Shown: positions 1-64,000 of the stretch, piece by piece | Layout: each line of letters starts with the position of its first letter | Numbering within the stretch: the first letter of the stretch is position 1 | DNA from: Candidatus Poribacteria bacterium | GTDB lineage: Bacteria; Poribacteria; WGA-4E; WGA-3G | Reading direction: 5' to 3' | Length of the DNA stretch: 64,000 nt | Assembly: GCA_963665235.2 (NCBI GenBank) | Contig: CAXXLX010000001.1 | Coordinates: forward strand, 800,001-864,000 | Made by a program: the position numbers and the translations under genes | The notes under the pieces: generated by a model | What the model saw: the letters and a program-made list of their open reading frames with translations, nothing else | Databases searched by the model: none | What the model was told of the DNA's origin: nothing

Positions 1-66
1 AACTTTGGAAGAAAGTGGGAAGTTGCCGGGCTACAAGTCATATTTACCAGACGGGGGAATTAATAA

Positions 67-219
67 ATGCGAAACGGACATATCAACACCACAACAGAGA
101 ATGTCATAATCGCTGCCCCCTGTTTTCTGGGCAGGAGCAGGCTAAGTCAGCGTTTGCTATCTCCGATTTGTTTTAATTATAAGTTAACGCTTCCCCCCCC
201 ATTGCTTCACACTCGTTAA
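67..219 (+). CDS. Putative 50-aa leader peptide (uORF) ending in a poly-C/polyproline tract
   Basis: GGGGGA RBS-like motif, then ATG67; translates MRNGHI...NYKLTLPPPLLHTR*. A similar uORF ending lies at 21550-21717. Confidence 0.35.
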   Translation: MRNGHINTTTENVIIAAPCFLGRSRLSQRLLSPICFNYKLTLPPPLLHTR

Positions 220-425
220 TTTTATCAGTGGACAAGGTCATAGTGCAGGCATTAACTGCTGCGATATCTTCGCGCCCGGACAGGCACTTCGTCTTACACG
301 ACGTGTCTCGTGTCACGGGCTTTTTTCGTTGCAGGGGCGCATGCTTCAATGCGTGTTATTCTTGGCGCGAAAGCGGACTGTGCACAACGATCAGCTATAA
401 CAGAACGATTAACGCTTCGATGTAA

Positions 426-733
426 TACCATTTTTATTAATTATTCTATCATTACCGGTTGTTAGAAATGAAACGGAGAACGGAAGACCCAAACTAAAAG
501 TTTATGCTACAAGAAAGTGCACAAACTGGAAGTTTATGCTACAAGAAAGTGCACAAACTGGAAGTTTATGCTACAAGAAAGTGCACAAACTGGAAGTTTA
601 GGCTACAAGAAAGTGCACAAACTGGAAGTTTATGCTACAAGAAAGTGCACAAACTGGAAGTTTATGCTACAAGAAAGTGCACAAACTGGAAGTTTATGCT
701 ACAAGAAAGAGACATTTTCAATTAGAAATGGTA
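426..733 (+). mobile_element. REP-array MITE family 1, copy A (7 units of 32 nt)
   Basis: TAA|TACCATTTTTATTAATT...GAGACATTTTCAATTAGAAATGGTA|TAA, with internal tandem GCACAAACTGGAAGTTTATGCTACAAGAAAGT. Confidence 0.9.
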
Positions 734-737
734 TAAC

Positions 738-1175
738 TTGACAGATTTTAGCGGAGGATATAGAATTGTGAAAACGAAACTTTTAACAACGAACGTCAAT
801 ATAGCCGCCGTGGCTGCATTTGGAGGTTTCATCGTAAGTTTGTTCTGTGCGCTCTTTTTTGCGCAGCACGGGCTCCGCCTCAGTGTCGTCGCCTTTGCTA
901 TTTCGTTATGGGGGTTTCTGTCCCTAAAACATCAGGACACTCCGCAACCGAAAAGGCACCGCTGGCGCAAAAGAGGCTTCACCACGGCACTGATTGTTTT
1001 GATGGGTGGGTGCCTACTGTTTGGCACAATCAAACGGATTGCTGCGACACAGACAGATGCTCCCGCTTGTATAGAATGGACATGTAACAAGGAGCTCCCG
1101 GAAAAATCGCCGTGTCCATCTGTCAAATGCCCCCTATCGCAGCACCGCAGCGATATAAGGGATAGTCGAAAATAA
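738..1175 (+). CDS. Hypothetical membrane protein (likely start GTG 768)
   Basis: Three hydrophobic segments and a Cys-containing tail; GGAGGA upstream of GTG768; directly precedes the next gene. Confidence 0.55.
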   Translation: MTDFSGGYRIVKTKLLTTNVNIAAVAAFGGFIVSLFCALFFAQHGLRLSVVAFAISLWGFLSLKHQDTPQPKRHRWRKRGFTTALIVLMGGCLLFGTIKRIAATQTDAPACIEWTCNKELPEKSPCPSVKCPLSQHRSDIRDSRK

Positions 1176-1187
1176 GGAGGATTTACT

Positions 1188-2036
1188 ATGCGTAGAAAAA
1201 TGTATTGGGGAATAGCTGTCCTCATTGTTATCCTATTCACGGTTGGTGTTTTCCTGCTGACACAGCGTAACATCGACATGGAACCGGATGTTGTCTTTGA
1301 ACCGCCGTCACCGGAAGTTATCCAAAAGATTAAGGATGACATCGCTGAACGGAACGCACAAGAGGCTGCTAAACCGCCCCCGCCCGGTGCCTCCCCGAAT
1401 GGGCATTGGCACGATGGCGTATGGCATAATGAACCGCATGTGGTAGAAAAGCAGGATGCCCTTCCAACCGAACTGCCATCCAGCTTTCAGACTAAAATCG
1501 TATGGGTAAGCGACACAAGGGGGTATCTTCCCCATGCACCTCCCCTCAACGCAGAGCCTCAGACTGACGCAACACCCTTTTATAGACGCCTATATAAACG
1601 ATACGGAGTTGAACCACCACCCCCAGGCTATGCCTATGTCCGGTCAGACCCCAATGTCATAACGTTGGATAAAAACGGCAATCCTATCCTATACAAGCGG
1701 GGAGAAGCCCTATTCGAAATTACGAAAATAACCGGGTTCGCTCCGACTTACGAACAATACCAGCAGTACCAACAGTTGCGTGCTAGAAGAGATGCTGCAA
1801 GAAATCGCGGTGATAAAGCGGAAGCAGAACGTCTGATAGCCGAAATCGCCAAATTCAAGGCAGATGCACGAGGTTCCATACCTTTCATCTCATCTTCGTT
1901 AGCTACTGAAACGCATCTCTATGAAGCTGCCCGGACAAAAGCCAGTGAGAGAGCCACCAAAGTAATGCAGCAAGCATACATAGAGATGGGGTTGGGATAC
2001 ATGGTTGAGAATAATCAAATCCCAGACATGTTTTAA
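1188..2036 (+). CDS. Membrane-anchored hypothetical protein with PPPPG-x-GHWHxGxWH motif
   Basis: AAGGAGG RBS, N-terminal TM helix, His/Trp motif. Confidence 0.8.
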   Translation: MRRKMYWGIAVLIVILFTVGVFLLTQRNIDMEPDVVFEPPSPEVIQKIKDDIAERNAQEAAKPPPPGASPNGHWHDGVWHNEPHVVEKQDALPTELPSSFQTKIVWVSDTRGYLPHAPPLNAEPQTDATPFYRRLYKRYGVEPPPPGYAYVRSDPNVITLDKNGNPILYKRGEALFEITKITGFAPTYEQYQQYQQLRARRDAARNRGDKAEAERLIAEIAKFKADARGSIPFISSSLATETHLYEAARTKASERATKVMQQAYIEMGLGYMVENNQIPDMF

Positions 2037-2059
2037 CTTTAGACTCAAAAAAGGAGTTC

Positions 2060-3655
2060 ATGATGAAAACATTAAGATTTGTTCCAATAATCTTCCTTGT
2101 GTTCACACTTGCGTTTATACTCGTGTGGAACCAAGTTGACTCAAACACAAAGCATCCACATATTAGCAGTACAACGATAGTTTTTAAGCCGGGTAGCGAG
2201 AGTATGTCAAGTACCCCAGGCAAGGTGACAAAGACTATATCTTGTGGGATGAGCAGGCCGCATCGTGTTCGTCCTTCTTGTAGTTCCTCAGAGCCTGAAA
2301 CAGATACCGGGAATCATCCTATTTCAGAAACGTGGAATCCTTCCAATCGAAAGGTAGAGATTATCGCTCAAGCCAGTGGATATGGATATGGCGAAGCAAA
2401 GCCTTCTGTCATCACGGGGAAGGCGACTTTGTCAAACGGTACAGATGTCCCTATCTACAATTTTGGTGGCAGTGTTCGAAAGATTGGAACCTGGACAATG
2501 ACAGGGAACCACGCAGATGTAACTCCTATAGAATGGAGTGTTGATCATGCTGCATACTTCTTTTCTCCGGAGGATGCCCCGCCGGGAACACATAATTGGA
2601 CAGGTTCTGGAAAGATAGAGATATGGGGTGTTGACTGGGAAGGCACCGGCACAATATGGATTAGCCAATCCGTAGGTGTAAATTATGGACTAGACCCATC
2701 AATGACCTACTCCGTTGAACAAGGTGAATCTAGCAGCATTAGTGACGATATCTCGGGAAATGCTAGTGATCGCCTTTTAAACGATAAAACAGGAACGTGG
2801 ACAGTTGCCCACGAGAACAAGTGTAGTATCTGTAGCAACATAATCAATGATGCCCATGAACACCACTTTATCTGTAAGGGAGAAAACTGCGGTTTGCATA
2901 TTCCATGTTCTGTTAAACCTGACGGCCACAAACTCTGTGAAGGGTGTAATAAGCGTGAGTGCGAGGCAGGATATGATAACCTTACCCATAAAAAAGCCTC
3001 ATGCACTTACGACTACGCCAACCAACTTGGAGGTTGCGGCAATGATTATTGGGAATGTGCAAGCGATGCAAATAGCCACAAGACCGCTACACATACCGGG
3101 GTGTGTAATCAAAAATACAGGCCTTGTAAACCAGGTAATCATACGCAAACTACTTGCGGAGCAACAAGTCAAGGCAGCGGACAAGGCACCGCCTGTACCA
3201 ATACCCCTTATTGGAATTGTCTACCGCATACTCATCAATTCGGCAGTGGTAGCGGTAGCGGTAGTGGGCAGCAAGGCAGTGGTGGAAATACTTGTTCAAC
3301 CTGCGCGACTATTAGTGGTACTTGCAGTGAGTGCACCGATGCCCTTGAAGCGGGCAATGGCAACGGCAACGGTGGCGGAAATGGCGGCACACCTGTTGGC
3401 AACGGTGGATGCGATACCAGCTGTATCAATCCGAACTGCAATTCATCAACCCCGCATACTACCTATATCTGTGTCAGACCGGTAAAAACTACCTACAATT
3501 CTGCAAATCAGACATGGGGTTCACGCCCCTGCGGGGTAGTTTTCACGAAATGCCAGGATGAGCACACCTCCAGAGGTGGTGTGCTGCTCCGTGGCCTCTG
3601 TTCAGATCCGCTTGGGAATGGTGAGGATGTCTACCACAGTGTTTTTTCATATTAA
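2060..3655 (+). CDS. Secreted/anchored Cys-His-rich protein with Gly-rich linkers
   Basis: AAGGAG RBS, N-terminal hydrophobic helix, many CxxC/H motifs in the C-terminal half. Confidence 0.8.
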   Translation: MMKTLRFVPIIFLVFTLAFILVWNQVDSNTKHPHISSTTIVFKPGSESMSSTPGKVTKTISCGMSRPHRVRPSCSSSEPETDTGNHPISETWNPSNRKVEIIAQASGYGYGEAKPSVITGKATLSNGTDVPIYNFGGSVRKIGTWTMTGNHADVTPIEWSVDHAAYFFSPEDAPPGTHNWTGSGKIEIWGVDWEGTGTIWISQSVGVNYGLDPSMTYSVEQGESSSISDDISGNASDRLLNDKTGTWTVAHENKCSICSNIINDAHEHHFICKGENCGLHIPCSVKPDGHKLCEGCNKRECEAGYDNLTHKKASCTYDYANQLGGCGNDYWECASDANSHKTATHTGVCNQKYRPCKPGNHTQTTCGATSQGSGQGTACTNTPYWNCLPHTHQFGSGSGSGSGQQGSGGNTCSTCATISGTCSECTDALEAGNGNGNGGGNGGTPVGNGGCDTSCINPNCNSSTPHTTYICVRPVKTTYNSANQTWGSRPCGVVFTKCQDEHTSRGGVLLRGLCSDPLGNGEDVYHSVFSY

Positions 3656-3679
3656 CTTCTTATACTCATCACAACAGCT

Positions 3680-3718
3680 GAGGGAACTGGGGATGCCCCC
3701 GGTTCCCCCCGCTTTTTA
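3680..3718 (+). terminator. Possible intrinsic terminator or intergenic hairpin
   Basis: GGGAACTGGGG-atgc-CCCCGGTTCCC stem followed by GCTTTTT. Confidence 0.45.
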
Positions 3719-3723
3719 GTCCA

Positions 3724-5715
3724 ATGAAAATCTCACACGTCAAACACCTATTTCCGCTTCTGCTGCTTATCGGCATTCTCTTCATAGCATTTTGGATCCG
3801 TCTCAAAGGTGCAGACACGTTGCCGCCCGGTCAATTCCTTGAAAACGATGGGTACTTTTATTATTGGCAGGCACAAACTATCACGGAACACGGCAAACTG
3901 CCACCCCGCGATATGCACCGATGGATGCCAATTGGTAGAGATAACGGTTTGCTGCTGTCGCTCTATCCTTATGTCGTGGCGTACACTTATAAAGCGATAG
4001 CCCTCTTCTCCTCAAGCATCACGCTCTACCATGTCTGTCTCTACATGCCATCGGTCTGCTTTGTATTTGGTTTGGGCATTCTCTGTCTTTTCCTTTACAG
4101 CACTTTCGGTGCCTGGGTTGCCAATGCGACCGGTATCTTGCTTGCGACGCTGCCGAGTGCCATCGGACGCAGCACGGTGGGGTTCGGTGATAGAGATATG
4201 TGGTGTCTGATGGTCGCGCTCTGCGTTGTCATCCCCTACCTGATTGCGTTGCAAACAGCCTCTCCCCGCAAACGCATCGGGTGGACACTTCTCAGCGGTG
4301 GATTTACTGTCATAGGGGGTCTCTCTTGGGAAGGGTTCGGTGCGTTCCTGCTGCTGATTTACATCCTAGAGCTCTATCGATTCCTCACGTCTGAGCATGA
4401 AATCGGTCTGCTCTCTTACCTGCTGTGGGTGTGTTCATTCGTGCCTGCGCTTTATCTCCTCGCGCCTGCGTATCGGCGTGGCGATTTTTTCGCAACACAC
4501 TTATTTGCGTTTATGCTCGTTCCGCCTGTAGCGATTTTGGTAATCCGTGCCATTCGACATCTGCTCCTGACGTTACCGCAGACAGCAGCGCGATTTAAGG
4601 AGCACAGCAGAAAAATAGCCCTTGGGTTGACAATCGTTCTGCTATCTGCGGGCCTCGGCTATTTTTTCATGCAATTGGATACCTTGGGCACCACGACTAT
4701 CCTCACACAAACGCCACTTATGCAGACTGTCTCTGAACTCAACGCGCCCGATTTTGTGTTTTGGACCAGCAGGTATGGAAGCGTGTTTATCTTTGGTAGC
4801 CTTGCACTCTGTGTAGCGGGGTATTACACAAACCGCTTGGCATTAGCAGTGCCGCTCTGCCTCTTCACGCTAACCACGTTCGCGCGGCAACCGCTATCCG
4901 CACTTTTCGGAGAAACGGTAGCCGACCTTCTGTTTTTCATTTCTATTTCTATCTGTTGTGTAGGGGGAATTCATACTGCTGTTTATCATCGTCCGCAAAC
5001 GCCACGTCCGAAGACAGAACTCCCATTTATTGTCATGGCTGCGTGGTTCGTTTTATGGATTGCCCTCTCCCGCGATGCGATGCGCTATGACGTTTTTATC
5101 GGTGTGCCGATAGCATTCTTTACCGCAATCGGTATAAAAAGATTCGCAGAAACCGTTGGAAACTTTCTGGACAACATAAACGCGGGTAAAATCGCAGCGA
5201 CTACCGCTCTAGCCCTCATTCTCTTTTGGGCACCGGTTGGTGGACATGCCCGCTTCTCGCTTTACGCCGCAACACAGATGCGCACAGCACTGCCGGGACC
5301 AGGACTCACTTATGAGACTCTTGTTTGGATGCGGACACACCTAAAGGATGCGGTTGTTGCTGCACATTGGCGGTTTGGTAGTCAGCTGAATGTTATAGGA
5401 GATGTCAAAACCCTCACCGACCAGGACCATTATATTCCCCCAAAAATTTATCAATACAATCAGCATGTGCACCGTGCGGCTACCGAACGTGGGGCACTTA
5501 TTTTCCTAAAAACACACAAGGCAACCCATCTGCTGCAAACCCCGCACGACCCACAAGACTCTTTCCTGAACAGAAATCCGGATGGTATTCGATTCTTTAG
5601 ACCGTTATATCCGAAGATGCACTTTGCCACTGCCCCTATCAAACTCTACGAAATTCAGTATCCGCCGGACATCAAAGCGGATTTGAAATATCTTGGCATC
5701 GAGACGAAGGAATAA
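3724..5715 (+). CDS. STT3/AglB/PglB-like GT-C glycosyltransferase (divergent)
   Basis: Multiple TM helices; ENDGYFYY, GFGDRD and QTVSEL motifs; C-terminal VVAAHWRFGSQL at the WWDYG position. Confidence 0.7.
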   Translation: MKISHVKHLFPLLLLIGILFIAFWIRLKGADTLPPGQFLENDGYFYYWQAQTITEHGKLPPRDMHRWMPIGRDNGLLLSLYPYVVAYTYKAIALFSSSITLYHVCLYMPSVCFVFGLGILCLFLYSTFGAWVANATGILLATLPSAIGRSTVGFGDRDMWCLMVALCVVIPYLIALQTASPRKRIGWTLLSGGFTVIGGLSWEGFGAFLLLIYILELYRFLTSEHEIGLLSYLLWVCSFVPALYLLAPAYRRGDFFATHLFAFMLVPPVAILVIRAIRHLLLTLPQTAARFKEHSRKIALGLTIVLLSAGLGYFFMQLDTLGTTTILTQTPLMQTVSELNAPDFVFWTSRYGSVFIFGSLALCVAGYYTNRLALAVPLCLFTLTTFARQPLSALFGETVADLLFFISISICCVGGIHTAVYHRPQTPRPKTELPFIVMAAWFVLWIALSRDAMRYDVFIGVPIAFFTAIGIKRFAETVGNFLDNINAGKIAATTALALILFWAPVGGHARFSLYAATQMRTALPGPGLTYETLVWMRTHLKDAVVAAHWRFGSQLNVIGDVKTLTDQDHYIPPKIYQYNQHVHRAATERGALIFLKTHKATHLLQTPHDPQDSFLNRNPDGIRFFRPLYPKMHFATAPIKLYEIQYPPDIKADLKYLGIETKE

Positions 5716-5754
5716 ATCTGGCAATGAGCTCATCCTTATCCGCCACCACACGTC

Positions 5755-7179
5755 TTATTTTGCGCTTCGTGCGTCTCGTGGGAAGATGAGTATTGCATCT
5801 GAAATAGCGCGTCCCGCGAACCTAGGTAAAGGTCTGACCCTCTGGTTACCGCGCGCGGTTTTCGTATTCTTCTCAGGTGCCGCCTTTTTCTGCTGCGTTT
5901 TGTCCGGTGCGGTGGTTTTCTCTTTTTTCTCAGATTGTTTGTCCGGTGTATCCGGTTTCGCTTTATCTGCGGATGGTTTTTCCTGCCTGCGGGGGTCAGG
6001 TTTTGGTCGCTTAACACTCACGACCTCATTCCGAATGACCATCATGGATGAATACCCGCCATCTAAATTGACAGCGTCCGTCGCGCCCCACTCTATGAAA
6101 AGCTCAGCGAGTCGCTGCAAGGTGACACCGCGCCGAACTCCCGGCTGCGCCGCCGTTATCGTCACGAAGAGGAGGGTGCCATCGGCTCTTTTCCCTACCG
6201 CAGTTCGCGGATGCCAAAAACTGTGGAATGCACGATTGAATCCCTCGCGCTCATAAGCTTCTTTCGGCGCGGTGATACCCTGCCGCAATAACAGGGGCCC
6301 CCCGCCGATAATATGCGGAAAACTTGCCCACAGTTTACTGTCTCCGATGCGTTCCGGAATGACTGTCTCGCGAAGTTTTACCGAATCACCACGACTGATA
6401 TGTGCTAACAGCCATACCCGCTTCCATCCGTTTGCTGAAAGAATATAACCATCCGACGGAATGCGCGAACTTCCTTGCCTATCACGGATATCCACTACTT
6501 CGTTATTTTTTACGACAAATTCAACTCCATCAGTCATCGTCAACGTCACGGTGTGAAAGTGGGGCCGGTAGAGGACCAGTTCATGCCTCAAACGCCCTCG
6601 ATTGATACCGTCAATTGGGAGTGTCTTGCCACTCGGTAAGACCAGCTCCTGTCGGAGGACAATCCGGTCTATGTAGGCTTCAATTTTTCCATCAACGGTT
6701 CTGAACCCGAGTACGGCTCTGCCCTGCTCGGGTTCACTGTGCCATTCGCCATCAATTTTCAGTGCCCCGACCGATTCGCCGCGAAAAGTGCCGACCATCT
6801 CATAGAATCCACCATTTATTGCAAGGGGGGCTCTATGTCGGCGGACCATGGAAGTTAAGTGCTCGGTGCCAATTCCTGCACTTAGAGCACGGGATGGGCG
6901 GATGTCTACCGCATCCGGTTCAATGGAAAGGATGTTGGTCAACACGCCATCGTCTAATATCTGCCGATGAACAATTCCGGGTGACACCTGTTTTGTCGAC
7001 TCGCTCCGCTCAGGGTCCGTATAGGAGCGGAAATAATCGGTTATCTTGCTGAACTTTACCTCTCTGCCCACCCAAATACCGATACAGAATACTACTAAAA
7101 ACCCAACCGTTACAAGTGTGCGCGGATAACGTTTGATGAAACGAAAACCTCGTTGTCCTAAATAAATAATATCGAACAT
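5755..7179 (-). CDS. Phosphodiester glycosidase (NAGPA) family protein
   Basis: AINGGFY, GGGPLL, HPRTAVG and NLDGGYSS motifs. Confidence 0.85.
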   Translation of the reverse strand: MFDIIYLGQRGFRFIKRYPRTLVTVGFLVVFCIGIWVGREVKFSKITDYFRSYTDPERSESTKQVSPGIVHRQILDDGVLTNILSIEPDAVDIRPSRALSAGIGTEHLTSMVRRHRAPLAINGGFYEMVGTFRGESVGALKIDGEWHSEPEQGRAVLGFRTVDGKIEAYIDRIVLRQELVLPSGKTLPIDGINRGRLRHELVLYRPHFHTVTLTMTDGVEFVVKNNEVVDIRDRQGSSRIPSDGYILSANGWKRVWLLAHISRGDSVKLRETVIPERIGDSKLWASFPHIIGGGPLLLRQGITAPKEAYEREGFNRAFHSFWHPRTAVGKRADGTLLFVTITAAQPGVRRGVTLQRLAELFIEWGATDAVNLDGGYSSMMVIRNEVVSVKRPKPDPRRQEKPSADKAKPDTPDKQSEKKEKTTAPDKTQQKKAAPEKNTKTARGNQRVRPLPRFAGRAISDAILIFPRDARSAK

Positions 7180-7315
7180 TTGATATTTCCTTGCGGTTTT
7201 TTAATATTTCCTTGCGGTTCGTTGAGGACATTAGTAAGGAAAACGTTCTCACCCGTATATCCAGTCCGCCCGTTGGTTGGATTTTTGATATTTCCTTGCG
7301 GTTCGTTGAGGTTAT
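7180..7315 (+). repeat. Three direct repeats of TT(G/A)ATATTTCCTTGCGGTT
   Basis: Copies near 7180, 7200 and 7284, immediately upstream of the NAGPA gene. Confidence 0.7.
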
Positions 7316-7481
7316 CCGTAAGCGCGCAATTTCTCTGCGTATATCCAGGTTTCTGCTATGATAAGAATTTAGTGCTACACATCGTTAAGTGTACCAGAGT
7401 CCGCGCTAAATGTCAATATTTATTTCACATACGGGCCTCCAAAAACTGTACACACCCGGGTGTGTAAAATTTTTGTACTTA

Positions 7482-8685
7482 AACGTGAGTTTGAAAATAA
7501 ATGTCCGTTTTCTCTATAAATATATCGTCCCTACGGGACTAGGGGTTGTCGCTTCTATAAATATAACGTCTGCTTCTATAAATATATCGTCCCTACGGGA
7601 CTAGGGGTTATGGAAACATCTACTTCTATAAAGATATCGTCCCTACGGGACTAGGGGTTGTTGAAACATCTGCTTCTATAAAGATATCGTCCCTACGGGA
7701 CTAGGGGTTATGGAAACATCTGCTTCTATAAATATATCGTCCCTACGGGACTAGGGGTTATGGAAACATCTGCTTCTATAAATATATCGTCCCTACGGGA
7801 CTAGGGGTTGTCGAAACATCTACTTCTATAAATATATCGTCCCTACGGGACTAGGGGTTGTCGAAACATCTGCTTCTATAAATATATCGTCCCTACGGGA
7901 CTAGGGGTTGTGGAAACATCTGCTTCTATAAATATATCGTCCCTACGGGACTAGGGGTTATGGAAACATCTGCTTCTATAAATATATCGTCCCTACGGGA
8001 CTAGGGGTTGTCGAAACATCTACTTCTATAAATATATCGTCCCTACGGGACTAGGGGTTGTGGAAACATCTACTTCTATAAATATATCGTCCCTACGGGA
8101 CTAGGGGTTATGGAAACATCTACTTCTATAAATATATCGTCCCTACGGGACTAGGGGTTATGGAAACATCTGCTTCTATAAATATATCGTCCCTACGGGA
8201 CTATGGGTTGTTGAAACATCTGCTTCTATAAATATATCGTCCCTACGGGACTAGGGGTTGTTGAAACATCTGCTTCTATAAATATATCGTCCCTACGGGA
8301 CTATGGGTTGTTGAAACATCTGCTTCTATAAATATATCGTCCCTACGGGACTAGGGGTTGTTGAAACATCTGCTTCTATAAATATATCGTCCCTACGGGA
8401 CTAGGGGTTGTCGAAACATCTGCTTCTATAAATATATCGTCCCTACGGGACTAGGGGTTGTCGAAACATCTGCTTCTATAAATATATCGTCCCTACGGGA
8501 CTAGGGGTTGTGGAAACATCTGCTTCTATAAATATATCGTTCCTACGGGACTAGGGGTTGTGGAAACATCTACTTCTATAAATATATCGTCCCTACGGCT
8601 TCTATAAATATATCGTCCCTACGGGACTAGGGGTTGTTGAAACATCTGCTTCTATAAATATATCGTCCCTACGGGACTAGGGGTA
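7482..8685 (+). repeat. Tandem array of about 24 50-nt REP-like units (CTTCTATAAATATATCGTCCCTACGGGACTAGGGGTT...), headed by a MITE family 2 end
   Basis: 50-nt periodicity; GTCCC-TAC-GGGAC hairpin; begins AACGTGAGTTTGAAAATAAATGTCCGTTTT. Confidence 0.92.
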
Positions 8686-8715
8686 TCGGGGCAACATGTT
8701 TAATGTGAACGCCAG

Positions 8716-9118
8716 ACAAGCTAGCCCCAGCGGGGCGGTATCTTTATAGAAAACACAACAACACAACACAAGCTAGCCCTAGCGGGGCGGTATCTTTATA
8801 GAAAACACAACAACACAACACAAGCTAGCCCCAGCGGGGCGGTATCTTTATAGAAAACACAACAACACAACACAAGCTAGCCCCAGCGGGGCGGTATCTT
8901 TATAGAAGCGCGGGTGCCAGACAAGCTAGCCCCAGCGGGGCGGTATCTTTATAGAAAACACAACAACACAACACAAGCTAGCCCCAGCGGGGCGGTATCT
9001 TTATAGAAGCGCGGGTGCCAGACAAGCTAGCCCCAGCGGGGCGGTATCTTTATAGAAAACACAACAACACAACACAAGCTAGCCCCAGCGGGGCGGTATC
9101 TTTATAGAAAACACAACA
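8716..9118 (-). repeat. Tandem array of 8 units (about 50-52 nt), CAAGCTAGCCCCAGCGGGGCGGTATCTTTATAGAA
   Basis: Its reverse complement is homologous to the 50-nt unit, with an altered hairpin. Confidence 0.9.
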
Positions 9119-9322
9119 CCCTAGCTCATAATCACAAACCTTCTATTGCTACGCATCTTAAAATCCGCGAAATCCGATAAATCCGCGATTCAGACAACAC
9201 ACCCGAAATTCACGCTTCCACCCTTCCCTCTATCATAGTACAAAAACTTTACACACCCTACACACCCTACTTGACAAACGGCTGTTCTTGGTGTAATAAT
9301 ATAATTGTAGAGCACATATCCG

Positions 9323-11311
9323 TTGAAATTTTTACACATATCACATTTTATTTTCAACCCTAAAATCCACGACTTTAAAATGCATCAGACCGACTTGCAA
9401 CCCTCACATTCAATTGCAAAACGGGCGGTGTTGATTGGCACTGTCCTGATTATCGCCAACAGCTACTGGATAGCGTATGTAGAGATGATTTGGCACACGG
9501 CGCATCTAACAACAGTTGCGATGTCCGTGAATGTCATGTTCGGCATTTTTGTTATCACGGTGCTGAACTTGGTAGTGCGGGGTATTGCACCGAGGGCTGC
9601 GCTGACACAACGGGATTTAATCGTTGTTTACGCGATGCTGGCTGTCGGAAGCGCGTTCTCAGGACACGACTGTATCCCCCGCTTGATGGGGCTTATCCCT
9701 TATGCGTTCCGATTCGCTACGCCTGAAAACGATTGGGAGGCACTCCTCTTCCATCATCTGCCCGAATGGCTGGTTGTCAAAGACCCCAAAACAGTCACCG
9801 ATTTCTATGAAGGCGAGGTCAATTTCTTCACAGGCGGCTATATTGAACATTGGATTGTGCCGATTCTTTCATGGTCAGCCGTCATTTTCCTCCTGATGCT
9901 AATTTTCCTCTGTCTCACCTCACTGATTCGAAAACAGTGGATTGAAAACGAAAAGTTGGCGTACCCGATTATTCAGATTCCGCTTGAGATTACTACGAAC
10001 CGACGTATCTTTAGAAATCGCTTGCTCTGGCTCGGATTCGGAATAGCCATGGGGATAAACCTGCTCAATGGGCTACAGTTTTTCTTTCCGGTGCTGCCGG
10101 AAATACCTGTGCGGGAATATAACCTCAATATCTACTTCACACAAAAGCCGTGGAACGCCATCGGGAGCACACCGCTACGGTTTCATCCGTACCTAATCGG
10201 GTTTTCGTTTATTTTGCCATTGGATTTGGCGTTTTCATGCACGTTTTTCTATTTGATGAAGAAGGTGCAGCTGCTATTCGGAAGTGCTGTAGGGGTATCG
10301 ACCCTTCCGGGCTATCCGTTTTTAGGGGAGCAGGGTGCGGGGGCATTGCTCGCGCTGTTGGCGATTGCGTGTTGGCACGCTAGAAAACATTTTAAAACTG
10401 TGTTTTCACAGGTCATCCGCCCAAATCGTGTAGCCTCACAAACGGAGGCACTTTCGTCCCGCAGCACTGTGATTACATTGGGATTATCGCTGTTATTATT
10501 GGCAGTGTTCTGTGTCCGTGGCGGTATGTCGCTGTGGGCATTTACGGTTTTCATCGGCATCTATCTATTGATTGTTGTCGGGTTGACTCGGATGCGGGCG
10601 GAACTCGGCCCGCCGATACACGCCATCGGCTATTTGACACCGCAATATATGATGATTTCACTGCTCGGCACGCGGCGGTTACGCGCAGGCAACCTCACGA
10701 TGCTCTCCCTGATGAATTGGCTCAGTGGTGCCAGCTACGCCTCTTTCCGCACGCACCCAATGCCTGACCAGCTGGAGGCGTTCAAATTAGCGGAACGCAC
10801 CGGCATCCGAAACCGGACGATGTTCACGGTGTTAGTAATCGCAAGCCTCGTCGGCATCTTATCCAGCCTGATTCTCTATCCGTACGCCATTTACCGGGAG
10901 GGTGTCGCTGCAGGGTCAGAACAGATTCACGCGGGGGGAGCGGATACCTATAACTTTTTATCATCGTGGTTAGTGAACCCGAAACCGACAGATTGGTTGG
11001 CAACCTCTGTGCTTGGGATAACGTTTGCGGCGAATTTGGGTATCATGTTCCTGCGTTCCCGTTTTGTATGGTGCCCGCTACATCCGGCGGGATATGTTAT
11101 TGGGGTTGCCCCAGGCACGACAGATGTAATATGGTTTCCGCTGCTGATAGCGATGGTGACGAAGTGGCTTATCTTACGGCATGGCGGTATTAACGCCTAT
11201 CGGCGAGCAGTGCCGTTTTTCATCGGGCTAGTCCTGGGCGAGGCGTTGATGGGATGTTTCTGGCCGTTGTTGAGTCTGGTGCTACGCTCGGCGGTGTATA
11301 GTTGGATTTGA
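9323..11311 (+). CDS. Polytopic membrane protein, DUF6785/DUF6784-like (OPT-related putative transporter); likely start 9380
   Basis: RKQWIENEKLAYPI, RMRAELGPP and WCPLHPAGY motifs; TTGACA promoter-like sequence at 9271. Confidence 0.8.
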   Translation: MKFLHISHFIFNPKIHDFKMHQTDLQPSHSIAKRAVLIGTVLIIANSYWIAYVEMIWHTAHLTTVAMSVNVMFGIFVITVLNLVVRGIAPRAALTQRDLIVVYAMLAVGSAFSGHDCIPRLMGLIPYAFRFATPENDWEALLFHHLPEWLVVKDPKTVTDFYEGEVNFFTGGYIEHWIVPILSWSAVIFLLMLIFLCLTSLIRKQWIENEKLAYPIIQIPLEITTNRRIFRNRLLWLGFGIAMGINLLNGLQFFFPVLPEIPVREYNLNIYFTQKPWNAIGSTPLRFHPYLIGFSFILPLDLAFSCTFFYLMKKVQLLFGSAVGVSTLPGYPFLGEQGAGALLALLAIACWHARKHFKTVFSQVIRPNRVASQTEALSSRSTVITLGLSLLLLAVFCVRGGMSLWAFTVFIGIYLLIVVGLTRMRAELGPPIHAIGYLTPQYMMISLLGTRRLRAGNLTMLSLMNWLSGASYASFRTHPMPDQLEAFKLAERTGIRNRTMFTVLVIASLVGILSSLILYPYAIYREGVAAGSEQIHAGGADTYNFLSSWLVNPKPTDWLATSVLGITFAANLGIMFLRSRFVWCPLHPAGYVIGVAPGTTDVIWFPLLIAMVTKWLILRHGGINAYRRAVPFFIGLVLGEALMGCFWPLLSLVLRSAVYSWI

Positions 11312-11325
11312 TACGCATTCACTTT

Positions 11326-12807
11326 TTAAGTCGCCTGACAATGTCTTTCTGCCGACTTGGCTGCCGTTTCTGGTAAATTGACATACATTAAATATCCAAT
11401 TGCTCCGAAGACCTTCTGCAACTCGCCTATCGATAGCGGTGTCCTATTCCGCGTAAATAGAGCCTCCGCTAACTTACCGAATTGCCACATCTCCCCATCT
11501 GTTACAATCCCGTAAACGGGCATCAGGTCGTCCCCGTTAATCCGCTGAATTGCAACCAGTTCCGCCAAACACTGTCCCCAACCCTCAATAAAGTCGTTTC
11601 GTTTCGCCTCAACGACAACGATGATTGGGGTGCCAAGTACGGTTTTTCCTAACGCCGATTTTGTTGAAATAAGATAATCGGGCGGACCGCTCAGCTGCGA
11701 ATCGTAGGCAATAGGTTTATGGCTCCACAGCGAAAAGCTATCGGCATATTTTTTGTAAACATCCCGGAGAATCGGATAGATAATACCATTTTTATTAATT
11801 ATTCTATCATTACCGGTTGTTAGAAATGAAACGGAGAACGGAAGACCCAAACTAAAAGTTTATGCTACTAGAAAGCACAAACTGGAAGTTTATGCTACTA
11901 GAAAGCACAAACTGGAAGTTTATGCTACAAGACCGCACAAACTGGAAGTTTATGCTACAAGACCGCACAAACTGGAAGTTTATGCTACAAGACCGCACAA
12001 ACTGGAAGTTTATGCTACAAGACCGCACAAACTGGAAGTTTATGCTACAAGACCGCACAAACTGGAAGTTTATGCTACAAGACCGCACAAACTGGAAGTT
12101 TATGCTACAAGACCGCACAAACTGGAAGTTTATGCTACAAGACCGCACAAACTGGAAGTTTATGCTACAAGACCGCACAAACTGGAAGTTTATGCTACAA
12201 GACCGCACAAACTGGAAGTTTATGCTACAATAAAGTGCACAAACTGGAAGTTTATGCTACAAGACCGCACAAACTGGAAGTTTATGCTACAAGACCGCAC
12301 AAACTGGAAGTTTATGCTACAAGACCGCACAAACTGGAAGTTTATGCTACAAGAAAGTGCACAAACTGGAAGTTTATGCTACAAGACCGCACAAACTGGA
12401 AGTTTATGCTACAACAAAGCACAAACTGGAAGTTTATGCTACGCACAAACTGGAAGTTTATGCTACAAGAACGCACAAACTGGAAGTTTATGCTACAAGA
12501 TGCTACGCACAAACTGGAAGTTTATGCTACAAGAGGCACAAACTGGAAGTTTATGCTACAAGAAAGCACAAACTGGAAGTTTATGCTACTACAAAGAGAC
12601 ATTTTCAATTAGGAATGGTATAACATTCTCACAACGCGCTGTCTCCGATGCAAACACGTCAATATGTTGTTGATTAAACGCAAACTCTTCCAAAAACGCC
12701 GGGGAGGGTTCAATATTGGCATCGTACTGGAGGTAGTCCTCCTCGATATATTTAATATCAAAGGTTTCCTGAACTTGCGCGATTGATTTGAAGTTTGTAA
12801 ATGCCAT
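11326..12807 (-). pseudogene. PD-(D/E)XK-like (HsdR_N-like) gene split by MITE family 1 copy B
   Basis: Removing 11784-12620 plus one TAA restores ...ARCENVIYPILRDV...; homologous to the genes at 60607-62525 (VEAK...GWGQCLAEL). Confidence 0.85.
11784..12620 (+). mobile_element. REP-array MITE family 1, copy B (about 25 units, mostly 30 nt)
   Basis: TAA target duplication on both sides; dominant linker AAGACC. Confidence 0.92.
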
Positions 12808-12870
12808 CTATTCTGCCTCCTTAGATTATGCAAAAAGTATAGCATGAATTTGTGGGAATATCAACAAAAA

Positions 12871-14007
12871 TTAGACCTTAAATGCCCGGTTGATGCGGAA
12901 AGGGGTGATGTCAAAAGCGGTTTCGCCGGTCAGTGCCAACTCTCCCAGGATGCGCCCGACGATGGAACAGAACTTAAAGCCGTGTCCTGAAAAACCTGCC
13001 GCAATCAGTAGGGTTGGACAGTCAGGATGGAGGTCAATAATGAAATCTTCGTCCGGGGTTTCGGTGTAGAGACAGACTTCGGCATGAACTGTTTCGCCAA
13101 CCTCCGGTATCCGCTCATGCAAATAGGCATCTATCCGCTGCATGTAAGCTGCGTCGGGGGTGCGGTTGCATGTATCGGGTGAAACAGGTTGTCCCATGCC
13201 GTGTCGCGCTATCTTTACGCCATTTTTACCGAAATAGGGGATACCGTAAAGGAATTCGCCTTCTGCTGTAACCTCTGTGAAGACAGGAAATCGGGCCGGC
13301 TGGAACAACGCAACATCTGTGGGTTGATAGTAGCAGACCTGTTGCCGCGTTACCGTGAAGAGGGGGTCGAGTTCCGGAAGCAGAACGTTTGTCCACGCCC
13401 CTGCTGTTACCACTACCTTTCTGCCACGAAACCGATGTGTGTCGGTGTAGACCGTTAGGACATCCGATTGCCAATCTATTTGCGTAACAGGCATCCCCTC
13501 CCGAATATCTGCTCCGTGCTGTTCTGCCAATTGGGAGTGTGTAGAAACACATTCGGCAGCGTGGAGAAAACCGGTGTCCTTCTGATAGAGGATATCCATG
13601 GTATCGGACACCCGGAATTGCGGGAAACGTTTCATCAACTGTTGCGAAGTCCACTCCTCCGATTCAACGCCTGCAGCCGCTAAACTTTGCCGAACAGCGC
13701 GTCCATATAGGTTTCCACTTTGACCTAAATTGACGCTCCCTGTGATGAACAGGAGGGGTTTTCCTGATGCTGCTTCAAGGGCACGCCATTCTTCATAAGC
13801 GGTTTTCATCAGTTCGGTGTAGAAGGGTTTATCGTAAAAAAAACGGATGATGCGGGTTTCACCGTGTGAACTGCCGAACGTGTGTCCACGGTGAAACTGT
13901 TCCAAAACGAGCACGTCCGCGCCAGCTTTTGCTATGTGGTATGCTGTCGCGCTGCCCATCCCGCCTGCACCGATGACGATGGTATCGTAGATGTGAGATT
14001 GCATCAT
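12871..14007 (-). CDS. solA: N-methyl-L-tryptophan oxidase / monomeric sarcosine oxidase
   Basis: GAGGMG FAD motif; GSSHGETRIIR, CLYTETPDEDF and GFSGHGFKF. Confidence 0.85.
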   Translation of the reverse strand: MMQSHIYDTIVIGAGGMGSATAYHIAKAGADVLVLEQFHRGHTFGSSHGETRIIRFFYDKPFYTELMKTAYEEWRALEAASGKPLLFITGSVNLGQSGNLYGRAVRQSLAAAGVESEEWTSQQLMKRFPQFRVSDTMDILYQKDTGFLHAAECVSTHSQLAEQHGADIREGMPVTQIDWQSDVLTVYTDTHRFRGRKVVVTAGAWTNVLLPELDPLFTVTRQQVCYYQPTDVALFQPARFPVFTEVTAEGEFLYGIPYFGKNGVKIARHGMGQPVSPDTCNRTPDAAYMQRIDAYLHERIPEVGETVHAEVCLYTETPDEDFIIDLHPDCPTLLIAAGFSGHGFKFCSIVGRILGELALTGETAFDITPFRINRAFKV

Positions 14008-14022
14008 TTTTCCTTAGAAGAG

Positions 14023-14236
14023 TCGCGAGCCCAGCTCGCTCCTACAGAAGAGACAGCCTGTCGCGAGCCCAGCTCGCTCCTACAGAAGAGACAGCCTGTC
14101 GCGAGCCCAGCTCGCTCCTACAGAAGAGACAGCCTGTCGCGAGCCCAGCTCGCTCCTACAGAAGAGACAGCCTGTCGCGAGCCCAGCTCGCTCCTACAGA
14201 AGAGACAGCCTGTCGCGAGCCCAGCTCGCTCCTACA
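14023..14236 (-). repeat. Tandem array of 6 GTAG-REP units (38 nt)
   Basis: TCGCGAGCCCAGCTCGCTCCTAC repeated; same REP as flanks the RAYT gene. Confidence 0.9.
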
Positions 14237-14312
14237 TAAGAGATAAGAGGTTTGTTGAAATTTTGTCTGTGGTATGTTAAAATTTTAAAAAGATAATCAA
14301 ACGGAGGCAAAT

Positions 14313-14891
14313 ATGTCATCTCCTGCACTAGATGTCTACATTACACCTGAGGCATACCTTGCCTCAGAACGCAAGGCAAAATTCAAAAGCGAGTACATCC
14401 ATGGAGAAATCCTGGCAATGTCCGGGGCGAGTCGCGCCCATAATCTTATCACGTTAGATACAGCTATGGAACTTAACATGCAATTGCGCGGGCGGGGTTG
14501 CGAAGTTTACAGTAGCGATATGCGTGTTCGGACGAATCCTACAGGTCCCTACTTCTACCCAGATGTCGTCGTTGTTTGCGATAAACCCCGCTTTGAGGAT
14601 AATGTCTTTGATACACTGCTCAACCCAACCCTTATCGTAGAGGTGCTTTCACCATCAACTGAAGCGTACGACAGAGGTGAGAAATTTATGCACTATCAGG
14701 AGCTCACGTCCTTGCAAGAATACGTCCTTGTTGCCCAGGACAGGATTCACGTTGAACATTACCAGCTTATTGAGACGCAGTGGGTGCAGAAAGCGTTTGA
14801 TTCACCTGAAGATGTCCTACTTTTCAGTTCTATTGGATGCGAATTGCCTTTGCGGGATATCTACATACGCGTTCCATTTCTGAATATCTAA
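14313..14891 (+). CDS. Uma2 family endonuclease
   Basis: YPDVVVVC, IVEVLSPSTEAYDRGEK and EYVLV motifs. Confidence 0.9.
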   Translation: MSSPALDVYITPEAYLASERKAKFKSEYIHGEILAMSGASRAHNLITLDTAMELNMQLRGRGCEVYSSDMRVRTNPTGPYFYPDVVVVCDKPRFEDNVFDTLLNPTLIVEVLSPSTEAYDRGEKFMHYQELTSLQEYVLVAQDRIHVEHYQLIETQWVQKAFDSPEDVLLFSSIGCELPLRDIYIRVPFLNI

Positions 14892-15036
14892 CGCAAGTTG
14901 CCACATAGTAGCACAAACTTCCTAGTTTGGGTCTTCCATAAGGGCGCGAACTAGGAAGTTCACGGTACAATTATCAGCATTTTTTGACTAAAAGCGGCGT
15001 TCCCAAGTCTAAAAATTTATAGGTGGCAACTTAGGT
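14891..15036 (+). mobile_element. MITE family 3 (TIR AAGTTGCCAC...GTGGCAACTT) containing an inverted REP pair
   Basis: Terminal inverted repeats; internal GTAGCACAAACTTCCTAGTTTG and GAACTAGGAAGTTCACGGTAC. Confidence 0.65.
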
Positions 15037-15040
15037 ATAT

Positions 15041-15796
15041 CTAGAGCGAAAACGGTTCCGGCACAGTGGTAAAGTGCTTATACCGGTCGGTGCCGCGCAG
15101 GAGAATCGGTTTCCACGGGCGTTTCAATGAATTATCCTCTGCCTGCTTCACCGAAGGAGCGATGTATCGGATGGTTAAACCGCACCGCCGACGCGTAGAA
15201 TGATTCGGGAGGCTGCCGTGGATTATCTGTCCATGATGAATAGACATTTCACCCGCCTTGAGGATTAGGTCAATCGCGGTCTCCTCCGCTGCTTCGGTGA
15301 CCGGCACCTCCTGATTAATGCTCAGTAGGTTGCCTTCCTGTTCAGATGTGCCGTGCGTTTGAACGCCTTGATGATGACTGCCGGGAATAACCCGCATACA
15401 TCCGTTTCCTATGTCGCTGTCATCTATAGCATACCAAGCGGTAATTGCATCCGGGGGTTCCAGTCCCCAATACGTTACGTCTTGATGCCATGCAACGAAT
15501 TTCTCCCGTGGGCCATACTTGCAAAAGAAGTGTGTGGCTAACAGCATCACATCGGGACCGATAAGTGCTTCAATCACATCAACGATTTTGGGGTGTTTGG
15601 CGAGTTTCCAAATAAATTCGTATTCGAAATGCCAATCAATCAGTCCGATTTCACATTTTTCCGTGCCGACTTCCGCCTCTAAGGCATCATATTCATCCCG
15701 ATAGTGGGTGGCTTCAGCCGTGTCGGCGACAGGTATCCCGGTCAAAAATCCATCTTTTTGATACGTTGTTAAGAGCTGTTCATTTGTAGTTTGCAT
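15041..15796 (-). CDS. Phytanoyl-CoA dioxygenase family protein
   Basis: WHQD, NGCMRVIPGSH and HGSLPN...RR motifs; likely start MQTTNE. Confidence 0.88.
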   Translation of the reverse strand: MQTTNEQLLTTYQKDGFLTGIPVADTAEATHYRDEYDALEAEVGTEKCEIGLIDWHFEYEFIWKLAKHPKIVDVIEALIGPDVMLLATHFFCKYGPREKFVAWHQDVTYWGLEPPDAITAWYAIDDSDIGNGCMRVIPGSHHQGVQTHGTSEQEGNLLSINQEVPVTEAAEETAIDLILKAGEMSIHHGQIIHGSLPNHSTRRRCGLTIRYIAPSVKQAEDNSLKRPWKPILLRGTDRYKHFTTVPEPFSL

Positions 15797-15809
15797 GCCT
15801 GATCCTCTC

Positions 15810-16697
15810 TTATGAAATTTCTGGAAGTTTCCACTGGCGGAACCATTGGGAATCCTCCGGGGGCGGTTCACCTGTGTTTTGCATCGTCTTGAACGTTTTC
15901 AAGGCGGGTGTGACCTGTTCTGCCCAAATCTGTTCAACCTCTGCAAACGTTACCGGTTGCCGTTCGGAAATATTCTGTTCTGCGTAAGCGTTTAACAATT
16001 CCTGCATCTTGTTGCCGAGCCATGCGACCTCATCGTTGACCATGCGTTCTCCGATGCGCCGGTCTGAGTCGTACGCATTTGCTCCCATTGCGAAGTGGGG
16101 GCCGGGGGTGTCAGGTGGCGGCATCCGCGACATATCAACGCATGCCGGGTCTAAAGCCCAGAGTAGCGAGGTTTCAACGCGGCCTGCGTGGTCTCCGCTG
16201 TTGCCCTGCTTGTCGAAACCGATACCGTTCGCCTCAAAATCGGGGAGTCCGTACAGCTGCATTGCGAAGTGCGGTTGGATTAATGTTAGCAACGTTTTGA
16301 GGTCTTGCCAATTTGGGCCGTAGTGTCCGGTGAGAAAAATCGCTGCGTGAAATCCGAGGGCATCGGCGGCCCGGACGTGATAACACACATTTTTGAAATG
16401 TTGCCATGCTGGCATAGCGGTCATCCAGCTCCGCACTTCACCGACATTTTGCTGTGCCCAATTTGCGTAAGTGCCGTGTTCATGGATATGCCAATAGTCG
16501 GGCGGTGCGACAATGCCGCCGTGGGTTTGTGCAGCGCGGCAGGCAATTGCGTGCGCCTTGAGGGCATCTAACCCGACCGTATTCTGTGGACCGTGCGGTT
16601 CACAGAGCCCATAAGTGAAATAGACACCGGGGCATTCCGTAAACGCAGCTTCCAATTCATCTGGGAACATCCGCTCCCAGCGTACTTCTCGTCTCAT
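15810..16697 (-). CDS. Creatininase/amidohydrolase family protein
   Basis: GLCEPHGP...D, GHYG and DHAGRVETS motifs. Confidence 0.85.
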   Translation of the reverse strand: MRREVRWERMFPDELEAAFTECPGVYFTYGLCEPHGPQNTVGLDALKAHAIACRAAQTHGGIVAPPDYWHIHEHGTYANWAQQNVGEVRSWMTAMPAWQHFKNVCYHVRAADALGFHAAIFLTGHYGPNWQDLKTLLTLIQPHFAMQLYGLPDFEANGIGFDKQGNSGDHAGRVETSLLWALDPACVDMSRMPPPDTPGPHFAMGANAYDSDRRIGERMVNDEVAWLGNKMQELLNAYAEQNISERQPVTFAEVEQIWAEQVTPALKTFKTMQNTGEPPPEDSQWFRQWKLPEIS

Positions 16698-16984
16698 TAT
16701 CCTTCTCCTTAAAAAAACCTAAGTTGCCACATAGTAGCATAATCTTCCAGATTGTGCGTAATAGTAGCATAATCTTCCAGATTGTGCGTAATAGTAGCAT
16801 AATCTTCCAGATTGTGCGTAATAGTAGCATAATCTTCCAGATTGTGCGTAATAGTAGCATAATCTTCCAGATTGTGCGTAATAGTAGCATAATCTTCCAG
16901 ATTGTGCGTAATAGTAGCATAATCTTCCAGATTGTGCATATTTGTGTGCAAACTAAAAGTGGACGCTACAAATAGTGCCTAATT

Positions 16985-17134
16985 AACGCGAGTTTGAAAA
17001 AAGTTTTGACTTAGAGCGTTCTGTGTTAGTTTTAGCAAAAAACTGCACAAACTAGGAAGTATGTGCTACAATGCTGCTGCTTTTTTCGCGGTGAAAAGGT
17101 TTAGAGCAAACGGATATTTATTCAAGCTCACGTC
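16985..17134 (+). mobile_element. MITE family 2 (single-REP cargo)
   Basis: AACGCGAGTTTGAAAAAAG...TCAAGCTCACGT(C). Confidence 0.8.
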
Positions 17135-17586
17135 AATTATCAGCATATTTTCATTAAAGACGGTGTTTCCGGGTCTAAAAACTTATTAAAAAAAAACCTA
17201 AGTTGCCACATAGTAGCATAATCTTCCAGATTGTGCGTAATAGTAGCATAATCTTCCAGATTGTGCCCATAGTAGCATAATCTTCCAGATTGTGCCCATA
17301 GTAGCATAATCTTCCAGTATCAAACGGATATTTATTATCAAGCTCACGTCAATTATCAGCATATTTTCATTAAAGACGGTGTTTCCGGGTCTAAAAACTT
17401 ATTAAAAAAAAACCTAAGTTGCCACATAGTAGCATAATCTTCCAGATTGTGCCCATAGTAGCATAATCTTCCAGATTGTGCCCATAGTAGCATAATCTTC
17501 CAGATTGTGCCCATAGTAGCATAATCTTCCAGATTGTGCATATTTGTGTGCAAACTAAAAGTGGACGCTACAAATAGTGCCTAATT

Positions 17587-17739
17587 AACGCGAGTTTGAA
17601 AAAAGTTTTGACTTAGAGCGTTCTGTGTTAGTTTTAGCAAAAAACTGCACAAACTAGGAAGTATGTGCTACAATTATTCCGCTTTTTTGGCGGTGAAAAA
17701 GGTTTAGAGCAAACGGATATTTATTATCAAGCTCACGTT
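17587..17739 (+). mobile_element. MITE family 2 (single-REP cargo); supplies the stop codon of the J-domain gene
   Basis: Same ends as the other copies; TGA at 17733-17735 on the minus strand lies inside the TIR. Confidence 0.82.
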
Positions 17740-18551
17740 ATATTTAAAGTCTGGCAAATCTTCTTTGCCCCCGCGAGATTAGGTTGGAGTTCAAACGCCA
17801 TGAGTAAAACCTTCCGCGCCTCCGAAAATTGGTTTATCTCCACGTAGAATTCAGCAATTTTTTTGTACATCCACGCGGTTTCACGCTTTGGAAGTTGTAA
17901 CGCCTGAATCTTCAGCAGAGAGACGGGGGTTGTCTGTTCATGCCCCTCAACGCTGAAATGGTAAAGGTATAGACATTTCAAACGTTCTTTAAGTTCCCGG
18001 GTAAAGTGTCGGAAACAGGGCCGTTTCGCTTCAGCGGCGAGCAGCGATTCATAAATTACGCGCGCCTGCTCCTGTTTGCCAAGCTTCTGATACGCTTCTG
18101 CGATTAAGAATTCACAGTCCCGGCTCTGTTCGTAGCTAAGAAAATCGTCAATGCACACCCCCTCTTTTTCACAGCACAGCTGCTCGTAAGCAGAAATACC
18201 CGCCTCATAGTTTTGATGGAGCAGTGCTTGAAATAGCAATTCCAATTTGGTGTATGTCTGATTGAGTCGATTGCGTCTCTCCTGATAGGCTGCTTGTGCT
18301 TCTCGCTGCTGTTGAGCGGCTTCTAGTGTCTGGTCATAATCCCATTTCTGTCTTTTGTCGCGCAGGATAGTGTATGCCTTACAGACTTCACGAAACCGCT
18401 GCGCTGCGAAGTCAACCTGCTCCGGATTTTTATCGGGGTGGTAACGTTTCGCGAGTTTGCGGAATGCCTGTTTTATTTCGGCCGCAGTCGCGCCCCGGTC
18501 TATTTCTAAGATTTCGTAGTAATTTGGTATTTGCATGTTATTATCGTACAA
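17733..18551 (-). CDS. DnaJ (J-domain) protein with TPR-like C-terminus
   Basis: NYYEILEI...YHPDKN J-domain; helical repeats downstream. Confidence 0.85.
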   Translation of the reverse strand: MYDNNMQIPNYYEILEIDRGATAAEIKQAFRKLAKRYHPDKNPEQVDFAAQRFREVCKAYTILRDKRQKWDYDQTLEAAQQQREAQAAYQERRNRLNQTYTKLELLFQALLHQNYEAGISAYEQLCCEKEGVCIDDFLSYEQSRDCEFLIAEAYQKLGKQEQARVIYESLLAAEAKRPCFRHFTRELKERLKCLYLYHFSVEGHEQTTPVSLLKIQALQLPKRETAWMYKKIAEFYVEINQFSEARKVLLMAFELQPNLAGAKKICQTLNIT

Positions 18552-18924
18552 GTTTTAAATGGATATACGAATATAATGCCATAGATTACAGTGATTGTCA
18601 AGGGGAAATTTAAGATTGGAACGGCGGAAGAGTGGAAGGGTGGATTTCGCGGGTGTTGTCAGAATCGCGGATTATCGCGGATTTATCGGATTTCGCGGAT
18701 TTTAAGATGGGTAACAATCCAAGTTTTGTGATTATAGTTTTAGCGTTTTTTTGTCAGAATCGCGGATTATCGCGGAGGACGCGGAGGACGCGGAGTTTAA
18801 GAGATGTCCGCCTATCTAGAAAGGTATCGCGTGCACAGCGCGCTCCTACAGAGCGGGGAGGTCGCGTGCACAGCACGCTCCTATATAACACGTTAAGTCC
18901 AAAAGTTTTACGCAACCAAAGAAA

Positions 18925-19054
18925 TTGACAGAAAATGCAATTGTGTGTATAATTGGATTGATAAAGTGAAAGTAAGGAGAGGTCCGATGTGCCGCCCGGA
19001 CGCAGTAATAAATAGATGCGGACATCTCCGTCCCTCTCAGCAAACGCAGACACA
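18925..19054 (+). promoter_or_regulatory. Sigma70 promoter plus conserved structured leader motif (copy 1)
   Basis: TTGACA-17-TATAAT, then a GGAGAGGTCCG...CGGACATCTCC stem; a second copy lies at 21268-21438. Confidence 0.6.
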
Positions 19055-19152
19055 ATGAGAGCCGTCTATACTTAAAACGGAGATGGAATAGAGGGGTATG
19101 AGGGATCTCTATCTCATCATTATTTCAATGAAAGCCCTCAAAGGATAACTAA

Positions 19153-19712
19153 TACCATTTTTATTAATTATTCTATCATTACCGGTTGTTAGAAATGAAA
19201 CGGAGAACGGAAGACCCAAACTAAAAGTTTATGCTACAATAAAGTGCACAAACTGGAAGTTTATGCTACAATAAAGTGCACAAACTGGAAGTTTATGCTA
19301 CAATAAAGTGCACAAACTGGAAGTTTATGCTACAATAAAGTGCACTGGAAGTTTATGCTACGAAGAAGTGCACAAACTGGAAGTTTATGCTACAATAAAG
19401 TGCACAAACTGGAAGTTTATGCTACGAAGAAGTGCACAAACTGGAAGTTTATGCTACAATAAAGTGCACAAACTGGAAGTTTATGCTACGAAGAAGTGCA
19501 CAAACTGGAAGTTTATGCTACGAAGAAGTGCACAAACTGGAAGTTTATGCTACAATAAAGTGCACAAACTGGAAGTTTATGCTACGAAGAAGTGCACAAA
19601 CTGGAAGTTTATGCTACGAAGAAGTGCACAAACTGGAAGTTTATGCTACAATAAAGTGCACAAACTGGAAGTTTATGCTACAAGAAAGAGACATTTTCAA
19701 TTAGAAATGGTA
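19153..19712 (+). mobile_element. REP-array MITE family 1, copy C (about 15 units of 32 nt), inserted between RBS and ATG
   Basis: AAGGATAAC-TAA|element|TAA-G-ATG(19717). Confidence 0.92.
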
Positions 19713-19716
19713 TAAG

Positions 19717-20979
19717 ATGTTCCTCAAATCGATCAGTCTTAACAACGTCAAGTGTTTTTCTGATATTGCTTTGTCCTTTGAAAGGGAGAATGGCGATGTT
19801 CGCAAATGGACACTCTTGTTGGCTGAAAACAGTGTCGGTAAAAGTACGCTGCTGAAAACTATCGCCTTGATAACTGGCGGCAGTGATGCTATAACCGAGC
19901 TATTAGAAAAACCTGCCGACTGGATTCGGTACGACACGCAGGCGTGTGAAATCTCAGCCGTTTTGGGGACAACGGAAGGAAAGGAACGCGAGATTCGCTT
20001 ACAGCTCGCGGCCGAAGATACCCTCGCCGATGTCATCAGGAAAAACGAACAGAATCTCGCTTGGCTTGATAAGGCACTCAAAGGGAAAAACGAGGATTAC
20101 TTTGTGCTCGGTTTCGGCGCGTCTCGACATCTCAATGCAGCAAACAGTCGAAGAACAAAGACATCGGAATTCACAAACAAAAGGGCACAGCGCGTCGCTA
20201 CCCTATTCAACCCTGATGCAACCACCAAACCAATCGATTCCTGGGCGATGGACCTCGACTACATAGGAAACGGTGCTGCATTGGAAACCGTTCGAAAGGT
20301 ACTCAGCAATCTACTACCGGAGATAAAGTTTCATCGCATTGATAAACAGAATGGGCACTTACTATTTGATACGCCAGATGGTATTGTGCCGTTACATTGT
20401 CTCAGCGACGGATATCTTGCAATGGCAGCTTGGATAGGCGACTTGTTGTTCCAAGTTTCAGAAGTCTCTGGTAACTCACAGGAGAAACCGCTTACTGCCA
20501 AGGGGCTCCTCCTCATTGATGAGGTTGACCTGCATCTCCATCCAAAGCGGCAACGCCAACTATTATCGCTTCTTGACAAATGGTTACCGAATTTTCAGTT
20601 CGTTGCAACGACGCACTCGCCCATGGCCGCGCAACAGGCAGGTGAAGGTGAACTTCACTGTTTGATGCGCAAAAGAGGGAAAATTCACCTCTATCCATTT
20701 CCCGGTGCCCCTAACACGCTCCTTTTACACCAACTGGTAATGTCTCCCGCGTTCGGGTTAGATACCGATGAGTCAAAATCGGTTGAGGACATGAAGAACC
20801 GATACCGCTCCCTCCGGGACAAAGCGGAGCTGTCGGCTAAGGAGCAAGCGGAATTGGATAAACTAACCACCGTCATTACTGAACTACCCCCTGGCGGTAG
20901 AGCAAGTATGATACTTTCTGAAGAGCATGAGCAGCTCCTGCGACAAATTCAGAAAGAGTTGCAGGAGGGCAGGGTATGA
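19717..20979 (+). CDS. ABC/AAA_21-type ATPase (PtuA-like defence-associated family)
   Basis: Walker A AENSVGKST, LSDGY signature, LLIDEVDLHLHP and TTHSP. Confidence 0.8.
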   Translation: MFLKSISLNNVKCFSDIALSFERENGDVRKWTLLLAENSVGKSTLLKTIALITGGSDAITELLEKPADWIRYDTQACEISAVLGTTEGKEREIRLQLAAEDTLADVIRKNEQNLAWLDKALKGKNEDYFVLGFGASRHLNAANSRRTKTSEFTNKRAQRVATLFNPDATTKPIDSWAMDLDYIGNGAALETVRKVLSNLLPEIKFHRIDKQNGHLLFDTPDGIVPLHCLSDGYLAMAAWIGDLLFQVSEVSGNSQEKPLTAKGLLLIDEVDLHLHPKRQRQLLSLLDKWLPNFQFVATTHSPMAAQQAGEGELHCLMRKRGKIHLYPFPGAPNTLLLHQLVMSPAFGLDTDESKSVEDMKNRYRSLRDKAELSAKEQAELDKLTTVITELPPGGRASMILSEEHEQLLRQIQKELQEGRV

Positions 20980-21267
20980 TACCCTTCTCCCCTAAATTCA
21001 CGGAACAAATTACTAAACTTTGGACAATTCAAAGGGATAGGTGGAAGGGTGGAAGATTGGAAGGGTGGATTTGGCGTTTTTTGTCAGAATCGTGGATTAT
21101 TGCGGATTACGCGGTTCTTATGTAGGAGCGAGCTGTGCTCGCGATATAGGAAATCGTTCTTATGTAGGAGCGAGCTGTGCTCGCGATACTCACGTTCTTC
21201 TTCATTACCTAATTTATTCACCAAAATTGCGAATTTTTCGTTTTTTTGAAAAAAATCGCAAAAAAAA

Positions 21268-21438
21268 TTGACAAAAAATGCAATTGTGTGTATAATTGAA
21301 TTGATAAAGTGAAAGTTTGGTCTGATGCTATGCTTTCAAACATGGGGACTTGTGTTAAATCGGGAGAGGTCCGAGGAGCCGCCCGGACGCGGCAAATAGA
21401 TGCGGACATCTCCGTCCCTCTCAGCAAACGCAGACACA
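21268..21438 (+). promoter_or_regulatory. Sigma70 promoter plus conserved structured leader motif (copy 2)
   Basis: Near-identical to 18925-19054, with an extra internal segment of about 47 nt. Confidence 0.6.
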
Positions 21439-21549
21439 GTGTCCAAACTTTAGTCCGATGGTATCCAGTTTATGTTGGTTAGCACACAGTCGGGAAAATG
21501 CAACACGTGCGATTTTTCCGAAACGTAAAAGCGAACGCAGGTGAAAAAG

Positions 21550-21717
21550 ATGTGGAAAATATGCCACAATTTTAGCAGCTTAAAACCGATTTTAGCAGTG
21601 CCGTACAGTCGTTATGCAGGCGGTGCGGATGCTTGCTGTGCTTGTGTTTTTCCAACAACAAAACATACTGTTAATATAAATTTAACGATAACTACCCCCC
21701 CCCTTTCTAAATGTTAA
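21550..21717 (+). CDS. Putative 55-aa leader peptide ending NINLTITTPPLSKC
   Basis: Open frame with a C9 tract; ends like the uORF at 67-219. Confidence 0.35.
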   Translation: MWKICHNFSSLKPILAVPYSRYAGGADACCACVFPTTKHTVNINLTITTPPLSKC

Positions 21718-22097
21718 TTATAAATTAACTATTATTAAAAATATAACAGGTCCCAGCAATTATTGCGGGACTCTGTTTGTGCTCGCGCGAGTTTCGTCTT
21801 GTACGAAATGTTTCGTCGCGGGCTATTTTTGTTGCATTGAAATCGGTATCCTTCAATGCTTGTCATCCGCGTTGTGCCTGCGTACCAAGTGCAACGAAAG
21901 GATATAACGAAACGGTACAACTAAACCTAAGCATGAATTACTGAGCCTTATCTTGGATTGTGGTTGCCCATCTGTTTGGGATAAGATGTTAGCTGTAATC
22001 CGCATTCATGCACTACACAACCTAAAAAGCCTCGAGCAGCATGGCATCACCCTTGCTGCTCAAGCACATCTTATATTTTATAAGGAGTTCTATTACA

Positions 22098-24035
22098 ATG
22101 CGAAAATATCACTGGTTATTTATTGTTATCCTAGTAAGTTGTATGGTTTCCATCATCGCTTGCCAATATGTAGATAAGATGACGAAACCTGTTATGCCGG
22201 AACCGGACCCTGAAGTGACTGAACCGACACCCCCAGAAGTGGTGGAGATTGATCTAACGGATCCGAATGCCCTCCCAAATAGACTCACCGTCCAAGATGC
22301 CACATTGGTAAGTGCGTGGCGGCCAGAAACATCAACCGCTGCAACTGCCCCGAGTATCAAGACGGATGTTGAGAATATAAACGCCTCCCCTGGCGACACC
22401 GTTAACCTTCCATTTACCTATTCTGGCACGAACACGCTTGGTGGATGTATTGTGTGTATAGAAGGTGTTCCCGGTTATTATGACCTGCCGTATACCGGTG
22501 CGGCTGATGCGTTACCCACCGCTATCCCCGTTGGTATCCGGGAAAATGTTGCGCCTGGGTCTTTTACAGCGTGTTATAGCGTCTATGACGAGCAGGGACA
22601 ATATGCCAACTACTTGAATATTGTTATTACAGTTGCTGCACCGGAAGTGACTGAACCGACACCCCCAGAAGTGGTGGAGATTGACCTAACGGATCCGAAT
22701 GCGCTGCCAAATAGGTTCGCTGTCCAAGGTGCCACATTGGTAAGTGCATGGCGGCCAGCAACATCAACCGCTGCAACTGCCCCGAGTATCCAAGCAGACG
22801 TTGGAAACATAAACGCCTCCCCTGGTGCCATCGTTAATCTTCCGTTTACGTATTCTGGTGCTAATGCCCTTAGTGGCTGTATCGTGTGTATAGAAGGCGT
22901 TCCCGGTTATTTCAATTTGCCGTATACGGGTGCGGCTGATGCGTTACCCACCGCTATCCCCGTTGGTATCCGGGAAAATGTTGCGCTTGGGTCTTTTACA
23001 GCGTGTTATAGCGTCTATGACAATCAGGGACAATACGCCAACTACTTGAGTGCTGTTATTACCGTTACTGAACCGGAACCACCTGTAGTAGTTGACCCGC
23101 CTGTAGTAGTTGACCCACCTGTAGTAGTTGACCCACCTGTAGTAGTTGACCCGCCTGTAGTCGTTGACCCGCCTGTAGTCGTTGACCCGGGAGAGGCGCG
23201 CGAAGGCATGGTGCTAATCCCCGCTGGTGAATTTCAGATGGGGACGAACGATCATCCTTTTAGCCACGACTTGAATCTAGATCCTTATTACAATGCCCAT
23301 ACCGTTTACGTGGATGCGTTCTATATAGATCAGTATGAGGTGACGAATGCACAATATGTGGCATTTCTGAATGCAAATGATCCGAAAGGTATAAAAGCTA
23401 GACAGAACCAGTGGTTCGGTGTGTGGGCGGGTGTTCATTATTCTTACCATTCGGGGGGGGAGACAGCTCCGATTTGGTATGATGTAGATGTAACGGATAT
23501 GTATCGTGTGAAGGCAGGTTTTGAAAATTACCCTGTTGTGTATGTAAGTTGGTATGGGGCAATGGCTTACGCCAAATGGGTAGGGAAACGTTTGCCCACA
23601 GAAGCCGAATGGGAAAAGGCTGCGCGAGGCGGTTTGGTAGATAAGTGGTATGTGTGGGGGAATGCGGGGCCTGATCCTTATAACCCGAAAGAAAATTTCT
23701 ACATATCCGTGAATTCTGGTCCAACACCTATTGGCAGTTTTCAGCCGAACGGGTATGATTTATACGATATGGGTGGTAACGTTCAGGAGTGGTGCTTAGA
23801 CGAGTACGATGAGGGTTTCTATGCGATCTCTCCGAGGCGGAATCCGCTAGCTGGTGCACCCAGTATAGGATGGTTATTAGACAACTATACAGACGTTACG
23901 TCTGTACGCGTCGTGCGCGGCGGTTTCTATAGTGATAGCATAGAAGATGCAGTTATCTTCTGGCGTTATAGTGGTGGTCCGGCTCGTCGGGCGGAATGGC
24001 TCGGTTTTCGTTGTGTGCAGGATGCCTCCGATTAA
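22098..24035 (+). CDS. Lipoprotein with duplicated N-terminal domain, PVVVDP repeats and SUMF1/FGE-sulfatase domain
   Basis: AAGGAG RBS, lipobox-like IIAC; MVLIPAGEFQMG, RLPTEAEWEKAARGG and GFRCV. Confidence 0.88.
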   Translation: MRKYHWLFIVILVSCMVSIIACQYVDKMTKPVMPEPDPEVTEPTPPEVVEIDLTDPNALPNRLTVQDATLVSAWRPETSTAATAPSIKTDVENINASPGDTVNLPFTYSGTNTLGGCIVCIEGVPGYYDLPYTGAADALPTAIPVGIRENVAPGSFTACYSVYDEQGQYANYLNIVITVAAPEVTEPTPPEVVEIDLTDPNALPNRFAVQGATLVSAWRPATSTAATAPSIQADVGNINASPGAIVNLPFTYSGANALSGCIVCIEGVPGYFNLPYTGAADALPTAIPVGIRENVALGSFTACYSVYDNQGQYANYLSAVITVTEPEPPVVVDPPVVVDPPVVVDPPVVVDPPVVVDPPVVVDPGEAREGMVLIPAGEFQMGTNDHPFSHDLNLDPYYNAHTVYVDAFYIDQYEVTNAQYVAFLNANDPKGIKARQNQWFGVWAGVHYSYHSGGETAPIWYDVDVTDMYRVKAGFENYPVVYVSWYGAMAYAKWVGKRLPTEAEWEKAARGGLVDKWYVWGNAGPDPYNPKENFYISVNSGPTPIGSFQPNGYDLYDMGGNVQEWCLDEYDEGFYAISPRRNPLAGAPSIGWLLDNYTDVTSVRVVRGGFYSDSIEDAVIFWRYSGGPARRAEWLGFRCVQDASD

Positions 24036-24503
24036 ATGTTTGCTGCTTGCAGGGAAGGGAACGTTCCTTTCTCTGCGGGCACCGACTGTATAAGTAGGAC
24101 TTATACAATTCCTTTTAGGGCGGTTCCATGAAGTGAAGATTAATTTTTAAATTCGGTAATTCTGCTCTCTTTTCTGTCTGAATCGCTGATTATCACAGAG
24201 AACGCGGAATTAAGAGATTCTTTGTTACCGATCCGTCTCTCACGAGCGGAATTAAGAGATTTTTTTGTTACCGAACCGTCTCTGGCGAAAGGAAATAGTT
24301 GAAACACAAAAGCATTTTCCGCGTCCTCTGTGTTCTCTGTGCCTTCTGTGATTCAGACAACAAAAGAATAGACCTCATACAAGAGCAACATTAGAGAAGG
24401 TATCTAGTGTCCGGAAATTACCGAATTAATTTTTTAAACTTCATCATAATCGTGTGATTCATTGTCTCTCAATTTCTAAGCAGTAAAGGAGATATAAGAT
24501 AAC

Positions 24504-27053
24504 ATGAAAATTAAAGTAACTGTTTTTGTATTAACACTTCTCACGGTTTCAAGTGTCCATATCTCTGCTGTCTTTGCACAAGATGCGGAGTACATGCAAT
24601 GGGGTTTACCCGAAGGTGCAAAAGCGCGTCTCGGCAAAGGCACGTTAAGCAAGATAACGTATTCTCCAGATGGTAAGTTGCTTGCAGTAGCTGGCAGTGC
24701 AGGAACATGGATCTATGATGCCAAAAACCTAGAAGGACAATCCCTACTGAGGGTATGGGATGGTGTTTTCGATTCCAATTCACTGACAATAATCGGTAAA
24801 AATTTTGAAGCGACTGGGTCTGCTTACGGTCCCAACCTCGTAGCAGAAATCTGTTTCTACGATGTTGCGACGGGTGTGAAGAAAGGTAGCATTGAAATAG
24901 GCTCGACTGTTGGTCCCTTTGCCTATTCGTCGGTCAGTAACCAGCTTGCTACTGGTAACAGTACGGCACCCAAAAACGTGGTGATGTGGGATACAGAGAC
25001 GAAGACACAGATGTACACTCTCAGCGGGCATCAGAATAATCTGAAAGCCCTCGCTTTTTCACCTGATGGCGAAACGCTTGCAACTGCTTCGTATGAAAGC
25101 ATCCGGCTATGGGATGTCACAAAGGGGAGAGGGGGTCGACTCATAGCTGTTTTTGACAATGATAGTTATGAGGTTAAACTTGCCTTTTCACCCGATGGTA
25201 CAATGCTTGCAGGAGGTATAGGTTACGACGTGAAGGTGTGGGATGTTAGGACAACTCAACTCAAAGCTGTCACTACTAATTTTGGTTATATCTATGACCT
25301 TGCCTTTTCACCCGATGGTACAATGCTTGCAAGTAGTAAGGGGATATTGTGGGAAACGGAAACGTGGGAACGGAAAGCTATTCTTCTCAGCGGTTATTAT
25401 GATTCTAGTTATTATAATTATAGAGGGACCGCTGTTGCGTATTCGCCCGATGGTAAAACGCTCGCCATTGGGTTTAATAAACATGCTTTGCAATTGTGGG
25501 ATGTAGCGAAAATTTCTTCACAGATAAGAGAACACGACTACGAAAACGATTTTGACTTATCCTTAAATTGGAATTACTATTGGGATTCCTATGAATTCAA
25601 GGAGCATGGCATCGAGCTTGAAGGCGATCCAATACTCATCGATAAGCCTGACGGCGTTTTCTATTCTTTCGATCCTGGTGGTGTAGCGGGTATCTATTCC
25701 CTTGCGTATTTGACCGACGGAAATACCCTCCTCATAAATGAATATTTATTGTGGGATACGACAACAGGCTCACGCAAAGGAACTTTAAGTGGGGCTGATG
25801 AATATGCCGTTTTAAGTGAGCTTGTGAGTGGACCTCTGTCGTTAAATTCGGCCAGCTTTGAAAAATTAAATTGGGTTGTCTCAAGAGATTTAAATATTGA
25901 AATCATACGTAATCTCACAAGTGGTGTTGTTACGTCGTTAACGAACCCCGCCAGGGCTCTTGCATATTCACCCAATGGAAGTATACTTGCAATTGCAAGA
26001 CACACAGAGGCTGGCGGGGTCTTGCAGCTGTGGAATCCGGTGACGAGGCGACTCATAAGAACTATAGAAGTAGAAAGGACTATAGGAGCCCTTGCTTTTT
26101 CACCTGATGGCACTATCTTTACAAGCGGCCATGGTTCCACAGTGAATTTATGGAATACAGGAACCGGCGAACACATCCGCGCCATCTCAGGAACAGCACC
26201 GTTTGTGTATTCACCCGATGGAAATACACTTGCAATAGGACGCGAGCATGTTGCATTTTTGTGTGATACAGAGAAGTTATTATATAATCCGGATTATCTA
26301 CAGATAGAACGAATCCTTAACGGTCATACGGGCAGAGTCACGGACCTTGTATATTCGCCTGATGGGACCACGCTTGCAAGTGCAAGTCGGGACGGCACTA
26401 TATTAATCTGGCAAATCGAGCCATCCCCATCCTCACTACTCCCTGAAGATGTCAATATGGACGGGGTTGTAAACATTCTTGACATGGTCAGGGTTGCCTC
26501 AAACTTCGGCAAGAAGGGCCCAAACACTGCGGATATTAACGGGGATGGGGTTGTCAATATATTAGATTTGACGCTTGTTGCCGCCAAATTTGGTAATATG
26601 TCTTCGGCACCCGTTACCTGGAACCTTGATCTTGCCACAACCCTTACGCGTGCGGATGTAGCAGCATGGCTCCATGAGGCGCGTCAAATGAATCTAACAG
26701 AGCCCGTTTTTCAACGTGGTATTCTGATTTTGGAACAACTCTTGGCAGCATTGACACCAACAGAGACAACACTCTTGCCAAACTATCCCAATCCGTTCAA
26801 CCCGGAAACGTGGATACCGTATCAGTTATCCGAATCGGTGGACGTAGTATTGACCATCTATTCTGTTGATGGCAAACTGGTACGGCGTTTAGATTTGGGA
26901 CATAAAGCTGCTGGTTTTTACCAGAGTCGTAACCGTGCGGCATATTGGGATGGTAGGAATGCTGACGGTGAACGCGTGGCAAGCGGTCCCTATTTCTATA
27001 CGCTAACTGCTGGGGATTTCTCAGCTACCCGTAAGATGTTAATCGTGAAGTAG
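24504..27053 (+). CDS. Secreted WD40 repeat protein with dockerin-like EF-hand and FlgD-type C-terminal domain
   Basis: Signal peptide, repeated AFSPDG motifs, DVNMDGVVNILD and NYPNPFNPETWIPY. Confidence 0.9.
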   Translation: MKIKVTVFVLTLLTVSSVHISAVFAQDAEYMQWGLPEGAKARLGKGTLSKITYSPDGKLLAVAGSAGTWIYDAKNLEGQSLLRVWDGVFDSNSLTIIGKNFEATGSAYGPNLVAEICFYDVATGVKKGSIEIGSTVGPFAYSSVSNQLATGNSTAPKNVVMWDTETKTQMYTLSGHQNNLKALAFSPDGETLATASYESIRLWDVTKGRGGRLIAVFDNDSYEVKLAFSPDGTMLAGGIGYDVKVWDVRTTQLKAVTTNFGYIYDLAFSPDGTMLASSKGILWETETWERKAILLSGYYDSSYYNYRGTAVAYSPDGKTLAIGFNKHALQLWDVAKISSQIREHDYENDFDLSLNWNYYWDSYEFKEHGIELEGDPILIDKPDGVFYSFDPGGVAGIYSLAYLTDGNTLLINEYLLWDTTTGSRKGTLSGADEYAVLSELVSGPLSLNSASFEKLNWVVSRDLNIEIIRNLTSGVVTSLTNPARALAYSPNGSILAIARHTEAGGVLQLWNPVTRRLIRTIEVERTIGALAFSPDGTIFTSGHGSTVNLWNTGTGEHIRAISGTAPFVYSPDGNTLAIGREHVAFLCDTEKLLYNPDYLQIERILNGHTGRVTDLVYSPDGTTLASASRDGTILIWQIEPSPSSLLPEDVNMDGVVNILDMVRVASNFGKKGPNTADINGDGVVNILDLTLVAAKFGNMSSAPVTWNLDLATTLTRADVAAWLHEARQMNLTEPVFQRGILILEQLLAALTPTETTLLPNYPNPFNPETWIPYQLSESVDVVLTIYSVDGKLVRRLDLGHKAAGFYQSRNRAAYWDGRNADGERVASGPYFYTLTAGDFSATRKMLIVK

Positions 27054-27132
27054 AGCGAGTTTGGGATGGGCGGGTGTGGACATCCGCCCAATCCTATTTG
27101 AGGACAGAAAAATGGAAATCAACACCCTACCC

Positions 27133-28179
27133 CTACTTAAAAACCACAATCAGTTTTCGCGCTATTACGTTTTGGGCAGCCGCTTTCGCGTGAATGACGA
27201 GAATATAGCGTCCGTTTCGAACTATAACGCCATCATCTGTTAATCCATCCCACTGTTCCGCGTTCGGCCCGATGTGGCGTACAGCACTGTTGAGGAGTCT
27301 GCGGATACGTCTACCCCGTAGGTCAAAGATATCCATTGTGACAAGTGCTTGCGACGCATCGGGGGCATTGAGTTGATACGTTATTGTGAGTCGATGTCTC
27401 TCCGGGGCGAAAAAGACGCGGGGAGACAACGTAACCCGCTGAATTTTTAACCTATTCGTGCGTTTCAAGGTTGTTTCAGGGACCATTAAGGTATAAATAC
27501 CGAAGTGGTTGATAGAGGCAGTGACGGTGCCTTGGGCAACGTTCACCCGACTTTGCAACGGCACCCATCTTTTCTGAAATCCCTCCCAAAAATAGAGGTG
27601 TGGTTGTGCATCCGTTCCGAGCAAAAATGTGATACGCGCGCTCCGTTTGAGCACAAGCCGCGCCGGTGAAATACGAACGACACGCACAAGCCGTTTTGCT
27701 GCTATCGGCACCCCCGGAGGTCCCACAATTTCTATGCCAATTTTCTGTTCAGTTGGTAGTGCACCTTTGGGCAGTTCTATCTCTACCCCCGCAGGACTTT
27801 TGAGGGTGCCACCGTTAGTCGTAAACGTCTTCGTAGCAGGCACGACTGTCAGCTTGACACGTTTCAGCATGCCGTTGCGTCTGCATAGGAGATGTCCTTC
27901 GCCGACAAAAATTGCCGATAATATCGGGGGTGTGCCCGTAATGCTGCCTAAGTTCCCCGCAATGAACCAGCTCGCCGCCACCGGGTTTTTGTCGGAGGTT
28001 GCCGCCTGAAGTCGGTATTGTTGTCCCGAAATCAATGTGTAGGGGGGCATTATCTGAATATTTCCATCAAATATCTGAATTTCAAACGGGTCGGCAGCGG
28101 TTGCAATATGGGGAAGACAGCACGCTATCAGTGTGATAAAAATGAAATGGACGGCTACTTGGGCAAAAAGTGTTCGCAT
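27133..28179 (-). CDS. Secreted protein with ZU5-like and FlgD Ig-like domains
   Basis: True start MRTLFAQV (ATG 28179); WDGLTDDG...NGRY FlgD motif. The longer ORF start lies in the MITE. Confidence 0.8.
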   Translation of the reverse strand: MRTLFAQVAVHFIFITLIACCLPHIATAADPFEIQIFDGNIQIMPPYTLISGQQYRLQAATSDKNPVAASWFIAGNLGSITGTPPILSAIFVGEGHLLCRRNGMLKRVKLTVVPATKTFTTNGGTLKSPAGVEIELPKGALPTEQKIGIEIVGPPGVPIAAKRLVRVVRISPARLVLKRSARITFLLGTDAQPHLYFWEGFQKRWVPLQSRVNVAQGTVTASINHFGIYTLMVPETTLKRTNRLKIQRVTLSPRVFFAPERHRLTITYQLNAPDASQALVTMDIFDLRGRRIRRLLNSAVRHIGPNAEQWDGLTDDGVIVRNGRYILVIHAKAAAQNVIARKLIVVFK

Positions 28180-28187
28180 AGTTCTAA

Positions 28188-28485
28188 TACCATTTTTATT
28201 AATTATTCTATCATTACCGGTTGTTAGAAATGAAACGGAGAACGGAAGACCCAAACTGGAAGTTTATGCTACAAGAACGCACAAACTGGAAGTTTATGCT
28301 ACAAGAAAGCACAAACTGGAAGTTTATGCTACAAGAACGCACAAACTGGAAGTTTATGCTACAAGAAAGCACAAACTGGAAGTTTATGCTACAAGAAAGC
28401 GCACAAACTAAAAGTTTATGCTACAAGAACGCACAAACTGGAAGTTTATGCTACAAGAAAGAGACATTTTCAATTAGAAATGGTA
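28188..28485 (+). mobile_element. REP-array MITE family 1, copy D (7 units)
   Basis: TAA|TACCATTT...AAATGGTA|TAA. Confidence 0.9.
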
Positions 28486-28523
28486 TAACTAGGTAAGCAT
28501 TCATCAATCAGAATATGCTGCAT
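28486..28523 (-). pseudogene. N-terminal remnant of a DUF5615/VapC45-like PIN toxin (MQHILIDECLPS)
   Basis: Overlaps the end of the DUF433 gene; matches the typical xxLxDExLP start; cut by MITE copy D. Confidence 0.55.
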
Positions 28524-28758
28524 AAGCTTGTGTGAGTAGCATCTCCTTTGCCAATTCCAATGTCTGCACAGCCTGTGTGCGGCTGACAGCAGGAAAATCT
28601 TCCAAAAATTCGTCTAAATTATCACCCGCTTCCAGATAGTCAATGAGGTTTTTGATGGGAACACGTGTGTTTTTGAAAACAGGGGTGCCACTCATAATCT
28701 CCGGATTACAGGTAATAAGGTTGTTAAATGCCTGCACTGTTTGCTGCTCAGATTTCAT
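28504..28758 (-). CDS. DUF433 domain antitoxin
   Basis: NPEIMSGTPVFKNTRVPI...FLEDFP motif. Confidence 0.88.
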   Translation of the reverse strand: MKSEQQTVQAFNNLITCNPEIMSGTPVFKNTRVPIKNLIDYLEAGDNLDEFLEDFPAVSRTQAVQTLELAKEMLLTQAYAAYSD

Positions 28759-28790
28759 GCCTAATTCTCCTTAAAATTTAACTTTCGCGC

Positions 28791-29320
28791 TAGAAGGATG
28801 ATAATTTAAGGATACCATGAAAACGGGTTATAGTAAAGCAATTATTGAAGTCGCGAGCCCAGCTCGCTCCTACAGAAGATTGTGTAGCTAAAAAGGGTTT
28901 GTTATACGCAATCGTGTCGCGAGCCCAGCTCGCTCCTACAGAAGAGGGGTAACGGAAAAAATGCTAAACCTCCAATCACAAAACTTTCTAGAAGGGCGAT
29001 AATTTAAGGATACCATGAAAACGGGTTATAGTAAAGCAATTATTGAAGTCGCGAGCCCAGCTCGCTCCTACAGAAGAGGGGTAATGCGGAAAAAACGCTA
29101 AACCTCCAATCACAAAACTTTCTAGAAGGGCGATAATTTAAGGATACCATGAAAACGGGTTATAGTAAAGCAATTATTGAAGTCGCGAGCCCAGCTCGCT
29201 CCTACAGAAGATTGTGTAGCTAAAAAGGGTTTGTTATACGCAATCGTGTCGCGAGCCCAGCTCGCTCCTACAGAAGAGGGGTAATGCGGAAAAAACGCTA
29301 AACCTCCAATCACAAAACTT
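28791..29320 (+). repeat. Triplicated block (about 135-197 nt) containing 5 GTAG-REP copies
   Basis: TAGAAGG.GATAATTTAAGGATACCATGAAAACGGG recurs at about 28791, 28988 and 29123. Confidence 0.85.
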
Positions 29321-29457
29321 TGATTGTTACGCATCTTAAAATCCGCGAAATCCGATAAATCCGCGCTAATCCGCGATTCAGACAACACACGTGAAATCCT
29401 TTATTAAGGCGCGATTCTCCTTGAATTGCAGGCGATTTCGTGATACACTCATGCATT

Positions 29458-31515
29458 ATGGGAAAGCAACAACCTGATGGTACCACTCTTATCAAAACCG
29501 ATTCCTTACTGAAACCTTACGCCGCCCAATTGCGAAAGCGATTCGCGCACTATCAACGGCTCAGAACGCAGATTGAAAAGACCGGGGGCATACTCGGCGA
29601 AATAACCCAGGGACACCGATATTTCGGGTTCAACCGTGGCGAAAGTGAAGGCATACCTGGGGTCTGGTATCGAGAATGGGCACCGGGCGCGCACGCGCTC
29701 TCCCTCATCGGTGACTTTAACGACTGGGCACGCGACGCACATCCACTGTCTGTTGACCGGTGGGGGGTGTGGCATCTATTCCTCCCGGACAACGTGTATG
29801 CCAATAAACTGACACACGGAAGTCTTGTAAAGGTTCATGTCGTATCAGAACTCGGGGGTCTCGACCGAATTCCGGCCTATATTCAACGCGTTGTACAGCG
29901 CGAAAACCTCGATTTTAGCGGACAGTACTGGGCACCCCCGCAGCCATATCGTTGGCAGCATGCCCCACCCGATTTCAACTGCAATACCGAAGGATTAAGG
30001 ATTTACGAGGCACACATCGGTATGGCACAAGAATCAGAAAAGATCGGAACGTTCGCTGAGTTTACGCAAAACGTTTTACCCCGAATTGCTAACCTAGGCT
30101 ATAACGCCGTGCAACTGATGGCTATTATGGAACACCCCTATTATGGTAGTTTCGGGTACCACGTGAGCAATTTTTTCGCTGTTTCAAGCCGTTTCGGAAC
30201 ACCTGAAGAACTCAAAGCACTTATAGATACAGCGCACGGAATGGGTTTGTTGGTTATCATGGATATCGTGCATAGTCACGCGGTTAAAAACCTCAATGAA
30301 GGTTTGAACCGTTTCGACGGGACGGCACATCACTATTTCCACGCGGGGGCAAAAGGGGAACATGTCGCTTGGGATTCGCTCTGTTTCGATTATAGCAAAT
30401 ACGAAGTCCAGCGGTTTCTGCTCAGCAATATTCGCTACTGGTTGGAGACCTACCGGTTTGATGGGTTCAGATTTGACGGTGTCACGAGTATGCTTTACAG
30501 TGACCACGGGCTGGAGCGAAAGTTCACAGGCTACGCCGATTACTTCGACGCTCGAGTTGAAACAGACGCTATCGCCTACCTGATGTTGGCAAATGAGGTG
30601 GTGCATGCTACTAACCCGCACGCGATTTCTATTGCTGAGGACATGAGCGGAATGCCCGGACTTGCACGTCCTATTGAAGAGGGGGGGCTCGGTTTCGATT
30701 ACCGCCTCGCAATGGGCATCCCGGATTATTGGATCCGGTTGTTAAAGGAGAAAAAGGACGAAGCGTGGCACCTCGGTGACATTTACGGCATGTTGCACAA
30801 CAGACGCATCGGCGAAAAACATATCGCTTACGTCGAAAGTCATGACCAAAGTATTGTCGGCGATAAAACCCTAGCAATGCAGCTGATGGACGCGGAGCTC
30901 TATACAAAAATGAGCATCTTCACCCCAAGCCTCAGAATTGCGCGAGGGGTTGCGTTACACAAATTGATTCGCCTGCTCACGTTTAGTCTAGGCGGTGAGG
31001 GGTATCTCAATTTCATGGGAAATGAATTCGGACACCCCGAATGGATCGATTTCCCCCGGGCAGGCAACAACTATTCGTCCTGGTACGCACGTAGGCAGTG
31101 GCATCTTGTAGACGATGAGACGCTCTATTACAGGCACTTAAACAATTTTGATAAGGCAATGCAACGATTGGACGTAGTGTACCAGCTGCTCACCGATGAA
31201 AACATTCAGTTGTTATCTATTCACGAAGATGCGAAACAGATAGTCTATACGCGAGCTGGTCTTGTCTTCGCCTTTAACCTTCATCCGACAGCATCTGTGA
31301 CAGATTGGCGTATTCCTGTACCGCAACGGACAGATTACCGTCTCATTCTCAACACAGATGATACCGATTTTGGTGGGTACGGCGCTGTAACGGGGGTTCA
31401 TTATCCCTGGCAAGCGATAGAGATGGAAGACGTAGGGCAATCGATTCAGCTCTATGTACCTGCCCGGAGTGCCCAGGTTTTAGGACCGCGTTTGTTCAAC
31501 ACACCTCCTATGTAG
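29458..31515 (+). CDS. glgB: 1,4-alpha-glucan branching enzyme (GH13_8 type)
   Basis: YREWAPGA, IYEAHIGM, FDGFRFDGVTSM, AEDMSG and YVESHDQ. Confidence 0.92.
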   Translation: MGKQQPDGTTLIKTDSLLKPYAAQLRKRFAHYQRLRTQIEKTGGILGEITQGHRYFGFNRGESEGIPGVWYREWAPGAHALSLIGDFNDWARDAHPLSVDRWGVWHLFLPDNVYANKLTHGSLVKVHVVSELGGLDRIPAYIQRVVQRENLDFSGQYWAPPQPYRWQHAPPDFNCNTEGLRIYEAHIGMAQESEKIGTFAEFTQNVLPRIANLGYNAVQLMAIMEHPYYGSFGYHVSNFFAVSSRFGTPEELKALIDTAHGMGLLVIMDIVHSHAVKNLNEGLNRFDGTAHHYFHAGAKGEHVAWDSLCFDYSKYEVQRFLLSNIRYWLETYRFDGFRFDGVTSMLYSDHGLERKFTGYADYFDARVETDAIAYLMLANEVVHATNPHAISIAEDMSGMPGLARPIEEGGLGFDYRLAMGIPDYWIRLLKEKKDEAWHLGDIYGMLHNRRIGEKHIAYVESHDQSIVGDKTLAMQLMDAELYTKMSIFTPSLRIARGVALHKLIRLLTFSLGGEGYLNFMGNEFGHPEWIDFPRAGNNYSSWYARRQWHLVDDETLYYRHLNNFDKAMQRLDVVYQLLTDENIQLLSIHEDAKQIVYTRAGLVFAFNLHPTASVTDWRIPVPQRTDYRLILNTDDTDFGGYGAVTGVHYPWQAIEMEDVGQSIQLYVPARSAQVLGPRLFNTPPM

Positions 31516-31702
31516 GAGCGTGCTGTGCACGCGATTTTTGTTTTTTCTCCTATGTAGGAGCGTGCTGTGCACGCGATACATTATATTTTTCTCTGTAGGA
31601 GCGTGCTGTGCACGCGATACATTATATTTTTCTCTGTAGGAGCGTGCTGTGCACGCGATACATTATATTTTTCTCTGTAGGAGCGTGCTGTGCACGCGAT
31701 AC
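31511..31702 (+). repeat. 5 GTAG-REP copies downstream of RAYT
   Basis: GTAGGAGCGTGCTGTGCACGCGA at about 42-nt spacing. Confidence 0.92.
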
Positions 31703-31714
31703 CCACACGCTCCC

Positions 31715-32188
31715 TCATTCCATCTCGAATTTACACCGCCAAAACGGATAATCCTTCGCAGCCTTTACCAATCCTGACCGCACCGGATTCTCATAACAAT
31801 ATCGGATAATGCTATTCAATGATTCATCCTGCCGAATACCGTGGTCATAATAAGCACGTTGCCAAAGCGGACCCCTACGTCCCAAGCAAGCGTTAATCTG
31901 TTTCGCTGTATAGCTTTTGAAGGATTGTATAAGTCTCGACAATGTTTGTTTGCTGCCAAGTTGGATAACGGCGTGAATATGATCCGGCATCACAATGATA
32001 CAAAACCATCTGAGTCGCTCGTTCGTTTCGAGCCAGTCAAAGGCTTGAAAGATGATGTCTGCGATTTCGGGGGTGGCAAGCAGCGGTTTTTTGTTAAGTG
32101 TGGTTATTGTGAGGGAATAATAGGTGCCGGGTATTGAGTGTCTGCCTTTGCGGAGTTGTCGGTGTCCTCGGGTAGGCGATTTTTTCAT
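31715..32188 (-). CDS. REP-associated tyrosine transposase (RAYT, Y1 HUH)
   Basis: LRKGR, VMPDHIH (HUH), WQRAYYDHGIR and YCYENPV motifs; flanked by inverted REP arrays. Confidence 0.92.
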   Translation of the reverse strand: MKKSPTRGHRQLRKGRHSIPGTYYSLTITTLNKKPLLATPEIADIIFQAFDWLETNERLRWFCIIVMPDHIHAVIQLGSKQTLSRLIQSFKSYTAKQINACLGRRGPLWQRAYYDHGIRQDESLNSIIRYCYENPVRSGLVKAAKDYPFWRCKFEME

Positions 32189-32205
32189 TTCATATTCCTA
32201 TAATG

Positions 32206-33080
32206 TGTCGCGTGCACAGCACGCTCCTACAGAAGAGATTATCGCGTGCGGTGCACGTTCCTACAGAAGAGGGTGTCGCGTGCACAGCACGCTCCTACAG
32301 AAGAGGGTGTCGCGAGCCCAGCTCGCTCCTACAGAAGAGGGTGTCGCGTGCACAGCACACTCCTACAGAAGAGGTGTCGCGAGCCCAGCACACTCCTACA
32401 GAAGAGGGTGTCGCGTGCACAGCACGCTCCTACAGAAGAGGGTGTCGCGTGCACAGCTCGCTCCTACAGAAGAGGTGTCGCGAGCCCAGCTCGCTCCTAC
32501 AGAAGAGGGTGTCGCGTGCACAGCACGCTCCTACAGAAGAGGGTGTCGCGAGCCCAGCTCGCTCCTACAGAAGAGGGTGTCGCGTGCACAGCACGCTCCT
32601 ACAGAAGAGGTGTCGCGTGCACAGCACGCTCCTACAGAAGAGGGTGTCGCGTGCACAGCACACTCCTACAGAAGAGGGTGTCGCGAGCCCAGCACGCTCC
32701 TACAGAAGAGGGTGTCGCGTGCACAGCACGCTCCTACAGAAGAGGTGTCGCGTGCACAGCACGCTCCTACAGAAGAGGGTGTCGCGTGCACAGCACGCTC
32801 CTACAGAAGAGGGTGTCGCGTGCACAGCACGCTCCTACAGAAGAGGGTGTCGCGTGCACAGCACACTCCTACAGAAGAGGGTGTCGCGTGCACAGCACGC
32901 TCCTACAGAAGAGGTGTCGCGTGCACAGCTCGCTCCTACAGAAGAGGTGTCGCGAGCCCAGCTCGCTCCTACAGAAGAGGTGTCGCGTGCCCAGCACGCT
33001 CCTACAGAAGAGGGTGTCGCGTGCACAGCACACTCCTACAGAAGAGGGTGTCGCGTGCACAGCACGCTCCTACAGAAGAG
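32206..33080 (-). repeat. Array of about 27 GTAG-REP units (30-32 nt) upstream of RAYT
   Basis: TCGCG(T/A)GC(A/C)CAGC(A/T)CGCTCCTACAGAAGAGG(G)TG repeated. Confidence 0.93.
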
Positions 33081-33097
33081 GGGCGCAGGATGTGTTA

Positions 33098-33961
33098 TCA
33101 CGTAGTGTTATTCTCCAGCGAATACGCACGATTGCCACCCGGACCGCCACCAATCGCCCACGTACCACGGAACAACGATTGCCGTTTCGGCGGCATCGTT
33201 TCAATAATCTCATGGCTCAGATTCAACCGATGCCACTGGGCCCAAATTGAGTTATAGCAATTGAAAACCGCGCACCGTGGATTATCGGGATTCGTCCAAT
33301 CGTTTGCGGCATGCACAAGGCTTTCTGTGAAAATCACGACCGACCCAGGGGGACAGCTATAATCCTCCATCATCTCCCGCATGCTATCCTCCCATGGCGA
33401 TTCGCTGATATTCGGACGATACGGGTCCGGCCCGCCGTAGTTGAAGTGTGCCTTATGCGAACCGCTTAGGAAAGAGGTACCGCCTTGTCCTGCCTTCACC
33501 TCCTCAAGTTCCCAAACGACGCGCGTGAGTCCAGCGAATATTTTTCCGCCAGCAACCTGATACCGCATCGCATTTGCTTGTTGCGGGGGTCGCACGACGT
33601 GTGGCAATCCGTTATCACCCCGTGATGTAACACTCCAGCCGGGTTTCCGGACAGTCGTAAAAGACCCTTCACACCGAAATCCGTAGCAATCATCGAGAAT
33701 AAATCGTTCATCCGCAAGAATTGCATTTAGAACACCTACAATTCCGGGATGATCGAGTAAGGTTTGGAGGGCTCCCTGATAACTTTGTCGGGCACCCGCA
33801 TACACCTCCGCTTTCATCTCTTCAATTTCCGAGTCTGATAGGACCGATGGTAACAAAATCCAACCCCGAAGGTCAAAGAAAAACTTCTGTTCGGGGGTCA
33901 TCAACTTTTCTTCAGGAGACAACGGCATCGGTTCATTGGAATTACGTACTTCTTTTTTCAT
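33098..33961 (-). CDS. Phytanoyl-CoA dioxygenase-like protein
   Basis: QKFFFDLRGW, GGTSFLSGSHK and FTESLVHA motifs. Confidence 0.8.
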   Translation of the reverse strand: MKKEVRNSNEPMPLSPEEKLMTPEQKFFFDLRGWILLPSVLSDSEIEEMKAEVYAGARQSYQGALQTLLDHPGIVGVLNAILADERFILDDCYGFRCEGSFTTVRKPGWSVTSRGDNGLPHVVRPPQQANAMRYQVAGGKIFAGLTRVVWELEEVKAGQGGTSFLSGSHKAHFNYGGPDPYRPNISESPWEDSMREMMEDYSCPPGSVVIFTESLVHAANDWTNPDNPRCAVFNCYNSIWAQWHRLNLSHEIIETMPPKRQSLFRGTWAIGGGPGGNRAYSLENNTT

Positions 33962-33974
33962 AATAAAAATCCTT

Positions 33975-35723
33975 TTACAACGCCTGCTTCAATCCAGGCA
34001 AAAAGTAATCCTTAACAACAACTTCCCAGCTCATGCAAGCGGCGATATCATATCCCTCTTTAATCATATCTTCAACATCGCGAGATTTCCGTGGTAGGCG
34101 GCCGAGCAGTTTTGCTGCGATGTCTCGACTATTCTCCACCTCAATCTGCGTTCGTTCCGCCAACCCGATATGAATCACATCTTCCAGTGACTGCGGGGGC
34201 GGATTCAGGTGCGTATAATCAGCAATAACGATATTCGGAACGTCACGATTGTCGGTAGCACGTTGAATGAACCCGTAACACCCACACACGTTGCTAACCA
34301 CACAGATTGCGCCGAAACTGAGCGGTTCCACCTGTGCAATTCCGAAGGGTTCATAAATGGACTGCCCAAATTCTGCATCGCTTCCCTTGCGAATGTCCAT
34401 AAATTCCATATCACTATGCATTCGAGTCCCGCAAGCAGCTTGGCTCCACCCGAACTGATTGACGAAAACCACCTTTATCGCTTTAGACTGAAGATTGAAA
34501 GCAGAAACCCCGTTATTCAATTCGACCTCCGCGCCGACCAAATCGGGATACCCAATCTTGTGATGCACGGGCCACCCGTATTCCTTCTCCATCTCATGGA
34601 TGCTTTCATGAGGACGCCCGGTTGCAATTTCTGTAGAGAGGATAAACAGAACGGCTGTTTTATCATTAGAGGCAAGCAGTGAGTCCAAATGCGTTAGCAC
34701 CTGCAAATCGCGCCATAACCCCTTGCTTTTAACGAGTCGTGTTACATGCGTAAAGACATAATCCGGGCGATAGTCAAGCAGTGTCCGCGCGTATTTCTGG
34801 AGCCGTGCTTTCGATTCAGTCTTTTCCGCGAGGCTCACTTGAAACGCTGGAATTCCGTTATACACGAGGTTAATCGGAAACGTCTCAAACGGCTGTGCCA
34901 AAAAACGGAGCTCTTCTACAACGAGGTCACCGACAGCGAAGATTGCATCGCAGAGGTGTGCCTTATCAATCAAAACGTGCTTGTAATACCAGAATAGGTC
35001 TCCGAACACATCATGTGCCAACATGCCTTGTGCCTTTGCCTGCTGTAAAACGTTGTAAAAGCGGACATCGTGTCCGGGGTGTCCCTCAACAAGCGGTCGT
35101 ATCGTTGCGACTTCGTGGGCGTAAAAGACAGTACGCATATTTGCTGCGCGAGTGTCGATTTTCCGTTCGATGAGCGTTTTCAGTGCAAGCGGCATCCCCA
35201 TAAATTCGTGTGAAATAATGAACACGGGGGTTTCAGTCTCTTCATCAATTAGCACCCGCAGGGCATCGTAAGCAGGGGCAGCGAGACGGACGTACTCCTC
35301 AAACTCCCATTCACTTTCGTAACGGCTCGATTCAATGCCAAAGTGCTTGTAGAGTTGCCACTTGAACTGCCCAGTTAAATCTTCATTGCTGTTCGAGACG
35401 TTAACTAAGAGGACATCTGTCAGTGTGGTACCCTTTTGGTTTGGACCTTCAAATCGCCGTTGTCCGTAGACAAGTTCCACCTGATATTTTTTTTCAATAG
35501 CACTGAGTGCTTCCGCGTGCGGTGTGTTTTGCACACCGTCGGCGGCGTGATACAGTACAGAATCGAGTGCACCCAGCTCGGCACCAGAAAAAGTGGGGCC
35601 GATAAGAAATGTCCGCTCAATTGCTGCATTATAGCTTTGGGTTGTCAGCAAACCCTCCAAAACTGCGCCGATGCCCCCCATTTTTTGGATAGCTTCGTGT
35701 GTGACGTGGACAACAATACTCAA
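33975..35723 (-). CDS. Glycogen synthase-like glycosyltransferase (GT3-related)
   Basis: HEAIQKMGGIG and SIYEPFG motifs resemble GT3 EVANKVGGI and SYYEPWG; lies within the glycogen cluster. Confidence 0.7.
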   Translation of the reverse strand: MSIVVHVTHEAIQKMGGIGAVLEGLLTTQSYNAAIERTFLIGPTFSGAELGALDSVLYHAADGVQNTPHAEALSAIEKKYQVELVYGQRRFEGPNQKGTTLTDVLLVNVSNSNEDLTGQFKWQLYKHFGIESSRYESEWEFEEYVRLAAPAYDALRVLIDEETETPVFIISHEFMGMPLALKTLIERKIDTRAANMRTVFYAHEVATIRPLVEGHPGHDVRFYNVLQQAKAQGMLAHDVFGDLFWYYKHVLIDKAHLCDAIFAVGDLVVEELRFLAQPFETFPINLVYNGIPAFQVSLAEKTESKARLQKYARTLLDYRPDYVFTHVTRLVKSKGLWRDLQVLTHLDSLLASNDKTAVLFILSTEIATGRPHESIHEMEKEYGWPVHHKIGYPDLVGAEVELNNGVSAFNLQSKAIKVVFVNQFGWSQAACGTRMHSDMEFMDIRKGSDAEFGQSIYEPFGIAQVEPLSFGAICVVSNVCGCYGFIQRATDNRDVPNIVIADYTHLNPPPQSLEDVIHIGLAERTQIEVENSRDIAAKLLGRLPRKSRDVEDMIKEGYDIAACMSWEVVVKDYFLPGLKQAL

Positions 35724-36232
35724 GATTTCACCTCGCCAAAAGCATAAGGTTAGAATATCTTAAAAAATACCATGCAAACCGAGAGGGTGTCAAGCACATT
35801 TTTGGAGGGTGTGCAAGTGTGTAAAGTTTTTGGACTATGATAAAGGGAAGATTGGAAGATTGGAAGATTGGAAGAGGGGAAGATTGGAAGATTGGAAGAT
35901 TGGAAGAGGGGAAGGATGGATTTCGCGCGTGTGTTGTCTGAATGCACGTCGCATTTGGGCGAGTACGCCGCAAATCGCGGATTATCGCGGAGGACACGGA
36001 TTTCGCGGGGGCAGCCATTAGCAAAAGGAAAAGAACTCTGACACGTTTCAGAGATGTTCTTAGAATCACAAACCTCTTGCTAATTGCTAATTGCTAACTG
36101 CTAATCGCCAATGCGCCAATCGCCAATCGCCAATTTCTATTGACAATCGGAAGGAATAGCAGTATAATTTATCTATACCACCCTATAAATCGCGCACAGG
36201 AGCTAGCTTCTACAGAAAGGAAATATTAAAAA

Positions 36233-38860
36233 ATGAGGCCGATTCGCCAATTGTCCGTTGTACCGAACTTACCAGAGAATCTTGAACCGCTACGCGAATT
36301 AGCATTAAACTTATGGTGGACCTGGAATAGTGATGCAATTAGTCTCTTCCACCATCTCGATGCGGAGCTGTGGGAGGAAACCTACCATAACCCTATAGCA
36401 ATACTTGGTAAAATTCCGCAGGAACAGTTGCAGGATATTGCGAAAAATGAGGTTTTTTTAGCCCACCTTGAGGTAATTCACAAAAAGTTTAAAACATATC
36501 TCGCTGCCCCCGCATGGTTTGAAACGCATTCAAACGACCCATCACTCTCGAACCTACAAATCGCCTATTTTTCAATGGAGTTCGGATTGACAGAGTGTCT
36601 GCCGCTTTACTCCGGCGGTTTAGGGGTGTTAGCTGGTGACCATCTGAAATCGACCAGTTATCTTGGGCTTCCGTTCGTTGGAGTTGGTTTACTTTATCAG
36701 CACGGCTATTTCCGTCAAACGCTAACATCGGACGGTTGGCAGACAGCAGATTACCCGACAAATGACTTTTACAATATGCCGATTTCTCCCGAAAAACAGG
36801 CAGATGGAAGTCAGCTGCTAATTGAGGTAGAGTATCCTGAGGGAACAGCATTTGCAAAAGTTTGGCGTGCACAGGTCGGTCGGGTGCCGCTGTATCTATT
36901 GGATACCAACATCCCCGAAAACGAGAATGCGGCGTTGAAAGACATCACCGATTACCTTTATGGCGGCGATGAAGAGATGCGTATCAAGCAGGAGATTCTG
37001 CTCGGTATTGGGGGCTACCGTGCTTTAGCAGCACTCGGCATCCAACCGACCGTCTGCCACATGAACGAAGGGCACGCCGCTTTTCTGGTATTTGAACGGA
37101 TACGCCAATTAATGGCAGAAACCGGACTCAATTTTGAAGCAGCATGTGAAGCAACGGCCGCAGGGAATATTTTCACAACCCACACCCCGGTTCCCGCAGG
37201 GATTGATTGGTTTCCGCCTGAACTTGTAAAAAATTACTGTAGTGATTCTCTGAGCGCACTCGGCATTTCAGCAGAAAAGTTCCTCGGCCTAGGCAGAAAG
37301 AATCCAGCGGACACTAACAGTGAATTCAGCCCGGCATTAGTTGCACTACGACTTTCAACGATGTCCAACGGCGTGAGCCAACTACACGGACACGTGTCAC
37401 GCAATATGTGGAAAGAGCTATGGCCCAATCTTCCGGCGCACGAGGTGCCTATCAAGGCGATAACGAACGGTATTCATACCCGCTCCTGGGTTTCCGAAGA
37501 TATGCAGAGCCTGTTCGACAGGTATCTCGGCCCCAAGTGGATAGTTGACCTCACGAATCAGGAGGTATGGACGCAAATTTCTAAAATTCCGGATACGGAG
37601 TTATGGCGTACCCATGAACGTCGCCGCGAACGTCTTATCGCTTTTGCACAGCAGCGGCAAAGTCAGAAACGACAAAAACGTGCGGACTTAACCCCCCTCC
37701 CCCCGGTATCAAGTGGACAAGCTGTTCAAAATAGCGGTGAGAAGCGGGACGCTGGGGCAAAAATACTTAATGCCGCAGCACTAACCATCGGGTTTGCCCG
37801 CCGATTTGCTACCTATAAACGCGCTACGCTCCTATTTAATGATTTGGAACGGCTCGCGACAATTCTCAACGACCCTGACCGGCCCGTTCAACTTATCTTC
37901 GCTGGAAAGGCGCACCCGCACGACCATGAAGGGAAAGTCTTTATTCAACGAATTCACCAAATTGCTGCGGAACCCCGATTCCAACATAAAATCCTTTTCA
38001 TCGAAAATTACGACATCTGTGTCGGACGCTATCTTGTTGAAGGTGTTGATGTTTGGCTGAATACCCCACTTCCACCGAATGAAGCCAGCGGCACAAGTGG
38101 AATGAAGGCAGCAGCCAACGGCGTACTCAACCTCAGTACCGCGGATGGTTGGTGGGCGGAAGCGGAACACCTCGGCGGCGGATGGACAATTGCAGCGACA
38201 CCGGAAACAGATGACCCGAAATCTATCGACAAGGCACACGCAAACGCTATCTATGAACTCCTCGAAAAGGAGGTCGTCCCGCTATTTTACGACCGACATC
38301 CCGTTGACGATATTCCTTACGGGTGGGTTAACCGGATGAAGACAGCCATGCAGCACTTGGCACCGGTCTTCAATACAAAACGCATGGTGGCTGAATATGC
38401 AGAACGGCTCTATTTTCCTGCACACCAAAGATGGCTAAAGTTGAATCAGGATGCCGCGCGCCGCAGCATCGAGCTTGCCAATTGGAAAACAAACATCCGT
38501 AAGCATTGGCATAAGTTGCGAATTGAGGAGCGAGTCTCGAAAACAGGAGAGGGGAGTGGCGTGGCACTTTCTGTCGGAGAATCGGTTACAATTCAGGCAG
38601 TTGTTCACACAGACGCGCTGTTTCCAAATGAACTCGCTGTCCAAATTTATCACGGGGTGTTAGATGCAACCGGGGAAATTCAGAACGGACGCGCCACACA
38701 GATCGAATATCGAGAAGACCTCAGTGGTGGCAAATATCTGTTTGAAGGCACACTTGTGCTAAACCAGACAGGACAGCACGGTTATACACTTCGGGTTCTG
38801 CCCGCCCATGAAGATTTACAATCTCATTATGAGCTCGGCCTTGTGAAGTGGGCAAAATAA
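36233..38860 (+). CDS. glgP: Alpha-glucan (glycogen) phosphorylase
   Basis: YSGGLGVLAGDHLKS, ARRFATYKR and EASGTSGMK. Confidence 0.95.
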   Translation: MRPIRQLSVVPNLPENLEPLRELALNLWWTWNSDAISLFHHLDAELWEETYHNPIAILGKIPQEQLQDIAKNEVFLAHLEVIHKKFKTYLAAPAWFETHSNDPSLSNLQIAYFSMEFGLTECLPLYSGGLGVLAGDHLKSTSYLGLPFVGVGLLYQHGYFRQTLTSDGWQTADYPTNDFYNMPISPEKQADGSQLLIEVEYPEGTAFAKVWRAQVGRVPLYLLDTNIPENENAALKDITDYLYGGDEEMRIKQEILLGIGGYRALAALGIQPTVCHMNEGHAAFLVFERIRQLMAETGLNFEAACEATAAGNIFTTHTPVPAGIDWFPPELVKNYCSDSLSALGISAEKFLGLGRKNPADTNSEFSPALVALRLSTMSNGVSQLHGHVSRNMWKELWPNLPAHEVPIKAITNGIHTRSWVSEDMQSLFDRYLGPKWIVDLTNQEVWTQISKIPDTELWRTHERRRERLIAFAQQRQSQKRQKRADLTPLPPVSSGQAVQNSGEKRDAGAKILNAAALTIGFARRFATYKRATLLFNDLERLATILNDPDRPVQLIFAGKAHPHDHEGKVFIQRIHQIAAEPRFQHKILFIENYDICVGRYLVEGVDVWLNTPLPPNEASGTSGMKAAANGVLNLSTADGWWAEAEHLGGGWTIAATPETDDPKSIDKAHANAIYELLEKEVVPLFYDRHPVDDIPYGWVNRMKTAMQHLAPVFNTKRMVAEYAERLYFPAHQRWLKLNQDAARRSIELANWKTNIRKHWHKLRIEERVSKTGEGSGVALSVGESVTIQAVVHTDALFPNELAVQIYHGVLDATGEIQNGRATQIEYREDLSGGKYLFEGTLVLNQTGQHGYTLRVLPAHEDLQSHYELGLVKWAK

Positions 38861-39016
38861 AGACCGAAAACTAAATAATCCTGGCTAAAATCTATTTTTC
38901 TGTTGCACAAATCAATTTTTAAGCGTATAATAGAATAGGTTTGTAGGCTGCATAGTTGTTCATGAATCTACTTAAGAAGAAGCAGGAAACCCATGTCTTT
39001 GGCGTGGGAATATCAC

Positions 39017-39604
39017 ATGGAAAGAAAAGCAGAAATTTCACGTGAAACGACAGAAACTCAAATCCGGCTCAGTCTCAATCTAGATGGAACCGGAACTTCT
39101 CATATCAAAACCGGTGTTGGATTCCTCGACCACATGTTAGAACTCTTTGCAAAACACGGATTTTTCGATCTGACGGTTGAAGCAACGGGAGATTTACATG
39201 TAGATGCCCATCACACAACGGAAGATGTCGGTATATGTTTAGGGCAAGCCTTTCAACAGGCAATAAAAGACAAAGCCGGGATGAAACGATTTGGAAGCTT
39301 TGCTGTGCCGATGTATGAAGCTCTCGCGAAAGTTGACCTAGATATCTGTGGACGGCCCTATCTTCATTATGAGACACCGCTGAAGTTCGGAAAAATTGGG
39401 ACGTTCGATATAGAACTTGCTGAAGAATTTTTTCACGGATTTGTAAACCATAGCGGAACAACCTTACACATTAACGTACCATCCGGCACTAATCAACATC
39501 ACATAATTGAAGCGATTTTTAAAGCAGTTGCAAAAGCTTTGGATATCGCAACGCAACTCGATACACGGATTAGTGGGGTGCTCTCTACCAAAGGCAGTCT
39601 TTAA
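39017..39604 (+). CDS. hisB: Imidazoleglycerol-phosphate dehydratase
   Basis: TGVGFLDHML, DAHHTTED, HHIIEAIFKA and STKGSL. Confidence 0.95.
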   Translation: MERKAEISRETTETQIRLSLNLDGTGTSHIKTGVGFLDHMLELFAKHGFFDLTVEATGDLHVDAHHTTEDVGICLGQAFQQAIKDKAGMKRFGSFAVPMYEALAKVDLDICGRPYLHYETPLKFGKIGTFDIELAEEFFHGFVNHSGTTLHINVPSGTNQHHIIEAIFKAVAKALDIATQLDTRISGVLSTKGSL

Positions 39605-39632
39605 TATTTCCTTATCAAACGAATCCTGTTAA

Positions 39633-39786
39633 AACGCGAGTTTGAAAAAAAGTTTTGACCCTCAGCGTTCTGTGGTAGTTTTAGCAAAAACCAGCACAAA
39701 CTAGGAAGTTTATGCTACAATTATACCGCTTTTTTCGCGATGAAAAAGGTTTAGAGCAAACGGATATTTATTATCAAGCTCACGTT
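39633..39786 (+). mobile_element. MITE family 2 with 5-bp TSD GTTAA
   Basis: GTTAA|AACGCGAGTTTGA...TCAAGCTCACGTT|GTTAA; one internal REP. Confidence 0.88.
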
Positions 39787-39888
39787 GTTAAACAGAAATG
39801 TAAGCCCAACCAACGGGCGGGCTGGGTAAACGGAAGATAGATAGCACATTACACAACCCCTAAACGAACCGATAGGAAAAATTAAAAT

Positions 39889-41181
39889 ATGAGTCCAGAG
39901 AATGTTCTCTCAGTTATTCTTGGCGGCGGCCGCGGCACACGCCTATTTCCATTGACACGCGACCGGGCAAAACCGAGCGTACCAATTGCTGGCAAATTTA
40001 GACTGGTTGATATCCCCATTAGCAATTGCCTTCATTCCGGGTTGGAGCGGATTTATGTTTTAACACAGTTCAACTCTGTCTCCTTGAATAGGCATATTTC
40101 AAAGGCGTACCGGTTTGATACCTATCGTCGGGGTTTCGTTCAAATTTTGGCAGCACAACAAACGCTCATGGGCGATGACTGGTATCAGGGAACGGCAGAT
40201 GCTATCAGACACAATAAGTCCTATATTCTCAATCCACGGTTTCCAGCGGATTACGTCCTGATTCTTGCCGGCGATCATCTCTATCGGATGGATTATCGCA
40301 AAATGCTCGCGGTACACATTGAATCAAAAGCAGATATCACCGTATCAGCGATTCCTGTGAAAAAAGAGGAAACAAGCGGTTTCGGTATTCTCCAAACAGA
40401 TGCAAATGGACAGATAATCAATTTCGTTGAAAAACCGCAAACGGAAGCTGCGTTGCAGCCGCTACGGGTTGACCCGAAGGTCTTCACCTCCCGCGGCGTT
40501 CAAGCCGAGGGAAGAGACTATATCGCTTCCATGGGAATCTATATTTTTAACAGGGAGGTCTTGCAAGAAGCTCTTGACGACGAATCAAACGATGACTTCG
40601 GTAAGGATATTATCCCGAAAAGCGTTAAGACGCGGCGCGTCTCCGCTTACTTTTTTGACGACTATTGGGAGGATATTGGTACTATTCGTTCCTTCTATTT
40701 AGCAAATATCGCGCTTACCGATGCGTCGCCGCCCTTCAATTTTTACGATGAACATGCACGTATCTACACCAATCCTCGGCATCTTCCGAGTACGAAAGTC
40801 AATAGCAGCAGTATCCGGTCCTCTACTCTCGCCGAAGGCTCTATTATTGACGATTCCGAATTGGATCGGACGATTGTCGGTATTCGGAGCATCATCTCAA
40901 ACGGCTCCCGAATTTACCAATCCGTACTCATGGGTGCGGACTACTATGAATCGGAGACGTTGCGTGCTGAAAATGCAAGCAACGGAATTATCAGTGTCGG
41001 AATCGGGCGAAATTGCCTAATCCAAAACGCTATTATTGACAAAAATGCAAGAATAGGCGATAATGCAGTCATAGCAAATACGCAGAATCTTGAAAATCAC
41101 GACGCGGATAACTACTATATTCGCGACGGAATTGTCATCGTGCCTAAAGACGCAACGATTCCACCGGATACGGTTATCTAA
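39889..41181 (+). CDS. glgC: Glucose-1-phosphate adenylyltransferase
   Basis: GGGRGTRLFPLT, WYQGTADA, ASMGIYIF and YWEDIGT. Confidence 0.95.
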   Translation: MSPENVLSVILGGGRGTRLFPLTRDRAKPSVPIAGKFRLVDIPISNCLHSGLERIYVLTQFNSVSLNRHISKAYRFDTYRRGFVQILAAQQTLMGDDWYQGTADAIRHNKSYILNPRFPADYVLILAGDHLYRMDYRKMLAVHIESKADITVSAIPVKKEETSGFGILQTDANGQIINFVEKPQTEAALQPLRVDPKVFTSRGVQAEGRDYIASMGIYIFNREVLQEALDDESNDDFGKDIIPKSVKTRRVSAYFFDDYWEDIGTIRSFYLANIALTDASPPFNFYDEHARIYTNPRHLPSTKVNSSSIRSSTLAEGSIIDDSELDRTIVGIRSIISNGSRIYQSVLMGADYYESETLRAENASNGIISVGIGRNCLIQNAIIDKNARIGDNAVIANTQNLENHDADNYYIRDGIVIVPKDATIPPDTVI

Positions 41182-41203
41182 TTCTAACAAAGGAGCATTT
41201 CAG

Positions 41204-41974
41204 ATGCATAAACTATTAATTTTTGTTATTTTCGGCCTTCTTGTTATCTCGCCACAACTCTTGGCACTAGACACAAACGGATTGGTTGGTGCTTGGTTAT
41301 TGGACGATGGCGGCGGAGATACTGTCGAGGATTCCTCCGATAACGGGTTGGATGGACAAATAGCGAAAGGTGCCCCGAAATGGGTTAAAGGTAAATTTGG
41401 GGGTGCCATGGAATTTGGCGGCGCAGACATGGTAACGGTTCCGGATAACGCTGCGCTTGACCTAAAATCCTTTACACTCTCAGCGTGGGTGAATATACCG
41501 AAAATCACGGATAGATGGCAGATTATTGCCACTAAAGAGAATCGCAACCCAACAAGCCGAAATTACGGCATATTTGGACATGTTAACACAGGTGTCATCC
41601 ATTACTCTTTCACAACAGGCAATTGGAAATCTTTTGACGCAAAAACCAAGGTTACCGATGGAAAATGGCATCATATCGCTGCAACCTATAAAAACCCTGA
41701 CTTCATACTCTATTTAGATGGAAAGGTAGATGGACAAACAGCACCAGGGACAGACCCAGATAACCACGATAATATGCTCTTTATCGGCGGCTGTGATGTT
41801 GGTAATTATTGGATGACAGGCACTATCGACGAGGTGGTCCTCTATGATAGAGCCCTCAGTCCCGCAGAAATCGGCGAATTAATGGATAAAGGAATCACGG
41901 GAGCTCTGGACGTAAAACCGGGTGGAAAACTGGTAACAACGTGGAGCCGGATTAAAGCAAACGCTGCTCGGTAA
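41204..41974 (+). CDS. Secreted LamG-like jellyroll protein
   Basis: Signal peptide, WHHIAATY and GTIDEV; C-terminal KLVTTWSRIK. Confidence 0.88.
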   Translation: MHKLLIFVIFGLLVISPQLLALDTNGLVGAWLLDDGGGDTVEDSSDNGLDGQIAKGAPKWVKGKFGGAMEFGGADMVTVPDNAALDLKSFTLSAWVNIPKITDRWQIIATKENRNPTSRNYGIFGHVNTGVIHYSFTTGNWKSFDAKTKVTDGKWHHIAATYKNPDFILYLDGKVDGQTAPGTDPDNHDNMLFIGGCDVGNYWMTGTIDEVVLYDRALSPAEIGELMDKGITGALDVKPGGKLVTTWSRIKANAAR

Positions 41975-42015
41975 TGCCGGGCATCAACAATACCGAAAAA
42001 AGGAGAATTTTTCTA

Positions 42016-42786
42016 ATGTATAAACTCACAATCTTAGTCGTTCTAACCCTGCTTGCCGTTTCACCAAATCTCTTGGCAGTGTCCACCGATGGCCTTGTCG
42101 GTGCATGGCTATTGGATGATGGAAGCGGGGAAGCCGTTATGGATTCATCCGGTAACGGATTAGATGGTGAATTTGCCACGGGCACTCCGCAGTGGGTTGA
42201 AGGTAAATTTGGCGGTGCACTCAAATTTGGCGGTGCCGATATGGTAACCGTAGCTGACAATGATGCGCTTGACCTCACATCCTTCACAATCGCTGCATGG
42301 ATTAATAGTCCAGACACCTCCGGAAAATGGCATGTTATCGCTGCAAAAGAAACACGCAATCCGACAGGTCGAAACTACGGCATATTTGGACATGTTAACA
42401 CAGGTGTCATCCACTATTCCTTCACCTCCAGCGGATGGAAATCGTATGACGCAAAAACCAATGTTACCGATGGCACATGGCATCACGTCGCCGCAACGTA
42501 TCAAAAACCCGATTTCAAGCTTTACATAGATGGCGCAGTAGATGCTCAAGTCGCCCCAAATGCCGAGCCGGAAACCAATAACAGTCCCCTATATATCGGC
42601 GGTTGTGACATCGGCGGCTATTGGATGACAGGCACAATTGATGAAGTCGTCCTCTATGATAGAGCCCTTAGTGAACAAGAAATCGGCGAATTGATAGCGG
42701 ACGGAATAGCTTCTGTAACACCAGTGGAACCCGCAAGTAAATTGGTTACAACCTGGAGCCGGATTAAAGCGGGAGCAACCCGGTAA
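42016..42786 (+). CDS. Secreted LamG-like jellyroll protein (tandem paralog)
   Basis: Highly similar to the previous gene; same C-terminal motif. Confidence 0.88.
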   Translation: MYKLTILVVLTLLAVSPNLLAVSTDGLVGAWLLDDGSGEAVMDSSGNGLDGEFATGTPQWVEGKFGGALKFGGADMVTVADNDALDLTSFTIAAWINSPDTSGKWHVIAAKETRNPTGRNYGIFGHVNTGVIHYSFTSSGWKSYDAKTNVTDGTWHHVAATYQKPDFKLYIDGAVDAQVAPNAEPETNNSPLYIGGCDIGGYWMTGTIDEVVLYDRALSEQEIGELIADGIASVTPVEPASKLVTTWSRIKAGATR

Positions 42787-42817
42787 AATTCTAATTGAAC
42801 GAAAGAAGGCTCTTGAT

Positions 42818-43096
42818 ATGGCTGAATTAAGACAGCAGCTCTTAGTCCTACACTTACACACACCCGACCTCAACAGCCACGTCGTTGCATGGGCACTGTA
42901 CGATGGCACGGGTGAGAAACGTTATACGACAGGCGACAGTGAAACACCGCCCTATAGCTCAGTCGTCGAAGCGATGCGAGATGGCTGGCGGGTGATACAG
43001 TTTCCACAACAATTCCCTGCCTACCCCGGCATGGAATATCACACTTCCTATCTAAGATTTGAATATATCTTGGAGAAATTGGAGGAAATCTCATGA
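42818..43096 (+). CDS. Small hypothetical protein coupled to the PhyH gene
   Basis: PYSSVVEAMRDGWRVIQFP; its stop overlaps the next start (ATGA). Confidence 0.75.
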   Translation: MAELRQQLLVLHLHTPDLNSHVVAWALYDGTGEKRYTTGDSETPPYSSVVEAMRDGWRVIQFPQQFPAYPGMEYHTSYLRFEYILEKLEEIS

Positions 43097-43911
43097 TTGA
43101 TAAACAGCACCTCCTCACGACAGAACAGATGGCGAATTTCGTAGCCGATGGTTACCTTCGCTTTGATGATTTTATTCCGGATGAATTCAATAAAGCTGCA
43201 CACGCGGAGATGCAGTCCGGCGTTCGAACACGCGGCGGCGGCGGCACCGTTCTAGACGATGTCTGGGGTGAAGATTCCGCAGTCGGAAACGTCTTCCGTT
43301 TACCGCAAGTACAAGGCATTATCCATAGCCTCGTCGGGGAAAATCCGTTATATGACCACCACGCCGTCCATATTGTGCGTCCCCAAAGCGAACACGGACA
43401 GATTTGGCACGCCGATGCTATCATTGACCTCCGCATGCACTTTGACATTCAGTTCTTCTATTTCTCACACGACACACCGCGCGAAATGGGCGGCACCATG
43501 ATTCTGCCCGGAAGTCATTTCAGACGCGTCTGCGAGACAGACGTTGCCCGATACCAAAACTTCCTCGGACAACATCCGATTGTTTGTGACGCTGGCACGC
43601 TCGTCGTTGTCCATCACGGAATATGGCACTGCGCGCAACCGAATTTAACCGAAGACACCCGGTACATGTTCAAATTACGTCTTAACCCGACCGTCCGTCA
43701 GCTCCAACTTTGGAACACAGACGACCTGAACGCGGCAGGGATCCGCGGCATTTTGAGCCGAAATCACAGATGGTACGGCAACGATGTCCGACTTGAAATT
43801 GTCAACCGGATCAAATTCTGGCGGTTTCTCATCGGCGATGAGTCGTTTGATGTCGGGTATTGGATGTCCCGTCTTGAGAATATGCCGGAAAACATCCTCA
43901 ATGTAGCTTAG
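43093..43911 (+). CDS. Phytanoyl-CoA dioxygenase family protein
   Basis: WHAD, GGTMILPGSH and HHGIWH motifs. Confidence 0.85.
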   Translation: MIDKQHLLTTEQMANFVADGYLRFDDFIPDEFNKAAHAEMQSGVRTRGGGGTVLDDVWGEDSAVGNVFRLPQVQGIIHSLVGENPLYDHHAVHIVRPQSEHGQIWHADAIIDLRMHFDIQFFYFSHDTPREMGGTMILPGSHFRRVCETDVARYQNFLGQHPIVCDAGTLVVVHHGIWHCAQPNLTEDTRYMFKLRLNPTVRQLQLWNTDDLNAAGIRGILSRNHRWYGNDVRLEIVNRIKFWRFLIGDESFDVGYWMSRLENMPENILNVA

Positions 43912-44059
43912 TCCGTTGTCAAGATTTGTAGGCGCGCTTTGTTGTAAGCGTGTCTACAAACGCTACATTTAGGCGATGATGTTGCCGCAATACCGCAACT
44001 TCCTCAAACACCTCTTCTTCCACAGTTTTGATGTCGGCAAATGAAAGGAGATTTTGACC

Positions 44060-44454
44060 ATGTTAGAAACAGTTGAAACCCTCGCTCAACGGTTAACTCG
44101 GTTAGAAGAAACAGTAGAGCACATAACATTACAACTGTCTTGGATTGTTAATGAATTAGGGGGCGATGCTAATTGGAGAAAAGATGCGCAATTAAAGGCG
44201 TACTCTATAGGAAACAACAAGCAAGATGCAGAAATAGCTCGAAAAGTCCTTGAGCGGATGGGAATTTCCGGGGAACCGATCCCGTAGGGACGATAGTTTA
44301 TAGAAACACACAACGCTACCCACCTAGTCCCGCTGAAGAGCTGCAAGCACGGATGGTCCGTAACGGTATCCAGCCCGACGGGAACGAGTTTAGTCGCGCA
44401 ATTATCGAAGAACGCGAGAAATATGCGGCACTCACGGAAACGGAAAAGAAGTGA
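44060..44454 (+). pseudogene. Small hypothetical gene interrupted by a single REP unit
   Basis: ...GISGEPIP then about 48 nt of CCCGTAGGGAC repeat, then PAEELQARMVRNGIQPDGNEFSRAIIEERE continues. Confidence 0.65.
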
Positions 44455-44865
44455 TGTTGTCACCGTTGGATATCGGGGGTGGAAGGATGGAAGAGATTGG
44501 GCAGTGTGTTGTCAGAATCGCGGATGACGCGGATTACACGGATGACGCGGAGAGAACGATATTAACCAAACAGGATGGACGCAAATTTGGCACTAAGTCT
44601 CGTAGCTCGTAGGGGCGGGGTTTCCCCGCCCGCTAGCTCTCCCTCTAAATCCCATTAGCTATAAAGGTTTATCAACGCGCTGCGTAAGTCCTATAGTAGT
44701 TAGAAAACATACCCTAGAAACAGCAGTGTTTTCCGCAACACCTCCTAGTCCCGTAGGGACGATATCTTTATAGAACCGGCCGTTAACGCCAAAACTCTTA
44801 GCCCCAGTATTCGGGCAAACAGCCCGCTCCTCAAGGGCGGTATGTTTATGCATCGAACGATTAAA

Positions 44866-45972
44866 TTACCACTTCAACAAACCGGCATCGTTTTTATTAC
44901 TGAGTTTGCCGCTACGCACGACAGAGGTGAGAAATTCAATGATATCCAAAGCCCGTTTCAGGATTGCACTGAATGCTTGTTGCTGCCCCAGGCTATCAAC
45001 CCCGAAGTAATTAGCGATTTTTTGATAGTCGCTACCTTTTCGATGCCCACTACCCCTGGAGCGCAGCGTCTGAAGTTTTTGTAGGAAAGAGACTCGGCGA
45101 TCGGCATCTTCGACTGCATGGAAATCAAGGATTTCCCCAAGAATTTCAATGCTCCGTTTACCTTTCAGATTAACCCTCTCTGCTTCAGGCAAAAGTTGCT
45201 TTAACCCCTTTACATTTATTGATTCGATTAATATGGTTTGGAGATCCTGAACTAAATCATCAAAATGACACTGCTCATCATTAACCGGAATTCTCAGGCG
45301 TTGGAAACGGTACTCGTCACCAGAACCCAACGGTTTTAACAATTGCCAACCAAGGCATTCTTTGCATGCCTCTTGCAACTGTTCATAATTTTGTTTGAAC
45401 AAAATATCCGGCTGATCTGAACTTATACCATTTTTATTAATTATCCTATCATTACCGGTCGTTAGAAATGAAACGGAGAACGGAAGACACAAACTGGAAG
45501 TTTATGCTACAAGGAGGCACAAACTGGAAGTTTATGCTACAAGGAGGCACAAACTGGAAGTTTATGCTACAAGGAGGCACAAACTGGAAGTTTATGCTAC
45601 AAGGAGGCACAAACTGGAAGTTTATGCTACAAGAACGCACAAACTGGAAGTTTATGCTACAAGGAGGCACAAACTGGAAGTTTATGCTACAATAAAGAGA
45701 CATTTCCAATTAGAAATGGTATTACCCACTTTCCTTCGACCATCCGATCATGATAGGTTTCGCTCATATCCCCTTCTGGTGGAATATTATGAGCGCGCCA
45801 ATGTAATTGTTCCGTGTAAGGCAGATGTATCTAGGAAGTGTATCCTAGCGTTCTGCCAAGATAGTCTAAGAACACACAAACTTTGTCAGGGTGATGGTTG
45901 TCGATTTTGATGCTGCCCCACAGATTACAACTCACGATTGAATCCCTAACCGTGTATTTGCTAGGTTCGTTA
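44866..45972 (-). pseudogene. Hypothetical gene disrupted by two MITE family 1 copies
   Basis: Removing copy E restores ...MVEGKWVSSDQPDILFK...; an upstream in-frame TAG and the 5' truncation by copy F remain. Confidence 0.75.
45426..45721 (+). mobile_element. REP-array MITE family 1, copy E (7 units, linker AAGGAG), TSD TTA
   Basis: TTA|TACCATTT...AAATGGTA|TTA. Confidence 0.92.
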
Positions 45973-46205
45973 TTAATTATTCTATCATTACCGGTTGTTA
46001 GAAATCAAACGGAGAACGGAAGACACAAACTGGAAGTTTATGCTACAATAAAGTGCACAAACTGGAAGTTTATGCTACAATAAAGTGCACAAACTGGAAG
46101 TTTATGCTACAATAAAGTGCCCAAACTGGAAGTTTATGCTACAAGAAAGTGCACAAACTGGAAGTTTATGCTACAAGAAAGAGACATTTCCAATTAGAAA
46201 TGGTA
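45970..46205 (+). mobile_element. REP-array MITE family 1, copy F (left TIR missing; 5 units)
   Basis: Starts at TTATTAATTATTCTATC; right end intact. Confidence 0.85.
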
Positions 46206-46209
46206 TTAT

Positions 46210-46460
46210 AACGTGAGCTTGATAATAAATGTCCGTTTTCCCTAACCTCTATAAAGATATCGTCCTTGAGGAGCGGGAAACCGTTTGCCCGAATACTGGG
46301 ACTAAGAGGAAGGCAAAAACTGCTCCTTCTATAAAGATATCGTCCTTGAGGAGCGGGAAACCGTTTGCCCGAATACTGGGACTAAGAGGAAGGCAGAAAC
46401 CCCCTGTTTCTATAAACATATTGTCCCTAAGGAGCGGGGAACCTTTTTCCCGGTATTCCG
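46210..46460 (+). mobile_element. MITE family 2 end with long-hairpin cargo (TCTATAAAGATATCGTCCTTGAGGAGCGGG...GGGACT), one end only
   Basis: AACGTGAGCTTGATAATAAATGTCCG start, then 3 degenerate units. Confidence 0.7.
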
Positions 46461-46668
46461 ACACACAGTCCGCTCCTCATTCGGTTTGCCAAAACATAAA
46501 ACGTAACTGTCATGATCATAGAAACACAGCTACACATAGAGACACTATAGGTTGAAAACAAAGCAAAACCCCACAAGGGATTTCAATCGTCTCTTGTGGG
46601 GTTTGTACAATTTTTACACACGCCTAGTAGCCCAAAGCTGTAGTAGCGGTAAATACCCTAGGAAATTA

Positions 46669-47514
46669 TCAATCGCGGCCGCGGCGTCTTCCTCTGCTAC
46701 GTTCCCGAAATTCTTTTATCATTTGTTCGCGTTGTTCACGGGAAGCACTCTCAAATCTCCGCCGCATCTCCATAACCTTCATCTCTGCCTGTTTTTTTGC
46801 GTTCTGTTCAGCGGCTTCCCTTGCTTTTCGCATCGCAGCGTCTCTAGAAGCACTAGATGAGGAGCTCCGGTTGTTATCACTCCGGCTGCTTTCTTCTCTA
46901 CTAGAGGAGCGTCCGCTGCTGCGGGATCCACTCGAGTTGAGAAACTGCATATTGCCTGTCCGAAGTGTTATATTCTCGCCGGCTTTATCCAACGTAACCT
47001 CTCGCTGCTTAATCTCTTTGACGACAGCCTCGCCGACTTTGTCACCAACGACTGCGGTATAAAATTGATTTGAGCGTCGCTCCAAGACAAATGCTTTGGC
47101 AACAGACCCGTTCGGATTGATGGCAGTGCCGATAAGCGCGTATTCTGGCTCTTTTCTCGGCGGAGTCCAACCGAGCGGTCGAAAGATATTGTTATCAATA
47201 ATCGCCCGATAAAACGCTTCACTGTCATTAGCTTTCTCGCCCCCGGAACGTTCTTTCTCCTGTGAGTTCGAAGCTTCTTGCCGATTGCGGAGCTTCTCCA
47301 TCTGCTGTCGCATTTGCTCCGGATTCGCCTTGCGGAGCTTCTCCATCTGCTGTCGCATTTGCTCCGGATTCGCCGCAATGCGCTCCAATTCTGCCCTATT
47401 CTGTGCATGGAGGTGGAAGCCGAACGCTAGCAGCAAAGCGACTATACCCCCAATTCCCAAAATGCTGAAGAGTTTTGAATATTTCACCGTAATCTCCTTG
47501 TACCTCAAAGGCAT
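46669..47514 (-). CDS. GspC/PilP-like secretion-associated protein with Ser/Arg-rich tail
   Basis: N-terminal TM; NIFRPLG...YALIGT...VGDKVG...VKEI...VTL pattern; internal 15-aa duplication. Confidence 0.6.
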   Translation of the reverse strand: MPLRYKEITVKYSKLFSILGIGGIVALLLAFGFHLHAQNRAELERIAANPEQMRQQMEKLRKANPEQMRQQMEKLRNRQEASNSQEKERSGGEKANDSEAFYRAIIDNNIFRPLGWTPPRKEPEYALIGTAINPNGSVAKAFVLERRSNQFYTAVVGDKVGEAVVKEIKQREVTLDKAGENITLRTGNMQFLNSSGSRSSGRSSSREESSRSDNNRSSSSSASRDAAMRKAREAAEQNAKKQAEMKVMEMRRRFESASREQREQMIKEFRERSRGRRRGRD

Positions 47515-47782
47515 TTTTGTATGTATTAGACTATGTAAGTCTCAAAAAGGTTCATTTTTTTTTGTAAAAGTATTTGATTACCATAATTTTACCACAAAAA
47601 TTTGCGAATGTCAAATTTGCATTGTTTTCTTTTCAACCTTTGTGATATAATTAAAAATAAGTCGGTGCAATATATCGCCAAAGCGTCCCTTCTTCTGTAG
47701 GAGTGAGCACTCGAGCGCGACTTTCTGAAGTTAAGCAGGACGCTTGCACCAGTTAAATAGAATAGAAAAGGATTAATGTCTT

Positions 47783-48331
47783 ATGAAACGCCATAGTCAA
47801 AGTCAGAAATACGTTGCCCTGGTGTGCAGCTGTGCCCTTCTTTTTCTCTTAACGCTTGGGCAAGCGGATGCAGCGCGGCGGTCGCCTGCCTTAGCGATTA
47901 CGTTGTTTGTATCGGGCATGGGCTTCCAAGTTGGGAGTACCATGCTGAATTCCGCTGCGGAAACCCGTTATAATGAATATCTCAACACTGCAATTCAATC
48001 GGAAATTGCAAGCCACAAAGATGCAGTCATTGCGCGGCGAAATGCCAGTACTATCATGTCCCGCGTTGGTTTCGGCTGCGTCGGGTTGGCAGTGTTTCTC
48101 TCAATTTATAACCAACTTGCCTCCGCTGCCCCAGAGCCAGAACCGGAACCGGAACCGTTGTCCCAGGTACACCCGCTGATTAATGTGGGGACATATTCTT
48201 CAGCGAGCCTTATTTCGTCCCGTGTATCTCTAAGCAACAATAGACTCGTTGGGCTCTCTCGGTTCGGAATTCATCCACATTATGACTTCCAAACGAGACG
48301 TGCAAGTCTACAATTCCAACACCGTTTTTAA
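47783..48331 (+). CDS. Hypothetical membrane/secreted protein
   Basis: Signal peptide and TM segments; first gene of a three-gene run. Confidence 0.7.
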   Translation: MKRHSQSQKYVALVCSCALLFLLTLGQADAARRSPALAITLFVSGMGFQVGSTMLNSAAETRYNEYLNTAIQSEIASHKDAVIARRNASTIMSRVGFGCVGLAVFLSIYNQLASAAPEPEPEPEPLSQVHPLINVGTYSSASLISSRVSLSNNRLVGLSRFGIHPHYDFQTRRASLQFQHRF

Positions 48332-48340
48332 AGGAGAGAT

Positions 48341-49552
48341 TTGATGATTTTTTTTCAAAACCTCACACAACAATTCGGGGTAGGGAGGACATTCCTATTG
48401 AGCCTGCCTTTACTTCTCATGCTCTTGGGGTTAGCTGCATGCACAAATAGCGAAGATTTTGCGAACCCGCTTGACGCAGAAAATCTGCGGACATCCGGGG
48501 CGCCAGATGGACTCACGCTCTACCCCGGAGACAGAGAGATTCGTGTCACATGGACAGACACCGGACAATCGGGCATCAAAGCCTACCGTATCTATCGCCG
48601 TTCAATCAGCAACTCAGATGAACCCTTTGAGGTAGTTGGCACTGTTAATGCCCCGGCAAGCGAGTTTATAGACACTAACAATCTCGAAAATGACCGATTA
48701 GATGATTTTGGAAACGTTCTCGCGTACGAATACCGAATCTCATATATCGATATAAACGACGTTGAAACGCCTGACCCCGCGAATCTGCCCCAAACCGGCG
48801 ACGGTGAACCGATGCGGATCTGGAAAACCGCCAGTGCCACCCCGAGTATTGCACCGCCGGCACCAGACGTAACCATCGGGGACCCTGTTGACCTTGCTGT
48901 CAACCTTTTTTGGGAAAATTACGCGTTTCCCGCTGATTTCTCTATCTTCCAAATCTCCATCGCCCCGGACAGAGGCGAAGGCGAATCGCTGGTTTTTAGG
49001 CACGCCGCCGATATCAGCAGAGACGAAGAAAAACTTTACTATCTTGATGGTAATTTCCGGGAAGATGGCACGAAAAAAACATACCGAATCGCTGCTATAG
49101 ACCGATTCGGCGTGGAAGCCGTTACAATCGTCACAGCAGAATCCCCGAATCTTCCACCCAAACCACCCACAAACTTTGCGGTGTTTTGTTACCCGAGCTC
49201 CCTATTTACTGTCCGGTACGACTCCGTGTTACAATGGGATGCCAACCTTGAACCCGACCTGGATGGGTATCAAATTTATACGATAAATAATGATGGGGAA
49301 TTTATACCCCGGCCCGCGGCTAAAAAGGGGGAAACAACCTTGACAGTTATTGGTGAAGAACCCGTGCTCGTCGCCGGGAGCCCCTACCTTAGGCCCTATT
49401 TTATCGTTGCCTACGATAATACGCCCCGGCCCGATGGCATGATAGACACAAGTGAGAGAGTTGAAGCAACACTTCTTGCCAATTTCACGTTATTCGACCC
49501 AATTCCAGCAGAGCCTACGCCACCACCTCCCTCCGGCCCGAGCACACGATAG
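48341..49552 (+). CDS. Lipoprotein with fibronectin type III-like domains
   Basis: LAAC lipobox, NPLD; W...YRIYRR and WDANLEPDLDGYQIY FN3 motifs. Confidence 0.8.
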   Translation: MMIFFQNLTQQFGVGRTFLLSLPLLLMLLGLAACTNSEDFANPLDAENLRTSGAPDGLTLYPGDREIRVTWTDTGQSGIKAYRIYRRSISNSDEPFEVVGTVNAPASEFIDTNNLENDRLDDFGNVLAYEYRISYIDINDVETPDPANLPQTGDGEPMRIWKTASATPSIAPPAPDVTIGDPVDLAVNLFWENYAFPADFSIFQISIAPDRGEGESLVFRHAADISRDEEKLYYLDGNFREDGTKKTYRIAAIDRFGVEAVTIVTAESPNLPPKPPTNFAVFCYPSSLFTVRYDSVLQWDANLEPDLDGYQIYTINNDGEFIPRPAAKKGETTLTVIGEEPVLVAGSPYLRPYFIVAYDNTPRPDGMIDTSERVEATLLANFTLFDPIPAEPTPPPPSGPSTR

Positions 49553-49613
49553 GCAAAGGTGAGAAAGTTGAAACCAAACATCCACAATTTGAATAGACAG
49601 AAAAGGAAAGATT

Positions 49614-50555
49614 ATGTACCTTAAACACCTAACATTCATTAGCATCGTTTTAGTTTTAATCGGAATCGGGGGACAGATTTTCGCACAATTGCCACCGACC
49701 CCCCAACTTAGCACTATCCAAACCGCTGAACCCCTCGGAAAAGGTGGGTCCACTACAATATTTAGCATGTTCAAGTATTCCAAAGTTGACCTTGCCCCTG
49801 AACATACACAAAATGTAGACATCGGTGAATTTGAGGAATCCCATTACGTAACACTCGAAACAGAGACGTTCCTCATCCCGGTCCGATTCATCTACGGGGT
49901 AGGCGAACACCTCGACTTTACGCTCGGTGCCACGTTTTCAACCGGTGGTGTCAGAAAAGTTATACTCGATTACTACAACACAGGAGACACGCTGACCGGT
50001 GCAAAACGGGTTTACGACCAGCCCCTGTATGATGGACTCATCGGCCTCAAATACAACATCAAACCCGATCGGAATGATGGCCTTCCGAGTATCTCTGTCG
50101 GTGGAGATGTACAGTTTGGCTTCACAGCGGACGACCGGCTGAACGCGGATGGCGAATTCCTTGACCATAGTCCTGCTGATGGATTCCCATTTTTCGGGGT
50201 CAATACCTATATCGCTGGCACGCAAAGAGTCGGAAGCCTCTTCAAACTCCACGGCGGCATAGGAGCTTTCCTACTGTCAAAAGCCCTTGGGACCGGCGAC
50301 TCTTTTACGCTCAATTGGCAAGCCGGTGGTGAAATGGCGGTTGGGGACAATATGTGGCTCGTCGCCGATTTTACCCGCGAACTGCCTTATGCAGGAATCA
50401 ACCTCGCAAACATGATTGGGGTTTCATTTCGCTATGAAATTTCCAACACACTCGCATTCCAAGTTGGATACAACACCCTCCCCGGATTTCAGTTCAATCT
50501 GATACTCGGCGGCGATAAGGCGCAAGCACTTGAAGGTGAAGATATACTGTTTTAA
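49614..50555 (+). CDS. Probable outer-membrane beta-barrel protein
   Basis: Signal peptide and alternating amphipathic strands. Confidence 0.65.
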   Translation: MYLKHLTFISIVLVLIGIGGQIFAQLPPTPQLSTIQTAEPLGKGGSTTIFSMFKYSKVDLAPEHTQNVDIGEFEESHYVTLETETFLIPVRFIYGVGEHLDFTLGATFSTGGVRKVILDYYNTGDTLTGAKRVYDQPLYDGLIGLKYNIKPDRNDGLPSISVGGDVQFGFTADDRLNADGEFLDHSPADGFPFFGVNTYIAGTQRVGSLFKLHGGIGAFLLSKALGTGDSFTLNWQAGGEMAVGDNMWLVADFTRELPYAGINLANMIGVSFRYEISNTLAFQVGYNTLPGFQFNLILGGDKAQALEGEDILF

Positions 50556-50707
50556 CGCGAGTTTGAAAAAAAGTTTTGACTTAGAGCGTTCTGTGGTAGT
50601 TTTAGCAAAAACCAGCACAAACTAGGAAGTTTATGCTACAATTATACCGCTTTTTTCGCGATGAAAAAGGTTTAGAGCAAACGGATATTTATTATCAAGC
50701 GCACGTT
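50554..50707 (+). mobile_element. MITE family 2 with 5-bp TSD GTTTT
   Basis: GTTTT|AACGCGAG...GCACGTT|GTTTT. Confidence 0.88.
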
Positions 50708-50759
50708 GTTTTAAACCAACCCCTATATCAGCCCCATATCAGGAAGACAGGAGCAATCC

Positions 50760-51209
50760 ATGCGTGCTGTAATTCAACGGGTTAAATCTGCTGCTGTTAC
50801 CGTGGAGGGTGAAGTCGTCTCCGCTATTGGTGAAGGCGTGCTTATCTTCCTCGGTATCGCCCAGGACGATACAGAAGCAGAGTTAGCTTATGTCGCAAAC
50901 AAGGTCGCCACGCTCCGCATCTTTGAGGACGAGGCGGGCAAAATGAATCGTTCACTTCTCGACACCGGCGGAGCTGCCCTAGTTGTTTCACAATTTACGC
51001 TCTACGGTGATTGCCGCAAAGGGCGACGGCCCAGTTTTATTAACGCCGCTCGCCCTGAAGCAGCAAAGCCACTCTATGAACAGTTCATCACCGCCTTAAA
51101 ACAGCACAATATCCAAACACAAGGCGGCACCTTTCAAGCGATGATGGAGGTGCAACTCATTAATGACGGGCCCGTTACCATTCTATTGGATAGCGACAAA
51201 CAGTTTTAA
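50760..51209 (+). CDS. dtd: D-aminoacyl-tRNA deacylase
   Basis: [14 protein letters not shown] and NDGPVT motifs. Confidence 0.95.
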
Positions 51210-51218
51210 CGCTCTTCC

Positions 51219-51603
51219 GTCAAATCCCATGCTTTAGCTTGCGGGATGTAGACGGCGCATAAGTTGAAATTTTAATTTGACTTTCGCCAAAAACTGTGGT
51301 ATAATCAAACTAGCACTTTTGGATAGCATTCTCACCCCGTGCATAACCCTGTGCGGGTGCTATCCCCCACTTGTGAGAAGGTGTGTAGTGTTAGTGCGAA
51401 ATCACTCAAAACATTTCGGGATACACCGACGATGTATGTGGAGTAGAATCCCAGCCAACTGTGTGTATCCTCCAAATTCTATTCTAAAACGGGCAGGCTT
51501 AGCTGCCCTAAGTGGAGACGACATAAGACGGGTGAACCCCCAGGGCGAAACGCTGTTGTCTAGGAAGCACAAGCCCCCACCTTTAGGTGGTGGGTACTAT
51601 GAC
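51219..51603 (+). mobile_element. Non-autonomous IS200/IS605-type remnant (no TnpA/TnpB)
   Basis: Left hairpin ATCCCATGCTTTAGCTTGCGGGAT; right hairpin CCCCCACCTTTAGGTGGTGGG; TnpB-tail-like ILKRAG reading. Confidence 0.55.
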
Positions 51604-51626
51604 AAGCAAGAAAGCCGAGAAAGTGC

Positions 51627-52904
51627 ATGCGTGAAAAAGGAGGGGACCACAGGCGAAACTTCGTTTTCGCGTTGCTGCAAGGCACCTTCATGCGAATCAA
51701 TCTCACCTTTGCAGATGCCACAACAGTCCTCGCCGCTTTTATCTCTAGACTCACGGAATCAGAGCTGATGGTCGGGTTGACCGGTTCAATGTTGACAGCT
51801 GGGTGGATGTGGCCCCAGCTGTTGATGTCAAATCTGCTGGAGCATCGCCCTCGCAAAATGCCGTTTTATGCCCTCGGCATGAGCCTCCGCGTATTAGCTT
51901 GGTTTGCCATATTTTGCTGCACGGTCGGAATCGGCACACAGAATCCGAGCTTACTTTCTACCTGTTTTTTGGCACTCTACTTTTTATCTACCTCCGCCAT
52001 GGGCATTTCGACGTTGCCTTACATGGACATCATCTCTAAGGCCATAGCCCCGAATCGGCGAGCTCGCTTTTTTAGCCTACGTCAATTGTGCGGTGGATTT
52101 TTTGCTATCTGGGTAGGGTTTCTCGTCCGTGCAGTCCTCCGTAATGATGTCCAAACCTCCCTCGAATTTCCGAATAACTACGCCCTCCTTTTTATCTGTT
52201 CCATGAGTGCTGCCCTCCTCTCATTTATCAGTTTCCTCGGCGTACGCGAACCGATTCACCCGGTTCAGCCGACACGCCAACCCCTATGGCAACATCTAAA
52301 GCAGGGGCCGCACTTCCTACGGACAGACCGAAATTATCGCCGGTTTCTCTTCTTTCGTATCTGTTTACATTTCTCTGGTATGGCAACCCCGTTCTACACA
52401 ACATACGCCCTCCGTGAATTAGGCGTTTCTGAAGCGACTATCGGATTTTTCATCGTATGCTCCGCATTGAGCGGTGTCATTTCAAATGCGGTATGGGGGT
52501 ATATCGGCGAAAAACATGGCGTGCGCTGGCTGTTGATTATCACCGCAGGGCTCATGATATTTCCACCGGCAATCGCCTTCTTTTCCGGGATGCTATCGGG
52601 TACTCTCATGCTACTTACCTATTTCCTGATTTTCGCAATCGGGGGTATTTTAACGAACGGTATGATGGTCGGGTTCATGGCGTATATGCTGAACATCGCA
52701 CCGCCTCGGCAGCGGCCCAGTTACATCGGTTTCATGAACACGTTGCTGCTCCCCGCCAGTTTTGCCCCTGCGGTAGGGGGACTCCTTGTACCGCGTATCG
52801 GTTATCAATGGTTATTTACGATATGCTTCTGCATCTGCCTTATCGCCTTCTACATCGCGACCGGGCTACAAGAAATCGTGCGCGAGCATGAAAATATAGA
52901 GTGA
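51627..52904 (+). CDS. MFS transporter
   Basis: About 12 hydrophobic helices; DIISKAIAPNRRARFF and WGYIGEKHG motifs. Confidence 0.88.
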   Translation: MREKGGDHRRNFVFALLQGTFMRINLTFADATTVLAAFISRLTESELMVGLTGSMLTAGWMWPQLLMSNLLEHRPRKMPFYALGMSLRVLAWFAIFCCTVGIGTQNPSLLSTCFLALYFLSTSAMGISTLPYMDIISKAIAPNRRARFFSLRQLCGGFFAIWVGFLVRAVLRNDVQTSLEFPNNYALLFICSMSAALLSFISFLGVREPIHPVQPTRQPLWQHLKQGPHFLRTDRNYRRFLFFRICLHFSGMATPFYTTYALRELGVSEATIGFFIVCSALSGVISNAVWGYIGEKHGVRWLLIITAGLMIFPPAIAFFSGMLSGTLMLLTYFLIFAIGGILTNGMMVGFMAYMLNIAPPRQRPSYIGFMNTLLLPASFAPAVGGLLVPRIGYQWLFTICFCICLIAFYIATGLQEIVREHENIE

Positions 52905-52969
52905 GACAACTGCTGTAAAAGCAAATATGCGGAAAAATGTGACACGTTATCAATCTTGTGATATACTTA

Positions 52970-53853
52970 AACGTGAGCTTGATAATAAATATCCGTTTTC
53001 ACTAACCTCTATAAAGATATCGTCCTTGAGGAGCGGGCTGCTTGCCCGAATACTGGGACTAATACCATTTTTATTAATTATTCTATCATTACCGGTTGTT
53101 AGAAATCAAACGGAGAACGGAAGACACAAACTGGAAGTTTATGCTACAATAAAGTGCAAACTGGATGAAGATTAAGAAATTAATTCAAACTGGAAGTTTA
53201 TGCTACAATAAAGTGCCCAAACTGGAAGTTTATGCTACAATAAAGTGCCCAAACTGGAAGTTTATGCTACAATAAAGTACTGCACAAACTGGAAGTTTAT
53301 GCTACAATAAAGTGCCCAAACTGGAAGTTTATGCTACAATAAAGTGCACAAACTGGAAGTTTATGCTACAATAAAGTGCACAAACTGGAAGTTTATGCTA
53401 CAATAAAGTGCACAAACTGGAACTGGAAGTTTATGCAAGAAGAGGGCATTCAAGGAGTTTCATAGACCGGGCCGTGGCCGCAAACCCGCGTTCGCCCCCA
53501 AATCCCCCGAAGAAGCAGAAACCGACAAACTGGAAGTTTAGACCCATCAAAACCCACAGAACACGGCTGTGCTTTATCAAGATGAGTTCTCATTTTACCG
53601 AAACCCCACTATAGCAAAAACTGCACAAACTGGAAGTTTATGCTACAATAAAGAGACATTTTCAATTAGAAATGGTATAAGAATTGGGGCGGAAACGGCT
53701 TCTATAAAGATATCGTCCTTGAGGAGCGGGCTGCTTGCCCGAATACTGGGACTAAGAATTGGGACGTGAACGTCTTTTTCTATAAACATATCGTCCCTAA
53801 GGAGCGAGCTGTTTGCCCGAATACCAGGGCAAAACTTTTTCCAAACTCACGTT
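52970..53853 (-). mobile_element. MITE family 2 shell with long-hairpin cargo, containing nested family 1 copy G
   Basis: AACGTGAGCTTGA...CCAAACTCACGTT ends; 3 cargo units; the nested insertion has a TAA duplication. Confidence 0.8.
53063..53677 (+). mobile_element. REP-array MITE family 1, copy G, with IS630-like transposase fragments
   Basis: TAA TSD; inserts translate to QEEGIQG/HRPGRGRKPAFAP and AVLYQDEFSFYRNPTIA. Confidence 0.85.
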
Positions 53854-53902
53854 AAAAAAAACAGGACGAAACACGTTTGCCCGCATGTCCTCGGAGGTTG
53901 TT

Positions 53903-56221
53903 GTGATCAAAAGGAGCTTATTCTCTATTTTCGCACTGTTATATATCGTTTCAATGCCCTATCTACTGAGCAGCTTTGCCCAAGACTACACACAATGGGA
54001 GCTGCCTGAACATGCCATAGCGCGTCTCGGCAAAGGGCGGATTGAAGATATACAGTACTCCCCGGATGGAACTATACTCGCAGTCGCGACCACAATCGGT
54101 ATTTGGATATATGATACTGAGACGTATCAGGAAAGTGCCTTGCTGACGTATCAGGAAAGTGCCTTGCTCACACTGAACAAGAAAGGGGTCAAGGAAATTT
54201 TATTCGATACTGAAGGGACAACCCTCGCTAGCGTGCATAGGCGCGGGGGCATTACACTCTGGGATGTTGGAATGCAAAGCCCCAGGAAAACACTCATGAC
54301 CGGTTCTTCTCTTAACCATATCATGCGATTCAGTCCAGATGGACGCATATTTGCAAATGGGGGTTACGAAGAGGTTCTACTATGGGATGCGGTTACAGGT
54401 GAGTCTAAAAACATCCTCAAAGCGCATAAGAAATTTGTTCAGTGTTTAGCATTCAGTCCAGATGGGCAAACCCTCGCGAGTGGAGGTGAAGACCAGACTA
54501 TTCACCTGTGGGATGTTGTTACCGGGAAACGCAAACAAACCATTACAATGCCTAAAGGGACGGTCACCGATATATCTTTCAGTCCGGACGGTAACACGTT
54601 TGCAAGTGTAAGCGATAACAAAACAATCCATTTGTGGGATACAACTACATGGAAACATAAAAAACAGGTAGTAAATCAGGGTGTGATTACCGAACAGGTC
54701 GAAGACAAAGAACGGATTGAAAGTGTGTTCTTCAGTCCGGACGGTAGCACGTTTGCAGCTGTGAGCACTGACACAACAATTCGCTTATGGGATACAACAA
54801 CAGGGACGCTCAGGCAAACCTTCATAGAGGAAAATGCAGAACAAGCAGGCAATGAAAGAGAGATAGAAAACGTATTGTTCAGTCCGGATGGGCAATCAAT
54901 TTCTAGTGTGAGTGACTATGGAAAAATCCGGTTATGGGACGTTGCGACAGGCAAACGTAAACGTTTGAGCGAAGATGCAGGTTATGTTACGAAGGCAGCA
55001 TTTAACCACAATGGGAGGACACTCGCGACTGGAACTTATAATGGTACCATTCGTTTATGGGACGTTGCGACAGGTAAACACAAAAAAACAATCCCAAATT
55101 TCGGCGCGCAGCACCTAGGTACGTCTCGTCTGGATCCGCCTGATATCAATAACATATCACTGAGTCCAAATGGAAGTAAGTTTGTGGCTGGCAATCCAGC
55201 TGAAACTATCTACTTCTGGGATTCAATCACAAGGCAGCAACAACCCATAATGGGACAGACACATCCTGCCGAAAAAGATATATGGTTCAGCGGGGTGTTG
55301 TTCAGTCCAGACGGGGACACCTTGGCAAGTTGGAGTTACAACTATACAACTATTCATCTATGGAATATCACCAGCAAACGTAAGCGAACCCTTACAGGAC
55401 ATACAGGTAAAATCAAACGTGTCACTTTTAGTCCAGATGGGAAAACGCTTGCAAGTTGGAGCCTTGCCCAAGACAAAACCATCCGTCTATGGGATGTCGC
55501 AACAGGAAAGCACAAGCGAACCCTTACAGGACATACAGAATTGGTCGAGAGTGTCATTTTCAGTCCTGATGAACAGATGCTTGTCAGTGGCGGGAGCGAT
55601 GGCACGCTCTATTTGTGGGAGATTGTCCTACAGGAATACAAGAGGTATCCCTTCACAAATCAACGTTTTGCGAACGAGCAAAAGGCACATGCGGTTGCTG
55701 TCCCTATCCTATCGTTTAACTCAGATGGGAGTGCACTTGCCAGTGGTAGTAAAAGCGGTTCCATCTATCTATGGGATGTTGGTACAAGGGCAATCAAACA
55801 AACATTCAAAGGACATACGGATACTATCTTAAGCATATCGTTCGGTCCCGATGGGCAGGAAATCGCGAGCACAAGCAAAGACGCTACTGCCCGTTTGTGG
55901 GATGTCGCAACAGGTAAACAAAAACAAGCAATCGCCGGATATGGGGGTTCTGTATATGAGCGTTCTGTATGGCATGTGCACTTCTCTTCAAGTGGGCTGC
56001 CGCTAGCAAGCGAGGTTAAAGGCGAGATTGGAGGGGTTGATGACGATAAGATTCGCCTGTGGGATTTACGCACAGGACAGCTTAAAAAAATGCTTACGGG
56101 GCATGCTTCATGGGTTAAAAATCTTTCGTTCAGTGCTGATGGGAAAACGATTGCAAGTCTGAGTTTTGATGCTACAGTGATTTTGTGGGACCTAACATCC
56201 GTAATGCAAGCTGCAGATTAG
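53903..56221 (+). CDS. Secreted WD40 repeat protein
   Basis: GGAGG RBS then GTG; many GH...FSPDG...LWD repeats. Confidence 0.9.
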   Translation: MIKRSLFSIFALLYIVSMPYLLSSFAQDYTQWELPEHAIARLGKGRIEDIQYSPDGTILAVATTIGIWIYDTETYQESALLTYQESALLTLNKKGVKEILFDTEGTTLASVHRRGGITLWDVGMQSPRKTLMTGSSLNHIMRFSPDGRIFANGGYEEVLLWDAVTGESKNILKAHKKFVQCLAFSPDGQTLASGGEDQTIHLWDVVTGKRKQTITMPKGTVTDISFSPDGNTFASVSDNKTIHLWDTTTWKHKKQVVNQGVITEQVEDKERIESVFFSPDGSTFAAVSTDTTIRLWDTTTGTLRQTFIEENAEQAGNEREIENVLFSPDGQSISSVSDYGKIRLWDVATGKRKRLSEDAGYVTKAAFNHNGRTLATGTYNGTIRLWDVATGKHKKTIPNFGAQHLGTSRLDPPDINNISLSPNGSKFVAGNPAETIYFWDSITRQQQPIMGQTHPAEKDIWFSGVLFSPDGDTLASWSYNYTTIHLWNITSKRKRTLTGHTGKIKRVTFSPDGKTLASWSLAQDKTIRLWDVATGKHKRTLTGHTELVESVIFSPDEQMLVSGGSDGTLYLWEIVLQEYKRYPFTNQRFANEQKAHAVAVPILSFNSDGSALASGSKSGSIYLWDVGTRAIKQTFKGHTDTILSISFGPDGQEIASTSKDATARLWDVATGKQKQAIAGYGGSVYERSVWHVHFSSSGLPLASEVKGEIGGVDDDKIRLWDLRTGQLKKMLTGHASWVKNLSFSADGKTIASLSFDATVILWDLTSVMQAAD

Positions 56222-56418
56222 GTCGGGTTGTTTGTCAGAATCGCGGAGGGCGCGGAGAACACAGAAAACGCGGAAAATGCTACGGGTCAGACAGGGTTAT
56301 TTAGTTTTCCAGCCTCCCTTTATAGAAGGGAAACCCTTCATTGCCCGTCGATGCCCGAACTATTTATCTAAACTTCATTAAGCTCGATATGTCGCTAGCA
56401 GCTTAGAGAGGTGTCAAA

Positions 56419-58380
56419 GTGAAAACGAGAATGCGTTCAATTTTTTTAGTACTATGTATTGTTTCCCCTATTGTAATTCTGTGCACTATTTTTTTTACGC
56501 GATTTCAACGCGAGACACTCCTTCACGAATCACCACAAAATCAGCTGCCTGAGGGCGTGAAATTGCGTATTGGTAAAGGCAGTGTAAATGATATAGCGTA
56601 TTCTCCAGATGGCTCAATATTAGCAGTTGCAACCACTATCGGTATTTGGTTTTATGATACTTCCACCGATACAGCGCGCACACTGCTTACAGGGGATAGC
56701 CGCGGTATTGCAAGCATTTCATTCAGTCCGGATGGAAAAACACTTGCTGGCGGAGGGGGGGATAGGACAATCTATTTGTGGGATGTTGCCACGGGCAAAC
56801 GTAAGCAATCCTTTGTAGGGCATGATGGGACCATTCTTAAGGTATTGTTTAGCCGAGATGGAAATACACTTGTAAGCGCGGGTATATACCGTACAAATCT
56901 GTGGGATGTTACCACCGGCACACATAGGAGAAAACACTATCGCGGTATGGATCATGGGGATGCGTTATGGTTTAACCGCGCTAGCGGAATAAGGGCATCT
57001 GCGCGTAGCGCAGATATTCGTCTGTCTAAGCTAATCACCGGAGAAGAAAAGGGAACACTGAAGGGACATAAGAAAAATATCAAAAGCTTGGCATTCAGTT
57101 TGGATGGACAGATGCTTGCAAGTGGAAGTTACGATAAAACCATCCGCTTATGGGATGTCGCCACCGGAACACATAAGAAAACCCTCAAAGGGCATAAGAA
57201 AAGTATCAATAGCATCACATTCAGTCCTGATAAACAGCTGCTGGCAAGTGGGAGTAGAGATGAGACTGTCCGCGTGTGGGATACCGCTACAGGCCGGCTC
57301 AAGAATACTTTTAAAGCAGATATGGCTGATGTACAACACGTGGCATTCAGTCCTGATGGGCAAACGCTTGCAAGTTGGAGCAACGACCATATTCTCCACT
57401 TGTGGGATATCACTACTGGCAAACACAAGAGAGCTATCACGGGACATATAGCTCCTGTTGCTGCCGTGTCGTTTAGTCCGGATGGAACGACACTTGCAAT
57501 TGCCGCATCTAAAGAGATTCTACTGTGGGATGCAATCGAAGGGATACACAGGAAAACCTTACTTGGACATGAAGGGGCAGTGGATTGTATAGCCTTCAGC
57601 CCGAATGGACGTTCGATTGGTAGTGGAAGTGTGGATGAGACTGTCCGCGTGTGGGATGTTGCTACTGGCAAACGTAAGAAAACCATAAAAGAACATATTT
57701 CCGGACGAGATATTTATTTTTTTGTCAGAAACGTAGCGTTCAGTCCCGATGGACAAATTCTCGCTAGCTCAAACAAGGACAAGACAATCCGATTGTGGGA
57801 TGCTGCTACAGGCAAACACAAAAAAACTTTGACAGGACATACAGGCGTTGTCAAGACGCTTGCGTTCAGTCCCAACGGACGTACTATTGCCAGTGGAAGC
57901 AGAGCAGACGAGAAAGCGGTCCGATTATGGGATGTTGCCACCGGCGAACACAAAAGAACGCTCCACAGTCATACATCAGGTATTTCAAGCGTGACGTTTA
58001 GTCCAGATGGGAGTATCCTTGCTACTATGGACCAAAATAACGTAAAATTGTGGGATGCCGCTTCAGGTGACCCCTTAAAAACGCTCACCGTAAAAACGCC
58101 CAGAGAACATATCTCTTTTGTTCAGACTTTATTGGGTTTATCGAGTTTATCGTTCGCGCCGGATGGTCGAACGCTTGCAAGTGCAGGTTGGGATACAGCT
58201 GTCCGACTATGGGACGTTTCAACAGGCACACACTACAAAACCCTCACAGGACACAAGCAAGGAGTCTATTGTGTCCTGTTCAGTCCTGATGGACAGACGC
58301 TTGCAAGTGGGAGTCCGGATGGCACAGTATTACTATGGGATATCCCTGCTATAATCAACGCAACAGATGGCGCAAAGTAA
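56419..58380 (+). CDS. WD40 repeat protein with N-terminal TM
   Basis: Repeated WD40 units; its stop TAA is the TSD of MITE copy H. Confidence 0.9.
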   Translation: MKTRMRSIFLVLCIVSPIVILCTIFFTRFQRETLLHESPQNQLPEGVKLRIGKGSVNDIAYSPDGSILAVATTIGIWFYDTSTDTARTLLTGDSRGIASISFSPDGKTLAGGGGDRTIYLWDVATGKRKQSFVGHDGTILKVLFSRDGNTLVSAGIYRTNLWDVTTGTHRRKHYRGMDHGDALWFNRASGIRASARSADIRLSKLITGEEKGTLKGHKKNIKSLAFSLDGQMLASGSYDKTIRLWDVATGTHKKTLKGHKKSINSITFSPDKQLLASGSRDETVRVWDTATGRLKNTFKADMADVQHVAFSPDGQTLASWSNDHILHLWDITTGKHKRAITGHIAPVAAVSFSPDGTTLAIAASKEILLWDAIEGIHRKTLLGHEGAVDCIAFSPNGRSIGSGSVDETVRVWDVATGKRKKTIKEHISGRDIYFFVRNVAFSPDGQILASSNKDKTIRLWDAATGKHKKTLTGHTGVVKTLAFSPNGRTIASGSRADEKAVRLWDVATGEHKRTLHSHTSGISSVTFSPDGSILATMDQNNVKLWDAASGDPLKTLTVKTPREHISFVQTLLGLSSLSFAPDGRTLASAGWDTAVRLWDVSTGTHYKTLTGHKQGVYCVLFSPDGQTLASGSPDGTVLLWDIPAIINATDGAK

Positions 58381-58976
58381 TACCATTTTTATTAATTATC
58401 CTATCATTACCGGTCGTTAGAAATGAAACGGAGAACGGAAGACACAAACTGGAAGTTTATGCTACAAGACCGCACAAACTGGAAGTTTATGCTACAAGAC
58501 CGCACAAACTGGAAGTTTATGCTACAAGACCGCACAAACTGGAAGTTTATGCTACAACAAACTGGAAGTTTATGCTACAAGACCGCACAAACTGGAAGTT
58601 TATGCTACAAGACCGCACAAACTGGAAGTTTATGCTACAAGACCGCCCAAACTGGAAGTTTATGCTACCGCACAAACTGGAAGTTTATGCTACAAGACCG
58701 CACAAACTGGAAGTTTATGCTACAAGATGCTACAAGGAGGCACAAACTGGAAGTTTATGCTACAAGAGGCACAAACTGGAAGTTTATGCTACAAGGAGGC
58801 ACAAACTACAAGACCGCACAAACTGGAAGTTTATGCTACAAGACCGCACAAACTGGAAGTTTATGCTACAAGACCGCACAAACTGGAAGTTTATGCTACA
58901 AGGCACAAACTGGAAGTTTATGCACAAACTGGAAGTTTATGCTACAATAAAGAGACATTTCCAATTAGAAATGGTA
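58381..58976 (+). mobile_element. REP-array MITE family 1, copy H (about 17 units)
   Basis: TAA|TACCATTT...AAATGGTA|TAA. Confidence 0.9.
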
Positions 58977-59228
58977 TAATATGAAATAGGTCGCGTGCGA
59001 AGCACGCTCCTACAGAAGAGGTTTGTTGAAAAAACCGGCGGAAAATATCGAGAACTAAATGGCCCTGGCAATCCAGCACTGCGTCAGAAACCTATTTAGA
59101 ATCACAAACTCTTGCTAATTGCTAAATTGGCTATTGGCTTATGGCTATTGGAAACCTATGGCAAGAGGAAGAGGTTTTTGACGCGCTTCAAAAACTGTGC
59201 ACCTTCACAACGTCTTTTGCTAATTGCT

Positions 59229-59382
59229 AACGCGAGTTTGAAAAAAAGTTTTGACTTAGAGCGTTCTGTGGTAGTTTTAGCAAAAACCAGCACAAACTAG
59301 GAAGTTTATGCTACAATTATACCGCTTTTTTCGCGATGAAAAAGGTTTAGAGCAAACGGATATTTATTATCAAGCTCACGTT
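59229..59382 (+). mobile_element. MITE family 2 inserted in a heptamer repeat
   Basis: Same sequence as the copies at 39633 and 50554. Confidence 0.85.
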
Positions 59383-59408
59383 AATTGCTAATCGCTAATC
59401 GCTAATTG

Positions 59409-60314
59409 CTAAACTGTGCGACACAGTTCAATAATCCGTTCAGCCCCATCAACAGGATTGAAGCTATAACCGCCTAACGCAATCAGAGCTGCGTTCCCCT
59501 TTGGCGGATTGTCAAGACAACTTGGCGCGAGGACAAAGAGAGGTATACCCATCTCAAGTGCCGTTTTGGCAGTGCTGAACGTCCCGCTGTTCTTTCCCTG
59601 TTCATCCCGTTCAGGACCGGACTCAATCACAACAACCGCTTTAGAGAGAGCACACAGTAGCTCATTCCGAATTATTCCGTTGCGTGCTAACCACTTTACA
59701 GTAGGGGCAAACTGTGACACTGAAAGTATATCCCGTTCCCAATTGAATTCCGTGAACGCCTCTTTGTAACGCAATTCCTGAATGCCGTAAGGCAGCACAA
59801 TTGTCGTTGTACCGCCAGCCGCTAACGCGCCTAAGTGTGCCGCTGAGTCTACCCCCTGGGCATATCCAGAGACAACATCTATGCCTACCGCTGCAAGTTT
59901 ACCCGCCAGCTCTTCCGTAATGCGAACCCCTTTATCTGACACCTGCCGCGCCCCAACAATAGTAACGCTATCCGACATAAGACGTTTTCGTTGCCCTTTA
60001 GTAAATAGGACAGGTGAAATTTCAAGGAGATGCGGCAGAAAATCGGGGTGTTCTGGATAGATAATATCAACCCCTTGCTCTTTGAGCTGCGCGTATTCCG
60101 CGTACACCTTTTCCCTATCCGCGGCGCGAATTCTGCCGTTAAGGATTTTCGCCAATTTCGGAGACAGTGCAGCGAGCTCGTCTGGATTAAACAGCACCAT
60201 TTGAAGCTCGGGGTGCCCTGTTTCCAATATCTTCGCAATAGAAGCCAGCCGTTTAGCACCTATACCGCGTGTCCTAAAGAGCCGGAACCAGAAATAATCT
60301 CTATCAATTCTCAT
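59409..60314 (-). CDS. DprA/Smf-like Rossmann-fold protein
   Basis: IVGAR, VVSGYAQGVDSAAH, RN...LSKAVVVIES and GTFSTA motifs. Confidence 0.85.
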   Translation of the reverse strand: MRIDRDYFWFRLFRTRGIGAKRLASIAKILETGHPELQMVLFNPDELAALSPKLAKILNGRIRAADREKVYAEYAQLKEQGVDIIYPEHPDFLPHLLEISPVLFTKGQRKRLMSDSVTIVGARQVSDKGVRITEELAGKLAAVGIDVVSGYAQGVDSAAHLGALAAGGTTTIVLPYGIQELRYKEAFTEFNWERDILSVSQFAPTVKWLARNGIIRNELLCALSKAVVVIESGPERDEQGKNSGTFSTAKTALEMGIPLFVLAPSCLDNPPKGNAALIALGGYSFNPVDGAERIIELCRTV

Positions 60315-60606
60315 TTTTTTCCTTAATTGGATAAAAAACACTCTTCATGGTATACTAATTTGGAAAGGTGATTCGCATTGTCCCGTATTACATAAACATA
60401 TCTTCCCGACAAGACTGAGTAAGAATACCTTAAAATTGATAAAGTGTCAAGATTTTTTGGCGGAGGTTCAATGATTCAAACAAACGTTGTCGATTTTCTA
60501 AAGCAGGTTTCCCGTGGAAAACACACAAAATAGGCACATTCTATAGGATCAGGTTAATTTCGTATTAAAACTGACTAATTTCAGTAACGAGAGGAGGATT
60601 ATAGAA

Positions 60607-61215
60607 ATGGCGTATAGCAATTTTACCTTAGACACGGTAGAGGAAACATTCCAACTTGAAAAGACTGAAACCGCAGGGGTCTTCGCTGGCATTGAACCGG
60701 TAGAGCCGAGCGAGGTCTTTATAATGGAGTTGGAAAAAAGGGTGCCGTTAGCGGTTGCTCTTAAGACAGAGAAAGCGCGGTCGGAATTAATCGTTGTCAA
60801 CGTTCTCGTTGAACTTCGGGAGCACTTTGAGCGGCGCATCAGTTTTTTTTCGGGAATCGACCTCAATGTCGATGCCGAAAACGGGCTAACAGGCGTATGT
60901 GACTTTTTAGTCAGCCTCTCACCGGACCTGCTATATTTGAAGACACCGATTGTCATCATTATTGTTCAGGCGAAAAATGCTGATGCAACAAATGGCTTAG
61001 GGCAGTGTGTCGCGGAGATGCTCGCCGCCCAACGTTTTAACGCAGAAAGAGGCAATGACATTCAACGCGTTTACGGCACTACTACCACCGGCACCGAATG
61101 GCTTTTCCTCAAATTAGAGGGCCAAAAACTCCATATTGATATGATGGGGTATCAGATTACGCAGTGCGACAAAATCCTCGGTATCCTTTCAAGCATGGTC
61201 GAACAAAAGGCATAG
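60607..61215 (+). CDS. PD-(D/E)XK-like protein, tandem copy 1 (E-to-Q at the ExK motif)
   Basis: GVCDFL...VQAK...GLGQCVAEM. Confidence 0.8.
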   Translation: MAYSNFTLDTVEETFQLEKTETAGVFAGIEPVEPSEVFIMELEKRVPLAVALKTEKARSELIVVNVLVELREHFERRISFFSGIDLNVDAENGLTGVCDFLVSLSPDLLYLKTPIVIIIVQAKNADATNGLGQCVAEMLAAQRFNAERGNDIQRVYGTTTTGTEWLFLKLEGQKLHIDMMGYQITQCDKILGILSSMVEQKA

Positions 61216-61264
61216 GGTAGTAGGCACACACCGACGTGCCTTTCACTACGGAGGGACTAAACAG

Positions 61265-61870
61265 ATGGCGTATAGCAATTTTACTTTAGACACGGTAGAG
61301 GAAACATTCCAACTTAAAAGGAATGAAACCGCAGGGGTCTTTGCTGGCATTGAACCGGTGGAGCCGAGTGTAGAGCTCACAAAGGATTTGGTAAAAAAGG
61401 TGCCGTTAGCTATCGCTATCGGAACAGAGAAGGCTCGGTCGGAACTGATTGTTGCCGGCCTTCTTGTTGAACTTCGGGAGCACTTTAAGCGGCGCATCAG
61501 TTTTTTTTCGGGCATCGACCTCAATGTCGATGCCGAAAACGGGTTAACAGGTGTCTGTGATTTTTTAGTTAGCCTCTCACCTAATCAGTTTAGTCTGAAA
61601 GCCCCGGTTATCATCATTGTTGAGGCGAAAAATGCTGACCCGAAAAATGGCTTAGGGCAGTGTGTCGCGGAGATGCTCGCCGCCCAACGTTTTAACGCAG
61701 AAAGAGGCAATGACATTCAACGCGTTTACGGCACTACAACCACTGGCACCGAATGGCTTTTCCTCAAATTAGAGGGCCAAAAACTCCATATTGATATGAT
61801 GGGGTATCAGATTACGCAGTGCGACAAAATCCTCGGTATCCTTTCAAGCATGGTCGAACAAAAGGCATAG
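61265..61870 (+). CDS. PD-(D/E)XK-like protein, tandem copy 2
   Basis: GVCDFL...VEAK...GLGQCVAEM. Confidence 0.82.
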   Translation: MAYSNFTLDTVEETFQLKRNETAGVFAGIEPVEPSVELTKDLVKKVPLAIAIGTEKARSELIVAGLLVELREHFKRRISFFSGIDLNVDAENGLTGVCDFLVSLSPNQFSLKAPVIIIVEAKNADPKNGLGQCVAEMLAAQRFNAERGNDIQRVYGTTTTGTEWLFLKLEGQKLHIDMMGYQITQCDKILGILSSMVEQKA

Positions 61871-61919
61871 GGGAGGAGGCACACACCGGCGTGCCGTTCA
61901 CTACGGAGGGACTAAACAG

Positions 61920-62525
61920 ATGGCGTATAGCAATTTTACCTTAGACACGGTAGAAGAAACATTCCAACTTGAAAAGACTGAAACCGCGGGGGTCTTTGCT
62001 GGCATTGAATTGGTGGAGCCGAGCGAGGCACTTACAAAGGAGTTGCAAAAAAGGGTGCCGTTAGCTGTCGCTATCGGAACAGAAAAAGCGCGGTCGGAAC
62101 TGATTATTGTCAACGTTCTCGTTGAACTCCGGGAACAGTTTGAGCGGCGCATCAGTTTTTTTTCGGGCATCGACCTTAATGTCGATGCCGAAAACGGACT
62201 AACAGGCGTATGTGACTTTTTAGTCAGCCTCTCACCGGACCTTCTATATTTGAAGACACCTGTCATCATCATTGTTGAGGCGAAGAACGCTGACCCGAAA
62301 AATGGGTTAGGGCAGTGTGTCGCAGAGATGCTCGCCGCACAACGTTTTAACGCAGAAAGAGGCAATGACATTCAGCGCGTTTACGGAACTACGACCACTG
62401 GCACGGAGTGGCTTTTCCTCAAATTAGAGGGACAAAAACTCCACATCGATATCAATAGTTATCATATTAGTCAATGTAGCACAATCCTCGGTATCCTTTC
62501 AAGCATGGTCGAACAAAAGGCATAG
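61920..62525 (+). CDS. PD-(D/E)XK-like protein, tandem copy 3
   Basis: Same motifs as copy 2. Confidence 0.82.
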   Translation: MAYSNFTLDTVEETFQLEKTETAGVFAGIELVEPSEALTKELQKRVPLAVAIGTEKARSELIIVNVLVELREQFERRISFFSGIDLNVDAENGLTGVCDFLVSLSPDLLYLKTPVIIIVEAKNADPKNGLGQCVAEMLAAQRFNAERGNDIQRVYGTTTTGTEWLFLKLEGQKLHIDINSYHISQCSTILGILSSMVEQKA

Positions 62526-62617
62526 GAAGGAAAAAATGAAAGATTCGGGATGTGTTCACACGAAAGAATAACACCTAACACGGAATGCTGGCGTTACGAG
62601 AAAGGCAGGTATTTATT

Positions 62618-63325
62618 ATGGGCAATTTTTGTCACGACAAAGGCTGTGAACTTGAAGGGCTCCGCGAACGGCAATCCAAAACACTATGGATTGTGCTTGG
62701 TATTAACGGAGCCATGTTCTGCTTGGAATTGATTATTGGTTTCCTTGCAGGTTCAGTGGCGTTACAAGCCGATTCGCTTGATATGCTGAGCGATACTTTG
62801 GTTTACGGTTTCAGTCTCTATGCAATTGGTAAAAGTAGTCGCTGGCGTGCAGGTTCAGCTATGCTTAAAGGGAGTATTATGGCAATCTTTGGCATCGGCG
62901 TGTTGTTCCAGAGCGGTTATAAGTTCATCGCGGGCGGTACGCCAGAGTCAAATCTCATGTTTTTTATGGGTGCGCTCGCCTTGGTTGCCAACGCGACTTG
63001 TCTGCTTCTTTTAGCGAGACACAAAACAGATGATTTAAATATGCACTCAACGTGGGTGTGTTCTCGCAATGATATTATCGCGAACACAAGCGTACTTTTA
63101 GCAGCAGGCCTCGTTGCTTTTACGCAATCCAAGCTGCCGGACTTAGTAGTGGGTTTACTCATCACAATTATCTTTCTCAAGTCCGCGAGTGCTATTCTGA
63201 GAGCATCGTATAGAGAATTGCGTCAGCCCATCTCACACCCTTCTGAGCCCACTATTCCAAAATTTTTATCCATGTCAGAGCTGTGTGCAGCAGGGACCTG
63301 TCCAGCGAATGCCTGTCACTGTTAA
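62618..63325 (+). CDS. Cation diffusion facilitator (CzcD-like) transporter
   Basis: SVALQADSLDMLSD, NMHSTWVCSRND and PDL motifs; Cys/His tail. Confidence 0.85.
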   Translation: MGNFCHDKGCELEGLRERQSKTLWIVLGINGAMFCLELIIGFLAGSVALQADSLDMLSDTLVYGFSLYAIGKSSRWRAGSAMLKGSIMAIFGIGVLFQSGYKFIAGGTPESNLMFFMGALALVANATCLLLLARHKTDDLNMHSTWVCSRNDIIANTSVLLAAGLVAFTQSKLPDLVVGLLITIIFLKSASAILRASYRELRQPISHPSEPTIPKFLSMSELCAAGTCPANACHC

Positions 63326-63339
63326 GGTTTATGAGATAA

Positions 63340-63880
63340 TACCATTTTTATTAATTATTCTATCATTACCGGTTGTAGAAATAGAAATGGAAACGGAGAA
63401 CGGAAGACCCAAACTGGAAGTTTATGCTACGAAGAAGTGAACTGGAAGTTTTTATGCGAAGAAGTGCCAAACTGGAAGTTTATGCTACGAAGAAGTGCAC
63501 AAACTGGAAGTGCTACCAAACTGGAAGTTTATGCTACAAGAACGATGCCCAAACTGGAAGTTTATGCTACGAAGAACAAACTGGAAGTTTATGCTACGAA
63601 GAAGTGCACAAACTGGAAGTTTATGCTACAAGAACAAACTGGAAGTTTATGCTACGAAGAAGTGCACAAACTGGAAGTTTATGCTACGAAGAAGTGCCCA
63701 AACTGGAAGTTTATGCTACGAAGAAGTGCACAAACTGGAAGTTTATGCTACGAAGAAGTGCCCAAACTGGAAGTTTATGCTACGAAGAAGTGCCCAAACT
63801 GGAAGTTTATGCTACCAAACTGGAAGTTTATGCTACGAAGAAGTGCACAAACTGGAAGTTTATGCTACGATAAAGCACAC
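63340..63880 (+). mobile_element. REP-array MITE family 1, copy I (irregular units, right end missing)
   Basis: TAA|TACCATTT leader; GAAGAAGT-linked units with many indels. Confidence 0.75.
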
Positions 63881-64000
63881 AAAATTGGCTGTTAGTTGTT
63901 AGCAGTTAGCAAGCGTTCTTGATGTGTCAAAAATCTCTGACACGCGTCAAACATTTCTTGCTAATCGCTATTCGCTAATTGCTGGAAGTTTATGCTAATC

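Follow-up and report, generated by a model that had tools for sequence, protein, structure and literature searches.

A probable MITE family of Candidatus Poribacteria with tandem arrays of a GTAG-type REP hairpin inside a transposon shell

The genome analyzed here, from the Candidatus Poribacteria, which are uncultured sponge symbionts, contains a repeated element which has inverted ends, is flanked by a 3-bp TWA target duplication, behaves as a single mobile cassette, and encloses a REP hairpin. We consider it probable that this is a non-coding MITE family, in which the REP is carried inside a transposon shell and the hairpin arrays have grown in place. The basic element is about 112 bp long; it has inverted ends and contains a single GTAG-tagged REP hairpin between a leader and a trailer. 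It is inserted at a palindromic, AT-rich site of 9 bp, of which the central TWA is duplicated, presumably by a trans-acting transposase of the DDE type whose cuts would be 3 bp apart. The comparison with relatives shows that the hairpin belongs to a REP family flanking a divergent RAYT-like tyrosine transposase in these genomes. In the present genome the single hairpin would then have been multiplied in tandem to give arrays of variable length, with 1 to 26 units, which would lengthen and shorten in place after insertion, presumably by replication slippage or by unequal recombination between units, perhaps aided by the hairpin and without the RAYT-like gene.

Anatomy of the element and insertion as one cassette

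The window, that is, the whole stretch of 64,000 nt that was analyzed, contains nine copies of the element, all on the plus strand. By direct reading and with Tandem Repeats Finder, which detected 30–32-nt arrays at all nine sites, we could confirm the organization into leader, units, and trailer proposed by the first-pass annotation. A leader of 64 nt is followed by 1 to 26 head-to-tail hairpin units of 30–32 nt and by a trailer of 25 nt. The ends of the element are the inverted repeats TACCATTT...AAATGGTA; when the leader is compared with the reverse complement of the trailer, the first 8 bases are identical and 11 of the first 13 match. The motif TACCATTT occurs 16 times in the window (2.46 expected), a number reached in none of 100 shuffles. 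The search of the window against Rfam at gathering thresholds gave no match. A cyanobacterial origin of the DNA was considered and discarded, as the HIP1 motif is almost missing and the named matches are all from Poribacteria.

Seven copies of the window are intact and, as had been noted before, have TAA or TTA duplications; six of them have TAA and one has TTA on both sides. The copies flanked by TAA lie at 426..733 (308 bp, 7 units), 11784..12620 (837 bp, about 25 units, within a minus-strand gene of about 213 aa), 19153..19712 (560 bp, 15 units), 28188..28485 (298 bp, 7 units), 53063..53677, and 58381..58976 (596 bp, 16 units). The copy at 53063..53677 has intact ends, and its array contains the debris of an IS630-like insertion sequence, namely one end fragment and two pieces of the transposase gene. 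The copy flanked by TTA lies at 45426..45721 (296 bp, 7 units) within a minus-strand gene whose orthologues comprise about 535–600 aa. The two remaining copies are incomplete in the way described earlier, with one trailer and one leader start missing. The copy at approximately 45972..46205 (5 units) has an intact trailer, but lacks the first leader bases and with them TACCATTT. It adjoins residue 280 of the same gene that is broken by the 45426 insertion, and the N-terminal part of this gene was not found near 45972..46205. The copy at 63340..63880 (end approximate) has a leader with a small insertion and about 14–15 units, some of them shortened, and is devoid of a trailer.

In the whole genome we found 128 intact copies, defined as a leader and a trailer less than 3 kb apart, and 292 ends, which correspond to about 146 elements. 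Nearly all intact copies (124 of 128) have a length of 112–967 bp, and the other four (1380–2879 bp) contain a nested insertion sequence; three copies at different loci have an internal insertion of ∼290 bp in common. Leaders and trailers diverge from their consensus by about 1.8–1.9%. The open frames within the arrays are translations of the repeat, and the element has no coding capacity. In 119 of the 128 intact copies the same 3 bp are present on both sides (TTA 62, TAA 54, TAC 2, TGA 1), and the target site has symmetric base preferences at positions −3 to −1 and +1 to +3. In its short and non-coding nature, its terminal inverted repeats, and a target duplication of fixed length the element corresponds to a MITE.

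Orientation and unit number of the copies do not differ between the strands defined by GC skew (49 vs. 52 copies on contig 1, p = 0.84), the skew being weak and the position of the origin uncertain. Runs of orientation have no structure (z = −0.74), and there is no link to gene-strand bias. With respect to the nearest long frame, 61 copies are co-oriented and 41 are not (p = 0.059).

The proposal that excision restores the interrupted reading frames also proved correct. When the element and one copy of the flank were removed by script, a frame of 213 aa across 11784 and a frame of 221 aa across 45426 were obtained, both on the minus strand and with the residues quoted in the earlier annotation, and the orthologues in relatives are uninterrupted exactly across both junctions. 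Since inverted ends together with a 3-bp TWA duplication are the footprint of a DDE transposase, we infer such a step from this footprint.

Single-strand HUH transposition of the IS200/IS605 type is not known to leave a target duplication. It could be argued that the shell is not a transposon at all but either a palindromic target which REPs prefer or part of a 112-bp unit that is moved by the RAYT-like enzyme itself. In fact no hairpin-free shell is present among the 128 intact copies, and in one relative (G023) a shell with the same ends encloses a different GTAG hairpin. A parallel is found in Anabaena variabilis, where the long palindromes containing REP dimers are, in the available account, never empty (PMC3733652). 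We regard this explanation as improbable, because the middle base of the flank varies from copy to copy and yet 116 of 128 copies have the same TWA on either side, because shell and REP were inserted together into genes, and because 13 of 17 genomes of one genus (g3) that lack the RAYT-like gene contain the element in abundance.

The hairpin unit and its relation to RAYT genes

On the minus strand the unit reads GTAG, followed by a stem of 9 bp, which includes one G-T pair, and by a loop of 3 nt. Folded as DNA, the GTAG strand has a free energy of −5.5 kcal/mol (z = −2.75). The unit has the form of a GTAG-type REP, that is, an imperfect palindrome of 20–40 bp with an unpaired GTAG at one end. 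It is not organized as a REPIN, which is an inverted REP doublet, as the units are arranged head-to-tail. Two stem variants exist, an A-type (AAACT/AGTTT) and a T-type (AATCT/AGATT), which differ on both sides of the stem, and only 2 hybrids of the two are present among 1079 units.

At 11 of 12 loci in related Poribacteria, this hairpin or one of its stem variants flanks a RAYT-like gene. Because the same hairpin flanks this gene, the assignment to the GTAG class that had been made from the minus-strand sequence is supported, and the core of the element behaves as a genuine GTAG-type REP. The long RAYT-like gene of the relatives has the HUH and Y motifs. It scores 66.9 bits against NCBIfam NF047646, which is under the cut-off of 80 and does not make it a member of this family, and it gives no Pfam match at E up to 0.001. 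The gene is present in 15 of 40 relatives; in the genome studied here, even a tblastn search with E values up to 10 did not detect it. Thus, a RAYT-like gene flanked by this REP, as the first-pass annotation had proposed to look for, exists in the relatives, but was not found in this genome.

Other tyrosine enzymes are encoded in the genome, which contains 13 matches to the Y1 transposase family; however, no Y1 gene lies within 1.5 kb of a unit. The window itself harbors a short RAYT, which with 136 bits is a member of NF047646. This RAYT is directly flanked by tandem arrays of 4.7 and 26 GTAG REP units, and the REP of these arrays differs from the hairpin of the cassette.

As a separate observation, the T-type sister REP is found inside a second small transposon, which is derived from an IS982-like element and has a 7-bp duplication. 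In this second shell only, the REP is followed by a degenerate inverted copy.

Length and growth of the arrays

The arrays of this genome, as assembled, comprise 1 to 26 units per element with a median of 5. The 1042 hairpins per 292 ends correspond to about 7 units per element, the highest number among the genomes compared. Among 64 flanked elements of other Poribacteria, 52 have a length of 108–114 bp, and the prevailing form in relatives is that of 112 bp with a single hairpin.

Of 546 pairs of neighboring spacers, 337 (62%) are identical, compared to 2.6% of random pairs. These inter-unit segments of 7–12 nt are thus unlike the spacers of a CRISPR array, which are unique. In addition, private mutations are shared by the units of whole arrays, including an array of 10 units in which the GTAG tag itself is mutated, and Tandem Repeats Finder detected higher-order periods of 2–6 units. 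As adjacent units share private mutations and spacers, the growth of the arrays appears to be local, and judging from these sequence patterns it is most likely due to slippage or unequal recombination and not to a RAYT.

A different way to build the arrays would be a tyrosine (HUH/Y1) transposase that cuts single-stranded DNA beside GTAG and pastes REP units head-to-tail. Candidates would be the short RAYT of the window, a TnpA of the IS200 type, and the long RAYT-like gene, the last one prior to its loss, which may have been only recent. In fact long head-to-tail REP arrays adjoin RAYT genes not only in the window but also in two relatives, with 22 units beside the RAYT of G055 and the long RAYT-like gene of G023 bordered by arrays on either side. 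The genome has 13 Y1 matches, the short RAYT or the IS200-type enzymes could act in trans, and some of the shortened units of the copy at 63340..63880 are joined directly after CTAC. Still, we regard array building by such an enzyme as rather unlikely. The longest arrays are found in the genome in which the RAYT-like gene was not detected, the RAYT of the window is flanked by a different REP, the array of 10 units was amplified despite its mutated tag, multi-unit block periods are present, and neither orientation nor unit number has a replication-strand bias, with the reservation that the origin is weakly defined. Thus, the hybrid element suggested by the first-pass annotation is retained as far as the mobile cassette with its DDE footprint and its REP core are concerned. 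The expansion by a RAYT in this genome is not, since the gene was not found, the arrays are the longest, and their variation is block-wise and private to each array.

The genome is a repeat-rich metagenome-assembled genome of an uncultured organism in 4 contigs, and contigs obtained from public short-read runs are interrupted at the element; none of them spans an array or properly bridges a junction. Nevertheless, it is very improbable that the arrays or their lengths are assembly artifacts, as the element is found at 128 distinct loci with clean flanks, sizes rising in unit steps and array-private variants, and as the same element is present in many independent assemblies of Poribacteria. The read depth inside the element is at least 100-fold above that of the flanks, as expected of a repeat. 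In three runs, contigs connect the positions of about 45421 and 45771, the letters in between being undefined; this might perhaps reflect an empty or divergent allele in co-occurring strains.

Search for a mobilizing transposase, known systems, and nested insertion sequences

The first-pass annotation had proposed to look for full-length insertion sequences with the same ends. An autonomous element with TACCATTT ends was found neither in this genome nor in 80 loci of other Poribacteria. When each TACCATT end was paired with a facing end 600–4000 bp away that has identical 3-bp flanks, 20 pairs were obtained, all of which carry the known leader or trailer and none of which is a new insertion sequence. 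The output of an automatic inverted-repeat finder was mostly noise, and the sole long pair in the 80 loci (3596 bp, TCC flanks) looks spurious. The four long copies (1380–2879 bp) are not parents either, as what they contain is an IS630-like element that has ends of its own and is inserted in the hairpin loop in either orientation.

A family search of this genome gave 0 matches each for DDE_Tnp_4, DDE_Tnp_1_2, and rve, and a transposase of the IS5 or Harbinger type was not found. The 8 matches to DDE_Tnp_1 turned out on inspection to be ISAs1-, IS701-, IS4-, and IS982-like elements with other ends. In the relatives, the DDE_Tnp_4 elements have the ends AGACATTATAATG and the flanks ACT, AGT, ATT, and ATT (4 of 5 read), and the DDE_Tnp_1_2 elements have the ends GAACTCATA and the flanks TAT, ATT, and TAT (3 of 4 read). 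Both types generate 3-bp duplications, but neither their ends nor the TWA target match.

Tourist-type MITEs are short and non-coding and have inverted ends and a TWA-type duplication, and the Poribacteria element resembles them in all of these properties. Their 3-bp duplication is described for the PIF/Harbinger and IS5 superfamily (PMC2213677). They differ from the present case in that no such transposase was found in this genome and those of the relatives have other ends and flanks.

A close precedent in organization is BrickBuilt of Porphyromonas gingivalis, a MITE enclosing a 23-nt minisatellite (PMC4596501). In both elements, a leader and a tail with small inverted ends surround a head-to-tail array of short units (1 to about 23 in BrickBuilt), and both are without coding capacity and without a transposase inside the copies. 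Compared by description, BrickBuilt has 19 copies, the Poribacteria element 128 intact ones. In the available account the 23-nt unit is not described as a hairpin, the target duplications are inconsistent (3 of 4 intact copies, with differing lengths), and the sites are only intergenic (PMC4596501), whereas here the unit is a GTAG REP hairpin, the duplication is uniformly TWA, and some sites lie in genes.

On the side of the REPs, tandem arrays with as many as 12 REPs have been described in Pseudomonas fluorescens SBW25, as have clusters next to RAYT genes (PMC3733652; PMC3116915), and GTAG-15 REP dimers are located inside long palindromes in Anabaena variabilis (PMC3733652). The Poribacteria hairpin shares with the known GTAG REPs the imperfect palindrome, the unpaired GTAG tag, the high copy number, and, in relatives, the flanked RAYT-like gene. 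It differs from them, as far as described in these sources, by the shell with inverted ends and target duplication, by head-to-tail units instead of inverted doublets, by arrays of up to 26 units, and by the RAYT-like gene not being found in the genome (PMC3733652; PMC3116915). The literature searches gave no paper on REPs or MITEs in Poribacteria. The earlier view that the element belongs to no described class is too strong, as BrickBuilt (PMC4596501) and the Anabaena REP dimers in palindromes (PMC3733652) precede it.

As a rule, REPs and MITEs are regarded as distinct classes of small bacterial repeats that depend on different enzymes. In the present case, two unrelated transposon shells have the same REP family in their core, and this family is most abundant and most expanded in the genome in which the RAYT-like gene was not found. 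It is possible, though somewhat doubtful, that the REPs of this lineage were freed at least twice from their own tyrosine transposase by way of DDE-mobilized MITEs and, once inside, increase in number in tandem by a process that is driven by the hairpin and does not require a RAYT. If true, the escape into MITEs would account for the success of a REP family in a genome that lost its RAYT. The element provides a concrete system for studying the spread and persistence of REPs in the absence of a RAYT and the construction of tandem REP arrays. In practical terms, assembly, gene calling, and strain typing in Poribacteria will be influenced by about 146 such elements, some of them located in genes, and by approximately 1000 hairpins that are nearly identical.

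The IS630-like passenger deserves a separate remark. It encodes a helix-turn-helix and a DDE_3 domain, and all seven of its full-length copies (7 of 7) reside in the loops of GTAG hairpins. A targeting of REP hairpins is known from other insertion sequences, for example, IS1397 in enterobacteria. The IS630-like element resembles IS1397 in this respect, but belongs to a different family, and the targeting of hairpins concerns the nested passenger and not the cassette.

Architecture of the element and its insertion footprint

In the source genome (5.31 Mb in four contigs, 47.6% G+C; bases 800001–864000 of contig 1 form the window) Tandem Repeats Finder detected arrays with a period of 30–32 nt at all nine places where the first-pass annotation had described cassettes of REP arrays, and TACCATTT occurs 16 times in the window versus 2.46 expected. 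Direct reading likewise confirmed the nine cassettes and revealed a single common plan: a leader of 64 nt starting with TACCATTT, a number of head-to-tail units, each made up of a CTAC-tagged hairpin plus a spacer of 7–12 nt, and a trailer of 25 nt with AAATGGTA as its last bases. Seven copies are intact, with flanks of TAA in six cases and TTA in one; one copy is without the first bases of the leader and one without the trailer. All nine copies (426–63880) have the same orientation and the 800–1000 kb bin holds 10 plus and 1 minus copies; genome-wide the orientations show no excess of runs (z = −0.74).

A BLAST search of the genome gave 170 matches to the leader and 154 to the trailer, which form 128 complete leader–trailer pairs of less than 3 kb. 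The element sizes climb in unit steps (112, 116, 144–151, 172–180, 206–213 and so on up to 967 bp), and the 124 copies below 1 kb contain 1 to 26 units with a median of 5. Counting by pattern yields 292 ends and 1042 hairpins, that is ∼146 elements with ∼7 units each. Leaders and trailers diverge from their consensus by only ∼1.8–1.9%, and 47 of the 128 leaders are identical to it.

The 3-bp flanks are identical in 119 of the 128 pairs (TTA 62, TAA 54, TAC 2, TGA 1), and eight of the nine mismatched copies have TTA versus TAA. The middle base varies between copies and matches within a copy, and the reconstructed target is symmetric: TWA lies between a position that is never T (−1) and one that is never A (+1), and the positions beyond these (−3, −2, +2 and +3) are A or T. 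Judged from these sequence features, namely inverted ends, a symmetric target and a 3-bp duplication, the footprint is that of a DDE transposase; neither conservative recombinases nor single-strand HUH enzymes are known to leave it. The exact restoration of two reading frames, as proposed previously, is borne out as well. Once the element and one flank copy are removed, frames of 213 and 221 aa open across positions 11784 and 45426, respectively. The downstream halves of both broken genes have orthologues in relatives (83% and 79% identical, respectively), which are unbroken through the exact junction residues.

The gene at 45426, which has ∼535–600 aa in relatives, is interrupted a second time at residue 280, the point at which the leader-truncated copy starts; a search of 4.5 kb did not recover its N-terminal part. 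In short-read contigs from three public runs ∼45421 is joined to ∼45771 with unknown letters in between (window 45419–45772); these contigs, which alone are not interpretable, may represent an element-free allele in co-occurring strains. The gene broken at 11784 (window 11326–12822, minus strand) belongs to a large paralogous family of ∼205–230 aa with 20 matches in the source genome and up to 51 in one relative; its C-terminal part has no Pfam match.

The hairpin as a REP and the growth of its arrays

The GTAG strand of the unit forms a 9-bp stem including one G–T pair and folds with −5.5 kcal/mol as DNA (z = −2.75) and −9.8 kcal/mol as RNA (z = −3.84); the opposite strand folds less well. 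Among 1079 units retrieved with a loose pattern, 977 have the stem AAACT/AGTTT (A-type), 100 have AATCT/AGATT (T-type) and only two are hybrids; therefore, the two stem types differ by a change on both sides of the stem. A third variant, AGGCT/AGCCT, is found in relatives.

The window contains a short RAYT gene (31715–32188, minus strand) whose 157-aa product scores 136 bits on NCBIfam NF047646, above the cut-off of 80. Searching the relatives with this protein gave weak matches, which led to a longer RAYT-like protein of 228–250 aa with HUH and Y motifs. With 66.9 bits it falls short of the threshold of 80 that applies to the NCBIfam model of REP-associated tyrosine transposases, and Pfam yields no match. 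Of the 40 relatives, 15 carry the gene (4/17 in genus g3, 11/17 in genus g6). At 11 of the 12 loci with this gene, its flanks hold the GTAG hairpin of the element or stem variants of that hairpin. The unit beside the gene in one relative (G007) matches the AAAA-loop unit of the element exactly, and another relative (G023) has arrays of both stem types on either side of the gene. The identification of the hairpin as a REP thus holds, and relatives possess a RAYT-like gene flanked by this very REP, where the first-pass annotation had suggested looking for a RAYT; in the source genome the gene was not found by a stop-tolerant search and local tblastn with E values up to 10, which picked up nothing but a cross-match to the short RAYT. 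Genus g6 has many hairpins and few TACCATTT ends (e.g. 234 pattern matches versus 3 ends in the relative G054), and therefore REP and shell are separable.

Several observations establish that array growth is local. Of 546 pairs of adjacent spacers, 337 are identical, versus 2.6% of random pairs, and whole arrays are marked by mutations of their own: one change is present in 18 units of one copy, another copy carries such a change in five units, and in one array a single normal unit comes after ten units in which the GTAG tag is mutated. Higher periods of 64, 83, 99, and 181 nt, as reported by Tandem Repeats Finder, mean that multi-unit blocks were duplicated. Leader-proximal units are enriched in the AAAA-loop variant (25/124 vs. 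27/653 elsewhere). As the RAYT-like gene of G007 is flanked by this form, the first unit appears ancestral, with growth having taken place further into the array. In addition, one internal insertion is common to three copies at different loci which differ in unit number, so that the number of units changes faster than, or along with, transposition.

As growth is local and the RAYT-like gene was not found in the source genome, we suggest that the arrays would lengthen by slippage or unequal recombination. That a tyrosine transposase built them appears unlikely to us; we retain this explanation mainly because long head-to-tail arrays of other GTAG REPs directly adjoin RAYT genes, both in relatives and in the source genome, where arrays of another GTAG REP, one with 4.7 and one with 26 units, border the short RAYT on its two sides in inverted orientation (window 31511–33082). 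A variant of that REP also forms free arrays at 14022–14243 and 28916–29211. Thus, the hybrid element proposed in the first-pass annotation stands with regard to its REP and its transposon footprint, and RAYT-driven expansion is unsupported in the source genome.

Distribution and the ancestral form

A scan at species level (one genome per species) matched at least 91 stretches, and for the 80 loci listed the titles name Candidatus Poribacteria MAGs in 74 cases and 'uncultured bacterium' in six. Among the 40 relatives, 18 of the 24 genomes that belong to the same family had a match to the element (9/9 in g3, 9/9 in g6), and none of the 16 that represent three other families in the same order did. 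The 80 loci listed comprise 64 elements with identical 3-bp flanks (TAA 31, TTA 29, TGA 3, and a doubtful TCC), 52 of which are 108–114 bp long with one hairpin. In G023 and a further relative, G013, the ends mostly pair at 112 bp, and relatives also contain a copy with four units and one with three. This predominance of short elements argues that the ancestral element is a 112-bp MITE with one hairpin. The source genome is the outlier for array expansion.

Searches of the source genome, of the 80 listed loci of other Poribacteria, and of two insertion-sequence types of relatives did not find the mobilising enzyme. Either the partner has dissimilar ends, or it resides in unscanned genomes, or it is gone; in the last case the copies of the source genome would now be immobile despite their low divergence.

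Known systems, other shells and insertion sequence guests

The claim that the element is of an undescribed class was overstated. BrickBuilt of P. gingivalis is a MITE in which a leader and a tail enclose 1 to 22.8 copies of a 23-nt unit, and the same species has another MITE with 41-nt tandem repeats (PMC4596501). GTAG REPs were defined by Di Nocera and colleagues, who describe GTAG-15 dimers within long palindromes of A. variabilis which are never empty (PMC3733652). Bertels and Rainey reported REPs in tandem arrays of up to 12 and in clusters next to RAYT genes, and inferred a second mechanism for REP cluster formation (PMC3116915). The Poribacteria element merges features of BrickBuilt, GTAG REPs, and REP clusters: a REP that in relatives flanks a RAYT-like gene serves as minisatellite unit inside a MITE with clean duplication, in ∼146 copies, in a genome in which the RAYT-like gene was not found. 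Our literature search found no paper on REP/MITE repeats of this sort in Poribacteria.

The T-type REP (100 copies in the source genome) is absent from the TACCATTT shell apart from three related copies, in which single units lie next to the trailer. It has its own shell, a 150-bp element with ACCYAAGTTGC ends and an apparent 7-bp duplication; such ends with a 7-bp flank also bound the single IS982-like element of the genome (927 bp, DDE_Tnp_1_3 domain, contig 1, 2245171–2246097). This second MITE family has ∼45 elements in the genome, with copies at 16700–17730 of the window, and carries the T-type (sister) REP, GTAGCATAATCTTCCAGATTGTGC, in 1–7 units followed by a degenerate inverted copy. 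In G023 (L067:1596–1738) TACCATTT-type ends with TTA flanks enclose a different GTAG hairpin (stem GCGCAAT/ATTGCGC), and therefore the shell can carry more than one REP type. Thus, with both shells considered, REPs of this lineage repeatedly occur inside transposon shells.

All seven full-length copies of an IS630-like element (1239 bp, helix–turn–helix and DDE_3 domains, ends TGAAGATTAA) lie in the 3–4-nt loop of GTAG hairpins of three REP types (contig 1: 737492, 1687074, 1853471, 2925534, 3591522; contig 2: 852877; contig 4: 10440). The duplication is apparently 1–2 bp and not the usual TA. Shorter derivatives that share the ends of this element are often found in hairpin loops too, and at 53160–53620 of the window the remains of one copy alternate with hairpin units. 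Further long tandem arrays of hairpin-bearing units lie at 7565–8598 (50 nt × 20.7) and 8716–9118 (52 nt × 7.9), and elsewhere in the genome a second IS630-type element (two frames, DDE_3) is inserted at CTAG within the 52-nt unit.

The genome is also rich in guests of the IS200/IS605 type: a frame of ∼387 aa with an RRXRR domain, which we take to be IscB-like, is present in 21 copies, frames that by appearance are putative TnpB in 11 and 5 copies, and a putative IS607-type in 7 copies. The Y1 transposase family has 13 matches, in several of which the first histidine of the HUH motif is altered.
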